Both the position numbers and the translations under genes were made by a program. The notes beneath the pieces were generated by a model, which was not told the DNA's origin, did not search any database, and saw only the letters and a program-made list of their open reading frames with translations. A DNA stretch of 64,000 bases from Pseudomonadota bacterium (GTDB taxonomy: Bacteria > Pseudomonadota > Gammaproteobacteria > Steroidobacterales > Steroidobacteraceae). Shown one piece after another: positions 1-64,000 of the stretch (positions are counted from its first letter, which is position 1; the number at the start of each line of letters is the position of its first letter). The stretch spans positions 30 to 64,029 of the forward strand of contig JAYTOI010000037.1 in NCBI GenBank assembly GCA_043747875.1, read 5' to 3'.

Positions 1-20
1 TCCGCCAGCGGCTCACTCAG

Positions 21-467
21 GTGGGCACAATCCGGGGAAACCGGGTGGTACTAATGCGGGAAATCCTGCAGCTGGCAACGCGCGCCAAGCCTGGCATGGG
101 TGAAGAGGCAGGAAATGCGCTCATGCAGAGCGCCCTATCGAAGACATTTGGCTCTACCATTCGCGAGCTCACAAAAGCAGGAAAGCTGCCGCCTGAATTG
201 GAAGTAAAAGTTAAGGAATTGCTGGCCGAACGGAACTGGCTCGTCCACGAGTCACGTGCAAGCAGCCGCAGTGCGGTGCGCAACGACGAATCATGTCTCT
301 CGGTGGTCAATAGAATAGATGCAATTGGCGACATGGCCTTGGTCCTGATGCGGCAGTTTGAGGCTCTCGTGGGTACGGTGGTCAAGTCATATGGCATTTC
401 TACTGATGATATCGACGCGCGGGCTGCGGAGCTGCTCCAAAAATGGCACGCCGGCAATGCGCTCTAA
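21..467 (+). CDS. Cassette protein, all-helical, HEPN-like R-x4-H motif (5' end may lie off-window)
   Basis: The ORF is open to the left edge. Motif AERNWLVHES (R-N-x3-H). The stop TAA lies inside attC 1 R''. Confidence 0.5.
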   Translation: MGTIRGNRVVLMREILQLATRAKPGMGEEAGNALMQSALSKTFGSTIRELTKAGKLPPELEVKVKELLAERNWLVHESRASSRSAVRNDESCLSVVNRIDAIGDMALVLMRQFEALVGTVVKSYGISTDDIDARAAELLQKWHAGNAL

Positions 468-550
468 CAAATCGCTGGAGCGGACGCGTGAAAGATAAAG
501 TGCCAAGTTCATACGTCGGCGTGCGCGCCGCTCAGCTCAACCGTTAGAGC
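461..550 (+). repeat. attC site 1
   Basis: gctctaac...ctggagcgg...ccgctcagctcaacc gttagag; matches the repeat consensus. Confidence 0.85.
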
Positions 551-552
551 GC

Positions 553-1086
553 ATGAGCACGCGCCCCGTCGAGGTCGACGCCTTCGCTCAATCGACCCGC
601 GATTTCCTCGCGTGGTGCGATCGTTCGCATGAAGGAAAATCCCCAGGCCCTTTTCGGCATGAAGCTCTTTTCTCGTTGTCAGTCATTTACACGGCCGCCC
701 TTTCTCTCCCTGGTGTCGAAGCGCGAGATACGCCCGACCCACCGTCGATGACGCCCGAAAAACGCTCCGCTATCGCCCGCAACCTCTCCAGCTTGCCCTT
801 TCAGTATTACTGGGAAATCTTTACTCCGTCAGACCTCGATGGAGACAAGGAGCCGGTGTGTGGGGACTTGTTCGATGACTTTCAGGATATTTACGGAGAC
901 CTTTCAACCGGGCTGTGGCTTTATGATCGTGGGCATGTCGAAACGGCGGCTTTCACATGGAATCTCATGTTCGGTGTTCATTGGGGACGTCACGCTGTGA
1001 GCGCCATGCACGCGCTCCACTCCTTTGATCCCGACGACGCCGAGATGCGCTCTAACAAATCGCTGGAGCGGACGCGTGAGGGATAA
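553..1086 (+). CDS. DUF5063-like cassette protein
   Basis: The C-terminal pattern DLFDDFQDIYGDLSTGLWLYDRG...AAFTWNLMFGVHWGRHAVSAMHALH matches my recollection of the DUF5063 signature. The last 11 aa are encoded by attC 2. Confidence 0.6.
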   Translation: MSTRPVEVDAFAQSTRDFLAWCDRSHEGKSPGPFRHEALFSLSVIYTAALSLPGVEARDTPDPPSMTPEKRSAIARNLSSLPFQYYWEIFTPSDLDGDKEPVCGDLFDDFQDIYGDLSTGLWLYDRGHVETAAFTWNLMFGVHWGRHAVSAMHALHSFDPDDAEMRSNKSLERTREG

Positions 1087-1138
1087 AGTGCCAAGCTCAG
1101 ACGCCCGCGCGCGCGCCGCTCAGCTCAACCGTTAGGCG
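1049..1138 (+). repeat. attC site 2
   Basis: gctctaac ... gttaggc; same 89-nt consensus. Confidence 0.85.
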
Positions 1139-1165
1139 GCACTCGGCGTTGGCGCTTGCTCCAAG

Positions 1166-1546
1166 ATGTACTTACGTTTCGTTCTCAAAGTGTTGGAAAG
1201 CGACTCAGGTTACCGCCGCGGGATCCTCGTTGCCGCTCACGAACTTCGCGACAACGGAGATTTGAGTGTCGAGGAACATCGCGAGATCCATGAAGCATTG
1301 GCATGGTTCAACGCAAACTTGAACCACCCATCCTGTCTTGCCGACCCGAGCAAACGTCGTGCCATTTCTTGGTTCAAGCCAGGTGCAGCCAAGCCAATAT
1401 CTAAAATGTGGGGGCTCAAAGCGATTCTCGAAAATCATGGGCATACTGTCGACGTGCACAAGACCGACGATCCTGGCATCGTTCCTTTCGAGGATGGCTG
1501 GCAAGTCGTCGCAAAGCCGCATAAGGGTGAGCGTGTGCCATGGTAA
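1166..1546 (+). CDS. Hypothetical cassette protein
   Basis: Single ORF filling the cassette between attC 2 and attC 3. Confidence 0.55.
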   Translation: MYLRFVLKVLESDSGYRRGILVAAHELRDNGDLSVEEHREIHEALAWFNANLNHPSCLADPSKRRAISWFKPGAAKPISKMWGLKAILENHGHTVDVHKTDDPGIVPFEDGWQVVAKPHKGERVPW

Positions 1547-1550
1547 TGCC

Positions 1551-1640
1551 GCCTAACAAATCTCTACGGAGCGGACGCGTGAGGGATAAAGTGCCAAGCC
1601 CAGACATCGGCGTGCGCGCCGCTCAGCTCAACCGTTAGGC
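1551..1640 (+). repeat. attC site 3
   Basis: gcctaac ... gttaggc. Confidence 0.85.
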
Positions 1641-1659
1641 GTCTCGAAGGAGCAGTCTC

Positions 1660-2022
1660 ATGAACGTTTTGCTCAAGATACTCATGATCGCAGTCGCAGC
1701 CTCAACACTCATATTCGCTGTGGTAGTGCTCGATAAGAAGATTGCCAAGATCTTGGAAGTTCGCTGGCAGTTGCTGGCTCGCTCTGCCCTGTACGCATTC
1801 GTGTTTACTCCAACTGCTTATCATTACGCGCCGAACACGATTGTGGCGCCACTACATCTCTCCACGATCGGCGGAAACCTGTTCTATGGCCACGACTACA
1901 CCTGGGGAATGTTTTCTTTTGGCGTGGCGTTGCCACTTTTGTGTGGGTGGGCCGCAATTCTGATTGTCTTGCTCTTCAGGTGGCAGTTGCCTGCACGGGC
2001 CGTGCAGGCGAGGGCCGAGTGA
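1660..2022 (+). CDS. Small membrane cassette protein (3-4 TM)
   Basis: Hydrophobic segments; single ORF in the cassette. Confidence 0.6.
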   Translation: MNVLLKILMIAVAASTLIFAVVVLDKKIAKILEVRWQLLARSALYAFVFTPTAYHYAPNTIVAPLHLSTIGGNLFYGHDYTWGMFSFGVALPLLCGWAAILIVLLFRWQLPARAVQARAE

Positions 2023-2029
2023 CCGAGAC

Positions 2030-2118
2030 GCCTAACAACTCGCTGGAGCGGACGCGTGAGGGATAAAGTGCCAAGCTCAGACGTCGGCGTGCGCGCCGCT
2101 CAGCTCAACCGTTAGGCG
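2030..2118 (+). repeat. attC site 4
   Basis: gcctaac ... gttaggc. Confidence 0.85.
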
Positions 2119-2127
2119 GTACGCGAC

Positions 2128-2532
2128 ATGGCCAACGGCTTCCACGGCCCACAGGCACAGTGGGAATCTCTTGAGACGCCGCTTCGAGCGTTAGACGCGG
2201 AGCTTCGATCCTTCGCGGAGCGCCACGGTGCAGCGCTCACGAGCAATAGCAGAAGCTGGCCGGATCGGTCGATCTTTTGGGGCAACTCCATTCGGCACCT
2301 AATCCAAATTTACCTAGCGGATGAAGTGCGTCTGACGTATAGCTTTTGGCTTTGTGCCCATGAGGATCGAGGCGGCAAACGGTACTTGAGGAAGCAATTC
2401 CTTAAGGAAGCGGTACCCATTATAGAAATAGCGGCTGACCTGCCGAATCTGTTAGAAGAGGGGCGGTTGTTACTGGAGGGATGGTCCAGTGAGACGTTGG
2501 AATTCGCTACAGAGCTGAGCCCGCATCCTTGA
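2128..2532 (+). CDS. Hypothetical cassette protein
   Basis: Single ORF in the cassette between attC 4 and attC 5. Confidence 0.55.
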   Translation: MANGFHGPQAQWESLETPLRALDAELRSFAERHGAALTSNSRSWPDRSIFWGNSIRHLIQIYLADEVRLTYSFWLCAHEDRGGKRYLRKQFLKEAVPIIEIAADLPNLLEEGRLLLEGWSSETLEFATELSPHP

Positions 2533-2538
2533 CGGCGC

Positions 2539-2627
2539 GCCTAACAAGTCGTTCGAGCAGACGCGTGTGGGATAAAGTGCCAAGTTCATACGTCGGCGTG
2601 CGCGCCGCTCAACTCAGTCGTTAGGTT
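2539..2627 (+). repeat. attC site 5
   Basis: gcctaac ... gttaggt; arms slightly diverged (gttcgagcag / ccgctcaactc). Confidence 0.8.
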
Positions 2628-2656
2628 GCTCCGAATTCTCCCCTGTACGGTTGGGG

Positions 2657-2686
2657 TTGCAATCTCCTATTTACCGTAGTTACACT
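2657..2686 (+). promoter_or_regulatory. Candidate sigma-70 promoter internal to the BrnTA cassette
   Basis: ttgcaa-N18-tacact ends 5 nt upstream of the brnT GTG. This implies a near-leaderless transcript. Confidence 0.3.
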
Positions 2687-2691
2687 AATTC

Positions 2692-2967
2692 GTGCGCATT
2701 ACCTTCGATCCAGCCAAGCGAGCTGCCACTCTGGAAGAGCGAGGGCTCGATTTCGCGGATACCGCTGAAGTATTCGATGGGATCACGGTTGAAGCGGAGG
2801 ACACGCGCAAGGACTACGGAGAGACGAGAATCATTTGTTTCGGCCTGTTGCGAGGCCGGCTTGTGCAGATCGTCTATACGTCGCGTGACGCTGGGCGTCA
2901 CATCATCAGTATGAGGAAAGCCAATGGCCGCGAAAAAGCGCGTCTCGCGCCGCTCCTTGGGATCTGA
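2692..2967 (+). CDS. brnT: BrnT-family type II toxin (DUF497)
   Basis: ITFDPAKRAATLEERGLDFADTAEVF...EDTRKDYGETRI...IISMRKANGREK fits the BrnT pattern. Overlaps the downstream antitoxin gene. Confidence 0.75.
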   Translation: MRITFDPAKRAATLEERGLDFADTAEVFDGITVEAEDTRKDYGETRIICFGLLRGRLVQIVYTSRDAGRHIISMRKANGREKARLAPLLGI

Positions 2968-3199
2968 TCTCAGGCGTGTCGACGAACACAGAATCAAGCC
3001 GCACGAGTACGTGGACGGCCCGTGCCTGACGTCCGAGATGCTCGGTCGCATGGTGGTGAAGAAGCGTGGGCGCCCAATTTCCGGCAATGCACGACGGCTT
3101 TTGACATTGCGTCTTCCGGTCGAGGTCATCGAACGATGGAAGGCCACTGGTCCTGGCTGGCAAACGCGCATGGCCGACCGTCTTAGTAAGACGCGCTAG
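2924..3199 (+). CDS. brnA: BrnA-family antitoxin
   Basis: KKRGRPISGNARRLLTLRLPVEVIERWKATGPGWQTRMADRL fits the BrnA antitoxin C-terminal pattern. 44-nt overlap with brnT. Confidence 0.7.
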   Translation: MAAKKRVSRRSLGSDLRRVDEHRIKPHEYVDGPCLTSEMLGRMVVKKRGRPISGNARRLLTLRLPVEVIERWKATGPGWQTRMADRLSKTR

Positions 3200-3203
3200 A
3201 GCA

Positions 3204-3292
3204 ACCTAACAAATCGCTGGAGCGGACGCGTGATAGATAAAGTGCCAAGCCCAATCGTCGGCGCGCGCGCCGCTCAGCTCCACCGTTAGTTG
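3204..3292 (+). repeat. attC site 6
   Basis: acctaac ... gttagtt. Confidence 0.8.
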
Positions 3293-3298
3293 GCCCTC

Positions 3299-3715
3299 AT
3301 GCGCCTCGCAAAGATACTCAGTTGGGTGGTATTCGCGCTACTTGTCTGCGCGATCGTCGCACAAGCGTATAGATTCTCGGGCACAGTGAGACCGTCGCAG
3401 CTGCTGCTATGGGTGCCAATGACGCTGGCGCTCTGGGTCTACTATCGACAAGCACCGGTTTGGCTCCGAATGACCGCCTTGCTCGCAAACGTGCTTTGGG
3501 CATTGCTAGGAGGCTTTCTTGTGTTCTGCGCCGTCGCCGGGCTTCTCGGTTGGCAGTACTTTGCAGTCGCAAGCCCGGTTGTCGTCATACCATTCGCGGT
3601 CGTTGTTCTACTTCTACCTGGCGCAATAAATGTCATGGCGTTGTGGGTCGGGGCGGCGCCGAAAAAGGTCTCCGCCGGGCCGCCTAACACCTCGCTGGAG
3701 CGGACGCGTGATTGA
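3299..3715 (+). CDS. Small membrane cassette protein (4 TM)
   Basis: Hydrophobic ORF. The C-terminal PPNTSLERTRD is encoded by attC 7. Confidence 0.6.
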   Translation: MRLAKILSWVVFALLVCAIVAQAYRFSGTVRPSQLLLWVPMTLALWVYYRQAPVWLRMTALLANVLWALLGGFLVFCAVAGLLGWQYFAVASPVVVIPFAVVVLLLPGAINVMALWVGAAPKKVSAGPPNTSLERTRD

Positions 3716-3771
3716 TAAAGCGTTCAAGCTCATACACCGGCGCGCGCGCCGCTCAGCTCCACCGTTAGGCG
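3682..3771 (+). repeat. attC site 7
   Basis: gcctaac ... gttaggc. Confidence 0.85.
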
Positions 3772-3780
3772 ACATCGATC

Positions 3781-4128
3781 ATGCTCCGCGCTTCGTTCAT
3801 CACCATAGACGAAGATCCCGATCTGATTGTCTCTTTCGGCCTCGAACCGAGTGACGCCAGATCACTCACGCTTATCCGCAGCCCCCATCTCGAGCATCTA
3901 ATTGCCGACGAGGATCGTGGGGTAACCGTTTCGTACTCCGGCGATACGTCAGGAGTCGTTCGCCTTCTTTTGACCGTAGACTGGTCAGATGAAACGGTCC
4001 GACTAGAAGCAACGAAACAGATATATGCTCTAAACGTTTCTGGGGTCGAGGCTGTAGAAATCGCCGAGGCTAAGCGTATTCTTTCCCTGATGAATGCTGA
4101 CGGTAGGTTCCGGTGCGATGTCGCCTAA
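3781..4128 (+). CDS. Hypothetical acidic cassette protein
   Basis: Single ORF. The stop TAA lies in attC 8 R''. Confidence 0.55.
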   Translation: MLRASFITIDEDPDLIVSFGLEPSDARSLTLIRSPHLEHLIADEDRGVTVSYSGDTSGVVRLLLTVDWSDETVRLEATKQIYALNVSGVEAVEIAEAKRILSLMNADGRFRCDVA

Positions 4129-4211
4129 CAAATCGTTGGAGCGGACGCGTGAACGATAAAGTGCCAAGCCCATACTTCGGCGCGCGCGCCGCTCAGCTCA
4201 ATCGTTAGACG
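4123..4211 (+). repeat. attC site 8
   Basis: gcctaac ... gttagac. Confidence 0.85.
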
Positions 4212-4215
4212 GCTC

Positions 4216-4530
4216 TCAGCGTTTCGCGATGATCTTCGCCAGCTCACGATTCGAAGTGCCAAGCGCGAGTAGCGACTTCACCAGCAGATCCAATGACACG
4301 GTCGGATCGCCAGCTTCCATTTTGGCCACACGAGACTGACTTGAGCGCAACGACTGTGCCAGCTGGCTTTGGGTTACTCCCCGCGACTGGCGCCTGGACT
4401 TCAATCCATCCGCAAGTCGCAAGCGCAGGTCGATGAATGCTTCCTCTTGGTCACTCAGTCCTAGGAAGTCCTTGGCATCGCCAACCCGCCAACCCTTTTC
4501 AGCCAGTTTCTTTCGCCTACTTTCGCGCAC
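4216..4530 (-). CDS. XRE-family HTH antitoxin (HigA-like)
   Basis: GVTQSQLAQSLRSSQSRVAKMEAG HTH motif. Overlaps the upstream toxin gene by 14 nt. Confidence 0.75.
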   Translation of the reverse strand: MRESRRKKLAEKGWRVGDAKDFLGLSDQEEAFIDLRLRLADGLKSRRQSRGVTQSQLAQSLRSSQSRVAKMEAGDPTVSLDLLVKSLLALGTSNRELAKIIAKR

Positions 4531-4855
4531 GGTCGTACTCCTTAAATCGCTTCTTACACGTATCTATGACCGCTTTCGGAGTAGCCCGACTCTTCTTTGC
4601 GAAGACTTCCACGATCACAATGGCATCCCTATCGATCCGCAACACCAGCCGCCAATTGCCCGTGGTGTCGTTTACCCGCAGCTCGTGGCACCTAGCTCCG
4701 ATTGATGGCATCGGGCGCGAAGCTGGCATTTCAAGCAAATCACCACGTTGCAGGCGCCTTAGAAGAAACCCCGCTTCGATGCGCCCTTCTTTTGAGAAGG
4801 GTGGCGACTTAACTTCGCCATGCAACCACACCAATGGCTTGTGCTTCGAGCTCAC
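4517..4855 (-). CDS. RelE/HigB-superfamily toxin (phage Gp49-like, DUF891 type)
   Basis: KPLVWLHGEVKSPPFS...IGARCHELRVND..GNWRLVLRID.DAIVIVEVFAKKSRATPK fits the Gp49/HigB-like pattern. GTG start. Confidence 0.7.
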   Translation of the reverse strand: MSSKHKPLVWLHGEVKSPPFSKEGRIEAGFLLRRLQRGDLLEMPASRPMPSIGARCHELRVNDTTGNWRLVLRIDRDAIVIVEVFAKKSRATPKAVIDTCKKRFKEYDRARK

Positions 4856-4865
4856 GGGGCGCAGT

Positions 4866-4885
4866 ATATGTCAGAATGGACATAT
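4866..4885 (-). promoter_or_regulatory. Palindromic operator overlapping a -10-like box of the inverted TA cassette
   Basis: Perfect inverted repeat atatgtc-N6-gacatat. On the minus strand tatact lies 7 nt upstream of the toxin GTG. Confidence 0.45.
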
Positions 4886-4895
4886 GCGAAAGAGC

Positions 4896-4985
4896 CGACT
4901 AACAAATCGCTGGAGCGGACGCGTGAAGGATAAAGTGCCAAGCTCAAGCGCCGGCGCGCGCGCCGCTCAGCTCAACCGTCAGGCG
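4896..4985 (+). repeat. attC site 9
   Basis: cgactaac ... gtcaggc. Confidence 0.8.
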
Positions 4986-5086
4986 GCAGTCATTGGCAAC
5001 GTAAGTCGAATGACTACGTTCTCCCATGAATCGCGCAGCGAGGATGCGTCGCTGCAAATCTGGACCGCAACACATAGGATTGCCGA

Positions 5087-5536
5087 ATGAACACCAGTGT
5101 CAAGTTTTCGCAGGCCTTTTCGTGGAAAACTGTTGGATTCTGGCTGGTGCTCGCGATGGCGCTCCTACAGTTGTTCTATTCGTGCTTTGCCTTCGCAAGC
5201 CCGATTGAGTTTGCTAGCTATCGGGGCAGCAAACTGGGCCACGACACGGAGTGGGTGCGCATCTACGCTTCTCGCACGCTATTCGTGGCGTTGGTGCTTG
5301 GACTCTTGCTATCGCTTCAAGAGATTGCTCTTCTTCGGTGGATTTCCGTGCTCGGAATTGTCATGCCACTTAGCGATGCTGTCCTGGCATATCAAAGCTC
5401 TGCACCATCTTCGATAATCGCGAGGCACCTAGCAACAATCATCTATCTTTTTCTAACCGTGGGGGTCTTGACCTACTGGCTAAAACGCAACCGGCGGCCG
5501 CCTAACACCTCGCTGGAGCGGGCGCGTGAGGGATAA
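5087..5536 (+). CDS. Small membrane cassette protein (4 TM)
   Basis: Hydrophobic ORF; attC 10-encoded tail PPNTSLERAREG. Confidence 0.6.
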   Translation: MNTSVKFSQAFSWKTVGFWLVLAMALLQLFYSCFAFASPIEFASYRGSKLGHDTEWVRIYASRTLFVALVLGLLLSLQEIALLRWISVLGIVMPLSDAVLAYQSSAPSSIIARHLATIIYLFLTVGVLTYWLKRNRRPPNTSLERAREG

Positions 5537-5588
5537 AGTGCCAAGCTCAGACCGCGGCGCGCGCGCCGCTCAGCTCAACCGTTAAGCG
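5500..5588 (+). repeat. attC site 10
   Basis: gcctaac ... gttaagc. Confidence 0.85.
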
Positions 5589-5602
5589 GGAGGAGAACCG
5601 TC

Positions 5603-6037
5603 GTGGAAAAGTCACTGACGCTGCGATACAACCTTAGCACCCTGGCCGTTGTCGGTCTTTGCATTGCTCTTCCGCTCATGCGATTGAGTGATAATCATTG
5701 GGTTCCAGTCGCGTTGATGTTTGCTACAGGTTTGGTATTCGGCTACCGGGATGGCCGCGCAATACTGACGCACCGGGATGCGCTCCTTGCGGCGAAGGAT
5801 AGAGAGGACGTTGCGGAGATCCTCGGGCAGTCGTGGCTTGATCCAAGTTTCATCGCCTATTTGTGTATCGCCGCGCTTGGCACGCTATCAGTTGCTCTCG
5901 TGTACAGCGATGAAGTACCGAAGATCGGAGCAGCCTCGATCTGGGCCCTTGTTGCAGGGCGCGCGGCTGGCAGCTTTCCAAGCTTTGTCATCCTAAAAAG
6001 ATATGCGCGAAGCCGGAATGCGCAGCCTGCCGCCTAA
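5603..6037 (+). CDS. Small membrane cassette protein
   Basis: GTG start; hydrophobic segments; stop TAA in attC 11 R''. Confidence 0.55.
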   Translation: MEKSLTLRYNLSTLAVVGLCIALPLMRLSDNHWVPVALMFATGLVFGYRDGRAILTHRDALLAAKDREDVAEILGQSWLDPSFIAYLCIAALGTLSVALVYSDEVPKIGAASIWALVAGRAAGSFPSFVILKRYARSRNAQPAA

Positions 6038-6120
6038 CACCTCGTTCGAGCGGACGCGTGAGGGATAAAGTGCCAAGCTCATACAGCTACGCGCGCGCCG
6101 CTCAGCTCAACCGTTAGGCG
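6032..6120 (+). repeat. attC site 11
   Basis: gcctaac ... gttaggc. Confidence 0.85.
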
Positions 6121-6122
6121 AC

Positions 6123-6434
6123 ATGAGCACAGTAGCCAACAAAACACGCGCCCAGCGAAACCTGCGGGTTGCGGGCGCAATTGGTCTCCCTTTAGCAGTA
6201 ATGGCCCTATACCTCATTGCTTCCAGGGCGCCATTCCAAAGGATGCCTCCTCCTTGGAGCGACTACATCGGCTTTGGAGTCGCGCTAGTTTCTGGTGCCT
6301 ATTGTGTCTGGAAGCTAGTTCCACACGTGGGGTGGCGCACGCTGGCATTACTTGCTTACGCTCTCGGCTGCGCTGGGTTCTTGTTCATCTTCTCGCTCAT
6401 CTTTGTATGCTCCGCTTTTGGGGACTGTTTGTGA
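6123..6434 (+). CDS. Small membrane cassette protein (3 TM)
   Basis: Hydrophobic ORF starting 3 nt after attC 11. Confidence 0.6.
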   Translation: MSTVANKTRAQRNLRVAGAIGLPLAVMALYLIASRAPFQRMPPPWSDYIGFGVALVSGAYCVWKLVPHVGWRTLALLAYALGCAGFLFIFSLIFVCSAFGDCL

Positions 6435-6452
6435 GATGTCTTCCTGCATGTC

Positions 6453-6541
6453 GCCTAACACATCGCTCGAGCGGACGCGTGAGGGATAAAGTGCCAAGCT
6501 CATACATCGGCGCGCGTGCCGCTCAGCTCAGCCGTTAGGCG
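6453..6541 (+). repeat. attC site 12
   Basis: gcctaac ... gttaggc. Confidence 0.85.
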
Positions 6542-6549
6542 GCATAGAA

Positions 6550-7011
6550 ATGTACTCGCATCGCCAAGCAGCGTGGCGTAGCGCCTGGGCGGTCGGTGCC
6601 ACTGTTCTGCCCTTTCTCGTGGTCTATCTGTGGGGAATGCTTCAACCAGGCGCAGCGTCGCCGGTCTTGCCCTGCGTTGTCGCTTTGGCAGTGATTGGCG
6701 TGCTCGCGGTGGTGCTCGCCACTGCATTCGGTCTCGGGTTTCGCCTTTCCGCCCGCAAGACGGTCGGAATCGCTGTGATGGTGGCCACAGCAGCTGCGTA
6801 TTTGGTCCCGCTCGCGCTGCTGTCGTTCATTCCTATCGAAACTCACGCTGTGGCGGTGGCCTTTCCAACTACACCCGACCAAGCTCAGCGCGCATCTGTC
6901 ATGTCAGTCTTGGTGCCAGTGAGCGCAGTCACCCTCGTGCTCTTTGCTTTTCCGCTTGGAGTTTCATTCGTGGCAGCTCGCCTCATCAGGGGAGGTGCCA
7001 ATGCCGCCTAA
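6550..7011 (+). CDS. Small membrane cassette protein (4 TM)
   Basis: Hydrophobic ORF; stop TAA in attC 13 R''. Confidence 0.6.
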   Translation: MYSHRQAAWRSAWAVGATVLPFLVVYLWGMLQPGAASPVLPCVVALAVIGVLAVVLATAFGLGFRLSARKTVGIAVMVATAAAYLVPLALLSFIPIETHAVAVAFPTTPDQAQRASVMSVLVPVSAVTLVLFAFPLGVSFVAARLIRGGANAA

Positions 7012-7094
7012 CTCCTCGCTGGAGCGCACGCGTGAATGTTAAAGTGCCAAGTCCGACCCGCCGCAGCCGCGCCGCTCAGCTCGACCAATAGGTG
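7006..7094 (+). repeat. attC site 13 (degenerate R')
   Basis: gcctaac ... aataggt; central part conserved (gtgaatgttaaagtgccaag). Confidence 0.7.
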
Positions 7095-7098
7095 TCAG

Positions 7099-7527
7099 AT
7101 GGATGTTCGCGAGATTCACACGTCAGAGATCGAAGAAGCCCGTCGCCTTTTGTTTGAGAACGGTTGGGGACATAGGGTGGCCGACCCGAAGCTGTTCAGC
7201 CTGCTCGTCTCAAAATCGCAGCGTGCAGTGGTCGCGGTTGAAGGTGGCAAGGTCATAGGCTTTGCTCGCGCCATTTGCGACGATCTCTCCAATGGGTACC
7301 TCTCGATGGTCGTAGTCGACCCCGCCCATCGTCGCCAGGGCGTGGGGCGGGCGCTAGTGCGTGCTGTCATGGGTGACAATCAGCTCATTACCTGGGTACT
7401 TCGCGCAGGACGTCCAGAGGAACTGCCATTCTTTGCGCGTTTGGGGTTTGTCCCGTCGAGCGTCGCAATGGAGCGCAATCGTGCCGCTAGCCCTGACACT
7501 CAACAAATCGCTGGAGCGAACGCGTGA
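7099..7527 (+). CDS. GNAT-family N-acetyltransferase (cassette)
   Basis: VVDPAHRRQGVGRALV acetyl-CoA-binding motif. The ATG lies just after attC 13. Confidence 0.7.
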   Translation: MDVREIHTSEIEEARRLLFENGWGHRVADPKLFSLLVSKSQRAVVAVEGGKVIGFARAICDDLSNGYLSMVVVDPAHRRQGVGRALVRAVMGDNQLITWVLRAGRPEELPFFARLGFVPSSVAMERNRAASPDTQQIAGANA

Positions 7528-7586
7528 AAGACAAAGTACCAAGATCAGACGCCGGCGCGCGCGGCGCTCAGCTCAACCGTTATGCG
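7498..7586 (+). repeat. attC site 14
   Basis: actcaac ... gttatgc. Confidence 0.75.
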
Positions 7587-7610
7587 GCCCTCTAGCGCTG
7601 CCGTCGTTCC

Positions 7611-8012
7611 ATGAGCGTCGTGGCGGCCGTCGTAGTTGCCGCATTCAGCCTCTCCCTCATCGCATTCACTGGCGTGGCCTTTGCAAAGCCGGCGACCGCC
7701 GAGCGATTTTTGAGCGCTTTCGCGAGTTCAGCGCGAACGCACTACCTAGAGCAGGCTTTGCGCTTGCTCGCCGGGGCGGCGCTCGTCGTACTTTCGCCAA
7801 CTATGTGGCAACCGAAGATGTTCTGGCTCTTTGGGTGGGGCATTGTCGTTAGCTCGACACTGTTGCTGTGCATTCCGTGGCAGTGGCACCATCGGTTGGG
7901 AGAGCGGGTACTACCGCTGCTCGTTCGACATCTCAAACTGTACGCTGTCGCGTCATTCACACTCGGCGCACTGCTGCTTTACGGAGCTTTTGTCGGTGGT
8001 CGAGCCGCATGA
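7611..8012 (+). CDS. Small membrane cassette protein (4 TM)
   Basis: Hydrophobic ORF; stop TGA within the attC 15 R''-like gcatgac. Confidence 0.6.
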   Translation: MSVVAAVVVAAFSLSLIAFTGVAFAKPATAERFLSAFASSARTHYLEQALRLLAGAALVVLSPTMWQPKMFWLFGWGIVVSSTLLLCIPWQWHHRLGERVLPLLVRHLKLYAVASFTLGALLLYGAFVGGRAA

Positions 8013-8095
8013 CAAATCGCTGGAGCGCACGCGTGGGGGATAAAGTGCCAAGCCCAAATCGCCGCAGCGGCGCCGCTCAGCTCGACTGTTAGGTC
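8007..8095 (+). repeat. attC site 15
   Basis: gcatgac ... gttaggt. Confidence 0.75.
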
Positions 8096-8111
8096 TCGGC
8101 CCGTTTGCATC

Positions 8112-8612
8112 GTGCACATCCGCGCCGAGAATCCCGTCGATGCTGCTGCCATCTCGGAGCTGGTTGAACGGGCGTTCGCTTCCGGCCCCCACAGCAATGG
8201 CTGTGAGCAGTCCATCGTTCTGGAACTGCGCAGGGCCGGTGCGCTGACGGTTTCGTTGGTGGCCGTAGAGGCCGGCCAACTACTGGGACACATTGCCTTC
8301 TCGCCGGTGTCAGTGACGGATCGCTCACAGCGTTGGTACGGTCTCGGCCCTGTTGCAGTCGAGCCGTCAGTGCAGCGAACTGGAATTGGCTCGGCCCTCG
8401 TCAAAGCGGGACTCGGCCAGCTTCAGGATCTCGGCGCCGCAGGCTGCGTAGTGTTGGGAGAACCTGAATACTACGGACGATTCGGGTTCGTTCAAATTGC
8501 CAGCCTGAGGTACCCGGGACCGCCGCCGGAGTGCTTCATGGCGCAGCCCTTTGGTGAACTGGTTCCAATTGGCGAGGTTTCGTACCATGCCGCATTCGCC
8601 GCCGAGGCCTAA
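8112..8612 (+). CDS. YhbS-like GNAT N-acetyltransferase (cassette)
   Basis: Collinear with my recollection of E. coli YhbS (HIAFSPV...W.GLGP.AV.P..Q..GIG..LV..GL..L...G....VVLG.P.YY.RFGF). Confidence 0.7.
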   Translation: MHIRAENPVDAAAISELVERAFASGPHSNGCEQSIVLELRRAGALTVSLVAVEAGQLLGHIAFSPVSVTDRSQRWYGLGPVAVEPSVQRTGIGSALVKAGLGQLQDLGAAGCVVLGEPEYYGRFGFVQIASLRYPGPPPECFMAQPFGELVPIGEVSYHAAFAAEA

Positions 8613-8695
8613 CAGCTCGCTGGAGCGCGCGCGGGAGGGGTAAAGTGTCAAGCGCATTCAGCAGCGCGCGCGCTGCTCAGCTCAACTGTTAAACG
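8607..8695 (+). repeat. attC site 16
   Basis: gcctaac ... gttaaac. Confidence 0.8.
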
Positions 8696-8697
8696 CT

Positions 8698-9237
8698 ATG
8701 GGAACGCCTCCTTATCGCGCTATCGTAATTGCTCTCACGGCGGGCTTTCTCTGCGTCCGCTGTGGAGCGGGGTATCCGCCGCCGGATGGATACATTGCGG
8801 CCTGCTATGGCGGCGACTTTCGCGCGAACCTCATGAAAGGCGAACCGCTCAAATTTCAGATGCGTGTTGCGGGAGACGAATCGAAGTGGCCTGAGCTCCG
8901 AACACGCCTTATCAAAGTAGCAGCCTCACATGATCTCGAGATTTTCGACACAAGCATGGCGCCGGCGGGCCTCCGATTGTTCGAGGTGAGCCTTTGCAGC
9001 AAAAAAGGACTCTGGGTGTACGCCGATAAGAGGATCTGGGAAAAAGGCCCGGCCGATCACGAGCCAAGCATCGTCCCAATCATGCTTTACCAGTACAACG
9101 ACACGTATGAATGGAGGCCTATCGCCTCGGCACTAACGGCGGCGTTTGAAGACTGGCCGGGGAAAGTCGAGGGCAAATATCTCGAACCGGCGGTGACTGC
9201 GCCTGACAAAGCGCTGGAACGCACGCGTGCAAGATAA
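8698..9237 (+). CDS. Hypothetical cassette protein with N-terminal hydrophobic/lipoprotein-like segment
   Basis: Single ORF; attC 17-encoded tail PDKALERTRAR. Confidence 0.55.
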   Translation: MGTPPYRAIVIALTAGFLCVRCGAGYPPPDGYIAACYGGDFRANLMKGEPLKFQMRVAGDESKWPELRTRLIKVAASHDLEIFDTSMAPAGLRLFEVSLCSKKGLWVYADKRIWEKGPADHEPSIVPIMLYQYNDTYEWRPIASALTAAFEDWPGKVEGKYLEPAVTAPDKALERTRAR

Positions 9238-9289
9238 AGTGCCAAGTTCATGCAGCCTGGCGCGCGCCGCTCAGCTCATCCGCTAGAAC
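9201..9289 (+). repeat. attC site 17 (diverged cores)
   Basis: gcctgac ... gctagaa; centre conserved (aagataaagtgccaag). Confidence 0.7.
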
Positions 9290-9580
9290 GTGCTCGTGAG
9301 TCGCGTTCTACCCAAAGATCGAAACGACCGCGAAGTAAGCGTCGGCTCACGTGTGCGCGTTCTTTCGCTTTCGAAATCTTTCATGGACTCCTTACCAGCG
9401 GATGAACGAGACGACGTTACATCGATGGTTGGTCAAGTTTTCGTAGTACACGAAGTGGATGAGCACGGATTGCCCTGGGTCGAGAAAGGCTGGCACTCTG
9501 AGTCAGAAGAGAGGTACAGAAGTCATTCCCTGGCTTTAAGCCCGGCCGAACTGGAGGTCGTGGATGATGTCGCGGTCTAA
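9290..9580 (+). CDS. Hypothetical small acidic cassette protein
   Basis: Single ORF in the shortest cassette. GTG start; stop TAA in attC 18 R''. Confidence 0.5.
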   Translation: MLVSRVLPKDRNDREVSVGSRVRVLSLSKSFMDSLPADERDDVTSMVGQVFVVHEVDEHGLPWVEKGWHSESEERYRSHSLALSPAELEVVDDVAV

Positions 9581-9663
9581 CTAATCTCTGGCGCGGACGC
9601 GCGAAAGATAATGTGCCAAGCCCAAACATCTGCGCGCGCGACGCTCAGCTCAACCATTGGACG
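9575..9663 (+). repeat. attC site 18 (diverged R')
   Basis: gtctaac ... attggac; centre gaaagataatgtgccaag. Confidence 0.7.
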
Positions 9664-9666
9664 GCA

Positions 9667-10161
9667 ATGCAACACCGCACGACTCTAAGGTACACGGAAC
9701 GGCTCGTCGGTCGGGCGGTGCACCTGTATTGGCGCAAGACGGTCGGATTCGGTCTTCCTGTGGCTGGCGCACTCATGATCGCCTTCCTCACCTGGCGGCT
9801 CATTGACGGCGATCGTTCGTGGGTCGTCGGGCTGATAGCCGCGGTGGTCCTGCTCGGGGTGCTCATGCCGGTGGCCGTGTACGTCGTCCACTATCGCAAC
9901 TCCATGGGAAAATTCAGGGAAATGGCTCAGCCTGTCGCGGAACTGGTGGCAGACCAGGACGCGATCACCATCACGTCGGATCGAGGCACCAGCTCGCTCA
10001 AATGGGAGCTTGTGAAGGAAGTGTGGCGCTTTGAAACACTGTGGCTGCTTCTCTTCTCTAAATCTCAATTCGTGACCTTGCCGCTCGAAGATCTTCCAGG
10101 CTCGATGCAGGCATTCATACTCGAGCGTATCAAGGCGTCTGGCGGCAAGATTGCCGTCTGA
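9667..10161 (+). CDS. YcxB-like membrane cassette protein (2 TM + C-terminal domain)
   Basis: Two adjacent TM helices followed by a ~90-aa soluble domain, an architecture resembling the YcxB family. Confidence 0.5.
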   Translation: MQHRTTLRYTERLVGRAVHLYWRKTVGFGLPVAGALMIAFLTWRLIDGDRSWVVGLIAAVVLLGVLMPVAVYVVHYRNSMGKFREMAQPVAELVADQDAITITSDRGTSSLKWELVKEVWRFETLWLLLFSKSQFVTLPLEDLPGSMQAFILERIKASGGKIAV

Positions 10162-10241
10162 TAAATATCTGGAGCGGACGCGTGGGGGATAAAGTGCCAA
10201 GCTCATACCGAAGCGCGCGGCGCTCAGGTCACCGTTGGTGG
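10156..10241 (+). repeat. attC site 19 (diverged R'')
   Basis: gtctgat ... gttggtg; centre ggggataaagtgccaag. Confidence 0.7.
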
Positions 10242-10252
10242 CAACTAGACTG

Positions 10253-10756
10253 ATGTCGGCCGTGCGCAAATTCTTTCCCACCCGGCGTCCCGGTCCGCGC
10301 TGGGGCGTCGCCATTGCGTGCGGGCTTGGCCTGGTCGGCGCTGGCGCCCTTTTCAGTGGCAGCTTGGAGCTCCCTTTGGTTCGAAACGCGCTCGTCCTCA
10401 TCTGCATTCCGTTGGTAACCGCGGGGCTTTTCGCTCTTTTCGGCAAGGCCGTTCCGGTCGAGGCTACTCCCGAGGGCGTTATCGCGAGTCGGGGTGGCGG
10501 ACTGCGTACACGTCTGGTTCACTGGCGAGAAATCAAACGGGTGGTCGCCACGACGCGAAATGGCACACCTATATTGATACTTGTTCACGACAGTCCCTTT
10601 CCAGAGGATTTGAGCATGCTCATGCATCTGGACGACGTTTCGGAGTTTCGCGCGTTCGTTACACGTCATGCTGGCGAGCAACATCCACTCTCGCTTTGGT
10701 TAGCCGACGCGGAGCAGGCGTCTAACAAAACTCTGGAGCGCGCGCGTGCAACATAA
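10253..10756 (+). CDS. Membrane cassette protein (2-3 TM + soluble C-terminal domain)
   Basis: Hydrophobic N-terminal half; attC 20-encoded tail SNKTLERARAT. Confidence 0.55.
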   Translation: MSAVRKFFPTRRPGPRWGVAIACGLGLVGAGALFSGSLELPLVRNALVLICIPLVTAGLFALFGKAVPVEATPEGVIASRGGGLRTRLVHWREIKRVVATTRNGTPILILVHDSPFPEDLSMLMHLDDVSEFRAFVTRHAGEQHPLSLWLADAEQASNKTLERARAT

Positions 10757-10808
10757 AGTGCCAAACCCATACTGCAGCGCGCGCGGCGCTCAGCTCGGCC
10801 GTTGAGCG
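10720..10808 (+). repeat. attC site 20
   Basis: gtctaac ... gttgagc. Confidence 0.75.
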
Positions 10809-10869
10809 TCGCTTGGGCGCGGCTCGCCTCATCGCGGTGCGGAAGATCCGGAATCCGGAAGTCGCAGCT

Positions 10870-11274
10870 ATGGCAAGTGAAGCAGCGACCTTTGTCGAAG
10901 CTCACTCATGGTGCCGAGCCGTGATCGAGACGAAGCTGGCTTGAGCGGTCGCGGGCATAGTGGGCGTCTTTCACGCGCGCATTGATTCAAGCGATCCAGG
11001 GATCGACCCGGTACTTTGGGTTGTGGTGGGCGATCTCCCATCTGCATGCCTGATGCTCGACGGCAACTCTTCATGGCGTGAAGTTTTGGCCGCGTACGTT
11101 CGAGAGATGAATTTGTGGGTGGGCGCAGTGCGCATGGGCGGCAGCCTTGCCGAAGTCATCCCGGTCGCCGCCGCTCCAACAAGGGAGAATGCCGAGGCGT
11201 TGGCGTCGCGCCTCGCGTACATTCAAACCGAAATGCTCGCGGCGGATGCCGAAGCGATTGACAGTGACACCTAA
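10870..11274 (+). pseudogene. Cassette gene interrupted by an in-frame TGA (DUF4826-like?)
   Basis: ATG 10870 and the 10960..11274 ORF share one frame, separated only by TGA at 10942-10944. The downstream part reads VLWVVVGDLPSACLMLDG. Confidence 0.45.
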
Positions 11275-11309
11275 AAAATCGCGGCGGCGCTCAGCTCAAC
11301 CGTCAGGCG
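11269..11309 (+). repeat. attC site 21 (internally deleted, ~41 nt)
   Basis: acctaaaaaatcgcggcggcgctcagctcaaccgtcaggc keeps both ends of the consensus but lacks the central ~48 nt. Confidence 0.55.
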
Positions 11310-11311
11310 GC

Positions 11312-11638
11312 ATGATGGGTACGCGCAAGTATCCGGAGCCGAATGACTCGCCACTGCGCCGCGATGTCTCGCGGGCGATTACCCTTAGAGGTAAACGAGC
11401 CGCGAGCCTGCGCCTGAGCCTCTCGAAGGCGGAGTGGTTTCAACCATCTGAGACGAACGACAAGCTTTGGGTGAAGTGGTTCTGTTGGCGCCTTTTGTCG
11501 AAGAACGGCCACAATGTCACGAGTCCAAAATACGGGATATTGCATGGCGGCCTTTCGAAGCGCGTACTGGAGCGCTCCCTGTGCGGATGGTTTCCGAACC
11601 ACCGGTGCGTCATTGACGATGAAATTTCACTTTCTTAG
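11312..11638 (+). CDS. Hypothetical cassette protein (last full cassette)
   Basis: The ATG lies 3 nt after attC 21 and the ORF ends just before attC 22. Third positions are only moderately GC-rich. Confidence 0.4.
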   Translation: MMGTRKYPEPNDSPLRRDVSRAITLRGKRAASLRLSLSKAEWFQPSETNDKLWVKWFCWRLLSKNGHNVTSPKYGILHGGLSKRVLERSLCGWFPNHRCVIDDEISLS

Positions 11639-11644
11639 CTTGCC

Positions 11645-11733
11645 GCTTGACGAATCGCTGTAGCGCACACGTGGGAGATAAAGCGCCAGGTTCAAACCGC
11701 CGCCGCCGCGGCGCACAGCCCAACCGTCAGGAG
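11645..11733 (+). repeat. attC site 22 (most diverged, last full-length copy)
   Basis: gcttgacgaatcgctgtagcgcacacgtgggagataaagcgccagg...cccaaccgtcagga is collinear with the consensus. Confidence 0.6.
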
Positions 11734-11860
11734 GTTCGCACATGCCAGCGCAATTGCTGTTGTTCGGGAAAATGCCGAACTTGATCCACTCGCGGGGGCC
11801 GATCGCGAAGAAGTGTTTCAACACGACAGTGGCCGCTTCCGCGGAAGCCGCGCAGAGTCA

Positions 11861-11892
11861 GGCGTGAAAGACAAAGCGCGCAGTCATCGCCA
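11861..11892 (+). repeat. attC half-site fragment abutting the first core gene
   Basis: ggcgtgaaagacaaagcgcgcagtcatcgcc shares the 15-mer gcgtgaaagacaaag with attC 14. No R'' or R' core is recognisable. Confidence 0.4.
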
Positions 11893-11901
11893 TCGAAAAG
11901 C

Positions 11902-12294
11902 ATGACGTCTCAAATCCCTTCCGGTACCGAGCTGGCCCGGCCGTTTCTCCCCACCAAGGACTTCGAGCTGTCGCGATCCTTCTATGAGGCGCTGGGCTTC
12001 GAGAAGGTGATGGATGGAGAAGTGGCAATCTTTCGCGTGGGCCCCGGCGGCTTCATTCTTCAGCGCTACTGTCAGCAGCAGTGGGCGGAGAACACCATGA
12101 TGCAGCTCATGGTCGACGACCTCGACGCATGGTGGAAGCGCATATCCGCGCTGGATCTGCCGGCACGATTTGGTGTCGCGGCGCCCAAGCCGCCCGCGCT
12201 GCAGCCGTGGGGATTGCGCATCGCCTATCTAGTGGACCCGGCCGGAGTGCTCTGGCACGTGGCGCAGCGCCGACCAGGCGCGCCCCAGGACTGA
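11902..12294 (+). CDS. VOC/glyoxalase-bleomycin resistance family protein
   Basis: PFLPTKDFELSRSFYEALGFEKV... fits the VOC fold pattern. Confidence 0.7.
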   Translation: MTSQIPSGTELARPFLPTKDFELSRSFYEALGFEKVMDGEVAIFRVGPGGFILQRYCQQQWAENTMMQLMVDDLDAWWKRISALDLPARFGVAAPKPPALQPWGLRIAYLVDPAGVLWHVAQRRPGAPQD

Positions 12295-12334
12295 TGTTGG
12301 CGCACATGGCAAATCAGGACCGCGAGGGGCCATC

Positions 12335-12754
12335 ATGACGGCAAAAACTCCACCGAGCGGCGCGGCCGCTTCGAAGAACATCACGAAGAAGATCGACGAG
12401 CTCGGGGACTGGCGCGGCGAGGTGCTCGCGCGAGTTCGCAAGCTCATCCACGATGCGGACCCGAAGGTCCAGGAAGAATGGAAATGGATGAGCACGCCGG
12501 TCTGGTCGCATGACGGCATCGTCTGCACGGGAGAGTCGTACAAGCAGGTCGTGAAGCTGACGTTTGCGCGTGGCGCTGCTCTCGAGGACCCGCAGAAGCT
12601 GTTCAACTCCAGTCTCGAAGGCAACACGCGCCGCGCCATCGACATCCGCGAAGGCGAGGCGCTCAACGCGGTTGCGTTCAAGAAGCTGATCCGCTTCGCC
12701 GTGGACGCCAATTCGATGGCTCTGGCCAGGCGCGCGGTCAGCAAGAAGAAGTAG
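12335..12754 (+). CDS. DUF1801 (YdhG-like) domain protein
   Basis: WRGEVLARVRKLIHDADPKVQEEWKWMSTPVW...KLTFARGAALEDP pattern. Confidence 0.65.
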   Translation: MTAKTPPSGAAASKNITKKIDELGDWRGEVLARVRKLIHDADPKVQEEWKWMSTPVWSHDGIVCTGESYKQVVKLTFARGAALEDPQKLFNSSLEGNTRRAIDIREGEALNAVAFKKLIRFAVDANSMALARRAVSKKK

Positions 12755-12797
12755 GGGGAACGCCCCGAGGGCGAGGAGCTTCGCCACCCGCGCCCGG

Positions 12798-14621
12798 TCA
12801 GTCGCGCCGTTTTCCGCCCTTGGCGTATGACTTTTGCTTGCCGAAAGGCTTGGGCTTTCCAAACGCCCTTGGCTTGCCACTCGCCGGGTCTGCCCCCGGC
12901 TCAGAGCCCGGCCCCGGCCCGCGCCCCGGCGGGCCATCGCTCGCTTCCAGGTTCAACGCCTGCCCACGCACGCGCACCTTCGACAACCGGTCGATCACCG
13001 CTCTTGGCAGGTTGGCGGGCAGACGCACGAGCGAATAGTTAGGACGCACGTCGACGCCGTTGATCTGCGGGCCGGCGAGGCGCGCCTCATTGGCGATCGC
13101 GCCGACGATGTTGCCGGGCAGGACGCCATGGTTGCGCCCGACCGCGAGCTTCCAGGTGGTCTGCTTGCCGTCGTCTTCGAAGGCGTAGCCGCCATCGGAC
13201 ACCGGCGGCAGATCCGCGGCGGGCTCGTGTTCGCGACGCGGCTTTCGCGGAGCGTCGTCGTCGCGATCAAATTTTGGGGACGAGTAGGTCTGCGTGGACG
13301 CGGCCGACGCCACCGGCGCGCCTCCCTCCACCAGCGACGCCACCGCCGCGGCGATGGTCAGCAGGTCGGCGCCGGTCTCGAGTGCCACTTCCTGCACCGC
13401 CCTGCGATAGAAATCTGCGGGCGCGGCCGCGAGCGCCTCGCCGATGCGCGCCTTGAACTTGGCGAGCCGCCGGCTGTTCACGTCGTCGACGGTGGGCAAG
13501 CTCAGCGGCTCGATGGTCTGGCGAGTCGCGCGCTCGATGAGACGCAGCAAGTTGCGCTCGCGCGGCGCGACGAACAGGATGGCCTCGCCGCTGCGCCCGG
13601 CACGGCCGGTGCGGCCGATGCGATGCACATAGGACTCGGTGTCGTACGGCACGTCGAAGTTCACGACGTGCGTGATGCGCTTGACGTCGAGTCCGCGCGC
13701 CGCGACGTCGGTGGCGACCAGGATGTCTATCTTCCCGTCCTTCAACCGCGCCACCGTCTTCTCGCGCTGGGATTGCTGGATGTCGCCGTTCAGCGCCTCG
13801 GCGGCGAAGCCGCGCGCCTGCAGGCGTTCGGCCAGATCCACGGTGGATTGCTTGGTGCGCACGAACACCAGCATGGCGTCGAAGTCGGACACCTCGACGA
13901 TACGCGTCAGCGCGTCCAGCTTGTGCAGCCCGCTGACCATCCAGTACGTCTGATGGATGTTTGCCGCGGTACCGGACTTGCCCTTGATGACGACTTCGCG
14001 CGGGTTCTTGAGATGGGTCTGCGCGATGCGGCGGATGTTAGGCGCCATGGTGGCGGAGAACAGCGCGACCTGCTTCTCCTTCGGCGTCTGCGAGAGGATC
14101 GCCTCCATCGCATCGGCGAAGCCCATGTCCAGCATCTCGTCCGCTTCGTCGAGCACCACGCATCGGATGTCATCGAGCCTCAGCGTGCGACGATCCAGGT
14201 GGTCCATGAGGCGACCGGGCGTGCCGACGATCACCTGCGGTCCGCGCTTGAGCGCGTTCAGCTGCGGCACGTAGCTCTGGCCGCCGTAGATAGGCAGCAC
14301 GTGGAAGGCGGGCGTGCCGGCCGCATATTTCTGGAAGGCTTCCGCGACCTGGATCGCGAGCTCGCGCGTCGGCACCAGCACCAGCGCCTGCGGCGAGCGT
14401 TTCTTCATGTCGAGGCGCGAGAGGATCGGCAGCGCGAACGCGGCCGTCTTGCCGGTTCCGGTCTGCGCCTGGCCGAGGATGTCGACTCCCTCGAGCATGG
14501 CCGGAATGGTGGCCGCCTGGATGGGAGAGGCGGACTCATAGCCGATGCTCTTCACGGCGCGGACTACCGCCTCCGAGAGGCCTAAATCGCTGAAAAGTAC
14601 GGCTTCATTGTCAGAGGTCAT
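12798..14621 (-). CDS. deaD: DEAD-box ATP-dependent RNA helicase DeaD/CsdA
   Basis: Q-motif, AQTGTGKT, DEAD and SAT motifs, HRIGRTGRAG, and a DbpA-like C-terminal region with a basic tail. Confidence 0.9.
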   Translation of the reverse strand: MTSDNEAVLFSDLGLSEAVVRAVKSIGYESASPIQAATIPAMLEGVDILGQAQTGTGKTAAFALPILSRLDMKKRSPQALVLVPTRELAIQVAEAFQKYAAGTPAFHVLPIYGGQSYVPQLNALKRGPQVIVGTPGRLMDHLDRRTLRLDDIRCVVLDEADEMLDMGFADAMEAILSQTPKEKQVALFSATMAPNIRRIAQTHLKNPREVVIKGKSGTAANIHQTYWMVSGLHKLDALTRIVEVSDFDAMLVFVRTKQSTVDLAERLQARGFAAEALNGDIQQSQREKTVARLKDGKIDILVATDVAARGLDVKRITHVVNFDVPYDTESYVHRIGRTGRAGRSGEAILFVAPRERNLLRLIERATRQTIEPLSLPTVDDVNSRRLAKFKARIGEALAAAPADFYRRAVQEVALETGADLLTIAAAVASLVEGGAPVASAASTQTYSSPKFDRDDDAPRKPRREHEPAADLPPVSDGGYAFEDDGKQTTWKLAVGRNHGVLPGNIVGAIANEARLAGPQINGVDVRPNYSLVRLPANLPRAVIDRLSKVRVRGQALNLEASDGPPGRGPGPGSEPGADPASGKPRAFGKPKPFGKQKSYAKGGKRRD

Positions 14622-14765
14622 CGGGCGAAACTCGGAGGGCGGGCGGGGCCGAGAGTGTAGGGGCTGCGGCGCGGAATGCACGGCTTTCTGCGGGGTTTAT
14701 GTCCGCCGGCGCGACACGGTGCAGGCATTTCGCGACAGGAGCCGACGTCGTAGTCTTGGAGCTAC

Positions 14766-15284
14766 ATGAAAACTACCAACCGTCGTCCGCAGATATGCAT
14801 CCTGGGCAGCGCAGAGGAGGGGTCCGCCGCATATGACTTGGCGGGCGAGGCCGGTGCGCTGCTGGCGCGACTGGGCGTGACGGTCGTCAGCGGCTGTGGC
14901 AGCGCGGCCACCCGGGTCGCGGCCGAACGCGCGATGGCCGCGGGCGGACTGGTGGTCAGCATCATTCCGCCGGATCAGATGCCCGCGGCGGATTGGCCCG
15001 CGACGGTCGTCATTCCCTGCGGCATGGGCGATGCGCGCAATCTGCTGATGGCGCTGGCTGGAGACGCGTGCATCGTCATCGGCGGACGCGCCGGGACCAT
15101 TTCCGAAGTTTGTTTGGCGTGGCTGCACAAGCGCCCGTTGCTGCCGCTGGTCGGCCAGGGCGGCTGGTCGGATGCGCTGCCGGGCAACCCGCCCGATGAG
15201 CGCAGGCATTCGGCCATCCTTCCGTGGAGCTCGGTCGCGGAGCTCGAGGAGCAGATTCGCGCGCTGCGCCTGGCCGATGGCTAG
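14766..15284 (+). CDS. LOG/TIGR00725-like (SLOG superfamily) protein
   Basis: ICILGSA...GVTVVSG...GGLVVSIIP...GMGDARNLLMALAGDACIVIGGRAGTISEV pattern. Confidence 0.6.
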   Translation: MKTTNRRPQICILGSAEEGSAAYDLAGEAGALLARLGVTVVSGCGSAATRVAAERAMAAGGLVVSIIPPDQMPAADWPATVVIPCGMGDARNLLMALAGDACIVIGGRAGTISEVCLAWLHKRPLLPLVGQGGWSDALPGNPPDERRHSAILPWSSVAELEEQIRALRLADG

Positions 15285-15312
15285 TTTGACCGGCGAGCGC
15301 AGCTGAGGGCGA

Positions 15313-15873
15313 GTGGGCAACGACGGTTCTACCTACCTGTACTGGCTCGTCATCGGCTGCGAAGTCGCGTTCTGGGTGGTGCTGCTGCTCGCGCTCGCGG
15401 CGCGCTATCTATTGCGGCGCGACAGGCTGAGTCGCGGCCTGCTGCTGGCGCTGCCGTGCGTCGACATCCTGCTGCTGGTGTTGAGCGCGCTGGATCTGCG
15501 CGGCGGCAAGCCGGCCAGCTTCGCTCATGGCCTGGCAACCGCGTACGTCGGCTTCACCGTCGCCTTCGGTTCCCTCGTAGTTCGATGGGCCGACCAGCGC
15601 TTCGCGCATCGCTTCGCCGGCGGTCCGGCGCCGCCGCCGTCACCGAAGCACGGCTGGGCCATCGTGCGTCTGGACGTGATGCTGTGGCTGCGCGCGCTGC
15701 TGGCATGGGCGATCACCATCGCATTGCTGTTCAGCCTCATCGCCTTCATCGGCGAGGACGCGGCGACGCCGGAGCTTCGGCAGTGGTTTCACATCGCGTT
15801 CGGCTCGACGATCTTGTGGTTCGCCTTCGGGCCGCTGTGGAGTCTGCTGTTCCTGAGCTGGCGGCGCCCGTGA
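15313..15873 (+). CDS. Integral membrane protein (5-6 TM), unknown family
   Basis: Hydrophobic ORF 28 nt downstream of the LOG-like gene; GTG start. Confidence 0.55.
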   Translation: MGNDGSTYLYWLVIGCEVAFWVVLLLALAARYLLRRDRLSRGLLLALPCVDILLLVLSALDLRGGKPASFAHGLATAYVGFTVAFGSLVVRWADQRFAHRFAGGPAPPPSPKHGWAIVRLDVMLWLRALLAWAITIALLFSLIAFIGEDAATPELRQWFHIAFGSTILWFAFGPLWSLLFLSWRRP

Positions 15874-15995
15874 TGAAAGTTTTCGCTGCCCCACCGTGGT
15901 CCTAAGCCCACAGTCTTAAGACCATGCGTCACGAGCGCGGCGCGGTGTAAGCTCCAAACAAACAAGAAAGAGGAGCAAGACCCATTCCGCCGAAT

Positions 15996-16700
15996 GTGAA
16001 GTCCCACTGGCCGAAGAGCGCACCCGAAGCTGCCGCTAACAAGAAGGCACCTGCCTCCGCGCTCAAGTCGGGAACCAAAAAAGTCGCAAGCAAGGCATTG
16101 GACGCGGCGGGACCCGGCATCGGCGCAGGCACTACTGCCACCGGCACGGGCGCCATCGCGTTGGCGACCGGCGCGGCCGCGGCGTCCGCCACCGGCATCG
16201 GCATCGTCGTGGTGGGCGGGCTCGCAACGCTCGGTGCGGCCGCAAAATCGGTGGTCGCCGCCAAGAGCAGTAAGGGTCACCGTGACGCGCTGGACACGAT
16301 GTACAAGCGGTACCGCGAGTACTCCTGCTTCATACCGCCGGATACCGAGGGCGACGCCGACGCGATGGCGCACGAGCGCATCGGTTCGAACGTGCTGCCG
16401 TACGCAGTCGAGCAGAAGAACCAGAAATATCACCGCAAAGCCGTTGGTGCCGTGCCAGTCCTGGGCACGGTGCCGATGGCTGCGCGTCAGCTCTATCGCG
16501 CCGTGACGAAGGAAGACAAAGGGGTATTGCGCGGGAAGATGGCGTATGAGCTTGCGGTACACCTGGTGACGCACAACTGTGCGCTGGCGCAGGCAATCGT
16601 GTCCGAGCTCTTCAGCAGCTACGAAAAGATGCTGTGGATGCTCGATCAGGACACGGACACCATCGCGCCGCTGATCGCGGAGAAGCTCAAATCGGTCTGA
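15996..16700 (+). CDS. Hypothetical protein: Lys-rich N-terminus, Gly/Ala-rich hydrophobic region, ~140-aa C-terminal domain
   Basis: ORF with GC-rich third positions; no family recognised. Confidence 0.5.
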   Translation: MKSHWPKSAPEAAANKKAPASALKSGTKKVASKALDAAGPGIGAGTTATGTGAIALATGAAAASATGIGIVVVGGLATLGAAAKSVVAAKSSKGHRDALDTMYKRYREYSCFIPPDTEGDADAMAHERIGSNVLPYAVEQKNQKYHRKAVGAVPVLGTVPMAARQLYRAVTKEDKGVLRGKMAYELAVHLVTHNCALAQAIVSELFSSYEKMLWMLDQDTDTIAPLIAEKLKSV

Positions 16701-16713
16701 TACCGCGAGTACC

Positions 16714-17232
16714 ATGACGACCGGGACACGCAAGCAGTGCATCGAACAGGGTCTGACTACCTGCCGCTTCGTGGTCGATGAAGATCCTGGCGCCAACGGG
16801 TCGGCGCCTATTTACGAGCTGCCGCTGTTCTCCGAAGTCGCGCGGCACTCGGCGGAAATCGATCGGGCGGCGCGCGAGGTGGGGGTCGACGCCCGGCTGA
16901 TCCGCGCCGTCCTGTACGTCGAGACGACGCACGGGTACTACGACGCCCCGCTCGAGCTGCTCGGGGCAAACAGATCGATCCGGCCCATGAACGTCAACGT
17001 GGCGTACTGGGGCGATGCCTTCGGCGACCGGGAGGCGCTCAGCGAGCCGGCGCACAACATCCGTGCCGGCGCGCTGATCCTGCAGCGGATTGCCGCCAAT
17101 CTACCGGCGGGCGCGGGCGTTCGCCACGTGGCCACGCTCTACAACAATCTCGATGCCGCGGCCGTATCCGACTACGGCGCGCGCGTCGAGAAGGTCTACG
17201 AAACCCGGCCCTGGGAATCCGACGTGGACTGA
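16714..17232 (+). CDS. Lytic transglycosylase (SLT/lysozyme-like) domain protein without signal peptide
   Basis: ARLIRAVLYVETTHGYYD ... RPMNVNVAYW ... HNIRAGALIL resembles SLT motifs I-III. 13 nt downstream of the previous ORF. Confidence 0.55.
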   Translation: MTTGTRKQCIEQGLTTCRFVVDEDPGANGSAPIYELPLFSEVARHSAEIDRAAREVGVDARLIRAVLYVETTHGYYDAPLELLGANRSIRPMNVNVAYWGDAFGDREALSEPAHNIRAGALILQRIAANLPAGAGVRHVATLYNNLDAAAVSDYGARVEKVYETRPWESDVD

Positions 17233-17786
17233 GGCGCCGACCAGGGCGCATCGGCGTCCACTTCGCGCCACGTGCCGGGCGCCATGGCGTTCACGCTGAT
17301 GCGGCCGATGGCGGCGCGGACCAGGCGCAGGGTCGGGAAGCCGACGCGCGCGGTCATGCGACGCACCTGGCGATTCTTGCCTTCGCGCAGCGTGAGCTCG
17401 ATCCACGCCGTCGGGATCTTCGCGCGATGGCGGATCGGCGGATCGCGCGGCCACAAGTTCTCGGGTTCGTCGATTACGCGCGCATCCGCGGGTTGCGTGG
17501 TGAAGTCGCCGAGGTTCACGCCGCTGCGCAGTTGCGCCACGGCCGTCTCGGTGGGTGCGCCTTCCACCTGCGCCCAATAGACCTTTGCGAGTTTGTGACT
17601 CGGCTCGGAAATGCGCGTTTGCAGCACACCGTCGTCCGTCAGCAGCAGCAAGCCCTCGCTGTCGGTGTCGAGGCGGCCCGCGGGATACACGTTCGGAATC
17701 GCGATGAAGTCGGCGAGCGTGGGCCGGCCCGGCTCGGGGCGGAACTTGCAGAGGACGCCGAAGGGCTTGTTGAAGGCGATCAGCAC
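17196..17786 (-). CDS. rluE: RluE/RsuA-family 23S rRNA pseudouridine synthase
   Basis: LIAFNKPFGVLC...YPAGRLDTDSEGLLLLTDDG...KVYWAQVEG...GKNRQVRRMTA. The GTG start overlaps the stop of the upstream gene. Confidence 0.8.
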   Translation of the reverse strand: MLIAFNKPFGVLCKFRPEPGRPTLADFIAIPNVYPAGRLDTDSEGLLLLTDDGVLQTRISEPSHKLAKVYWAQVEGAPTETAVAQLRSGVNLGDFTTQPADARVIDEPENLWPRDPPIRHRAKIPTAWIELTLREGKNRQVRRMTARVGFPTLRLVRAAIGRISVNAMAPGTWREVDADAPWSAPQSTSDSQGRVS

Positions 17787-19738
17787 GCTGCTCCGCCGAG
17801 GCTGCGTTCGATCAGGTCGGGTGGCACCGTGGTGCGCGGCACGGACGAAACCGTGCGACGCCGGCCGCCGTTTCGCGCTGCACGTTGGGCGCGCGCGCCG
17901 GGCCGCGCCTCGAACCACTCGCGCACGTCGGCATCGAGGCCGATGCCATGCATGTAGTTGTAGAGCGCCTTGCGCAGGCCGGCGCCTAGATAGTCGTGGT
18001 CCGTGCCGGTGGGATCGTCGAACTCGACGTCGTTGTGCGCGAACGCGATGTGCGCCGGCGGCCGCAGCGTGATGCCGAACTTCTCGGGGCGCAGCCCGAT
18101 GGGCGAGTGCGCGGTGGCGGCGAAGCGATGCCAGTACGCGGATTGGATGCAGCCGGCTGCGAACAGCTGGCGCACGCGCTCGAGCGCGTCGATGGTGTCC
18201 TGCTCGGTCTCCGTCGGGAAGCCATACATGAGATAGGCGTGCACCATGATGCCGGCGCCGGTGAACGCGCGCGTCACGCGCGCCACCTGCTCGACCGTGA
18301 CGCCTTTCTGCATGAGCTGCAGCAGACGATTCGACGCCACCTCGAGACCGCCGCTGACCGCCACGCAACCGGCGTCGGCGAGTAGTTGGCACAGCTCGGG
18401 TGTGAACGTCTTCTCGAAGCGGATGTTGCCCCACCACGTGATGCTGAGCTTCTCGGCGATGAGGCGCCTCGCCAGCGCGCGCAGTCCCGAGGGCGGCGCG
18501 GCCTCGTCGACGAAGTGAAAGCCCGTCTCACCGGTCTCATCGATGAGCGCGCGGATGCGCCGCAGCACGATGTCGGTGCTGGGCTCGTCATAGCGGCCGA
18601 TGTAGTCCAGCGACACGTCGCAGAACGAGCACTTCTTCCAGTAGCAGCCGTGCGCCAGCGTGAGCTTGTTCCAGCGGCCGTCCGACCAGAAGCGGTGCAT
18701 CGGATTCAGCATCTCCATGACGGAGACATACTGGTCGAGCGGCAGGCCGTCGTACGTCGGGATGCCGGTGTCCTTGGCCGCGAAGTCGTGCTGGGTCGCG
18801 TCGGTTTCGAGCGCGACCGCGTCGTCTTTGCGCACGTAGGTGCGCACCAGCGGCGCGGCGCGCCCGGTGAGACGCGTGAGGAGATTGAGCAACGGCCGCT
18901 CGCCGTCGTCGAGCGTGACGTAGTCGAAGTAGTCGAACACCCGTGGATCGCGCAGCGAGCGCAGCTCGGTGTTGACCCAGCCGCCGCCGAGCACCAGCGT
19001 GGTGCCGGGCGCGGCGGCGCGGATGGCGCGCGCCATGCGGAAGGCGCCGTAGACGTTGCCGGGGAACGGCGCGGTCAGGGCGACGACGTCGGGTAGTTTG
19101 GACGCGAGCAGCTCCGCGGTGATGCCGTCGAGGGTCTCGTCGACGATGGTCGGTGCGCCCGTCAACGCCTCGTGCAGCGGGTCGAAGGTCGCGGCGCTGG
19201 CGGCCAGCCGCTCGCCGTAACGCGCGAGCTCGAAGCGCGGGTCGATGCCGAGACGCCACACGTCCGCGAGGTCGTCGACGTACAGACTAGCTAGATAGCG
19301 GGCCTGCTCGGTGGTGCCCAGTGTCCCGAAGGCGGACTGCAGCGATTCGTCGAAGGCGTGCTCGAAGCGCGGGCCTTCGGGCAGGAAGGCGCGCCCCACG
19401 ATGCGAAACGCCAGGCTGGGGTCGCGCCGCTGCAGGAAGCGGATCGCGGGCGCCACCGTGTCGACATAACGCCCGGCGTGCGCGAGGAAGTGCGCGATGG
19501 GTGGTGGAACGGGTGTGTGTTTGCCGGCCTTTTTCGCACGGGCCCGCAGCTCTTCGGCCATGCGCGCCAGCAGCGGTGCGGAGAACAGGCGCAGAAACAG
19601 TGCGATGGATGCGTCGGCTTGCATCACCGTGAGGCCGAGATCCACCGCGTGCAAGCGCAGGAAACCGGTGAGATACGCCGTCGCGGGGTAGGGCGTATTC
19701 AATTGGATCATCGGGGGCGTGACGAGCAGGACGCGCAT
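17780..19738 (-). CDS. B12-binding domain radical SAM protein
   Basis: N-terminal MRVLLVTPP B12-binding-like fold, Cys cluster GCYWKKCSFC, 652 aa. Confidence 0.7.
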   Translation of the reverse strand: MRVLLVTPPMIQLNTPYPATAYLTGFLRLHAVDLGLTVMQADASIALFLRLFSAPLLARMAEELRARAKKAGKHTPVPPPIAHFLAHAGRYVDTVAPAIRFLQRRDPSLAFRIVGRAFLPEGPRFEHAFDESLQSAFGTLGTTEQARYLASLYVDDLADVWRLGIDPRFELARYGERLAASAATFDPLHEALTGAPTIVDETLDGITAELLASKLPDVVALTAPFPGNVYGAFRMARAIRAAAPGTTLVLGGGWVNTELRSLRDPRVFDYFDYVTLDDGERPLLNLLTRLTGRAAPLVRTYVRKDDAVALETDATQHDFAAKDTGIPTYDGLPLDQYVSVMEMLNPMHRFWSDGRWNKLTLAHGCYWKKCSFCDVSLDYIGRYDEPSTDIVLRRIRALIDETGETGFHFVDEAAPPSGLRALARRLIAEKLSITWWGNIRFEKTFTPELCQLLADAGCVAVSGGLEVASNRLLQLMQKGVTVEQVARVTRAFTGAGIMVHAYLMYGFPTETEQDTIDALERVRQLFAAGCIQSAYWHRFAATAHSPIGLRPEKFGITLRPPAHIAFAHNDVEFDDPTGTDHDYLGAGLRKALYNYMHGIGLDADVREWFEARPGARAQRAARNGGRRRTVSSVPRTTVPPDLIERSLGGAAC

Positions 19739-19916
19739 GCATTACGACCTGGTACGGCCCTGCGGTCTGCTGCCCGGCGTCGGCAGCCCCTTGATACGCG
19801 GCTTCATTGCGCCGCATCGTACCCGTTCTGGGCGCGCGGGCGAGGCCGGCCCGCCCGGGATTTCGGCGCTACACGTCAGTGCCGGCGTCACCGACTCAAT
19901 TACGTATGATCGCCTC

Positions 19917-20261
19917 GTGAAAGCCTTTTACCTCGTCTGCGCCATTGCGGGTGCCGTGCTGCCGTACAGTCAATTCGTCCCGTGGCTCGGCACGCATGGG
20001 CCGGATTTGCGGCTGTTCGTGCTCGAACTGTTCTCCACGCGCATCGGCGCGTTTTTCGGACTGGATGTCCTGGTCTGCGCGGCCGTCGTGGTGGCCCTCA
20101 TATGGACCGAAGGACGACGCCTGCGCATGACGGGCCTGTGGTTGCCGACCATCGCAACATGCCTGGTCGGGGTGTCGTGCGGACTACCGCTCTTCCTGTT
20201 CATGCGCGAGCGGCATGCGATGGCCCCTAACAATCTTCCGGAACGCGCGGGTGCGGCCTGA
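19917..20261 (+). CDS. DUF2834-like small membrane protein
   Basis: AGAVLPYSQFVPWLGTHG.DLRLFVLELF... with 3-4 TM; GTG start chosen within a longer ORF. Confidence 0.5.
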   Translation: MKAFYLVCAIAGAVLPYSQFVPWLGTHGPDLRLFVLELFSTRIGAFFGLDVLVCAAVVVALIWTEGRRLRMTGLWLPTIATCLVGVSCGLPLFLFMRERHAMAPNNLPERAGAA

Positions 20262-20293
20262 ACCGCCGGGCTGCAGCAGCTCATAGGAAACCC

Positions 20294-20650
20294 ATGGATA
20301 CGTCAGCGCTCGTCATCGGTCACACGTATTACCGCCTCACGTTCGCGGATGCCGATCTCACGATGCCGGGCGTCGAGCCCCTGGTCTTTCTCGGCGAGGC
20401 GATGGACGAGGGCGGGGCGCGCGGATTCGTGTTCCAGGACACGGTCTCCTACGTGCGCTACGGCTCCGGCCTCGAAGGGGAGGACCAGCCCGAAGAGATC
20501 GCGCTCTTCTTCATGTCCGAAGAGGATGCGCAATCGGTGGCCGACATCGGCAAACTCGCTGCCGAGGTGGCGCAGGCGGCGCATCGGGCCGCGTCGCTGA
20601 ACTTCCCCGTGTTACCCGTGCTGCGCGACCGGTGGGAAAGCGGTTCCTGA
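20294..20650 (+). CDS. Hypothetical acidic protein
   Basis: ORF with coding-like codon usage; no family recognised. Confidence 0.45.
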   Translation: MDTSALVIGHTYYRLTFADADLTMPGVEPLVFLGEAMDEGGARGFVFQDTVSYVRYGSGLEGEDQPEEIALFFMSEEDAQSVADIGKLAAEVAQAAHRAASLNFPVLPVLRDRWESGS

Positions 20651-20789
20651 ACTCGTTCTGAATCCTGTTCCGCCACTGCCAAGACAGCTATTCGACCGAC
20701 CTCACGAGGGAGACGGGCGCGGCGCCGGGCGAGGTGTTGCAGACGTCGTCGATCCGCTAAATTTGGAAAGATTTCATTGGAGGAGTTCG

Positions 20790-21203
20790 ATGCATCTGCG
20801 CATGTTGTTCTCGATCGCGACCTTGCTGCTGCTCTGCGCCTGCGTTCCCTATCGCCTGACGGAACGCCCCGCGATGAGTGGTATGGCAATCGCCGATCCC
20901 GGGCGCGAGCCGATAGCCGGCGCCGCGGTCAGGCTGTCGCTCGCGCGCCAAGGCAAGGTGTTCGAGGCGCACGACCTCACTACCGATCGCAAGGGCCGCT
21001 TCACGCTCGTGCGTCAAACCTCCTGGAGTTTCTGGGATCAGTCCGAGTGGACCGGGTACACGGTGAAAGTCGAGATCCGCGCGTCGGGCTATCGAACGGA
21101 AAAGCGGGAGATCCGCTGGCTCGATTCCGGGCCACCGATCCTCAAGTTCGGGGCCGTGCCCATGAAACTCCTGGGCGATGCGGCGCAGCCCGCCACGCAG
21201 TGA
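20790..21203 (+). CDS. Lipoprotein with carboxypeptidase-regulatory-like beta domain
   Basis: GGAGG Shine-Dalgarno, lipobox LLLCAC, PIAGAAVRL...TTDRKGRFTL. Confidence 0.55.
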   Translation: MHLRMLFSIATLLLLCACVPYRLTERPAMSGMAIADPGREPIAGAAVRLSLARQGKVFEAHDLTTDRKGRFTLVRQTSWSFWDQSEWTGYTVKVEIRASGYRTEKREIRWLDSGPPILKFGAVPMKLLGDAAQPATQ

Positions 21204-21228
21204 GCCGTGGCTTGCCGAGCCGACAGCC

Positions 21229-21672
21229 ATGCGCACGTCCACCAAACTACCGGGCAAAGGCGCGACGTACCTCATCAAGGCCGGGATTCGCGATGTGCGC
21301 GCCAGACAATTCGCGTTCGATCGCCAGAAGACGATGTACGGCGGGCGGCGCATTGCCGCGGGCGACATCCTCTACATCTTCGCCAGCGAGAACGAGGGCG
21401 GACCGGGACTCATCGCGCGCGGCGTCGTCACTTCGGCGCGGCCCACTCCGAAGAAGCCTGGCGTGGCGCGGCAGACGCCGCGCGTCAGCATCGTCGTCGA
21501 GCGCACAGCGCGCGCGAAGCGCCGCTTCGGACGCGCCGAGCTCGAGCCTTTCTCGGAATGGAAAGATGACCGGCCCGAGACGGAGCTCAACTTCAAGTTC
21601 TACCGCCAGGCGACCAACAAGATCGGCGGCATCTCAGTCGAGGCCGCGCGATTTCTGAGCGCGTTCTTCTGA
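21229..21672 (+). CDS. Hypothetical protein
   Basis: ORF downstream of the lipoprotein gene; no family recognised. Confidence 0.45.
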   Translation: MRTSTKLPGKGATYLIKAGIRDVRARQFAFDRQKTMYGGRRIAAGDILYIFASENEGGPGLIARGVVTSARPTPKKPGVARQTPRVSIVVERTARAKRRFGRAELEPFSEWKDDRPETELNFKFYRQATNKIGGISVEAARFLSAFF

Positions 21673-21833
21673 CTGCGGCCGAAGCTCCAGGCGGATGTAC
21701 CCGCGCGATACCGCCCGGCAGGCCACCGCGCGGGTGCCGGCGCCCCGGACGAGACGGCCGTGACCGAACAGGCGGCGCTCCGGTAAACTCGCGGCATTCC
21801 ATTCCCGCGCCCGGCCTCGCGCCAGCGCCGCCC

Positions 21834-24800
21834 ATGAATTCCCCGGACTCCGCACCGCCACTCCCGATCGACACCTGCCTGCGCCGCGACCAACATCGCC
21901 TGCGGCGCGAGCGCGATCGCCTGCGCGCGGAGAAGCTGCGCGGCAACGACATCGCCGCCGCGGAAGCCGGGTTGGCCGCGAAGGTCGCGGCTTCCACCGC
22001 GAAGCGCGCCGCGCGAGCCGCGAGCGTCCCCAAGTTGACTTACCCGGAGTTGCCGATCTCCGAGAATCGCGACGAGATCCGCCGCGCCATCGAGCAAAAT
22101 CCCGTCGTCATCGTCTGTGGCGAAACCGGCTCGGGCAAGACGACGCAGTTGCCGAAGATATGCCTCGAGGCGGGACGCGGAGTCGCGGGCATCATCGGGC
22201 ACACCCAGCCGCGGCGCATCGCCGCACGCGCGGTCGGCGCGCGCATCGCGGAGGAGTTAGGCACGCCGCTCGGACAGCTGGTCGGCTACAAGCTGCGCTT
22301 CCAGGATCGCAGCCGCCCGGAGGGGCTGATCAAGCTCATGACGGACGGCATCCTGCTGGCCGAGACGCAGGGCGACCGCTTCCTCGACGCGTACGACACC
22401 ATCATCGTCGACGAGGCGCACGAGCGTTCGCTCAACATCGACTTCCTGCTCGGCTATCTCAAGTGGCTGCTGCCGAAGCGTCCCGACCTCAAACTAGTCA
22501 TCACGTCTGCGACCATCGATCCGGAGCGCTTCTCCAAGCACTTCGGCGACGCGCCCATCATCAACGTGTCCGGACGCAGTTATCCGGTGGAAATGCGCTA
22601 TCGGGCCGTCGAGCTCGACGAAGACGACGAGACCGCCGTCGACGAGCAGGCCGCCATTCTTTCTGCCGTCGATGAGCTGTGGCGCGAACAGGCGGGCGAC
22701 ATCCTGGTGTTCCTGAGCGGCGAGCGCGAGATCCGTGAGACCGCGGAGTCGCTGCGCAAGCATCATCCGCAGGGTTGTGAGGTGTTGCCGCTCTACTCGC
22801 GGCTCTCGCAGGACGAGCAGCAGCGCGTGTTCAAGCCCGCGGGCCGGCGCCGCGTCGTGCTCGCGACCAATGTTGCCGAAACCTCACTTACCGTCCCCGG
22901 CATCCGCGCGGTCATCGACACGGGCGTCGCGCGCATCAGCCGCTACAGCCATCGCAGCCGGCTGCAGCGCCTGCCCATCGAGAAGATATCGCGGGCGTCG
23001 GCCAATCAGCGCGCGGGTCGCTGCGGCCGTGTCGCGCCGGGCATCGCGATCCGGCTGTACTCCGAGGAGGATTTCCTGGCGCGGCCGGAGTTTACGGAGC
23101 CGGAGATCCAGCGCACGAATCTCGCCGCGGTCATCCTGCAGATGCACGCGCTGAAGCTCGGCGACATCGAGGCGTTTCCGTTCGTCGAGCCGCCCGACGG
23201 GCGCTATGTCCGGGATGGTCAGCGGACCTTGCGCGAGCTCGGCGCGCTTTCATCGGAGGCAGGGGCCGGCGAAGGCGTGCTCACGGACATCGGCCGGCGG
23301 CTCGCCAAACTACCGCTGGACCCGAAGCTCGGACGCATGTTGTTGGCAGCGGAGCACTGCCTCGAAGAGGTCTCGATCATCGCCTCTGCGCTGTCCGTGC
23401 CCGATCCGCGCGATCGCCCCGCGGACAAGCAAACCCAGGCCGACCAGAAACACGCACCATTCCGCGACGAGCAGTCGGATTTCCTCTCACTGCTCAAGCT
23501 GTGGCGCGCGTGGAACGAGCAGCGCGAGCAGTTGTCGCGCGCCAAGCTGCGTGCATGGTGCAAGGAGAATTTCCTCTCCTATCTACGGCTCATCGAGTGG
23601 CACGACGTGCACGGGCAGGTCATGGAGGTCGTCAAAGGCGAGCTGCGGCTCCCGATCGATCCGAAGCCCGCGGACTATGCAGCCATCCACCGTGCGCTGC
23701 TGACGGGCCTGCTGTCGCAGGTGGCGGAGCGCCGCGAGCAGGGCGAATATCTCGGCGCCAATGGCACGAAGCTCGCGATCCACCCGGGCTCCGGGCAGTT
23801 TCGGGCCCGCCCGGCGTGGATGGTGAGCGCCGAGCAGGTCCAGACTACCAAGGTCTACGCGCGCACTGTCGCGCGCATCGACCCGCGTTGGGTCGAAGAC
23901 GTCGGCGCGCACGTCATCAAGCGCCAGCACTACGATCCGCATTGGGAGCGGCGCGCGGCGCGCGCGGCCATCTACGAGCGCACTACTTTGTTTGGGTTGA
24001 CGCTGTCTTCGGATCGCAGCGTTCCGTACGAGCAGGTCGATGCCAAGGCGGCGCGCGAGATGTTCATCCGTCACGCGCTGGTGCTCATGGAATACGATTC
24101 GCGCGCGCCGTTCTTCGCGCACAACCTCAAGCTGCTGGAAGACACCGAATACCTGCAGCAGAAGGGGCGGCGCGTAGACCTGCTGGGCGACGAGCAGCAG
24201 CTCTATGAATTCTTCGATGCACGCGTGCCGGCGGGCATCTCGACGGGCGCGGCCTTCGAGAAGTGGCGACGCGTCGCCGAGGCGGAAGACCCGAAGGTCC
24301 TGTGGCTCAGCGCAAAGGATATTGCACCCGGCGACGCCGAGCTCGATGCCGAGCGCTTCCCCGATCACTTGTCGGCCGGGCCGTTGGTCGTGCAGCTGCG
24401 GTATCGCTTCGAGCCGGGCAACGAGGACGACGGCGTTTCCGCGCACATTCCGCTGCACGTGCTGAACCAGCTGCCGGACGAACCGTTCGAATGGCTGGTA
24501 CCGGGGCTGTTCGAAGAAAAGATAGAGGCGCTGATCCGCTCGCTGCCGAAGAACTTGCGCGTGCATTTCGTGCCGGTGCCGGAGGCGGCGGGCAAGGTGC
24601 TGCCGCTGCTCGAGCCCGGGCGCGGTTCTCTGCACGCGCAACTCGCCGCCGCGCTGCTGCGTACCGGCGGCGTGCCCGTGCCGCGCGATGCATTTCGCGA
24701 GGACGTGTTGCCGCCGCATCTGCGCATGAATTTTCTGTTGCTCGACGACGCGGCCAAGGTGATCGCGCGCTCGCGCAGCCTCGGCAGCTTGCGCGAGCGT

Positions 24801-25733
24801 CACGCCGGCGCCTCGCAGCAGGACTACGCCAAACAATCGCACCTCACTACCGGTGCGCGTGCCTGGGATTTCGGCGAGATTCCCGAGCGGCAGGAAGTCG
24901 GCCCGGCGGGCCGCAGGCAGATCGGCCATCCCGCCCTCTTCGACGAGGGGGACAGTGTGGGGTTGCGCGCCTACGCCACGCCATACGAGGCGCGCATGAG
25001 CCACGAGCGCGGCAGCGCGCGATTGCTGCGGCTGGTCATGGCGCGCGATCTCAAAACACTGCGTCGCGACCTGGCCGTCACCGTGCAGGGCGAGATGGTC
25101 TACCGGGCGCTCGGCCCGCATCCGCTGCTGAATCCCGACCTGCTCGCCGGCCGCGACCTGCGGGAAGACCTGCTCGATCGCATCGTGATGACCGTGTTCC
25201 TGGACGGGCAGGCGCCGCTGCGCGAGAGCGCGGCTTTCGAGGCGCGCATCGCGGAGCGGCGCAGCGGCATCGGGCTGCCCGCGCAGGAGATCTCCCGCGC
25301 GGTACAGGGCGCACTGGAACGGCTGGCCCGCATTCATACCGCACTCGCGAAGGCGCCGGCGCCGGCGGCCGCGGACATAAGGTCGCAGCTCTCCTGGCTG
25401 GTGCCGGCCGGGTTCCTCCTAACAACGCCGTGGCCGCGGCTGTTGGAGTTCGGACGCTATCTACAGGCAGTCGAGCAGCGGCTCGAGAAGGCGGGCCGGG
25501 ATCCGCGGCGCGAGGCGCAATTGACGGCCGAGATCGCGCCGCTCGAGGCCCGTTACCGCGCCCGCGTGAAGGCCGAGCGCGGAATGAAGCCGCCCGGCGA
25601 GGACGAGTACCGCTGGCTGCTGGAAGAGCTGCGGGTGTCGCTGTTCGCGCAGCAGCTCAAGACGCGGGTCCCCGTGTCCGCACGGCGCCTGGAAGATGCC
25701 TGGGCCGAGCGGGAGCGCATGCAGTTGACTTAA
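21834..25733 (+). CDS. hrpA: ATP-dependent RNA helicase HrpA (DEAH-box)
   Basis: GETGSGKTTQLPK, DEAHERS, SATID, QRAGRCGR, 1299 aa. Confidence 0.92.
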   Translation: MNSPDSAPPLPIDTCLRRDQHRLRRERDRLRAEKLRGNDIAAAEAGLAAKVAASTAKRAARAASVPKLTYPELPISENRDEIRRAIEQNPVVIVCGETGSGKTTQLPKICLEAGRGVAGIIGHTQPRRIAARAVGARIAEELGTPLGQLVGYKLRFQDRSRPEGLIKLMTDGILLAETQGDRFLDAYDTIIVDEAHERSLNIDFLLGYLKWLLPKRPDLKLVITSATIDPERFSKHFGDAPIINVSGRSYPVEMRYRAVELDEDDETAVDEQAAILSAVDELWREQAGDILVFLSGEREIRETAESLRKHHPQGCEVLPLYSRLSQDEQQRVFKPAGRRRVVLATNVAETSLTVPGIRAVIDTGVARISRYSHRSRLQRLPIEKISRASANQRAGRCGRVAPGIAIRLYSEEDFLARPEFTEPEIQRTNLAAVILQMHALKLGDIEAFPFVEPPDGRYVRDGQRTLRELGALSSEAGAGEGVLTDIGRRLAKLPLDPKLGRMLLAAEHCLEEVSIIASALSVPDPRDRPADKQTQADQKHAPFRDEQSDFLSLLKLWRAWNEQREQLSRAKLRAWCKENFLSYLRLIEWHDVHGQVMEVVKGELRLPIDPKPADYAAIHRALLTGLLSQVAERREQGEYLGANGTKLAIHPGSGQFRARPAWMVSAEQVQTTKVYARTVARIDPRWVEDVGAHVIKRQHYDPHWERRAARAAIYERTTLFGLTLSSDRSVPYEQVDAKAAREMFIRHALVLMEYDSRAPFFAHNLKLLEDTEYLQQKGRRVDLLGDEQQLYEFFDARVPAGISTGAAFEKWRRVAEAEDPKVLWLSAKDIAPGDAELDAERFPDHLSAGPLVVQLRYRFEPGNEDDGVSAHIPLHVLNQLPDEPFEWLVPGLFEEKIEALIRSLPKNLRVHFVPVPEAAGKVLPLLEPGRGSLHAQLAAALLRTGGVPVPRDAFREDVLPPHLRMNFLLLDDAAKVIARSRSLGSLRERHAGASQQDYAKQSHLTTGARAWDFGEIPERQEVGPAGRRQIGHPALFDEGDSVGLRAYATPYEARMSHERGSARLLRLVMARDLKTLRRDLAVTVQGEMVYRALGPHPLLNPDLLAGRDLREDLLDRIVMTVFLDGQAPLRESAAFEARIAERRSGIGLPAQEISRAVQGALERLARIHTALAKAPAPAAADIRSQLSWLVPAGFLLTTPWPRLLEFGRYLQAVEQRLEKAGRDPRREAQLTAEIAPLEARYRARVKAERGMKPPGEDEYRWLLEELRVSLFAQQLKTRVPVSARRLEDAWAERERMQLT

Positions 25734-25811
25734 CGGGCGGGCCGGGTCGCGGTCGGGAGACGCGTGCGCATCTATCGGAAGCGCGGCGATCCGGCGATAC
25801 TGCCCGCCAGC

Positions 25812-26075
25812 ATGCGTGAACACGAGATCAACCAGCGGATGGAAGGCGCCCTGCGCGACCCATTCCCCGCGAAGGCATTGGCCAGCCTTGCCAGGTCGCT
25901 GAAGACCGAAGGCATGTCGCAGCTCGAGATGTACCGGTTCTTCGACGACTTCCGCGACCGTCACGAGATCGGCATCGCCGAGGACGTCTACGACGCGATC
26001 CTCGAAGCCATGGACCTGATCTCCGGCTGGTGCGCTCCGGGAGCGCAGATCTTCGGCGCGAACCTGCGCGTGTAG
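25812..26075 (+). CDS. Hypothetical small protein (possible relic cassette ORF)
   Basis: ORF directly followed by an attC-like relic; start uncertain (GTG 25764 or ATG 25812). Confidence 0.4.
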   Translation: MREHEINQRMEGALRDPFPAKALASLARSLKTEGMSQLEMYRFFDDFRDRHEIGIAEDVYDAILEAMDLISGWCAPGAQIFGANLRV

Positions 26076-26076
26076 T

Positions 26077-34196: not shown

Positions 34197-36884
34197 ATGG
34201 ATGCGCCCAGTCCCACTCGAACCACCTGCCCGTACTGCGGCGTGGGTTGCGGTGTGCTGGCCACGGCGAGCGAGGACGGCGTCGAGGTGCGCGGCGATCC
34301 TGCGCATCCGGCGAACCGCGGCAAGCTGTGCGTGAAGGGCAGCGCGCTCGGCGAGACCGTCGGGCTCGAAGACCGCCTGTTGTTTCCCCAGATCCGCGGG
34401 CGGCGCGCGGAATGGGATACGGCCATCGCCACGGTCGCCGCAGGGTTCGAGCGCTGCATCGAGCAACATGGACCCGAGTCCGTGGCGTTCTACGTGTCGG
34501 GTCAGTTCCTGACCGAGGACTATTACGTCGCCAACAAGCTCGTGAAGGGTTACCTCGGCACGGCGAACATCGACACCAATTCGCGCCTGTGCATGGCCTC
34601 GGCAGTGGCCGGCTACAAACGCGCGTTCGGCGAGGACGTGGTGCCGGTCAGCTACGACGACCTCGACGTCGCAGACCTCATCGTGCTCGTGGGCTCGAAC
34701 ACCGCGTGGTGTCACCCCATCATCCTGCAGCGCATCTTGGCGGCGCGCGAGCAGCGGCCGCAGCTCAAGATCGTCGCGCTCGATCCGCGGCGAACCGCCA
34801 CCACCGAGCTCGCAGACCTGCACCTGGCGCTGGCGCCAGGCACCGACGTACATCTGTTCAACGGCTTGCTGGTGTGGCTGGCCGGGCTTGGCGCGGTAGA
34901 TAGCGGTTTCGTCGCGGCGCACACCAACGGATACGACGAAGCGCTGGCTGCCGCGCGCGTGGGCGGCGACCTGCCATCCACCGCGCGCGCCTGCGGGCTC
35001 GACGAGGCGCTGCTGCGGCAGTTCTACGAATGGTTCGCGGAGCACCCGGCCGTGATCACGGCGTTCTCGCAGGGCGTGAACCAGAGCTCGGCCGGCACGG
35101 ACAAGGTGAACGCGATCATCAATTGCCACCTGGCGACCGGGCGCATCGGCAAACCCGGCGCCGGTCCGTTCTCGGTGACCGGCCAGCCCAATGCGATGGG
35201 CGGGCGCGAAGTCGGCGGCTTCGCGAACACGCTGGCGGCGCACATCGACCTGAACGACGCAGCGGGCCGCGCGGCCGTGCGGCGCTTTTGGGACAGCCCC
35301 GCCATCGCCGACAAACAAGGTCCGAAAGCGGTCGAGATGTTCGACCGCATCCACGACGGCCGCATCAAGGCGGTGTGGATCATGGCAACGAATCCGGTGG
35401 TCAGCCTGCCCGATGCCGACAAAGTGCGAGCCGCGCTCGAGCGCTGCGAGTTCGTGGTGGTGTCGGACGTCATGGCCAACACCGATACTGCGGCGTTCGC
35501 ACACGTGTTGCTGCCCGCGCTGGCGTGGGGCGAGAAGGACGGCACCGTCACGAACTCCGAGCGCACCATCTCGCGCCAGCGACCGTTCCTGCCCGCCCCC
35601 GGCGAGACGCGCGCCGACTGGCGCATCGTCTGCGAGGTCGCGCGCGCAATGGGATTTTCCGGCTTCGACTTCGCCGGTGTCCACGAGGTGTTTCGCGAGC
35701 ACGTGCGCCTCACGGCGCACGAGAACGACGGCCGCCGCGCGCTGCACATCGGCGCATGGGCCGACATCAGCCGGGATGAGTATGAGGATTGGCAACCCGC
35801 CGCGTGGCCCATGAAGACCTCGCGCGAGAGCGCGCGCGGGCCGATGTTCGGCGACGGCCGCTATCAACACGCGGACGGACGCGCGCGCTTCGTGGCGCTG
35901 GCGCCGCGGCTGCCCGAGAACGCGACCTCGAGCGAAATGCCGCTGGTGCTCAACACCGGCCGCGTTCGCGATCACTGGCACACCATGACGCGCACCGGCA
36001 AGTCCGCGCGGCTGTCGGGACACACGGCGGAGCCATACGTCGACGTCAACAATGCCGATGCGCTGCGGTACGCGGTGCGCGCCGGCGAGTTGGCTACGCT
36101 GCGCTCGAGCTGGGGCTCGATGGTGGTGCGGGTGCACACCGGCGGCGAGGTGCCGGCCGGCATGGTGTTCGCGCCTATCCACTGGAATCGGGCGTTCGCC
36201 TCCGATGCGCGCGTCGGCGCGCTGACGAACCCGGTCGTCGATCCGATCTCGGGCGAGCCCGAGCTCAAGCACACGCCGGTGTCCATCGAGGCATATGCCG
36301 CCGACTGGTATGGAGTCATGCTGGCGCGCGCGCCGCCACCGCCGCCCGCGCTCGACTGGTGGACGAAGGTGCAGGGCGCGGAGTTCGTGCGCTATGAGCT
36401 CGCCGGGCGTGCGCCCGCCGACTGGACGCGGTTCGCGCGCACATTGTTAGGCGTGGGCGATGCCGAGGTGGATTGGATGGAATACGCGGATGCCGGCCGG
36501 CGCGTGTACCGCGCCGCCTACCTGGTCGACGACCGGCTGGAAGGCTGTGTGTATTTCGACGCGCGCCCGGCGCTGCCCGAGCGGGCGTGGCTGTCGCGGC
36601 TGTTCACGGTGGGCAAATTCAACGATGCGATGCGCGACGCGCTGCTGGCTGGCCGTGCCATCGAAGGCGCGGATCAGGGCGTGCCGGTGTGCTCATGCTT
36701 CGGCGTGGGCCGCAATCCGATCGTCGCGTGCGCGCGGCAGCTCGGCGCCGCCGCGACCGCGGTCGAGATCGGAATGCGCTTGAAATGCGGCACGAACTGC
36801 GGGTCCTGCGTGCCGGAGATCCAGCGGATCATCGCGGACGAGGCACGGGCACATGCGGGAGGGCTGGCGTCGACGAGTGGTTAG
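34197..36884 (+). CDS. nasA: Assimilatory nitrate reductase catalytic subunit (molybdopterin, C-terminal BFD-like 2Fe-2S)
   Basis: N-terminal CPYCGVGCG 4Fe-4S motif, MopB core, C-terminal CSCFGVG...CGTNCGSC. Confidence 0.9.
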   Translation: MDAPSPTRTTCPYCGVGCGVLATASEDGVEVRGDPAHPANRGKLCVKGSALGETVGLEDRLLFPQIRGRRAEWDTAIATVAAGFERCIEQHGPESVAFYVSGQFLTEDYYVANKLVKGYLGTANIDTNSRLCMASAVAGYKRAFGEDVVPVSYDDLDVADLIVLVGSNTAWCHPIILQRILAAREQRPQLKIVALDPRRTATTELADLHLALAPGTDVHLFNGLLVWLAGLGAVDSGFVAAHTNGYDEALAAARVGGDLPSTARACGLDEALLRQFYEWFAEHPAVITAFSQGVNQSSAGTDKVNAIINCHLATGRIGKPGAGPFSVTGQPNAMGGREVGGFANTLAAHIDLNDAAGRAAVRRFWDSPAIADKQGPKAVEMFDRIHDGRIKAVWIMATNPVVSLPDADKVRAALERCEFVVVSDVMANTDTAAFAHVLLPALAWGEKDGTVTNSERTISRQRPFLPAPGETRADWRIVCEVARAMGFSGFDFAGVHEVFREHVRLTAHENDGRRALHIGAWADISRDEYEDWQPAAWPMKTSRESARGPMFGDGRYQHADGRARFVALAPRLPENATSSEMPLVLNTGRVRDHWHTMTRTGKSARLSGHTAEPYVDVNNADALRYAVRAGELATLRSSWGSMVVRVHTGGEVPAGMVFAPIHWNRAFASDARVGALTNPVVDPISGEPELKHTPVSIEAYAADWYGVMLARAPPPPPALDWWTKVQGAEFVRYELAGRAPADWTRFARTLLGVGDAEVDWMEYADAGRRVYRAAYLVDDRLEGCVYFDARPALPERAWLSRLFTVGKFNDAMRDALLAGRAIEGADQGVPVCSCFGVGRNPIVACARQLGAAATAVEIGMRLKCGTNCGSCVPEIQRIIADEARAHAGGLASTSG

Positions 36885-37132
36885 TCGAGCCGATCGAGTG
36901 GGCGGCGTGTGCCGAGGCCGTGACGATCGAGCAACGCGTGGCAGGGGGCGGCGCGCCTTGCCGCCCTGCGCACCGCGTCGCGCACCACCCGCTGTACCGA
37001 TTGTCGTGGAGATGGTGTCGCCGCCACGCTCCCGTTCGCGGAGTAGTTCGACGGGAGTGCAGGCTTGTCATTCATGCAGTTTGTGCTGAAATGCGACGTC
37101 GTTGGGACGTCAAATTGAGAATTAGACGCGAT

Positions 37133-37426
37133 ATGTCAGCACGGATCGCCGCCCGTTTTGCTGCTTGCCTGGTGTTCTCCCTGGGTGGCGCCGGCTGTGC
37201 ACGAGAGCCGCTCGCTCCAACCTTGACCCTCGGCACCGTCGGCCAGCTCAGCTCCAAAAACACCGCAAGCCTTGCGTACCAGGACGACGCTGGCAGCGTT
37301 TTCGTCACTGTGGTCGACAAACATGGCGATGCGCGCGTACACAGGCTGGATTTTACAGGCGCAACCAAAGGGCAGGCCCTCGAGTTGCTGATGCGCAAAC
37401 AAGCCGAATTGGAGCAGCGCCGGTAG
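37133..37426 (+). CDS. Small lipoprotein carried on a satellite integron cassette
   Basis: Lipobox FSLGGAGC. The ORF ends 4 nt before an intact attC. Confidence 0.6.
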   Translation: MSARIAARFAACLVFSLGGAGCAREPLAPTLTLGTVGQLSSKNTASLAYQDDAGSVFVTVVDKHGDARVHRLDFTGATKGQALELLMRKQAELEQRR

Positions 37427-37430
37427 CACG

Positions 37431-37518
37431 GCCTAACAAACCACTGGGGCGAAGCGTGGGCGATCATGTGCCAAGCCCAAGCCACCGCAGCCGCGGCGCT
37501 GAGCTCAACCGTCAGACG
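37431..37518 (+). repeat. Satellite attC site ~25 kb from the array
   Basis: gcctaacaaaccactggggcgaagcgtgggcgatcatgtgccaagcccaagcc...ggcgctgagctcaaccgtcagac is full length and collinear with the array consensus. Confidence 0.8.
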
Positions 37519-37672
37519 GCAATGGACGGCAACGCTCTTATCGTCACCGGCATCGCCGTAGCGGAGCTCAAACGCCTGCGCGCGGTGCTCGGCTCAACCG
37601 TTTGGGTATCGGTCGAGCCGCACCTGGTTCGACACTGCCTTGAACTTCGCTGCCGCCCTCACCCCGTGGTGC

Positions 37673-38044
37673 ATGACGACCGCAACGGGTGCAAGGGTTG
37701 GCATTGCCGTGGCGATCGTCGCGGTTCTGGCGATGCTGTCCTCGATGGCGCTGTTTGGATGCCTCGAGGTCAAAGCCGATTCGACCGAAGCCATCGAGGT
37801 CTTTCGCTCGCTCATTTTTCCCGATACCCCGAGCGGCGAAGCTTCCTTCCGCCCACCATCGCTCTTTTCCGACTCGCACGTGCTGCTCGAATGGGCGGCG
37901 GCCAATGGCGCCACCTCATTGGCGTGCCTCACGATCGCAATACGCAGAGGCGCGACTGTTCCGGATTCGCGCAGCGGCGCCGTCACCGTGGTCACCTCTT
38001 TGTTGTCATTGGCGTCGTTGGTCGTGTTGGGCCCAATCTGCTAG
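37673..38044 (+). CDS. Small membrane protein (second satellite cassette ORF)
   Basis: Strong GC third-position bias in this frame; TM helices at both ends; start could be TTG 37640. Confidence 0.5.
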   Translation: MTTATGARVGIAVAIVAVLAMLSSMALFGCLEVKADSTEAIEVFRSLIFPDTPSGEASFRPPSLFSDSHVLLEWAAANGATSLACLTIAIRRGATVPDSRSGAVTVVTSLLSLASLVVLGPIC

Positions 38045-38149
38045 GTGTTTGACGCGGCGTTTGGGTGAGGGTCGCCGGATGTGGCGTGACGACCCGCAGA
38101 CGTACCTAGCCGGTTCACATGGGCGCGCGACGCTCGGTTCATTGCCGGC
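38038..38149 (+). repeat. Decayed attC-like element after the second satellite cassette
   Basis: Ordered matches to the consensus: gtgaggg, cagacgt, gcgcgcgacgctcggttcattgcc (versus gcgcgcgccgctcagctcaaccgtt). Confidence 0.4.
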
Positions 38150-38316
38150 AACCTGTTCTACTGCTGGCGCATCGCGGTGCTGATCACCGATATTCGGGAG
38201 TGTCCAGGAGGGTCGGCGCGAGTACGGTGCCGGGACTGCCGGACGCGCGCCCTGGCAGCCTGACGACTCGCCGAGCAGGAGCGCGGAGCTCTGGTATTGT
38301 TCGTCGCATCGCAAGG

Positions 38317-39204
38317 ATGGGGGTCCCCGTGATCAGACGAACGATGTATGCGGCGCTCGCCGCGTGGGTGTTCTGCGCGCAGGTTGTCTTCGGTGCCCAG
38401 CCGGTGGGCGCCGATCCGCCGCTCGTGAAGCTCTGGCCGGCCGGGGTGCCGGGTGTCATGGCCAACGGCGGCGCGGAGTCGGTGCGGATCGGCGAGCAGG
38501 GCGACCATGTGGTCACCAACGTGCACGATCCGTCGCTGACCCACTATCTACCCGGCGCAAAGGGCGGCGGTGCGGCGGTCATCGTAATTCCAGGCGGCGG
38601 GCATCGCGAGCTGTGGACCGATCACGAGGGCCACGACGTGGCGAGATTTCTCGCCCAGCGCGGCATCGTCGCGTTCGTGCTCAAGTACCGCCTCGCGCGT
38701 GCGGCGAACTCCACGTACACCATCGAGCGCGATGGGCTGAACGACATCAAGCGCGCCATCCGCACGGTGCGGGCGCGAGCCGCGGAGTGGAACGTGGATC
38801 CGAAGAAAGTGGGTGTCATGGGTTTCTCCGCGGGCGGACAGCTCGCGCTGCTCAGCGCGACGCAGTTCGACGCCGGCGACGCGGCCGCGACGGACCCCGT
38901 GGACCGCCAGGGCGCGCGCCCGGATTTCGCCGCGCTGGTGTATCCCGGCACATGGCCGGATCCCAAGATCACCGCCGAAACGCCGCCGATGTTCCTGCTG
39001 TGCGGCAGCGACGACCGGCCGCAGGTGCTGGCCGGCATGACGCAGATCTATCACGCGCTGCGCGAGGCGAAGGTGCCCGCGGAGCTGCACTTCTACGACG
39101 GCGTGCAGCATGGCTTCGGCATCCGCGCGACCAATACCGGGCCCGTCACGCGCTGGCCGACCCAGTTGGTCGAATGGATGCAGGCGCGGAAGATCGTGCC
39201 GTGA
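38317..39204 (+). CDS. Secreted alpha/beta-hydrolase (esterase/lipase family)
   Basis: Signal peptide, HGGG-like IPGGGH, GFSAGG nucleophile elbow, C-terminal DD...H. Confidence 0.75.
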   Translation: MGVPVIRRTMYAALAAWVFCAQVVFGAQPVGADPPLVKLWPAGVPGVMANGGAESVRIGEQGDHVVTNVHDPSLTHYLPGAKGGGAAVIVIPGGGHRELWTDHEGHDVARFLAQRGIVAFVLKYRLARAANSTYTIERDGLNDIKRAIRTVRARAAEWNVDPKKVGVMGFSAGGQLALLSATQFDAGDAAATDPVDRQGARPDFAALVYPGTWPDPKITAETPPMFLLCGSDDRPQVLAGMTQIYHALREAKVPAELHFYDGVQHGFGIRATNTGPVTRWPTQLVEWMQARKIVP

Positions 39205-39249
39205 GGCGACCCGTAGCCCGGCCGTAACGATTCTCTCGAGGGGAAAACA

Positions 39250-41244
39250 GTGAACAAACTACTCATCGCGGCCCTGGCCGCATTGGCCGCCGCACCTGCC
39301 CTGTCGCAGGAGGCGCGCTCACCGCTGAGCTCGCCCGACGGCAAGATCACCGTGGGCTTCGGTCATAACGGCGAACAGCAGCTTACGTATTCCATCGAGC
39401 GCAACGGCGAAAGAATCGTCACGCCGTCGGCATTGCGCGTCACGCTGGCGGAGGGCGATCTCGCGGCCGTGGAGATCCAGCAGACAAATCTGCGTTCCGT
39501 ACGACAGGTGCGCAAGCTCGTCGCGACGAAGGCCGCCGAAGCCGCGGACAACTTCAACGAGCTCACGATCACCGTGCGGCCGTTGGCGCGCACGCTGCGC
39601 GCGTATCAGTGGATCTTCCGTGCCTACAACGACGGCGTGGCGTTCAGGTACGTGGTGCCGAACGATGCGGGCATCAGGACGCTGGCGGTGCGCAACGAAG
39701 AATCCCAGTTCTTGTTCGGCGGCGACTATGCCTGCCACGGTTTCAATGTGTGGCGCGTCGACACCAGTCACGAAGGCGAATTCGACCCGGTACGGGCGCA
39801 GTACATCCGCGAGCACACCAACTACGACCTGCCGCTGGTGTGCCGCACGGGCACGAGCGCGTTCGCCATCGCCGAGGCGAATGTCGCCGACTACGGCGGC
39901 ATGTATCTCGGCGGGCAGGGCAGCGGCTACCCGGGTGTCGTTTCGCGCGTCGCGCGCAGGCTCGACGACAAGGCGCTGATCGCGCGCGTCGATATCGGGC
40001 CGAACGGCGCGGGCTCGCCGTGGCGCGTCGTGATGCTCGGCGACAGGCTCGGTTCACTGATCGACTCGAATCTCATCGGCAATCTCAACCCCGACCCGTC
40101 GTTCGATACTTCGTGGATCAAGGCCGGCAAGACGGCATGGGACTGGTGGTCCGGGCCCTATCTACCGCCGCCCGACAAGGGCGGCACCGACATGCCGACC
40201 ATCCGGCGCTACATCGATTTCGCCGGCAAATCCGGGTTCGAATACATGATGATCGACGAGGGCTGGTGCCTGAACTCGGGCGGCGCCGGACTCGCCCGGC
40301 CCGATGCGGACGTGACGAAGGCCAAGCCCGAGATCGACATGCCGGCGCTGGTGGCCTATGGCGCCGAGCGCAAGGTGGGCATCTGGCTGTGGGTGCAGTG
40401 GTCGCTGCTCGACCGGCAGATGGATGCCGCGCTGGCGCAGTACCGCAAATGGGGCATCAAGGGCATCAAGGTCGACTTCATGGATCGCAGCGATCAGCAG
40501 ATGGTCGACTACTTCCACAAACTCATGAAGAAGGCGGCCGGGCACCAGCTCATGGTCGACATGCACGGCGCCTATCCACCCGCCGGCCTCAACCGCACCT
40601 GGCCAAACTACCTGACGCAGGAAGGCATCATGGGCGCGGAGTACAACAAGTGGAGCCGGCGCGTCACGGCGACGCACAACGTGAGCCTCGCCTACACGCG
40701 CATGCTGCTGGGCCCCATGGACTACACGCCGGGTGGCTTCCGCAACAGGACGCCGGAAACTTTCGAAGTGGTGAACAGCCCGCCGCAGGTGCAGACGACG
40801 CGGGGCCATGGCCTCGCGATGTTCGTGGTCTACGAGAGCCCGTTCCAGATGGTCGCGGATTCGCCGGACGTCTACGAGAACGCGGCCGGCTTCGACTTCG
40901 TGAAGATGGTGCCGACCACCTGGGACGAGACCCGTTTCCTGCAGGGCGACATCGACGAGCACGTGGTCGTCGCGCGCCGCAAGGGCGGTGACTGGTACAT
41001 CGGCGCGATGAACACGGAGAAGGCGCGCACCATCAAGTTGCCGCTGGCGCTCCTCGGTGCTGGAAAATTCAAGGCGAAGATCTGGCAGGACGGCGCGGCG
41101 CCGACGGAGGTGAACGTCACCGAGCGCGAGGTGGGCGCGGGCGATTCGATCGAGCTGAAGCTGGCGCCATCGGGCGGCGCGGCGGTGCTGCTGGCGGGCC
41201 CGAAGCGCGCGCCGTCACAAACTTCCGCGCGCGTGACGCAATAG
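39250..41244 (+). CDS. Glycoside hydrolase family 97 (alpha-glucosidase/alpha-galactosidase type)
   Basis: SSPDGKITV N-terminal domain, MMIDEGW, GIKGIKVDFMDRSDQQMV, HGAYPPAGLNRTWPNYLTQEGIMGAEYNKW. Confidence 0.8.
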   Translation: MNKLLIAALAALAAAPALSQEARSPLSSPDGKITVGFGHNGEQQLTYSIERNGERIVTPSALRVTLAEGDLAAVEIQQTNLRSVRQVRKLVATKAAEAADNFNELTITVRPLARTLRAYQWIFRAYNDGVAFRYVVPNDAGIRTLAVRNEESQFLFGGDYACHGFNVWRVDTSHEGEFDPVRAQYIREHTNYDLPLVCRTGTSAFAIAEANVADYGGMYLGGQGSGYPGVVSRVARRLDDKALIARVDIGPNGAGSPWRVVMLGDRLGSLIDSNLIGNLNPDPSFDTSWIKAGKTAWDWWSGPYLPPPDKGGTDMPTIRRYIDFAGKSGFEYMMIDEGWCLNSGGAGLARPDADVTKAKPEIDMPALVAYGAERKVGIWLWVQWSLLDRQMDAALAQYRKWGIKGIKVDFMDRSDQQMVDYFHKLMKKAAGHQLMVDMHGAYPPAGLNRTWPNYLTQEGIMGAEYNKWSRRVTATHNVSLAYTRMLLGPMDYTPGGFRNRTPETFEVVNSPPQVQTTRGHGLAMFVVYESPFQMVADSPDVYENAAGFDFVKMVPTTWDETRFLQGDIDEHVVVARRKGGDWYIGAMNTEKARTIKLPLALLGAGKFKAKIWQDGAAPTEVNVTEREVGAGDSIELKLAPSGGAAVLLAGPKRAPSQTSARVTQ

Positions 41245-41439
41245 CATCGTGTCGTGGTGGTTCGTCCTCGCGGCTGGCGCGGTAATCCGTGGCGTCGATG
41301 TACCTCGGCCCTCGGCCATCCGTGCGGAGTTGCAACGGATCCTGGCGAGCAGGACGCCCGCACCGATCGCGCGGTGAGTGGCCCACCCGACTTCGAGCTC
41401 GATCGTCGCCGCCAACGTCTACTCTGCCGAACGATGTTT

Positions 41440-41862
41440 GCGCGTCCATCTCGATCAGCAGATCCTCAACCAGCCGATGTCGCCCAATTCCGATGCCTAT
41501 CTACGACCCGATGCGTCGTCCGCATACACGCGCGATGCATACCGCGCGTGCATCGCAAAGCTGTTGGGCAAAGCGGGGATAGACGATGCCGCACGGCGAG
41601 CGCAGCGGGTCGTGGTGCTGGAAACGCGGATCGCCGGCGCGCGGCGCGGGCGACGAATCGGATATCGTGCTCGGCACCGACACCGCGATGCAGCGCCAGG
41701 CCATCCTGTTCGCAAGCCACGTGATCGGGTACCACGCGCCGACCCGGTTTCAAGTCAACAGAGTCGTCCAGAACATCGACGAGTGGTATGCGGCCATCGG
41801 TGCGGGGCCCGAAGAGACGCTGTATGTGCCGCCGGAAAATCGCGTGCGCATCTCGTGGGGGC
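41440..41862 (+). pseudogene. Remnant of an M13 (PepO/neprilysin-like) metallopeptidase gene
   Basis: Two fragments lie in different frames. DAYRACIAKLLGKAGIDDAARRAQRVVVLETRIAGA is mid-N-terminal-like. HAPTRFQVNRVVQNIDEWYAAIGAGPEETLYVPPENRVRISW is extreme-C-terminal-like. The catalytic HExxH region is absent. Confidence 0.55.
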
Positions 41863-42264
41863 GGCGTGCTGTGCCGTCTACTTTTCGCACTACCTACCTG
41901 TCGGAGTACGGAAACTTCGGCTTTAGCTCGCGTCACCCCCGACGAGCAGTTAGGGCGGACAGCGCAGCAGCTCGCGGACTTCGTCGACTATCTGAAGATG
42001 GCCTGATGACTTTCGCCTGACGTCGGGCGTGATATGTCCTCCCAGGCTCAATTCCCGAGGAGGTATTCCCGATACTTCGCCGCACGCATCGATTCGTCGA
42101 GCGCAATGATACGGACACTGCTGCACGGCGGCGGTTCGCGGGTGTGACGCGCGTCTCGCCAAGGCGCGATCGAGTTCGCCGAGCCGCTGACAGTTAGCCG
42201 ATTTCTTGAAGTTTCCGCCAACGCTGCCGCTACGCTCAGATCGATATGATGTCAGGCGTATGCG

Positions 42265-43491
42265 GTGAGCACGAAATTCGAGGCACATGGTCCATCGACC
42301 GACGGCACGGAACGACGTGAGCTCGTGGAAGCACTTGCGCACGAACGCAACGTGCTGCGAACGATGATCGACCTGATTCCGGCGTTCATCTACGCGAAAG
42401 ACGTGAGGAGTCGCTTCACCGCCTGTAATGAGTTGGTCGCGAATCGCATGGGCACCACGCCCGCGCAACTCGTCGGCAAGACGGACTTTGATTTTCATTC
42501 GCGCGAACAGGCCGAACGATTTTTTGCCGATGAGCAGGCCCTGCTCGTCTCCGGCATCGCGCTCATCGATCACGAAGAGGTCTCTTTCGACGCGACCCGC
42601 GGCGAAAACCGCGTCATCCTCACATCTAAAGTGCCGCTGCGCGACGCTGCCGGCAACTTTACCGGCTTGGTAGGCACCGGCGTCGATATCACCGAGCGAA
42701 AGGCTGCCGAGGAACGAATGGCGGCGGGCGCACATCTCGAGTCCATCGGCCGGCTCGCCGCGGGTGTCGCGCATGAAATCAACACGCCGATTCAGTATTT
42801 GAAGGACAGCGTGTCGTTCTTGCGCGAAGGGCTGCAGGAGTTACTCGAGGCATTCGACGGGCTGCGCGCTTCGATGCCCGACCCTCCGGCGCCGGATGAA
42901 AACGTGGAGGAACTGCGTTGCGAAATGCCACCGGCGCTGGAGCGTATGGCCGAAGGACTGAACCGGATTGCCGAGATCGTGCGCTTCATGAAAGAGTTTT
43001 CATATGCCGATAAACGTGAGATGGGGCCGGTCGACCTCAACCGCGCGGTCAACAGCACGCTGGTTGTTGCCCGCAGCGAATACAAAATGGTCGCCGATGT
43101 GGAAACTGACTTCGGCGAGCTTCCGCCGGTGATTTGCCACGGTGGGCAGGTGAACCAAGTGATACTCAACATCGTGGTGAACGCGGCGCACGCGATCGAA
43201 GACGTGGTCCGTGGTACGGCTCAGCGCGGCATGATCAAGGTCTGCACTCGCGTCGAAGAAGGGCATGCTGTCATCGAGATCAGTGATACCGGTAAGGGAA
43301 TCCCCGAGGAGGTGCGTCCTCGAATATTCGATCCGTTCTTTACGACGAAAGCCGTGGGACGCGGCTCGGGGCAGGGGCTATCGATCGTCCACGACGTCAT
43401 CGTTAAAGGGCACAAAGGCCAGATCGAGTTCGACACCGATTTGGGTCGCGGAACGACGTTCCGTGTGCGTCTGCCCCTAACAGTCCGGTAA
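42265..43491 (+). CDS. Cytoplasmic PAS-domain sensor histidine kinase (no adjacent response regulator)
   Basis: PAS (IPAFIYAKD...FTACN...DITERK), H-box AAGVAHEINTP, N/G1/G2 boxes of HATPase_c. Confidence 0.85.
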   Translation: MSTKFEAHGPSTDGTERRELVEALAHERNVLRTMIDLIPAFIYAKDVRSRFTACNELVANRMGTTPAQLVGKTDFDFHSREQAERFFADEQALLVSGIALIDHEEVSFDATRGENRVILTSKVPLRDAAGNFTGLVGTGVDITERKAAEERMAAGAHLESIGRLAAGVAHEINTPIQYLKDSVSFLREGLQELLEAFDGLRASMPDPPAPDENVEELRCEMPPALERMAEGLNRIAEIVRFMKEFSYADKREMGPVDLNRAVNSTLVVARSEYKMVADVETDFGELPPVICHGGQVNQVILNIVVNAAHAIEDVVRGTAQRGMIKVCTRVEEGHAVIEISDTGKGIPEEVRPRIFDPFFTTKAVGRGSGQGLSIVHDVIVKGHKGQIEFDTDLGRGTTFRVRLPLTVR

Positions 43492-43711
43492 GCCTATAGT
43501 TAGTCGCCAAACCACTGTGGACTGTCCGGTATGCGACATGAAACACATTTTCTCTGATCCGACAGCGCTAACTTTGCCCGTCATGGAACATATGTTTCAT
43601 CGGTTGCCGAGACGGAAACGGCATTCCAAGGTGTGAGTGGTTTAAATCGAATCTTGCGCGCACGAGACTTTATCAATGTCGCGTGCCGTGACGGAATTAA
43701 TGGGAGGCATC

Positions 43712-46288
43712 ATGAATTCGAAGATCCAATCTGCTGGGCCATTTGCGCATACGGCGATGGGCTTCTTTGCGGCGCTGGTCACGGTTCTGGCCGCTCCAGT
43801 CCATGCTCAGGAATCGCCGTCGAATGCGGAACCGGAAGAGTTGGAAGAAGTGGTGGTGTCCGGGCAACGTCAGGCCGAGCTGCGTGCCGTCGAAGCCAAG
43901 CGCAAATCCGACAACGTCGTCGAGTCGCTGCAGGCCAACGATGTCGGAAAATTGCCCGATCAGAACGTCGCCGAAGCGGCTGGGCGCCTCGCGGGCATCT
44001 CGGTGGCGACCGACAAGGGCGAAGGCCGCTTTCTCATCATACGCGGCCTCGAGCCGAATCTGGCTAACGTCACGCTCAACAATCAAACCGCGACAGCTCC
44101 GGAACCGGAGTCGCGTCAGATCAAGCTCGACGACATCCCTTCCTCGCTCATCGGGTCCGTTTCGGTCATCAAGTCTCTGACACCGGATCTCGACGCGAAT
44201 GCCATTGCCGGGCAGGTGGACATCAGTACGTTGAATGCGTTCGACAAGGACGGCACGTTCGCCTCGGCGCGCCTGATCGCGGGTCAGTATCAGCTCGGCG
44301 ACGGTAAGCCATATGAAGGAGATGCGACCTGGGGCCGTCTACTTGGGCCCGGCGGGAAGTTTGGAATCGTACTCTCGGGCAATTATTCCACTCGTCCCAT
44401 CAATTCCGAAAATCTGCTGACGGGTGACCAGCGGTGGCAGACCGTCGGTATCCGCCAGCTTCCCGTTCAGCTCGACGTGCGGCGCTACGATCCGATTCAA
44501 AGATCGCGCTCCGGCGGTGTGGCGAACTTCGACTGGCGCCCGAGCGACAACACCGAGATGTTCTTCCGCGCAATGTATGCCCAGTACAAGGATGCCGAGA
44601 CGCGCAATCGATTCCGCGTTTCGTTCCCGACGAATCCGGCCTCGTACACCAACCAGACGGACACCACCGGCAGCATCACCGGTACTCGCGGCGAACGGTA
44701 TGTTCGCAAGCGCACCGAAACCGACGAAACCTTCACTTTCGCGCTCGGCGGCAAGTTCAGGATAGGTGACAACAGGCTGCAAGTGCAGGCGACGCATTCG
44801 CGCTCCGACAAGAACGACCCCATCCGCGATGAGTGGAGGTTCAGGACCGGCGGCTCCACCGTGGCGGCCACCTACGACCTTTCGGATGAGGTGTTCCTGC
44901 TGACGCCGGGGGCAGCGGGGTTCGTCGCGACTAACTACAACGCAGGAATTACCTACAACGACCGCACAGGAGATGCCATCGAGGACCTCAGCCAGATCCG
45001 TCTCGATTTCGAGATGCCGTTGTCCTTCGGCAACGACAGCTACTGGAAATTGGGCGCGAAGTACCTTGATCGGGACAAGTCCGACGATCGCGAAGGACGC
45101 TTTTTCGTGTACAACGCCATGGGCTTCACCCTGGCGAACGCGACCGGGGTGACGATCCCCTCCACGTATGACGGGCGCTACGCATTCGGCCCGGCCGTGG
45201 ATTTCGCCGCCGCGCGGGCTTTTTTCGACGCGAATCCGGCGGCTTTCACGCCGGACAATGCGGCATCGCTAAGCGATTCGCTCGGCGCGGACTACGAGGC
45301 GAACGAGACGATCCTTGCTGCCTACATCATGACCGGCTTGCGTTTCAGCAAGGCCACATTGACCGCGGGCGTGCGCGCCGAGCGGGCCGAAGGAGATTAC
45401 GCGGCGAAGACCATCACGCCCACGTCGACTCTTGCCACTCCGTTCAACTCATTTGGTGGCCGTGAATACACCACCGTCTTTCCAGGCGTAAACTTGAAGT
45501 GGAACTTGCGCGACAATCTGATGCTGCGTTCCGCGGTGACGACCGCCATCGGCCGGCCGGATTACAACAGGCTTGCGCCGAACGTAATCGTCGATACGGG
45601 CGGCAACACGGTGACCCTCGGAAATCCAGATCTCGCGCCCCTTCGGGCCACTAACTACGATCTTGCGCTCGAGTACTACACTTCGAATGGCGGTCTCATC
45701 TCGCTCGGCCTGTTCCGAAAAGACATTACGAACCCCATTTTTGTGAGCGGGCGAGTGGAAAGCGGGATCTACGGAGGAGTGCCGCTCGTAAATGCCGTGA
45801 TTACCCAGCCCCGCAACGGTGAAGAATCCGAGGTGTCGGGCTTCGAGCTCAGCGTCCAAATGCCCTTCGATTTCCTGCCGTCGCCGTGGAATGGATTCGG
45901 CATCAATACGAACCTGACGCTGTTGTCCGGCGATACGCGGATCCCGGGCCGGGCGGATGAGCTGCCGCTCTTCCTGCAATCGGACCGTATCGCCAACGCA
46001 CAGCTGTACTTTGAGAAACGCGGTTTTCTGGCGCGTGTCGCGTACTCGTATCGCTCCAAGTACCTGGACGTCATCGGCACTGGGACCGTTTCGGACGTCT
46101 ACACTGACGATCACGGACAAGTGGATGCTCGCGTGGGATATGACTTCAATGAGCATTTTTCAGTATTCGTCGAAGGACAGAACGTCGGAAATGTGCATGA
46201 CCGCCGTTTTATCGGCAGCGAAAACTTCTTCGTCGAAGACGAGGTGTTTGGCCGGCTGATCAGGGCGGGCGTGCAAGCCAACTACTAG
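43712..46288 (+). CDS. TonB-dependent outer-membrane receptor
   Basis: GGGAGG Shine-Dalgarno, signal peptide, plug domain (LQANDVGKLPDQNVAEA..RL.GI), terminal aromatic residue (..QANY). Confidence 0.88.
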   Translation: MNSKIQSAGPFAHTAMGFFAALVTVLAAPVHAQESPSNAEPEELEEVVVSGQRQAELRAVEAKRKSDNVVESLQANDVGKLPDQNVAEAAGRLAGISVATDKGEGRFLIIRGLEPNLANVTLNNQTATAPEPESRQIKLDDIPSSLIGSVSVIKSLTPDLDANAIAGQVDISTLNAFDKDGTFASARLIAGQYQLGDGKPYEGDATWGRLLGPGGKFGIVLSGNYSTRPINSENLLTGDQRWQTVGIRQLPVQLDVRRYDPIQRSRSGGVANFDWRPSDNTEMFFRAMYAQYKDAETRNRFRVSFPTNPASYTNQTDTTGSITGTRGERYVRKRTETDETFTFALGGKFRIGDNRLQVQATHSRSDKNDPIRDEWRFRTGGSTVAATYDLSDEVFLLTPGAAGFVATNYNAGITYNDRTGDAIEDLSQIRLDFEMPLSFGNDSYWKLGAKYLDRDKSDDREGRFFVYNAMGFTLANATGVTIPSTYDGRYAFGPAVDFAAARAFFDANPAAFTPDNAASLSDSLGADYEANETILAAYIMTGLRFSKATLTAGVRAERAEGDYAAKTITPTSTLATPFNSFGGREYTTVFPGVNLKWNLRDNLMLRSAVTTAIGRPDYNRLAPNVIVDTGGNTVTLGNPDLAPLRATNYDLALEYYTSNGGLISLGLFRKDITNPIFVSGRVESGIYGGVPLVNAVITQPRNGEESEVSGFELSVQMPFDFLPSPWNGFGINTNLTLLSGDTRIPGRADELPLFLQSDRIANAQLYFEKRGFLARVAYSYRSKYLDVIGTGTVSDVYTDDHGQVDARVGYDFNEHFSVFVEGQNVGNVHDRRFIGSENFFVEDEVFGRLIRAGVQANY

Positions 46289-46301
46289 AGAGTCTCGTAC
46301 A

Positions 46302-46336
46302 GGCGCCCGCATCGATATTGCGGGCGCCTCGTTTTT
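46302..46336 (+). terminator. Rho-independent terminator of the TonB-dependent receptor gene
   Basis: 10-bp perfect stem ggcgcccgca/tgcgggcgcc, 7-nt loop, followed by tcgttttt. Confidence 0.75.
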
Positions 46337-46613
46337 GAAGCCCAGGCTATGGACCGCGCGAAGTTTGAGTTTTGAGTTTGTCGGCAAAGTCAGGTAGGGG
46401 CAGATGAGCCACGACGGCAACAAGCCGCGCTCGGCTGACGCACAGCGTAGCCACACAGCCCGCGCCCATCTATCGCAGCCAGTTGAATCACGGCGCGTCA
46501 ATGTTCGGTTTTCGAGCACCGAGGGCGTGGCATCCGATCGACATGCGACAAGCGCGATCGGGTGCTCGCAGTCCGGCTTGCGTGCTCGACATTATTTTTA
46601 GGAAATTTATTCC

Positions 46614-46979
46614 ATGACTACATTCGCCGATGTTTCGCTCGCGCTACGATAAATCCTGCTCCCGTACGCAGGCGGGCTCACGTGCCTCAAGGACTCGCCC
46701 GCCGAACTCTATAGCAACGGAAAGTATCCCGATCCTAAAGGCAAGCCGGTCTTCTTCGTTGCCGTCCAAGTGAAGAAGAACCACGTGAGCTTCCACCTGA
46801 TGCCCGTGTACGTGAATCCGGCGTTGTTGGAAGCCATATCGCCGGAGTTGCGCAAACGCATGCAAGGCAAGTCATGCTTCAACTTCAAGACGATTGATAT
46901 GCAGCTTTTTGAGGAACTCGCCGCACTCACCTATGTGGCTTATACCAAGCCTTCAAGGACAGAGGAGATGCATGAGTGA
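46614..46979 (+). pseudogene. DUF1801-family gene with an in-frame TAA at codon 13
   Basis: ATG 46614 (AGGAA upstream) and the 46653..46979 reading frame are the same frame, interrupted only by TAA at 46650-46652. The downstream part reads VQVKKNHVSFHLMPVY...GKSCFNFKT. Confidence 0.5.
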
Positions 46980-47144
46980 GCGAGGGAGAGCCGGAAGACG
47001 AGGGATTTGGCCGCCTTGCCTGGAAGGCGCGCCAGCGTCGCCGGCCGGTTGTTAGGGGGTCAGCCGCGAAATCAGGGTTGTGGATCGAGGTTCGCGTCGA
47101 CATCGCAAAGTCGGTGCGCGAAAAACCGACTGAATTGTTTCCCT

Positions 47145-48002
47145 TCAGGTAAGGCCGGTGTGGTCTTTGTCTTTCTTCGACTGCAGCGTCTCGCTGAGCA
47201 CGACGACCAGTGGCTTCATGAACCACGAATGCTCCGGGCTCGACGCCACTTCGAATCCCGCCGCGCGAATGGCTTCCGCCACGATCGGCCCCACCGCGGC
47301 TATTTTCGTCAGCGTCAAAGCGCGCCGTACCAGCGCCGCGGGCTGCTGCGTCACCAGTCTTTCGATCTGCAGCTTGCTCGTGAACGCGATCGCATCCACT
47401 TCACCGGCCGCCATGCGCTCGAGCAGCGCCTTCACCGTCGCATCGTCCGCCGCGTTGCCGTACACGTAGGGCGCGACAGTCGACACCACCGCGCCGCGCG
47501 CATTGAGGAATCTCATGAGCGTGAGGTTTGGATCATTGCCATACAGCTGCACCGCCATGCGTCGACCCGTGAGATCCATCGGCGTCAGTGCGCGAATCAC
47601 GCCGTCAGTGGTCGGCTCGATGGCTTCGAGATGCGTCTTCATGCCCAGCGCGCGCAGCGCACGCGCCGGCTTTGGCCCGCGCGTGATGGTGCGCACTGTG
47701 CCGAGCGCCGCGACGAATCCCGCGCGCAGCGACGGCTCGTGCTTGTCTATGCAGTTCAGGATCCGGGTGAGCCCTTCGCCCGTGATCAACACGAAATCGT
47801 CGAAGCCGCCATCGATGAGCTGCACGGCGAACGCCAGCACCTGAGCGCTGTTCGGTGTGTCGTAGATCGTCACGAGCGGACAGCGCAACACCTCGGCGCC
47901 GCGCCGTTCGAGCAGCCCGCTGAAGACCTCCAGCTCGCGCATCTCGGGCACGGCGATGCGTTTGCCCTTGAGGTTCCAGTCGATCTGCGCCGGTGGTGCC
48001 AT
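47145..48002 (-). CDS. hemD: Uroporphyrinogen-III synthase (HemD family)
   Basis: Two-lobed HemD pattern (LKGKRIAVPE...ITGEG...; AVQLYG...VDAIAFTS...). 50 nt downstream of narK. Confidence 0.65.
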   Translation of the reverse strand: MAPPAQIDWNLKGKRIAVPEMRELEVFSGLLERRGAEVLRCPLVTIYDTPNSAQVLAFAVQLIDGGFDDFVLITGEGLTRILNCIDKHEPSLRAGFVAALGTVRTITRGPKPARALRALGMKTHLEAIEPTTDGVIRALTPMDLTGRRMAVQLYGNDPNLTLMRFLNARGAVVSTVAPYVYGNAADDATVKALLERMAAGEVDAIAFTSKLQIERLVTQQPAALVRRALTLTKIAAVGPIVAEAIRAAGFEVASSPEHSWFMKPLVVVLSETLQSKKDKDHTGLT

Positions 48003-48052
48003 GAAGTCGTACGCTCGGCGTGTGGGCAGGGCCCGTTGGTGGGTCTCGCATA

Positions 48053-49267
48053 CTAGATTCTCGCGCCCGCCACGCCAATCGCGCCCCAAGTCGTGCGCCA
48101 GCGATGCTTGATGATCGTCAAACCGACCAGCGCGAGCACCGCCAGCGACGCGAAACCGAGCAGGCCCGCTTGATAGGTGCCGGTGACCTGCTTGGAAATG
48201 CCGAGACCCGAGGCGAGAAAGAACCCGCCGACGCCGCCCGTCATTCCGACCAGACCCGTCATGACGCCAATTTCGTGGCGAAAGCGCTGCGGTACGAGTT
48301 GGAACACCGAGCCGTTGCCCATGCCGAAGGCCAGCATGCCCATCGCGAACAGCGCGAGCGCAGTGTACACGCTGACTGGACGGAAGCTGACGATCACCAG
48401 CGCGCACGCGGCAATCGCGTACATGACACTCAGCGTCTTGATGCCGCCGATGCGGTCGGCGAGCGCACCGCCGATGGGTCGCACGAGCGAACCTACGAAT
48501 ACGCAGGCGGCGGTGAAATAGCCCGCGGTTACCGCGTCGAGGCCGTAGTCGGTGCTGAAGTAGATAGCCAGCGCCGACGCGAGGCCGACGAAGCCGCCGA
48601 ACGTCACGGCGTAGAAGAACATGAACCACCACGCATCGCTCATGCGCAGCACGGCGAGGTATTCCGGCAGTCTCTTCGGCGGCGGCGGATTGGGGCTGTC
48701 CTTCGCGGCAAAGATGTACACGAAGAATGCGAGCGACAGCGGCAGCACGGCCAGACCGAGCACGTTGTTCCAGCCGAGCATCTTCGCGAGGCCAGGCGCG
48801 AACAGCGATGCGAACACAGTGCCGGAGTTGCCCGCGCCGGCGATGCCGAGCGCGATGCCCTGATATTGCGGTGGATACCACCGCGACGCGAGCGGCAACG
48901 CGACGGCGAACGACGCGCCCGCGACACCCAGCACGACGCCGGTCGCCAGCGCGCCGCCATAGCTGTCCACGTGCAGGAGCCATGCGGCGGTGAGGCCCGC
49001 GATGACGATGAGCTGGCCGATGACGCCGGTACGCTTGGGACCGAGACGGTCGACCAGCACGCCGAACACGACACGCAGCAACGCACCCGCGAGGACCGGC
49101 AGCGCGACCATGAAGCCCTTCTGCGCCGGGTTGAGCCCGAGGTCCGCGGATATCTGGACGCCCAGCGCGCCGAGCAGCACCCACACCATGAAGCTCATGT
49201 CAAAGTAGAAAAACGCCGACAGCAAAGTGGGAAGATGGCCCGCTTTCAAGAACTCGCGATTGATCAC
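48053..49267 (-). CDS. narK: MFS nitrate/nitrite transporter NarK/NasA type
   Basis: FYFDMSFMVWVLLGALG...GALLRVVFGVLVDRLGPKR, 12 TM. GTG start chosen; an upstream ATG at 49360 is possible. Confidence 0.85.
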   Translation of the reverse strand: MINREFLKAGHLPTLLSAFFYFDMSFMVWVLLGALGVQISADLGLNPAQKGFMVALPVLAGALLRVVFGVLVDRLGPKRTGVIGQLIVIAGLTAAWLLHVDSYGGALATGVVLGVAGASFAVALPLASRWYPPQYQGIALGIAGAGNSGTVFASLFAPGLAKMLGWNNVLGLAVLPLSLAFFVYIFAAKDSPNPPPPKRLPEYLAVLRMSDAWWFMFFYAVTFGGFVGLASALAIYFSTDYGLDAVTAGYFTAACVFVGSLVRPIGGALADRIGGIKTLSVMYAIAACALVIVSFRPVSVYTALALFAMGMLAFGMGNGSVFQLVPQRFRHEIGVMTGLVGMTGGVGGFFLASGLGISKQVTGTYQAGLLGFASLAVLALVGLTIIKHRWRTTWGAIGVAGARI

Positions 49268-49278
49268 GTTACCCCCAC

Positions 49279-51024
49279 ATGTCGAGTCAGACCCGTGCAA
49301 GCATGCAAGTAGCGGACCAGAGCGCGGCGGGCGGTCTGCATGTCGGCGTCGGGTATGCAAGCGAGCGCGGTGGCCGCCCGGACAATCAGGACTACGGTGC
49401 GTGTTATGTCAGCCCGGTGCGCTCGCGGCTAACTATCGGACTCGTGGCGGCCGTCGCGGACGGCGTGGGAGGCGCCAAGGGCGGGCGTGTGGCCGCGGAG
49501 GTCGCAGTGCGCGGCTTCATCGACGGTTGTTTCGGCCAGCCGGCGGCCATCGGTGTGGCACGCGTTGGCGCGCGCGCCGTGGATGCCGTGAATCGGTGGC
49601 TCCACACACTCAGTCGCAGCGATTCCGCGCTCAATGGCATGGCGTGCACCCTGAGCGCACTGGTTCTGTGCGGACGGAGTACCCACCTGGTCCATGTTGG
49701 GGACTCGCGTGTGTACCGTTTGCGCGACAACACGCTGTCGCTGCTCACCACCGACCACACTTTGGGGGCGCCGGGAACGTCCAATGCGCTCACGCGCGCC
49801 GTCGGCGCGCAGAGCGACGTGCGCGTCGAGCATCTCAAGGAAACCGTGCACGTGCACGATCGCTATCTGCTGTGCAGCGACGGCGTGCATGGAGTTTTGT
49901 CGCGCCGCGAGATTCAAGCGTCGCTCGCGCGTCGCGCCTCGCCACAGGAAACCGCACAGCAACTCGTGGAGCAGGCGACGACGCCTGCCGAATCGGACAA
50001 TGCCACCGCGATCGTGCTCGACGTCCTGGCGTTGCCGGAGACGCAGCTCGCGGACCTGGAGCTCGCGCTGGCGGAGCTGCCGTTGCGCCAGCCGCCCGCG
50101 AGCGGCGAGGTCGTCGATGGATTCGCGCTCGGCGAGATGCTGGCAGACGGGCCGTACACGCGTGTGTTCCGAGCCACCGATCTGCCGATGTCGCGCGAGG
50201 TGGTGATCAAATTCCCGAAGCCGCGACCCGGTCTCGAGCCGCTGCTGCGCACCGCGATGTTGCGCGAGATGTGGATCGCCGGCCACGTGCGCAGTCCGTT
50301 CATCACCGAGACCTGCGAGCCGCCACCCGAGCGGCGCACGTGTCTCTACGGCGTGCTGCCTTACTACCACGGCGAGACGCTCGAGCGGCGACTGATGCGC
50401 CGGCCATCGCTCACGCTTTCCGTGGGGCTCGACATCGCGGTGAAACTGGCGAAAGCGCTCGCGGCGCTGCATCGCGCGGGCATCATCCATCGCGACATCA
50501 AGCCCGACAACATCCTGCTCGAGCGCGGCGGGGGCTTGAAGCTCATCGACCTCGGCGTCGCGCGGCTGCGTCAGTCGGATGACACCGAGAGCGTCGAGGT
50601 GCCCGGCACGCGCAGCTACATGGCGCCCGAGTTGTTTGCCGGCACGAACGCCGACGAGAGCACGGACATCTTCGCGCTCGGCGTCACGATCTATCGCATG
50701 TTCACGGCAGGCGCGTATCCCTACGGTGAGATCGAAGCCTTCGCGCAGCCGCGGCTGGACCAGCCGGTGGCGCTCGCGAAACTGCGGCCGGATCTGCCGG
50801 CATGGCTCGAACGTGCGATCGCGCGCGCCATCGCGGTGGAATGGCGCGAGCGCTACGCCGACGCCATCGAGTTCGCATTCGAGCTCGAGCACGGCGCGCT
50901 GCGCGCGGTGCCGCTCACACTGACGCGCCCTTCGTTCTATGAGCGCAACCCGCTGCGCTTCTGGCAGCTCGTCGCGGCGCTGTTGTTCGTGGCGTTGATG
51001 ATCGCGCTCGCGCATCTCCACTAG
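49279..51024 (+). CDS. Bifunctional PP2C phosphatase / Ser-Thr protein kinase with C-terminal TM anchor
   Basis: PP2C motifs (RPDNQDY, ADGVGG, CSDGV), kinase motifs ([23 protein letters not shown]), terminal hydrophobic helix. Confidence 0.85.
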
Positions 51025-51145
51025 AGGCGATTCGACCCCGCGCCGCTGCACCGCGTTGAAAGCGCGCGTGCACCCCCGCGCCGCTTTTCGGTGCGGTGCA
51101 CGCAAAGCGGAGGCCCACACGCGCGAAATGCCCCTCGCAAGCACC

Positions 51146-51161
51146 TGGCACAGGGATTGCT
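51146..51161 (+). promoter_or_regulatory. Sigma-54 (-24/-12) promoter of nrtABCD operon
   Basis: TGGCAC-aggga-TTGCT, 30-48 nt upstream of the candidate nrtA starts. Confidence 0.65.
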
Positions 51162-51190
51162 TTGCTCGCCTGTGCGCAATCGCGCTCGGA

Positions 51191-52600
51191 ATGCGGAGGA
51201 TGTTAGGAGTGCAAATCAGTCGTTCGTTCGCCATCGCGCGCGCGGTACTCGCGAGTATCGTCCTGAGTCTGCTGGGCGCGGCGAGCGCGCACGCGGCGGG
51301 CAAGGGCCCGGAAAAAGAACAGATCAAGCTCGGCTTCATCAAGCTCACCGACATGGCGCCGCTCGCCATCGCATACGAGAAGGGATACTTCGAAGACGAA
51401 GGGCTGTACGTCACGCTCGAGCCGCAGGCGAACTGGAAAGTGATCCTCGACCGTGTGATCACGGGCGAGCTGGATGGGGCGCACATGCTGGCGGGGCAAC
51501 CCATCGGTGCGTCGGTGGGCATCGGCACGAAGGCCGACATCGTCACCGGCTTCAGCATGGACTTGAACGGCAACGCGATCACGGTCTCGAACGAGGTGTG
51601 GGCACTGATGAAGCCCGCGCTGCCCGCCGACGAAAAGGGGCTGCCCAAACATCCGATCACCGCCGGCGCGCTGAAGCCGGCGATCGAGAAACTCAAGGCG
51701 GCCGGCAAGCCGTTCAAGATGGCGATGGTCTTCCCGGTGTCGACGCACAACTACGAGTTGCGCTACTGGCTCGCCGCGGGCGGCGTCCATCCCGGGTTCT
51801 ATTCGCCATCGGACGTGAACGGCAACACGCGTGCCGACGTCTTGTTGTCGGTGACGCCGCCGCCGCAGATGCCGGCGACGCTGGAGGCGGGCACGATCAA
51901 CGGCTACTGCGTCGGCGAGCCGTGGAACCAGCAGGCCATCTTCAAGGGCGTCGGCGTGCCGGTGATCACCGACTACGAGATCTGGAAGAACAATCCGGAG
52001 AAGGTGTTCGGCGTCACGAAGGCCTGGGCTGAGAAGAATCCGCGCACGCACATCGCCGTCGTGAAGGCATTGCTGCGTGCCGCGATGTGGCTGGACGACA
52101 AGAATGGCGCGAACCGCAAGGAAGCCGCGCAAATCCTCTCGCGTCCCGAATACGTGGGCGCGGACTATCGCGTCATCGCGAACAGCATGACGGGGACGTT
52201 CGAATACAGTCGCGGCGACAAGCGTGCGCTGCCGGACTTCAACGTGTTCTTCAGGTACCACGCTAACTACCCGTTCTATTCGGACGCGGTCTGGTACCTC
52301 ACGCAGATGCGCCGCTGGGGCCAGATCCCGGACGCGAAGCCGGATGCCTGGTATCTCGACACCGCGAAGAAAATCTACCGCCCCGACGTGTTCGTCGAAG
52401 CCGCGAAGCAGTTGATGGCGGAGAAGAAGGCGAACGCCGCGGACTTCGATTTCGCGAGCGACGGATTCCGCGCGCCGACCAAGGAGTTCATCGACGGCAT
52501 CGAATTCGATGGCCGCAAGCCGAATGCGTACATCGAGAAGCTGACTGTCGGACTGAAGGGCCAACAGAAGATCGAGAACGGCAATGTCGTCGGCCAGTAG
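51191..52600 (+). CDS. nrtA: Nitrate ABC transporter periplasmic substrate-binding protein
   Basis: Signal peptide then [27 protein letters not shown] (NrtA/CmpA pattern). The start may be 51200 or GTG 51209, which has the best Shine-Dalgarno spacing. Confidence 0.85.
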
Positions 52601-53729
52601 CGCCGGAAAGCGACCGCCGCCGGTCGCGCCGGTGGAGGTCGCGCCCGCCCCGCCGGGCGCGCCCGCCGCGCGCAGTAGTGGACCGCCCAAGGCGCGCTTC
52701 CCACGCTTGAACGCCGGCATCGATGCCACCATCCGTGCGCTCTCGCTGATCGGTCTCGGTTTCCTCAAGCCGGTGATGGCGATCTGCCGCGGCGAGGATC
52801 CGCGCGCGCACATGCGCCAACTCTGGCTGGACCTCGGCGCGCCGGTGCTCGCAATCGTCGCGTTCCTGTTCGTGTGGAGCCACGTGTCGTCGAGCATTCA
52901 CACCAGCCTCGGTCAGATCCCCGGGCCGGTCGCGGTGTGGGTGCAGACGAAATCGCTGTGGGCCGACCATCTCGTGCAGCGCGAGAAGGCCACGGCGTTC
53001 TACGAGCGGCAGGAAAAGCGCAACGCGGAGAAGCGCGTGGAAGATCCGGGTGCGCAGATCAGCACCGCCGGATACACCGGCAAGCCTACCTACATCGATC
53101 AGATCTTCACTAGTTTGAAGACCGTGTTCGCGGGCTTCCTGCTGGCGACGCTCATCGCGGTGCCGCTCGGCATCCTGTGCGGCGCGAGCAGGACGTTCAA
53201 CGCGATGTTCAATCCGCTGATCCAGTTGTTCAAGCCCGTCTCGCCGCTGGCGTGGCTGCCCATCGTCACGATGATCGTGAGCGCGGTGTATGTGACGGCG
53301 GATCCGATGTTCGACAAGTCGTTCATCAACTCGGCGGTGACGGTGACGCTGTGCTCGCTGTGGCCCACGGTCATCAACACCGCGGTCGGCGTCGCGTCGA
53401 TCGACCGCGATCTGCTGAACGTCGCGCGCGTGCTGCGGCTCCAGAAATTCACGCAGCTCACGAAGCTCGTGCTGCCGTCGTCGCTGCCTTACATCTTCAC
53501 CGGCATGCGGCTGTCGCTGGGGGTGGGTTGGATGGTGCTGATCGCGGCCGAGATGCTGGCGCAGAACCCCGGCCTCGGAAAATTCGTCTGGGACGAATTC
53601 CAGAACGGCAGCTCCGAATCGCTGAGCCGCATCATGGTGGCGGTGTTCACCATCGGCATCATCGGCTTCCTGCTCGATCGCGTCATGCTGGCGCTGCAGA
53701 GCGCGTTCAGCTACGGCCCGACCCGATGA
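52584..53729 (+). CDS. nrtB: Nitrate ABC transporter permease
   Basis: BPD_transp_1 pattern with an EAA-like loop ([16 protein letters not shown]), 6-7 TM. Confidence 0.85.
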
Positions 53730-55432
53730 GCGAGACCTCGTTGGAAAACAGATCTGTCCCCTTTTCGCTGGAGCTGCGCAACGTCTCGAAGCGCTACGGC
53801 GACATCGAAGTGCTCGCCGACATCAACCTCTCGATCGAGGAGGGCGAGTTCGTGGCGCTGATCGGCTTCTCGGGCTCGGGCAAGACGACGCTCATGTCGA
53901 TCCTCGCCGGGTTGATAGAGCCCGACGCGGGCGACGTGCGCCTGCGCGGCGTGGCGGCCGGCCCCGCGGGTCCGGATCGCGGCGTGGTGTTCCAGAGCTA
54001 TTCGCTGATGCCGTGGCTCACGGTGTTCGAAAACGTCGCGCTGGCCGTCGACACCGTGTTCGGGAGCGAGTCGCGGTCGCAGCGGCGCGCGCGCACGGAC
54101 AAATACGTCTCGATGGTCGGGCTGTCGCACGCCATGGACCGCCGTCCCGCGGAGCTGTCGGGCGGCATGCGTCAGCGCGTCGCGGTTGCGCGCGCGCTCT
54201 CGATGAATCCGGATTTCCTGTTGTTGGACGAGCCGCTGTCGGCGTTGGACGCGTTGACGCGCGCGAAGCTGCAGGACGAGATCGAATCGATCTGGCGCGA
54301 GGAGCGCAAGACGGTGGTGCTGGTCACCAACGACGTCGACGAGGCGCTGCTGCTCGCCGATCGCATCATCCCGCTGAACCCCGGGCCGCGCGCCACCCTG
54401 GGCCCCGAGTTCCGCGTGAATCTCGCGCGCCCGCGCAATCGCAAGGACATGAACCACGATCCGCAATACCGCGACCTGCGCGCGCGGATCACTCAGTATC
54501 TGCTCGACGTCGACGCGGAGAAGCCGGCGTCGACGGACAGCGCCATCAAACTACCGGACGTTGTGCCCATCACCTCGGCGGACTTCGTGCCCAAGGCGGT
54601 GCGGGCCGCCAACAAGCCGAAGCCGCTGGCGAACCCGGACAAGTACGTCGAGTTCTACAACGTCCACAAGGTGTATCCGACGCCCAAGGGCCCACTGACC
54701 GTGGTCGAAGGATTCGACCTCGACATCAGACGCGGCGAGTGCGTCTCGTTGATCGGGCATTCTGGCTGCGGCAAGTCGACCGCGTTGTCGATGTGCGCGG
54801 GTCTCACCGACGTATCCGACGGCGGCATCACGCTCGACGGCCGCGAAGTGACCGGCGCCGGCCCCGATCGGGGCGTCGTGTTCCAGGCGCCGAACCTGCT
54901 GGCGTGGCTGACGGCGCGGCAGAACGTGGCGCTGGGCGTCGACCGTGTCTATCCACACGTGAGCGAGGCGGAGCGCTGCGACATCGTCGATTACTACCTC
55001 ACGCGTGTCGGCCTCGCCGACTCGCTCGACAAACTCGCGCGCGATATGTCGAACGGCATGCGCCAGCGCGTGGGCCTGGCGCGCGCGTTCGCGCTGTCGC
55101 CCAAGCTGCTGCTGCTCGACGAACCGTTCGGCATGTTGGACGCGCTGACGCGTTGGGATCTGCAGGAAGTCCTCATGGACATCCTCAAGCGCACGAAGAT
55201 CACGGCCATTTGCGTCACGCACGACGTCGACGAGGCCATCCTGGTCGCGGACCGGGTGGTGATGATGACGAATGGTCCGTGCGCCCGGATCGGCAAGATC
55301 ATGCACGTCGATCTGCCGCGGCCGCGCACGCGCAAGATGCTGCTCGAGCATCCGCGTTACTACGCCTATAGGGAAGAGCTATTGAGCTTTCTGGAAGAGT
55401 ACGAACACGGCGCGGGCGCCCGTGCCGCCTAA
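53726..55432 (+). CDS. Nitrate ABC transporter ATPase, tandem fusion of two ATP-binding cassettes (NrtC-NrtD like)
   Basis: Two complete sets of Walker A (GFSGSGKTT / GHSGCGKST), signature (LSGGMRQR / MSNGMRQR) and Walker B (LLLDEP x2). ATGA overlap with nrtB. Confidence 0.85.
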
Positions 55433-55457
55433 TAAGAATGTGCATGGGGAGAAATCG

Positions 55458-56726
55458 ATGACGATCCGCGATTCACTGCGCTTCGCCGCGCTCGGCATCT
55501 ATCTCGCAGGCGCCACGGCGCAGGCGGACGGGCTCGCGCCCATCAAGGGCGCAATTGGAGAGACCAAGCCGCTGTTCGACCTGCGTCTGCGCACGGAAAA
55601 CGTGGACCAGGACGGTCTCGCCGAGGACGCGCATGCCCTCACGCTGCGCGCCCGGCTGGGCTTCGAGACGGGCAAGGCGTGGAATACCGCGCTGCTCGTC
55701 GACGGCGATGCGATCGTGCCTTTCCAGGACGACTATCGGCCGGATCCGGCCGTGCCGACCATGGCTGCATTTCCGGTGGTGGCCGACGATGAGACCTACG
55801 AGATCAATCGTTTTCAGTTGACCAACACCAGCCTGCCGGGCACCACGCTGACGCTGGGTCGCCAGCGAATCCTGCTCGACGACCAGCGCTTCATCGGCAA
55901 TTCGGGCTGGCGTCAGAACGAGCAGACCTTCGACGCCTTCCGCGCGGTGAATCGCAGCGTCGCAAGCCTGGTGCTCGACGCCACGTACCTGAACCGCGTC
56001 AATCGCGTCAACGGCCCGGACTCGCCGCAGGGCGACTACCAGGGCGACGGCGTGCTGTTGAACGCCGGGTACCAGACCAAGATCGGCAAAGTCAGCGCCT
56101 TTGGCTATCTACTCGACTTCGAGCCGATCACGAACATCCCGGTGGGCATCAATCCGGTGCGCGATTCGACGTCGACATACGGGCTGCGCTTCGCGGGCGA
56201 GAAGCCGCTGGGCAAGATCAAGCTCGCCTATGCCGCGACGTACGCCACGCAATCCGACTACGGCGACAATCCGCTCGATTTCGATCTGGCGTATCAGTTC
56301 GCGGAAGTCACGGCAACATTCCGCCAGTTCGGGTTCGGGGCCGGCACGGAGATCATGGAGGGCAACGGCCTGGCGGGCGCGGCCGGCAAGGGTTTCACTA
56401 CGCCGCTGGCAACGCTGCACAAGTTCCAGGGCTGGGCCGACAAATTCCTCACCACGCCGGCGATGGGCATTCAGGACCGCTACGCGACCGGCAGCGTGAC
56501 GCTAAAAGGTTTGGGGCCGCTCGATACGCTCGGTTTCATCGTGACCTATCACGACTACGACGCCGAGCGTGGCCCGGCCGACTACGGCAGCGAGTGGAAC
56601 GCGTCGATCTCGGCCAAACACAAACGATTCAACCTGCTGCTCAAGTACGCGGATTACCTGCAGGGTGAGTTGGTCTCGGCACGCACCACCAGCAAGCTGT
56701 GGGCGCAGCTCGAATTCGTCTGGTGA
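55458..56726 (+). CDS. Alginate-export-family outer-membrane porin
   Basis: Signal peptide, RFIGNSGWRQNEQTFDAFR motif, terminal aromatic residue (..EFVW). Confidence 0.7.
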   Translation: MTIRDSLRFAALGIYLAGATAQADGLAPIKGAIGETKPLFDLRLRTENVDQDGLAEDAHALTLRARLGFETGKAWNTALLVDGDAIVPFQDDYRPDPAVPTMAAFPVVADDETYEINRFQLTNTSLPGTTLTLGRQRILLDDQRFIGNSGWRQNEQTFDAFRAVNRSVASLVLDATYLNRVNRVNGPDSPQGDYQGDGVLLNAGYQTKIGKVSAFGYLLDFEPITNIPVGINPVRDSTSTYGLRFAGEKPLGKIKLAYAATYATQSDYGDNPLDFDLAYQFAEVTATFRQFGFGAGTEIMEGNGLAGAAGKGFTTPLATLHKFQGWADKFLTTPAMGIQDRYATGSVTLKGLGPLDTLGFIVTYHDYDAERGPADYGSEWNASISAKHKRFNLLLKYADYLQGELVSARTTSKLWAQLEFVW

Positions 56727-56780
56727 TCCGAATTGCGGCTGAGGAAAGCTCGGAGAGGACGCCCCATTTTGCCGACCTAG

Positions 56781-57347
56781 CTACTTTGTGCCGGGTTTGG
56801 ATTTCGCGCACAGCCCGGTCGCCATGTCCCGCTTGGCTTTCAGGAGCTGCAGCGTTTCGGGCGCCTCCAGAAGATATCCGGTCTGATTGATCTTCTTGCC
56901 GGCCGAAGTGGCGAGAAACGCTTTGGCAAGCTTGGTGTCTTCGGCGCTGGGCGCCGGATCCGGATACTTAGTGTCCGGCCGGCCATCGCGCTGTTGCTGC
57001 AGCATGGCAAGGTTGTGGGCCATGAGCTTTCTGCCGGTCGGAGATTCGAAGAATTTCACCGCCGCGGCGATCTCCTCGCGTGTCAGGATCTTCGGCACCT
57101 GCATCGCCAGCTCGCTGCCGAGATTCGCGACGAGGGCGCGGGCCACGCACTCGGTTGCTTCGGCGGATGCGGTGCCGCGCTTGTGTGCATCCGTGATGCC
57201 GGCGCTGGATGTCTGGATGACGGCGTCCGAGATGCGCAGGGCGGCGACCAACTGCAAAGACTGCTTGTCGGGCGCGAGGCCCGGGTTGGCGTAAAGCGGG
57301 ACGGCGGCGGCCAGCGCCAGCAACAGGGGGGCGAAAGTCCTTTTCAT
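56781..57347 (-). CDS. DUF2059-like periplasmic protein
   Basis: Signal peptide; AAAVKFFESPTGRKLM motif. Confidence 0.55.
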   Translation of the reverse strand: MKRTFAPLLLALAAAVPLYANPGLAPDKQSLQLVAALRISDAVIQTSSAGITDAHKRGTASAEATECVARALVANLGSELAMQVPKILTREEIAAAVKFFESPTGRKLMAHNLAMLQQQRDGRPDTKYPDPAPSAEDTKLAKAFLATSAGKKINQTGYLLEAPETLQLLKAKRDMATGLCAKSKPGTK

Positions 57348-57475
57348 GGCGGGCGAGGGTACGGCAGGTGTCCGTTGCCCACTCATATATATGGCCGGCA
57401 ACTGTTTATTTGACATAAACCGGCCACTGGACGCCCGGCCCCCGCGGACGCCACGCCGGGCCCCTTCCAGGCCGC

Positions 57476-57504
57476 TTGCGGTGCAATAGGTCGCTGCATA
57501 TACT
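57476..57504 (+). promoter_or_regulatory. Candidate sigma-70 promoter of the rplC-led ribosomal operon
   Basis: ttgcgg-N17-tatact. Confidence 0.35.
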
Positions 57505-57746
57505 GCGCGCCCTTTCGCCGGGGTCCCACGCGTCGCGCAGGACTCAAGCGATTGATTTACAGCGAAATCGGGCGAGGTTGGTACCGACCTTCGGTTACCA
57601 AGACCACTCGGGCTTCGCGGCACACGTTCGTCGTGCCGCGTTCTCATTGGTCCACCCCTCCTGGTCTAGCTACTCCGCGCTCCGCCAATTGCAGTGGCGC
57701 GCGAACAGCGCGCGATGATTCGCGCGCGACGAATGAGAGGATAGTC
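57505..57746 (+). promoter_or_regulatory. Structured leader upstream of rplC (candidate ribosomal-protein autoregulatory leader)
   Basis: Hairpins at 57578-57601 and at 57616-57640 (cgcggcac/gtgccgcg, followed by ttctcatt), plus a GC palindrome at ~57697-57730. Confidence 0.35.
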
Positions 57747-58475
57747 ATGAGCGTTGCTCTAATCGGCCGCAAGGCCGGCATGACTCGCATCTTCACGGAT
57801 GCGGGCGAGACGGTTCCGGTAACCGTCATCGAGGTGCTGCCGAATCGGATCACCCAGGTGAAATCCGTCGACAAAGACGGCTACCGCGCTATTCAGGTGT
57901 CATTCGGCAAGAAGCGTCCGCAGCTTCTGTCGAAGGCCGCCGCGGGTCACTACGCGAAAGCGAATGTCGAGCCCGGCAAGTCGATGGTCGAATTCCGTCT
58001 CACCGAGAAGGAAGGCGCAGATCTCGCCGTCGGCGGCGAAATCAAGGCCAGCCTCTTCGAGCTCGGTGCCCTCGTCGATGTCACGGGCACGACGATCGGC
58101 AAAGGCTTCGCGGGCACGATGAAGCGTCACAACTTCGCCGGCCACCATGCCTCGCACGGTGTCTCCGTGTCGCACCGTACCCCGGGCTCGATTGGCCAGC
58201 GCCAGACGCCGGGCCGCGTGTTCCAGGGCAAGCGCATGTCGGGCCACATGGGCGTCGTGCGCCGCACGATCGAGAATCTGAAAGTCGTCGAGATCGACAT
58301 CGAGCGCAACCTGCTGCTGATTCGCGGCGCCGTTCCGGGCGCTGAAGGTGGCCAGGTCATCGTCCGTCCGTCGACCAAGGCTGCTCGTCAGAAGAATCGC
58401 AAGTACATCGCTCCCGCCAAGATGCCGTCAGCAGCGAAGGCCTCTGCGGCTAAGGCCGCTGCGGCGAAGAAATAA
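57747..58475 (+). CDS. rplC: 50S ribosomal protein L3
   Basis: [16 protein letters not shown]...; GAGAGG Shine-Dalgarno; Ala/Lys-rich C-terminal extension. Confidence 0.95.
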
Positions 58476-58485
58476 TCGGGGCCAC

Positions 58486-59091
58486 ATGAAACTCAAAGTC
58501 ATCAATGGTGGCGCGGAGCTCGCGGTTTCCGACGCGACCTTCGGCAGGGAATTCAACGAAGCGCTCGTACACCAGGTGGTGACGGCGTATCGCAACGCGG
58601 GCCGTGCCGGTACCAAGGCGCAGCTCACGAAGGCCGAAGTGCGCGGTGGCGGACGCAAGCCGCGTCCGCAGAAAGGTGGCGGCACCTCGCGCGCCGGCTC
58701 GACCCGCTCGCCCATCTGGGTCGGCGGCGGTCGCGCCTTTGCCGCCAAGCCGCGCGATTTCGCACAGAAAGTGAACAAGAAGATGTACCGCGGCGCGCTG
58801 CAGTCGATGTTGTCGGAGCTGGTTCGCCAGGACCGCCTGATCGTCACGCAGGACTTCACGGTCGACGCGCCGAAGACGAAGCAGGTCGCCGAGAAGCTCA
58901 AGCAGCTCAAGCTCGACCACGTGCTCATCGTCGTCGAAGGCATCGACGAGAAGCTGACCCTCGCGGCGCGCAACCTCATGCACGTCGAAGTGCTGCCGGT
59001 GGCGCATCTGAATCCGCTCTCGCTTGCGAGCTACGACAAGGTGCTCGTGACCGTCGGCGCCGTGAAACTCATCGAGGAGCGCCTGCAATGA
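58486..59091 (+). CDS. rplD: 50S ribosomal protein L4
   Basis: [12 protein letters not shown]....AGT.AQ.T.AEV.GGGRKP..QKG.G.AR.GS.RSP.W.GGG. Confidence 0.95.
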
Positions 59092-59534
59092 GCGCCGCCA
59101 AGTCCGACAAAGCCAAGCCTGAAAAAGCCGAGTCTGAAAAAGAAGCCGCCGTGAAGGCCCCGAAGGTCGCCAAGGCCAAGACTGCCACGAAAGGCAAGAA
59201 GGTCGTCGACATCAAGGACGCCCCGAAGGTTGCCAGTCAGGAAAGGCTCATCAATTTGCTGGTCACTCCGCACATCACGGAGAAGACCTCGCTGGCGATG
59301 CAGAACGCGAACACCTATTCGTTCCGCGTGCTGCGCGACTCGAGCAAGCCCGACATCAAGGCCGCGGTCGAGCTGATGTTCGGCGTGAAGGTGGCCAAGG
59401 TGAACGTAGTGAACGAGACGGGCAAGACGCGCCGCCTCGGCAAGGTCCAGGGCCGCACGCAGGACATCAAGAAAGCCTACGTTCGTCTCGCCCCGGGCCA
59501 GACGATCGACTACGAAGCCAAGCTCAAGGCCTGA
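59088..59534 (+). CDS. rplW: 50S ribosomal protein L23 with ~48-aa Lys/Ala-rich N-terminal extension
   Basis: The L23 core starts at [16 protein letters not shown]. The only in-frame start is the ATG overlapping the rplD stop. Confidence 0.85.
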
Positions 59535-59546
59535 AGGTAGTTAGAC

Positions 59547-60383
59547 ATGCCAGTCATCAAGATGAAACCGACTTCGCCGGGCACGCGCTTCCGCGTCAAG
59601 CTCGACAAGTCGCACCTGTGGAAGGGCGGTCCGCACGAGCCGCTGACCGTCAAGAAGACGCGCCACTCCGGCCGCAACAACGTCGGCCGCATCACCACGC
59701 GCCATCAGGGCAGCGGGCAGTACCACAAGTACCGCCTCATAGACTTCAAGCGCGACAAGGACGGCGTGAAGGGTGTCATCGAGCGCATCGAGCACGATCC
59801 GAACCGCACCTGCCACATCGCGCTGGTCAAGTATTCGGACGGCGAGCGCCGCTACATCCTCGCCGCCAAGGGCATGGCCCCCGGCGACGAGATTCGCTCC
59901 GGCGCGGATTCCCCGATCAAGTCGGGCAATGCGATGCAGTTGCGCCACATTCCCGTGGGTTCGATCGTGCACAACGTCGAGCTCAAACCCGGCAAGGGTG
60001 GCCAGATGGCGCGCAGCGCCGGCGCCTCGGCCAGCTTCACCGCGCGCGAAGGCATCTACGCCACGCTGCGCCTGAAGTCGGGTGAGAGCCGCAAGGTTCA
60101 CGTCGACTGCCGCGCCACCATCGGCGAAGTGTCGAACGACGAGCACAACCTGCGCGTCTACGGCAAAGCTGGTGCGAAGCGCTGGCTGGGCATCCGCCCG
60201 ACGGTGCGTGGTCAGGCCATGAACCCGGTCGACCATCCGCACGGTGGCGGTGAAGGCAAGTCGGGACAGGGCAACCCGCACCCGGTGAGCCCATGGGGCC
60301 AGAACGCGAAAGGCCTCAAGACAAGGCGCAACAAGCGCACGACCAGCATGATCGTGCAGCGCCGTCAGAACCGCATTCGTTAA
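59547..60383 (+). CDS. rplB: 50S ribosomal protein L2
   Basis: [15 protein letters not shown]... GGGEG.. Confidence 0.97.
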
Positions 60384-60395
60384 CAAGGATCCGCC

Positions 60396-60677
60396 ATGCC
60401 TCGTTCACTGAAAAAGGGCCCGTTCGTCGATCTTCACCTGCTGAAGAAAGTCGAAGTTGCCGCCGCCAAGAGCGATCGCAAGCCGATCAAGACCTGGTCG
60501 CGCCGCTCGATGGTCATTCCCGACATGGTCGGTCTCACGATCGCCGTGCATAACGGCCGTCAGCACATCCCGGTGCTCATCACCGAGAACATGGTCGGCC
60601 ACAAGCTGGGCGAGTTCTCGCCGACGCGCACCTTCAAGGCGCACTCGGGCGACAAGAAAGTGGAGGCTTCGTCCTAA
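60396..60677 (+). CDS. rpsS: 30S ribosomal protein S19
   Basis: [19 protein letters not shown]... Confidence 0.97.
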
Positions 60678-60678
60678 C

Positions 60679-61023
60679 ATGGAAGCGAAAGCCATCCTGC
60701 GCTACGCGCGCATCTCCCCGCAGAAGTGCCGCCTCGTCGCGGACATCGTGCGTGGCGCCGAAGTGTCGAAGGCGCTCAACACACTCAAGTTCATGCCGAA
60801 GAAAGGCGCCGACCTCGTGCACAAGGTGCTCTGGTCCGCCGTCGAGAACGCGCAGAACAACCAGGGCCTGGACGTCGACGACCTCAAGGTCACGCGCATC
60901 ATGGTCGATGCCGCTCCGGTGCTTAAGCGCTTCGGCGCGAAGGCCAAGGGCCGCGGCACGCAGATCATCAAACGCAACAGTCACATCACCGTCTTCGTCG
61001 GCGATGGCAAGAAGGACGAGTAG
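60679..61023 (+). CDS. rplV: 50S ribosomal protein L22
   Basis: [26 protein letters not shown]... Confidence 0.95.
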
Positions 61024-61025
61024 CC

Positions 61026-61787
61026 ATGGGTCAAAAGGTCAATCCGATAGCGATCCGGCTCGGCATCACCCGTGAATGGGTGTCCAAGTGGTACGCCGGC
61101 AAGAAGCTCTTCCCGCAGCATGTGCACACGGATTTCCGCGTGCGCGAGTTCCTCAAGACCAAGCTCGCCGATGCCTCGGTCAGCCGCATCCTCATCGATC
61201 GCGCCGCCAAGCGCGTCAACATCACGATCCAGACCGCGCGTCCGGGCATCGTCATCGGCAAGAAGGGCGAAGACATCGAGAAGCTGCGCGCCGAGACGGC
61301 CAAGATGCTCAAGCTTCCGCCCACCGACGTGCGCCTCAACATCGCCGAGATCAGAAAGCCCGAGCTCGATGCGCAGCTCGTCGCCGACGGTATCGCGCAG
61401 CAGATCGAGAAGCGCGTGATGTTCCGCCGCGCCATGAAGCGCGCCGTGATGAGCACCATGCGTTCGGGCGCGCTCGGCGTGAAGGTGCGTCTGTCCGGCC
61501 GTCTCAACGGCTCGGAAATCGCGCGCACCGAATGGGCGCGCGAAGGTCGCGTGCCGCTGCACACATTCCGCGCCGACATCGACTACGGCCTCGGCGAAGC
61601 CCGCACCACCTACGGCGTCATCGGCGTCAAGGTGTGGATCTTCAAGGGCGAGGTATTCGACAAGGCCGAGCTCGCGCAGCAGGCCGAAAACGTCGAAGCC
61701 GCCCAAGCAGCACAGGCCGCGCAGGGCGCCGCCGCGAACGCTGCCGCCGCAGCGGCCGCCGCCGCTCCGACGCCGCCGGCTGCCTAA
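61026..61787 (+). CDS. rpsC: 30S ribosomal protein S3 (Ala-rich C-terminal tail)
   Basis: [18 protein letters not shown]... Confidence 0.97.
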
Positions 61788-61802
61788 CAAGGTACAACGA
61801 CT

Positions 61803-62222
61803 ATGTCCATGCTCCAGCCCAAGCGCACCAAATACCGCAAGATGTTCAAGGGAACGAACACGGGTTTCGCCCATCGCGGCAGCTCGGTTTCGTTCGGTGA
61901 GTTCGGTCTCAAGGCGACCAGCCGTGCGCGTATGACCGCGCGCGAGATCGAAGCGGCGCGCCGCGCCATGACGCGCTACGTGAAGCGTGGCGGCCAGGTG
62001 TGGAACCGCGTGTTCCCCGATGTGCCCGTCAGCAAGAAGCCTCTCGAAGTCCGCATGGGCTCGGGCAAGGGCAATATCGAGTTCTGGGTGGCCAAGGTGC
62101 AGCCCGGCAAAGTGTTGTTCGAGATCGAAGGCGTCGACGAAGCGACCGCTCGCGAAGCGTTCCGCCTCGCGAGCGCCAAGCTCTCGGTGTCCACCATGTT
62201 CGTGAAACGGCAGGTGCGTTGA
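61803..62222 (+). CDS. rplP: 50S ribosomal protein L16
   Basis: M(SM)[14 protein letters not shown]...; the start may be 61809. Confidence 0.95.
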
Positions 62223-62440
62223 TGAGCGCCAAAGATTTACGTGGCAAGGATCCCAAGGATCTGCAGGCCGAGGTCATCAAGCTGCGCCGCGAGCAGTTCT
62301 CGCTGCGCATGCAGGCGGCGAGCGGCCAGACGGTGAAGCCGTCGGATTTCAGCAAGGTCAAGAAGAGCATCGCGCGCGTGAAGACCGTGATGAACGAGGC
62401 TCGTCTTTCGAAGACAGGGCGCGCAGGAGCCAAGAAATGA
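62222..62440 (+). CDS. rpmC: 50S ribosomal protein L29
   Basis: [31 protein letters not shown]...; TGATG overlap with rplP. Confidence 0.92.
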
Positions 62441-62721
62441 ATTCCCCGGAAGTGAATCAAGTCGAAGGCAAGAAGCCGAGCCGTGCGCTGGTAGGCAAGG
62501 TCGTCTCGAACAAGATGGACAAGACCATCGCTGTCGAGATCGAGCGCCTCATCAAGCATCCGCGTTACGGCAAGTTCATCCGCCGCACCACCAAGCTGCT
62601 GGCGCACGACGAGAACAAGGAAGCCCGCGAAGGCGACACCGTGTCGATCGCGCCGTGCCGTCCCTTGTCGCGTCGCAAGTCGTACAAGCTGGTCTCGGTC
62701 GTTCAGAAGGCGAGCGCCTAA
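62437..62721 (+). CDS. rpsQ: 30S ribosomal protein S17
   Basis: ...[31 protein letters not shown]... Confidence 0.95.
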
Positions 62722-63089
62722 TGATCCAGTTACAAACCATGCTCAATGCCGCTGACAACAGCGGTGCCCGTACGCTGATGTGCATCAAGGTGCTCGGCGG
62801 TACCCGCCGGCGCTACGCGCAGGTCGGCGACGTCATCAAGGTGTCCATCAAGGACGCGATTCCGCGCGGCAAGGTCAAGAAGGGCGAGGTGTGGGACGCC
62901 GTCGTCGTGCGCACCAAGCGTGGCGTGCGTCGCGCCGATGGTTCGCTGCTGCGTTTCGATACGAACGCCGCGGTGCTCCTGACCAACAAGCTCGAGCCGG
63001 TTGGCACGCGCATCTTCGGACCCGTCACGCGCGAGCTGCGCACCGAGCGGTTCATGAAGATCGTCTCGCTCGCGCCTGAAGTGCTCTGA
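62721..63089 (+). CDS. rplN: 50S ribosomal protein L14
   Basis: [17 protein letters not shown]... Confidence 0.97.
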
Positions 63090-63098
63090 GGTAGGTAG

Positions 63099-63419
63099 AT
63101 GAACAAGATTCGCAAAGGCGACAACGTGGTCGTGCTGTCGGGCAAGGACAAGGGCCGTCAGGGCGCCGTTCTCGTGATCGACGGCGAGAAGATCACGGTC
63201 GAGAACATCAACAAGGTGAAGAAGCACCAGAAGCCCCGCCAGGGCAAGGGCGCTCCGATCCCGGGCGGTATCGTCGAAAAGTCGATGCCGCTGCACATCT
63301 CGAAAGTGGCGATCTGGAACGCGGGCGCGAAGAAAGCCGACCGCGTGGGTATCAAGCAGCTGAAGGACGGAAAGCGCGTTCGCTTCTTCAAGTCCAACGG
63401 CGAAGTGATCGACGCCTGA
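63099..63419 (+). CDS. rplX: 50S ribosomal protein L24
   Basis: [22 protein letters not shown]... Confidence 0.95.
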
Positions 63420-63453
63420 GGGGCGTGGTCTCGTTCGTAAGGAATAGGCAGCA

Positions 63454-63993
63454 ATGGCCAGGTTAAAAGACATCTATCAGAAGACGATCGTCCCGAAGCT
63501 CAAGCAGGACTTGGGGCTCTCGAACGTCATGCAGATCCCGAAGATCACCAAGATCACGGTGAACATGGGCGTGGGCGAAGCAGTGGCCGACCGCAAGGTC
63601 ATGGACGCAGCCGTCGCCGACCTCACCAAGATCACGGGCCAGAAGCCCAAGCTCTGCATGTCGAAGAAGTCGATCGCGTCGTTCAAAGTGCGCGAGAACC
63701 TGGCCATCGGCACGATGGTCACACTGCGCGGCGAGCGCATGTGGGAGTTCTTCGATCGCCTGATCACGATCGCGATTCCGCGCATCCGTGACTTCCGCGG
63801 CATCAACCCGCGCTCTTTCGACGGCCGCGGCAATTTCAGCCTCGGCATCAAAGAACAGATCATTTTCCCGGAAATCCAGTACGACCAGATCGATCAGCTC
63901 CGGGGAATGGACATCACGATTACGACGACGGCGAAGGATGACAAGCAGGGTCGTGCTCTGCTCAGCGCCTTCAATTTCCCGTTCCGCAAGTAA
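63454..63993 (+). CDS. rplE: 50S ribosomal protein L5
   Basis: [43 protein letters not shown]... Confidence 0.97.
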
Positions 63994-64000
63994 GGAACCA

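Follow-up and report, generated by a model that had tools for sequence, protein, structure and literature searches.

What element do the short repeats at the left end of this locus belong to, and where is its integrase encoded? In the window, that is, the whole stretch of 64,000 nucleotides that was analysed, positions 1-11732 are read, with a probability of about 0.93, as a chromosomal array of integron-type gene cassettes, a well-known kind of element, of which the body and the distal end are covered. The anatomy of the attC sites, the crossover footprint, the polarity, the chromosomal context and the sharing of cassettes with other arrays all speak for this reading, as does the tie of the same 88-nt attC family to genuine IntI genes in relatives.

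Repeat finding, motif searches and an unfiltered scan with a covariance model trained on the array copies themselves agree on 22 copies of the repeat on the + strand, spanning 462-11732, which is the number given in the initial annotation. One motif search returned 23 matches where 2.1 were expected by chance, and the other 20 where 0.01 were expected. Among the 21 full-length copies, 18 measure 88 nt and one each 85, 89 and 90 nt, so the length of ~89 nt first proposed has to be corrected to 88 nt; the last copy (11269-11308, +) is cut down to 40 nt. Cassettes, measured as the distance between successive crossover points, are 374-774 bp long, very near the earlier estimate of about 370-780 bp. 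The window does open inside a cassette, as had been noted, and the ~24 cassettes announced come down to 21 complete ones plus one partial, cassette 0, cut at the window start. Each copy comes after an ORF, one copy per ORF end; this placement had been correctly described, but the description of every such ORF as lying on the + strand fails for cassette 8 (4205-4978), whose genes are on the minus strand. The array and the adjoining chromosome are laid out as follows.

1-11732, +: whole cassette array, 22 attC sites; 11732 is the distal (old) end.
1-543, +: cassette 0, 5' end off-window; ORF 123-467 (open from 3), no family, its stop codon being the TAA of R''; attC 462-549.
544-1131, +: cassette 1, 588 bp; DUF5063 ORF 553-1086, running into the attC and ending at the loop TAA; attC 1050-1137.
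1132-1634, +: cassette 2, 503 bp; ORF 1166-1546, no family; attC 1551-1640 (90 nt).
1635-2111, +: cassette 3, 477 bp; ORF 1660-2022, no family, hydrophobic product, probably membrane-spanning; attC 2030-2117.
2112-2620, +: cassette 4, 509 bp; ORF 2128-2532, no family; attC 2539-2626.
2621-3285, +: cassette 5, 665 bp; BrnT toxin 2692-2967 and BrnA antitoxin 2924-3199 (PF04365 at 2e-20, PF14384 at 5e-10); attC 3204-3291.
3286-3764, +: cassette 6, 479 bp; ORF 3299-3715, into the attC, hydrophobic product, probably membrane-spanning; attC 3682-3770 (89 nt), loop motif altered.
3765-4204, +: cassette 7, 440 bp; ORF 3781-4128, no family; attC 4123-4210.
4205-4978, +: cassette 8, 774 bp; minus-strand toxin-antitoxin pair (Gp49/HigB-like 4517-4855, HTH antitoxin 4216-4530) with its own promoter-like site, 4890-4863 (-); attC 4897-4984.
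4979-5581, +: cassette 9, 603 bp; DUF4267 ORF 5087-5536, into the attC; attC 5500-5587.
5582-6113, +: cassette 10, 532 bp; ORF 5603-6037, hydrophobic product, probably membrane-spanning; attC 6032-6119.
6114-6534, +: cassette 11, 421 bp; ORF 6123-6434, hydrophobic product, probably membrane-spanning; attC 6453-6540.
6535-7087, +: cassette 12, 553 bp; ORF 6550-7011, hydrophobic product, probably membrane-spanning; attC 7006-7093, R' AATAGGT (GTT lost).
7088-7579, +: cassette 13, 492 bp; GNAT acetyltransferase 7099-7527; attC 7498-7585.
7580-8088, +: cassette 14, 509 bp; ORF 7611-8012, hydrophobic product, probably membrane-spanning; attC 8007-8094.
8089-8688, +: cassette 15, 600 bp; GNAT acetyltransferase 8112-8612; attC 8607-8694.
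8689-9282, +: cassette 16, 594 bp; ORF 8698-9237, no family, into the attC; attC 9201-9288, R' GCTAGAA (GTT lost).
9283-9656, +: cassette 17, 374 bp; ORF 9290-9580, no family; attC 9575-9662, R' ATTGGAC (GTT lost).
9657-10234, +: cassette 18, 578 bp; YcxB-like ORF 9667-10161; attC 10156-10240 (85 nt).
10235-10801, +: cassette 19, 567 bp; ORF 10253-10756, no family, into the attC; attC 10720-10807.
10802-11302, +: cassette 20, 501 bp; ORF 10960-11274, no family; 40-nt attC 11269-11308, centre deleted, 21 bits with the covariance model.
11303-11726, +: cassette 21, the last, 424 bp; ORF 11312-11638, no family; attC 11645-11732, the most eroded of the full-length copies.
11733-12754, +: chromosome without cassettes past the array, G+C up to 0.66.
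11742-11867, +: small 41-aa ORF in this chromosome.
11902-12294, +: glyoxalase-fold gene, likewise beyond the array.
12335-12754, +: DUF1801 gene, likewise beyond the array.
12798-14681, -: DeaD helicase gene, next after the DUF1801 gene.

The repeats are true attC sites of an integron and delimit mobile cassettes; their boxes, spacer, unpaired-base geometry and crossover phase signature support the architecture initially annotated. The core types RYYYAAC and GTTRRRY had been properly recognized, with a strict fit in 14/22 copies for R'' (GCCTAAC in 10/22) and in 12/22 for R', but the description of the latter as mostly GTTAGGC was generous, this sequence occurring in only 6/22. The triplets AAC and GTT are kept in 17 and 16 of the 22 copies, respectively. 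The inner arms CTGGAGCGG / CCGCTCAG are complementary apart from one extra base, as already observed, and a second extra base is now added 6 bp further in (A on the top, T on the bottom strand). The bottom-strand fold, which the initial annotation had proposed to look for, comprises an R stem, an unpaired central spacer of 6/5 nt and an L stem, in which position 16 and a T at position 23 stay unpaired on either side of a 6-bp stem. Position 16 is a C in most copies and a G, the usual base, in 3. In the alignment of the copies, 85.5% of the pair cells are paired; sliding the partner columns lowers this to 26-45%. This fold matches the unpaired spacer, extrahelical bases and R/L stems by which attC sites are defined (PMC5027507). 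The array has one unusual feature: attC loops are usually described as variable, whereas the loop of ~36 nt contains here a near-invariant 14-nt motif that is better conserved than the recombination boxes. An Rfam search with the repeat gave no match, RNAalifold alone did not recover the full hairpin, and single-sequence fold energies were no better than those of shuffles (z from -1.9 to +1.5). Covariation was not significant in the shuffle control because the attC copies are too alike.

The outer bases of the R boxes of contiguous attCs come from different cassettes. In each attC, the 6 outer bases of R'' correspond to the reverse-complemented outer bases of the preceding R', where the same cassette starts. 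The mean match is 5.05/6 within the same cassette, whereas the contiguous R' gives 3.52 and all other pairs give 3.48; this match was reached by 0/20,000 permutations. This phase signature is the footprint of an IntI crossover at G|TT.

The array is also polar, with intact attCs on the left and eroded ones on the right. Identity to the consensus of other genomes drops from 0.94 to 0.77 from left to right (rho -0.89, p 3e-8); the leftmost 12 attCs have identities of 0.86-0.97 to the family consensus, with GTT intact in 11/12, and among the distal ones GTT is gone in three and one is truncated. The R''->R' orientation first proposed, which places the insertion end on the left, is therefore correct, and it agrees with the relatives, where all full-length intI genes (11/11) are located upstream of the attC top strand and read divergently from it.

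The G+C content of the array is 0.55-0.60, versus 0.66 in the flanking chromosome, and the neighbouring gene content is that of an ordinary chromosome. Family searches of the cassette ORFs agree with the earlier statement that most of their proteins have no recognisable family. The content (BrnTA, an inverted HigBA-like pair, two GNAT acetyltransferases, DUFs and many ORFs without family match whose products are hydrophobic and probably span the membrane) is typical of chromosomal arrays. Promoter-like sites were not found on the + strand of the array, nor T-run terminators at the repeats. Eight cassettes have homologues with 36-83% amino acid identity in the arrays of other genomes; most of these matches lie at most ~60 nt from an attC, the attC-nearest ORF being within a few nt. 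Homologous cassettes were found for the BrnT/BrnA pair of cassette 5 (L064, L091) and for the HigB-like/HTH pair of cassette 8 (L084, L085), together with homologues of cassettes 10 (74%, within an array of L041), 11 (76%, L107), 14 (70%, L104) and 20 (52%, L071), and of the YcxB-like cassette 18 (77%) within the intI-linked array of L007.

The sole trace of an integrase within the window is tied to a solo attC near 37 kb, separate from the main array.

36908-37053, -: decayed, frameshifted integron-integrase gene fragment.
37125-37517, +: solo cassette, left boundary guessed (A|TTAGAC); lipoprotein-like ORF 37134-37426, then attC 37431-37517.
37546-37604, +: degenerate second attC remnant, L'/R' half only (16 bits, E 0.04).

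The fragment covers residues about 240-290, including HxLRH of box II, the N-terminal two-thirds being gone. Its frameshift-corrected 61-aa peptide matches only two integron-integrase models, TIGR02249 (E 1.3e-6) and PRK15417 (E 3.6e-6), of 18,950 NCBIfam families. The solo attC scores 72 bits with the covariance model and is 71% identical to the array copies. The window holds a second, dead integron platform at ~37 kb. The scattering that the initial annotation associated with REP/MITE behaviour is not seen, the 52 kb of chromosome outside the array containing this solo copy and the remnant only.

With 22 attCs, the array exceeds the operational threshold of >19 attCs for the sedentary class (PMC4889954), and the mean pairwise identity of 0.79 among them fits the sedentary type first assigned. 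A Vibrio VCR or an aadA-like Xanthomonas attC type is rejected by sequence; the array represents a distinct 88-nt family. Like the Vibrio cholerae superintegron, it is a long chromosomal array of small promoterless cassettes of mostly unknown function, with closely similar attCs, toxin-antitoxin cassettes and a G+C content below that of the host. The VCRs, however, are ~120-130 nt long and unrelated in sequence, VCR2 has three unpaired bases (G16, T20, T24) instead of two (16, mostly C, and 23), no intI or attI is visible here, and the host, an uncultured soil-type member of the Pseudomonadota, has a high G+C content. The integrons of Xanthomonas and other Xanthomonadales share high-G+C Gammaproteobacteria-type genomes and frequent intI inactivation, but their intI lies beside ilvD, whereas the platform site differs among the present relatives (nasA-adjacent in the window, radical-SAM-adjacent in L109, after GH97 in L062). 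'Xanthomonadales-like' attCs are reportedly short, aadA-like and ~60 nt long, in contrast to the 88 nt and the conserved loop motif observed here. The attC_aadA7 site, the archetype with two extrahelical bases, also measures ~60 nt, versus 88 nt, and has a G at position 16 where the array has mostly C. It nevertheless shares the R''/R' cores with AAC/GTT, a spacer of 5-6 nt per arm, and two unpaired bases, 16 and 23, that flank a 6-bp stem in the arm opposite the bottom-strand AAC (PMC5027507). About 50% of Xanthomonas genomes have extra integrase-less arrays at several loci (bioRxiv 10.1101/2025.06.18.660453). Such attC clusters without a nearby intI, or CALINs (PMC4889954; bioRxiv 10.1101/2022.09.11.507474), are the majority pattern of the 88-nt family in the relatives; the head of the main array lies off-window. 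The single-attC class (SALIN) accommodates the solo attC at 37.4 kb, which, however, adjoins an intI relic and is therefore no simple secondary-site insertion.

Could the repeat be instead a REP/MITE-like or terminator-like palindrome that spread by itself, unrelated to integrase-mediated cassettes? It is indeed an imperfect palindrome, and solo copies exist, one in the window and many in related 8-kb blocks with a single attC match. This candidate was rejected and is considered extremely improbable, because the phase signature in R'' is predicted only by the G|TT crossover of circular cassettes. The repeats have moreover a single orientation throughout with one copy per ORF end, the canonical unpaired-base geometry, a physical link, in a constant relative orientation, to genuine IntI genes and no T-run terminators, and the solo copy of the window adjoins the intI relic.

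For the main array, neither intI nor attI nor Pc is seen in the window or in the 70 bp further left, where the only public contig with this sequence begins, within cassette 0; a metagenome scan for the left flank found nothing. In the relatives, the attC covariance model gave 496 matches in 100 blocks. We infer that an IntI would still act on the main array, and also where it would be encoded. The array may be a complete sedentary chromosomal integron with intI, attI and Pc immediately left of position 1, as initially annotated. The orientation rule (11/11), the most intact attCs on the left, as expected beside an active attI, and a size above the 19-attC class (PMC4889954) are consistent with this, as are the large arrays of the same family headed by genuine intI in L007/L101 and L021/L029; 6/6 IntI homologues scored against TIGR02249 pass, at 450-480 bits (cut-off 265). 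That the left head directly carries an intact or decayed intI is nevertheless regarded as possible but rather doubtful. Only 13/48 visible array starts in relatives have an IntI-like match, and among the arrays with a visible start and three or more attCs only 2/15 do, the L007 array being a 16th, IntI-positive one left outside this count, its start too near the block edge. Five large arrays directly abut GH3, PadR, HDOD, LysR, rhomboid or M61 peptidase genes at their start, and decay of intI is common in the family, as in L005, L057, L082, L106, L109, L111 and L115 and in the relic at ~37 kb. A large CALIN, orphaned by intI loss or rearrangement or created by secondary-site insertion, and either mobilised solely in trans, by an IntI from another locus, or fossil, is considered somewhat probable. 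Most arrays of the 88-nt family in relatives are CALINs starting against ordinary genes, several related genomes have arrays on 3-5 separate contigs or loci, and both the dead platform and the eroded distal attCs point the same way. Precedents reach 114 attCs (PMC4889954) and are multi-locus in Xanthomonas (bioRxiv 10.1101/2025.06.18.660453), although only 6.6% of RefSeq CALINs exceed 10 attCs (PMC4889954), the state of the left 12 attCs suggests recent activity, and the array runs on beyond the window, its head unseen.

In the integron-type array, each cassette unit consists of an 88-nt attC preceded by a promoterless ORF or by a toxin-antitoxin pair that drives its own expression. The bottom-strand hairpin of this attC would be recognised by the integron integrase, a TIGR02249-type tyrosine recombinase, which cuts the R' core between G and TT. 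Recombination between two attCs would excise the cassette as a circle, and recombination between attC and attI would re-insert it at the array head, left of the window. Such head insertion would therefore make the array polar, its attCs being young and intact towards the left end but eroded, and in part no longer able to recombine, towards the right, and the two toxin-antitoxin cassettes would probably stabilise it.

A repeat of about 88 nt is found 22 times in the window between positions 462 and 11732, always on the + strand, which agrees with the 22 recurrences reported in the initial annotation. The 21 full-length copies measure 85-90 nt, and the remaining one (11269-11308) is reduced to 40 nt by the loss of its centre. 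Two conserved stretches, used as probes, produced 23 and 20 matches, against 2.1 and 0.01 expected by chance. With the crossover point placed at the G of the R' core, the repeats delimit 21 complete cassettes of 374-774 bp and one more cut by the window start; the array described earlier is real and its cassette lengths (370-780 bp) were well estimated, but the figure of about 24 cassettes was slightly high. The array attCs are homogeneous (mean pairwise identity 0.79), and the G+C content of the array is 0.55-0.60 versus 0.66 in the rest of the window. The DNA to its right is ordinary chromosome with housekeeping genes: glyoxalase-fold, DUF1801, DeaD, pseudouridine synthase, radical-SAM and HrpA-like helicase genes are followed, further right, by nitrite and nitrate reductase genes, GH97 and others. 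A second patch of low G+C content (0.59-0.60 versus 0.66) is visible at 42000-48000. It carries a PAS histidine kinase, a TonB-dependent receptor and ORFs of no recognised family, no attC was found in it, and it may be another acquired island.

The repeats had been called attC sites, and this call is confirmed by three independent lines of evidence: the anatomy of the bottom strand, a crossover footprint and the distribution of the copies. Read from 5' to 3', the bottom strand consists of GCCTAAC, GGTTGA, GCTG AGCGG CGCG, the loop, CGCG T CCGCT C CAGC, GATTT and GTTAGGC. When individual copies are folded as single-strand DNA, an internal loop separates the R stem from an L stem in which two bases bulge out. 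The hairpin was specified by hand because RNAalifold returned only hairpin fragments on the 22 bottom strands; on the 22-copy alignment it is 85.5% paired (91.6% for the L helix), against 26-45% when the partner columns are shifted by 1-3 positions. The published criteria that define attC sites (PMC5027507) give position 16 as "usually a G" and 23/24 as a conserved T, with 6 bp of stem between them, 5-6 nt of spacer and a total length of 57-141 nt. The window copies possess the R stem, an unpaired spacer of 5-6 nt per arm, the L stem and the terminal loop, and their 85-90 nt lie within this length range. The bulged bases, counted from the 3' end inward, are position 16 and T23; a 6-bp stem separates them and the spacer is 6/5 nt, a two-bulge geometry that matches that of attC_aadA7. 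Most array copies have both T23 and the 6-bp stem. Position 16 is unpaired and is a C in most copies and a G in three of them (2539-2626, 6032-6119 and 6453-6540), the C for G being a deviation in base identity only. The outer cores are less uniform than the earlier reading of mostly GCCTAAC and GTTAGGC suggested: among the 22 copies these exact forms occur 10 times and only 6 times, respectively. A strict RYYYAAC (R'') is retained in 14/22 copies and its AAC in 17/22, a strict GTTRRRY (R') in 12/22 and its GTT in 16/22, and the departures are concentrated in the eroded distal half of the array.

Fold energy alone is no evidence here, since the single-sequence energies of the attCs are no better than those of shuffled sequences, and the high similarity of the copies leaves little covariation among the window attCs. 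Rfam 15 at gathering thresholds matched no RNA family, tRNA included, over the whole 64-kb window. A sigma-54 -24/-12 reading of TGGCAC in the loop of the bottom strand did not survive inspection, as no TTGC lies at the right spacing.

The crossover footprint concerns the junctions between successive cassettes. If the cut is made between the G and the TT of R', the bases after the G would belong to the next cassette and would pair with its own R''. Compared with the reverse complement of the preceding attC's R' tail, the six outer bases of R'' agree at 5.05 of 6 positions, versus 3.52/6 for the contiguous R' and 3.48/6 for all other pairs; the observed total was reached by 0 of 20,000 permutations. 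Such a cassette-phase footprint is not predicted for a palindromic repeat that spreads on its own. The covariance model, run with filters off over the whole 64 kb, returned the 22 array copies and, outside the array, one copy and a weak remnant only; it was built from the array's own copies and is not an independent test of attC identity. A dispersed repeat of the REP/MITE type is ruled out by the lack of scatter outside the array and by the recombinase-type junction signature: 52 kb of sequence hold one solo copy and the remnant, on the same strand, after an ORF and beside an intI relic. From attC anatomy and crossover footprint, an integron mechanism is inferred with high confidence, and the array is a true cassette array of integron type and sedentary size. 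Its 22 chromosomal attCs place it in the operational class of sedentary chromosomal integrons (>19 attC sites, or presence in all genomes of a species; PMC4889954), a class that formally presupposes an intI.

The solo copy belongs to a small platform at about 37 kb, bordered by a nitrate-reductase gene on one side and an alpha/beta-hydrolase/GH97 pair on the other:

36908-37053, - strand, decayed C-terminal intI fragment, frameshifted, immediately left of the solo cassette
37134-37426, + strand, lipoprotein-like ORF of 97 aa, upstream of the solo attC
37431-37517, + strand, solo attC (covariance model match 37428-37520, 72 bits)
37546-37604, + strand, degenerate second attC, L'/R' half (weak covariance model match 37546-37602)

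The best window matches of a tblastn search with five IntI queries fall on this fragment (E 0.002 and 0.027). A profile of nine IntI proteins likewise placed there its two best of 1,259 six-frame segments, colinear and in two frames: RRTTPRTGAWRRHHLHD aligns to profile positions 245-264, and QSVQRVVRDAVRRAARRAAPCHALLDRHGLGT, which contains box II HxLRH, to positions 262-292. The frameshift-corrected peptide of 61 aa matches only 2 of 18,950 NCBIfam models, both named 'integron integrase' (TIGR02249, E 1.3e-6; PRK15417, E 3.6e-6). The relic is a decayed intI deprived of its N-terminal two-thirds and fused to one cassette, a dead mini-integron, and it shows that integron platforms do decay in the source genome. 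The relic is not the integrase of the main array, because it lies 25 kb to the right with housekeeping genes between, in the same orientation; a derivation of the main array from this platform by simple deletion was rejected on the same grounds.

The attC family extends well beyond this genome. With GCGTGNNNGATAAAGTGCCAAG as probe and each species represented by one genome, more than 116 blocks of 8 kb were matched, and the attC model detected 496 attCs in 100 of them, many scoring as high as the window copies. Among the matches listed, most belong to MAGs from soil or freshwater that bear the label Steroidobacteraceae, Lysobacteraceae or 'uncultured (gamma)proteobacterium', and several related genomes have arrays on 3-5 contigs. 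Single matches fall in MAGs of other phyla: near-identical attCs, often above 100 bits and some by an intI, were seen in MAGs labelled Pirellulales, Holophagales, Pyrinomonadaceae, Actinomycetota, cyanobacteria, Thermoanaerobaculaceae and Nitrospira (blocks L022, L046, L079, L081, L088, L099, L111 and others). These occurrences reflect either broad soil cassette exchange or binning contamination. The related loci contain 11 full-length IntI homologues, 50-63% identical to an IntI1 query that served as a lead only. All six homologues that were scored pass the NCBIfam model TIGR02249 'integron integrase' (450-480 bits versus a cut-off of 265); an ORF from block L022 matched no NCBIfam family, probably because the wrong frame was taken. 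The closest housekeeping matches to the window, among the matches listed, share 75-80% nucleotide identity (blocks L109, L062 and L043). In L109, the closest relative by its radical-SAM gene (108-1375, against window 17275-19739), an attC and weak IntI-like fragments adjoin that gene, a locus different from the 37-kb one. In L062 (331-5381, against window 39331-41187), an array of six attCs directly follows the GH97 orthologue. The position of integron platforms is not conserved among the nearest relatives.

No intact intI was found anywhere in the 64-kb window, the right side of the array included. The head of the array, where an attI site and a Pc promoter would be expected, lies left of the window; for attI, we know of no general sequence model. 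Two explanations are roughly equally likely: a complete integron with its intI at the left head, or an integrase-less attC cluster (CALIN). The initial annotation had argued that the R'' to R' orientation places the insertion end on the left, and this argument is sound, since in 11/11 relative loci with a full-length gene the intI lies upstream of the attC top strand, on the opposite strand. This rule, which holds whenever an intI exists, speaks for a complete integron. The orientation is reinforced by the polarity of the array itself: the identity of the window attCs to the consensus of other genomes declines from 0.94 at the left to 0.77 at the right (Spearman -0.89, p 3e-8), and the distal attCs include three without GTT and one truncated. 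A comparable gradient exists in one intI-headed array (L101+L007, rho -0.59) and is absent from the intI-headed L021+L029 and from the CALIN L036+L107; the polarity therefore speaks for the orientation and says nothing on whether an intI is present.

The base rate among related arrays is in favour of a CALIN, defined as at least 2 attC sites with no intI nearby (4 kb) (PMC4889954), an attC number that the array amply provides. When an array start is counted as visible if 3 kb or more of the sequence upstream is free of attCs, an IntI-like match, in several cases a fragment, occurs at 13/48 such starts in the related blocks, and at 2/15 of the related arrays with at least 3 attCs; L007 is a further positive whose start is too close to the block edge to be counted. 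Five large arrays with up to at least 23 attCs (L036+L107, L110, L045, L071 and L102) start directly against GH3, PadR, MMPL, HDOD, LysR, rhomboid or M61 peptidase genes, and no extra attC or recombinase was found upstream of them; these are CALINs as defined in PMC4889954. Integrase-less arrays have been reported also in about half of Xanthomonas genomes (bioRxiv 10.1101/2025.06.18.660453). The only matched public contig that starts left of the window is ENA contig ERZ27315222 k141_1297219 (55,159 bp), which begins 70 bp beyond the window edge, still inside cassette 0, the cassette cut by the window start. It was retrieved by exact-protein look-ups with NasA, DUF1801, BrnA and the cassette-0 ORF, which also matched a 5.6-kb Logan contig; look-ups for cassettes 1 and 2 gave no match, and a 40-mer from the left end had 0 matches among metagenome contigs. 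Taken together, we put at about 0.4 the probability that an intact or decayed intI sits directly at the array head.

The array contains about 24 ORFs, whose families were assigned by Pfam as follows:

553-1086, + strand, DUF5063
2692-3199, + strand, BrnT/BrnA toxin-antitoxin pair
4216-4855, - strand, Gp49/HigB-like toxin and HTH antitoxin
5087-5536, + strand, DUF4267
7099-7527, + strand, GNAT acetyltransferase
8112-8612, + strand, GNAT acetyltransferase
9667-10161, + strand, YcxB-like protein

Thirteen of the ORFs have no recognisable family, in line with the earlier remark that this is the case of most cassette proteins. Many of their products are probably membrane-spanning, as judged by eye from hydrophobic sequences, and PADLOC matched no defence system among ten of them. 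Eight cassettes have homologues (36-83% aa identity) in the arrays of other genomes, most of them no more than about 60 nt away from an attC. For the matching ENA contig, the public annotation predicts a 217-aa protein at window 4437-5090 (+); this call is probably spurious, being antisense to the minus-strand toxin-antitoxin pair and running straight through an attC. A promoter-like site (4890-4863) lies just upstream of this same pair. The promoter scan found no + strand site in the array, which agrees with the expectation for promoterless cassettes, and the scan for promoters and terminators revealed no enrichment. The stop codon is supplied by the attC for 15/21 cassette ORFs of the + strand. 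Nine stop at the TAA/TGA of R'', and six run about 10 codons into the attC (with C-terminal tails such as SLERTREG), four of them to the loop TAA and two to a TGA that lies within the conserved ACGCGTG or directly behind it. All three frames meet a stop in the 5' half of the attC, which has a TAA in R'', a TGA in ACGCGTGA and a TAA in GATAAAGTGCCAAG.

The last of these elements, the 14-nt GATAAAGTGCCAAG, is located in the terminal loop, a part of attC sites normally described as highly variable (PMC8352920, PMC4889954). Across 323 attCs from 31 multi-attC blocks of soil MAGs, its conservation reaches at least 90% in each column, a figure somewhat inflated by the choice of blocks with at least one exact motif; the same pattern is seen in the window, whose choice did not depend on the motif. 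The exact motif is present in 57% of the 323 attCs, versus 33-46% for the R'', R', L'' and L' cores, and the three bases before it and about 10 after it vary freely. A full-text literature search for the motif strings returned no relevant paper. The GTG position of the motif is GTG, ATG or TTG in 94% of copies, and it opens a mini-ORF of 15 codons whose stop is precisely the TAG/TAA of R' in 86% of the family copies (268/311) and in 15/20 window copies (494-11732), 5-35 nt before the start codon of the next cassette. The openness of this frame is itself uninformative, all three frames being stop-free over 40 nt (303, 298 and 283 of 311). The motif may be a three-frame stop module. It may instead combine an SD-like purine run with the GTG of the mini-ORF, whose translation would unwind the hairpin for the next start codon, and more generally it may be a translational-coupling device or a host-factor binding site. 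That the 88-nt attC family carries a second, sequence-specific function in its loop is a putative and rather improbable proposal.

As a large chromosomal cassette array of an uncultured, soil-type bacterium with high G+C content, the array is a well-characterised case, and its 13 cassette proteins of no known family constitute a compact reservoir of small proteins. The 88-nt attC family is distinct and widespread in soil MAGs, and the integron type itself is well known. The distribution of this family over dozens of such MAGs, mostly integrase-less, at varied loci and with many decayed intI, is relevant to how cassette pools are maintained and spread once the integrase is missing or dead. The attC and IntI of a block such as L059 (IntI at 1490-2452) or L021 (IntI at 3883-4842) also make up a defined experimental pair. 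The loop motif stands out as a concrete, testable oddity, and nothing in these results alters the known picture of integrons; if its second function were true, then together with the multi-locus integrase-less arrays it would point to a distinct soil cassette system, and not just to another attC flavour.

Follow-up and report, generated by a model that had tools for sequence, protein, structure and literature searches.

A probable decayed integron platform between nasA and an esterase gene in a soil gammaproteobacterial lineage

Sedentary chromosomal integrons occupy lineage-conserved loci, for example next to ilvD in Xanthomonas, where their integrases are degraded. Clusters of attC sites without an integrase (CALINs) have several possible origins. 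Cury et al. 2016 (NAR 44:4539; PMC4889954) list loss of intI as origin (iii), and a recognisable intI pseudogene was present within 10 kb in 15 of 279 CALINs in that study. Insertion of cassettes by IntI at genomic GWT sites (attG) has been shown experimentally (bioRxiv 10.1101/2022.09.11.507474).

The locus described here lies in a 64-kb stretch of DNA (the window), which also contains a 22-site attC array. The region from 36881 to 38160, between nasA and an esterase gene, is best read as an integron platform that has decayed, or a CALIN that arose when intI was lost (probability roughly 0.87). The platform would consist, in order, of a minus-strand intI pseudogene, its cognate attI, a complete cassette (S1, made up of ORF1 and an attC), a stub with half an attC, and an ORF2 cassette with an eroded attC. 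As such, the locus is an ordinary, previously described kind of relic. Like a CALIN produced by intI loss, it has attC cassettes with no functional integrase nearby and an intI pseudogene within 10 kb; unlike one, it has a still recognisable attI on the nasA side and shares its 64-kb window with an array of the same attC family. The ilvD integrons of Xanthomonas are similar in being chromosomal, in lying beside a housekeeping gene, in the high homogeneity of their attC family, in the loss of the integrase through deletion and frameshift, and in carrying cassettes about whose function little is known. They differ in that the neighbour here is nasA and most sampled relatives have no integron at the site. 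An attG insertion, or SALIN, would also appear as one or more isolated cassettes with no working integrase adjoining; however, S1 is bordered by an attI homologue and an intI pseudogene rather than by a plain genomic GWT site.

Both flanks of the insert are conserved. On the left is nasA (34197-36884), an 895-aa ORF encoding the catalytic subunit of assimilatory nitrate reductase, with the Pfam domains Molybdop_Fe4S4, Molybdopterin, Molydop_binding and Fer2_BFD. On the right is an alpha/beta-hydrolase (esterase) gene (38344-39204; Pfam BD-FAE, Abhydrolase_3 and DLH). These genes and the features of the insert described below are on the plus strand, with the exception of the integrase pseudogene. 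The best NasA match in GTDB species genomes has 80% identity (L001) and is encoded on a contig that ends inside nasA; the others are at most 60% identical. Strain-level comparison with these genomes was therefore uninformative, and a metagenome scan of nasA loci was used instead. Orthologues of NasA at about 45 metagenome loci have 66-80% identity. In 20 relatives, the distance from the nasA stop to the esterase start is between -4 and 78 nt; in the window it is 1459 nt. A GH97 gene directly follows nasA in eight relatives, at a spacing of 48-197 nt, and a cupin-like gene follows it in the closest relative (L088, 80% identity). The additional DNA is thus directly visible against related genomes, and its GC content is 0.62 compared with 0.68-0.71 in the flanks. 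The evidence supports a lineage-specific insertion of the cassettes, placed between nasA and the conserved gene that comes after it. Promoter and terminator scans of 36700-38450 gave nothing exceeding shuffled expectation. No promoter-like site was found in this interval with the sigma-70 consensus, which may not fit the Pc of this integron class.

Most sampled relatives lack an integron next to nasA, and one metagenome locus, L127, has an intact one. There, nasA (stop at 928) is followed by an intact IntI gene on the minus strand (981-2012; TIGR02249, 440 bits), then by attI and by a cassette with an attC of the same family as the array (79.5 bits). L127 is the sole relative in the nasA group with this intact arrangement, and its NasA belongs to a different subclade from that of the window. 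An intI gene near nasA is also found in a distant lineage (L030). An ancestral integron at the nasA-adjacent site would require several losses, because only L127 is intact, it belongs to the other subclade, and L088 has a cupin-like gene. Otherwise, the platform was acquired independently or through recombination.

The integron-integrase pseudogene (36881-37044, minus strand) is convergent with nasA and consists of frameshifted and deleted fragments, which read PRTGAWRRHHLHD, QSVQRVVRDAV… and …LDRHGLGTRRPLDRLD, the last ending at a stop codon. All that survives corresponds approximately to residues 254-290 and 326-343 of the L127 IntI, and a single frameshift falls near 37000-37003. Deletion has removed the first ~250 residues and the catalytic His/Tyr segment; the C-terminal LDRxGxGxRxPLD is still present. 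With the L127 IntI as a tblastn query, PRTGAWRRHHLHD is identical at 11 of 13 positions (E 1e-7 locally), and QSVQRVVRDAVRRAARRAAP is found in the adjacent minus-strand frame (E 4e-6). The fragments total about 55 residues and are individually short. The conceptual peptide matches positions 222-270 of TIGR02249 'integron integrase' (E 2.3e-6), and its 27 bits are far below the family cutoff of 265, so it does not qualify as an intact intI. Its top PDB match is VchIntIA (2A3V; E 0.022), and the extreme C-terminus is included in the alignment. No intact IntI is encoded in the 64-kb window, and near the nasA-side cassettes there are just the pseudogene fragments at 36881-37044.

The end of the pseudogene also bears on the heptamer GTTAGTC (36880-36886), which the earlier note correctly located at the end of nasA and proposed as a secondary insertion site for IntI. 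The nasA stop codon TAG (36882-36884) lies inside it, and the TAA stop of the pseudogene (36881-36883) overlaps that TAG. GTTAGTC occurs here because the two convergent stops overlap.

Upstream of the first cassette there is a homologue of an attI site (37063-37128), which ends in an R-box-like ATTAGAC (37121-37127) where the cassette starts. The spacer between intI and the first cassette of L127, used as a single nhmmer query, matches this segment with 26 bits (E 1.2e-5), and it is the only significant match across about 1.6 Mb of loci. Attention was also given to attI-like motifs at two other loci, L085 and L105; against the L127 attI alone these are weak (E 1.1) or give no match with nhmmer. 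Scores from a four-sequence attI profile are circular and are not counted as evidence. When S1 is aligned with its homologues in L082 and L085, its 5' end falls at [A]TTAGAC, with the boundary at 37121/37122, 5 nt before the ATG. In those two loci, the ATG comes 5-8 nt after the end of the previous attC or of an attI-like motif. Position 1 of the attI R box is A instead of G; the same variant is present at true cassette junctions, including two array sites and L082. To judge from its sequence, the putative attI adjoins the intI remnant, and the first cassette is joined to it at its R box.

Cassette S1 is 390 nt long (37122-37511) and runs from TTAGAC to the G of R'. It contains ORF1 (37133-37426), which encodes 97 aa with a signal-like N-terminal segment and a Cys, a possible lipoprotein. 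A Pfam search with ORF1 returned no match, and the protein belongs to a cassette-borne family: ten homologues in metagenomes share approximately 47-55% identity with it, and almost all have its length of 97 aa. In L082, L083, L084 and L085, an attC of the same family (92-97 bits) follows the homologue by 4 nt, and in L082 and L083 the homologue sits within typical cassette arrays. The spacing in the window is the same, with the ORF1 stop TAG at 37424-37426 and R'' (GCCTAAC) starting at 37431. The reading frame of ORF1 is intact and may be expressed today, possibly through nasA read-through.

The full-length attC reported in the earlier note 4 nt after this ORF is genuine. In a search with a covariance model built from 20 array attC sites only, 37430-37519 scores 56.3 bits (E 1.2e-13 window-wide) and is the best match outside the array; nhmmer gives E 5e-14. 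The site was originally placed at 37431-37518. Its start is correct, and R' (GTCAGAC, 37511-37517) closes 1 nt earlier, at 37517. It is a degraded member of the array family. Canonical pairing is kept at 14 of 19 model stem pairs, the canonical fold has a predicted energy of +2.2 kcal/mol compared with -15.7 to +1.0 for array members, and the predicted minimum free energy fold differs from the attC hairpin. The folding models suggest that this attC is probably weak or inactive. S1 is supported as a real integron cassette whose attC belongs to the same family as the array.

The DNA downstream of S1 is more fragmentary. A second cassette survives as a remnant (37512-37606) in which the short stub of an ORF, with its ATG at 37522, is fused to the 3' half of an attC (37565-37606), whose R' GTTTGGG lies at 37600-37606. 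The half site scores 17.6 bits with the covariance model (E 0.02 window-wide, 5e-4 locally), and nhmmer aligns it to model positions 46-88 (E 4e-4 to 8e-4). It carries the 10-mer GCTCAACCGT, which is confined to the array and to positions 37503 and 37592. This half attC, the pseudo-intI and the attI homologue had all been overlooked in the earlier note. ORF2 (37673-38044) encodes a predicted small membrane protein of 123 aa. It is an orphan: a search of 5.8 billion proteins found only ORF2 itself, and Pfam gave no match. Its frame has the highest third-position GC (0.74), and a gene is called there in the public assembly. Its context makes ORF2 the probable coding region of a third cassette.

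A second attC had been proposed after ORF2. The ordered strings gtgaggg, cagacgt and gcgcgcgacgctcggttca cited for it are present, but an attC at 38047-38160 lacks statistical support. The covariance model gives no plus-strand match there at E<10, including in a 1.6-kb local search. Two nhmmer profiles, one of them enlarged with attC sites from other loci, reach 3.9-4.5 bits at 38100-38142 (E 2.5-3.8 window-wide). The segment begins with an R''-like GTTTGAC (38047-38053) and includes a 40-nt stretch that is 73% identical to an array attC. Lying directly behind an ORF, the segment could at most be the relic of an eroded attC. Pairing GTCAGAC (37511) with GTTTGAC (38047) as the R' and R'' of a single cassette was considered and dropped, since the half attC with its own R' (37600) intervenes. 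The neighbourhood thus has one full attC, one 3' half and one doubtful relic. The description 'CALIN-like' is fair, as no intact integrase adjoins the cassettes. IntegronFinder's rule for a CALIN is two or more attC sites; with one full and one half attC that pass a model, the locus may score as a single site (SALIN). A low-GC block at 42-47 kb of the window was also checked for integron remnants; it has no attC and encodes a PAS histidine kinase and a TonB-dependent receptor.

For a decayed platform, the cassettes would have been acquired through ordinary attI x attC recombination, carried out by an IntI encoded at the locus itself. Deletions and a frameshift would later have destroyed intI, and the cassettes, now immobile, would then have begun to decay. 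This order, local insertion followed by intI decay, is suggested rather than proved by sequence data. At present, recombination in cis at this locus has most likely ceased.

The earlier note proposed instead that the IntI of the other integron may have acted in trans and inserted one or two cassettes at the attG-like GTTAGTC on the nasA stop. The heptamer exists, IntI is capable of such insertions, the same attC family is found 25 kb away, and insertion of this kind is among the possible CALIN origins of Cury et al. (PMC4889954). The cassette boundary, however, is 240 nt downstream of GTTAGTC, and the DNA between consists of intI fragments and the attI homologue, with about 160 nt of fragments before attI. 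The heptamer is already accounted for by overlapping stops, and the window has no intact intI. Trans insertion at nasA is therefore very improbable. Because of the boundary, the attI homology, the intI fragments and the stop overlap, this locus provides no evidence that the other integron is or was active in trans. Chance resemblance, with no integron-derived sequence present, would suit the supposed second attC, which is at chance level window-wide. It is hardly conceivable for the locus as a whole, given the E value of 1e-13 for the S1 attC, homologous ORF-plus-attC cassettes in independent metagenomes, and E values of 1e-5 for attI and 1e-7 for intI fragments.

It is also unlikely that the nasA-side cassettes and the 22-site array began as one integron at the nasA-side attI, split by a later rearrangement that left the large array as a displaced CALIN and the nasA locus as the original head. 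The two share attC family and orientation, rearrangement is a recognised CALIN origin (PMC4889954), and an intact intI is missing from the window; the left end of the large array is outside the window, and the public contig seen for that end, one of three that carry the gene, starts only about 70 nt before the window. Against such a split, stem pairing in the large array falls from 20/20 at its left (proximal) end to 15-17/20 at its right, and S1, next to the nasA-side attI, is the worst at 14/19. Read as one array, the sites would show a gradient that is not monotonic; a different platform, recently active and located left of the window, is the better fit. No IS or rearrangement scar is seen at either junction. 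A further possibility is that integrase-less platforms with attI and cassettes are maintained in this soil gammaproteobacterial lineage and kept in service by an IntI that acts in trans from a separate integron of that chromosome, which would make a multi-platform integron. Three integrase-less platforms were seen: the nasA locus, L085 beside a histidine kinase gene, and L105 after GH97. At the nasA locus, attI is about as conserved as coding sequence, and intI is largely deleted. Such a multi-platform system is nevertheless quite unlikely.

A platform that decayed in place gives a clear example, documented by sequence, of integrase decay on the spot leaving a CALIN or an isolated cassette; Cury et al. 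were able to connect no more than about 5% of CALINs with that route (PMC4889954). The locus also illustrates how weakly a GTTRRRY-like heptamer close to an attC argues for secondary-site insertion; the first things to check are where the cassette begins and whether remnants of attI or fragments of an intI pseudogene are present. As for the organism itself, it would have two integron platforms with one attC family, approximately 25 kb apart, of which the nasA-side one is dead. The nasA-adjacent position of this dead platform carries a live integron in a related lineage.

A metagenome scan with the C-terminus of NasA returned about 45 related loci at 64-80% identity. In 20 of these the esterase gene, which starts at 38344 in the window, begins -4 to 78 nt past the nasA stop, and in 8 others GH97 lies within 48-197 nt of nasA. 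The nasA-to-esterase interval in the window is 1459 nt. Compared with most of the related genomes, this interval is therefore an insertion; the earlier note had called it inserted. Gene order in the 20 loci is nasA, esterase and then GH97; in the 8, GH97 follows nasA directly. Three loci (L114, L115 and L123) carry a 1.1-1.4 kb unidentified insert between nasA and GH97, and in L105 a LacI-family gene takes the place of the esterase gene between them.

The insertion contains a real cassette, as the earlier note proposed. A covariance model (R''/R' stem, L''/L' stem and two extrahelical positions) was trained on 20 attCs of the large array only and run over all 64 kb with filters off. Its top match outside the array is 37430-37519 (56.3 bits, window-wide E 1.2e-13; nhmmer E 5e-14), with R' GTCAGAC at 37511-37517; this attC begins 4 nt past the stop of ORF1 (37133-37426), as the earlier note stated. 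ORF1 is intact (97 aa) and has ten metagenome homologues, nearly all of 97 aa, at ~47-55% identity. In L082, L083, L084 and L085 the homologue is likewise followed 4 nt on by an attC (92-97 bits on the array-only model); ORF1 and its attC are thus a genuine, recurrent cassette, here called S1. The L082 and L083 cassettes belong to typical arrays, made up of small genes that share one strand (HicB-like, acetyltransferases, glyoxalase). In L085 (2219-3475) the ORF1-family cassette is the first behind an attI-like motif; a divergently oriented histidine kinase gene is ~400 nt away, and the contig has no integrase. Alignment of the homologous cassettes puts the 5' boundary at [A]TTAGAC (37121-37127), 5 nt ahead of the ATG, so S1 is 37122-37511 (390 nt). 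The counterparts of this boundary are ATTAGGC in L082, where it closes the attC before it, and GTTAGGC in L085. TTAGAC is complementary to S1's own R'' (GCCTAAC) save one position, as cassette structure predicts. A scan of the nasA-ORF1 interval gave no promoter-like site and no convincing + strand terminator; expression of ORF1 by read-through from nasA is therefore possible.

The rest of the insertion is poorly preserved. The second-ranked covariance-model match outside the array, 37566-37608 (17.6 bits, window-wide E 0.02), corresponds to an attC's 3' half, has GTTTGGG as its R' and was not included in the earlier note; nhmmer finds it at E 4e-4, covering model positions 46-88. The 10-mer GCTCAACCGT has 11 copies in the window: nine in the array, one at 37503 and one at 37592. 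The cassette after S1 is reduced to a stub with half an attC. ORF2 (37673-38044, 123 aa) is an orphan; third-position GC is highest in its reading frame. A second attC had been described behind it; the strings quoted for it are present, but its identity as an attC lacks model support. The segment (38047-38160) gave no + strand covariance-model match with E<10, also when the search was confined to 1.6 kb, and 3.9-4.5 bits by nhmmer (window-wide E 2.5-3.8). It may be an eroded attC relic, since its place is precisely the one expected of an attC; the last cassette retains a relic attC at most. The S1 attC itself has 14 of 19 stem pairs canonical. Its canonical fold comes to +2.2 kcal/mol (array sites: -15.7 to +1.0), and the structure of lowest energy differs from the attC hairpin.

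A live counterpart is found in the related contig L127. There nasA (stop at 928) is followed by an opposite-strand gene of 343 aa (981-2012); past a spacer come the first cassette and an attC that belongs to the family seen in the window (79.5 bits, cut at the contig end). The product of the 343-aa gene matches TIGR02249 'integron integrase' at 440 bits, and L127 928-2592 is a complete integron head right after nasA, with intact IntI, attI and first cassette. With the spacer between intI and the first cassette as sole nhmmer query, ~1.6 Mb of retrieved loci gave one match only, 37063-37128 of the window (26 bits, E 1.2e-5; ~75% identity across ~66 nt); the end of the alignment reads AAGAGTTAGGC for L127 and GAGAATTAGAC for the window. 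From its position in L127 the aligned spacer is taken to be the attI site. In L085 and L105 a short core resembling it, GTCTAAnTAAGAGTTAGRC, stands ahead of the first cassette; the similarity is weak when L127 alone is the query, and no trace of intI was found in either locus. In L105 (9300-11020) the DNA directly 3' of GH97 has an attI-like motif (GGTTTAAACAAGAGTTAGAC), a DUF4262 cassette whose attC is of this family (105 bits) and further small ORFs.

With the L127 IntI as query, a local search finds two minus-strand matches next to nasA: PRTGAWRRHHLHD at 37041-37003 (11/13 identical, E 1e-7) and, in an adjacent frame, QSVQRVVRDAVRRAARRAAP… (E 4e-6). That frame continues to …ALLDRHGLGTRRPLDRLD and a stop, corresponding to the IntI C-terminus, …HVLDRGGIGARSPLDWV and a stop. 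The joined peptide matches TIGR02249 at positions 222-270 (E 2.3e-6), and its top PDB match is VchIntIA 2A3V, residues 228-275 plus the extreme C-terminus. Absent are the N-terminal ~250 residues and the stretch bearing the catalytic His and Tyr. Short as they are, these fragments point to an intI pseudogene. On the minus strand it ends in TAA (36881-36883), which shares bases with the TAG stop of nasA (36882-36884), and this overlap accounts for GTTAGTC at 36880-36886, which includes the nasA stop codon as the earlier note observed. That note suggested that the resident integrase may have inserted cassettes in trans at a secondary site here. The cassette boundary, which does not coincide with the nasA stop, and the intI and attI homology contradict this.

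The array (461-11734; G+C 0.55-0.60, against ~0.65-0.70 elsewhere in the window, a metagenome contig, ENA ERZ27315222) has ~22 highly similar attC sites of 88-92 nt, each reading R'' to R' on the + strand; its integrase is therefore expected left of position 1, beyond the window. A tblastn search of the whole 64 kb, with an integron integrase as query, detected no intact intI. Canonical pairs number 19-20/20 in the left, attI-proximal half and 15-18/20 in the right, distal part, and covariance-model scores drop alongside, from ~110 to ~79 bits. One site (10155-10242) is degraded, with only 61 bits and a shifted 3' end, and a remnant at 11268-11310 (GGCGCTCAGCTCAACCGTCAGGCGG) keeps just the 3' part (15 bits). 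A glyoxalase-like ORF (11902-12294, 130 aa) 3' of the last array attC, with no recognisable attC after it, may represent a terminal cassette whose attC has been lost; beyond it are a hypothetical gene and a DeaD helicase gene on the minus strand. One public contig for this side, L087, begins ~70 nt before the window start, within the array (L087 1-70), probably at a repeat-induced assembly break; two further contigs have the same cassette gene from near the window start. Neither attC nor intI signal was seen at 42000-47000, a block of lower GC (0.55-0.61) that encodes a PAS histidine kinase and a TonB-dependent receptor and is unrelated to the integron.

The feature beside nasA is real, and is a CALIN or a degenerate integron with an intI pseudogene. 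Its sequence is best read as a decayed integron platform, comprising pseudo-intI, attI, one complete cassette and cassette debris. In the simplest history, a local integrase would have captured cassettes by ordinary attI x attC recombination; the integrase would then have been lost and the platform eroded. This is CALIN origin (iii) of Cury et al. 2016 (PMC4889954), who could recognise an intI pseudogene in the vicinity of just 15 of 279 CALINs. A less likely alternative is that the 22-site array, whose left end falls outside the window, was once joined to this platform. Stem integrity in the array drops from left (20/20) to right (15-17/20), yet S1, which adjoins attI, is worst; two separate platforms fit better.

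The decayed platform matches the live L127 integron in position and orientation. L127 and the window belong to different NasA subclades, and the closest relative of the window (L088, 80% identity) has a cupin-like gene 3' of nasA; the nasA-adjacent integron may thus be ancestral, with several losses, or may have been acquired repeatedly. In a distant gammaproteobacterial MAG (NORP60; L030 8637-10290, NasA 54% identical) a bona fide intI (TIGR02249, 407 bits) lies convergent, ~700 nt downstream of nasA, with one 170-aa gene between them. The integron head in L127 links this attC family to a specific integrase lineage.
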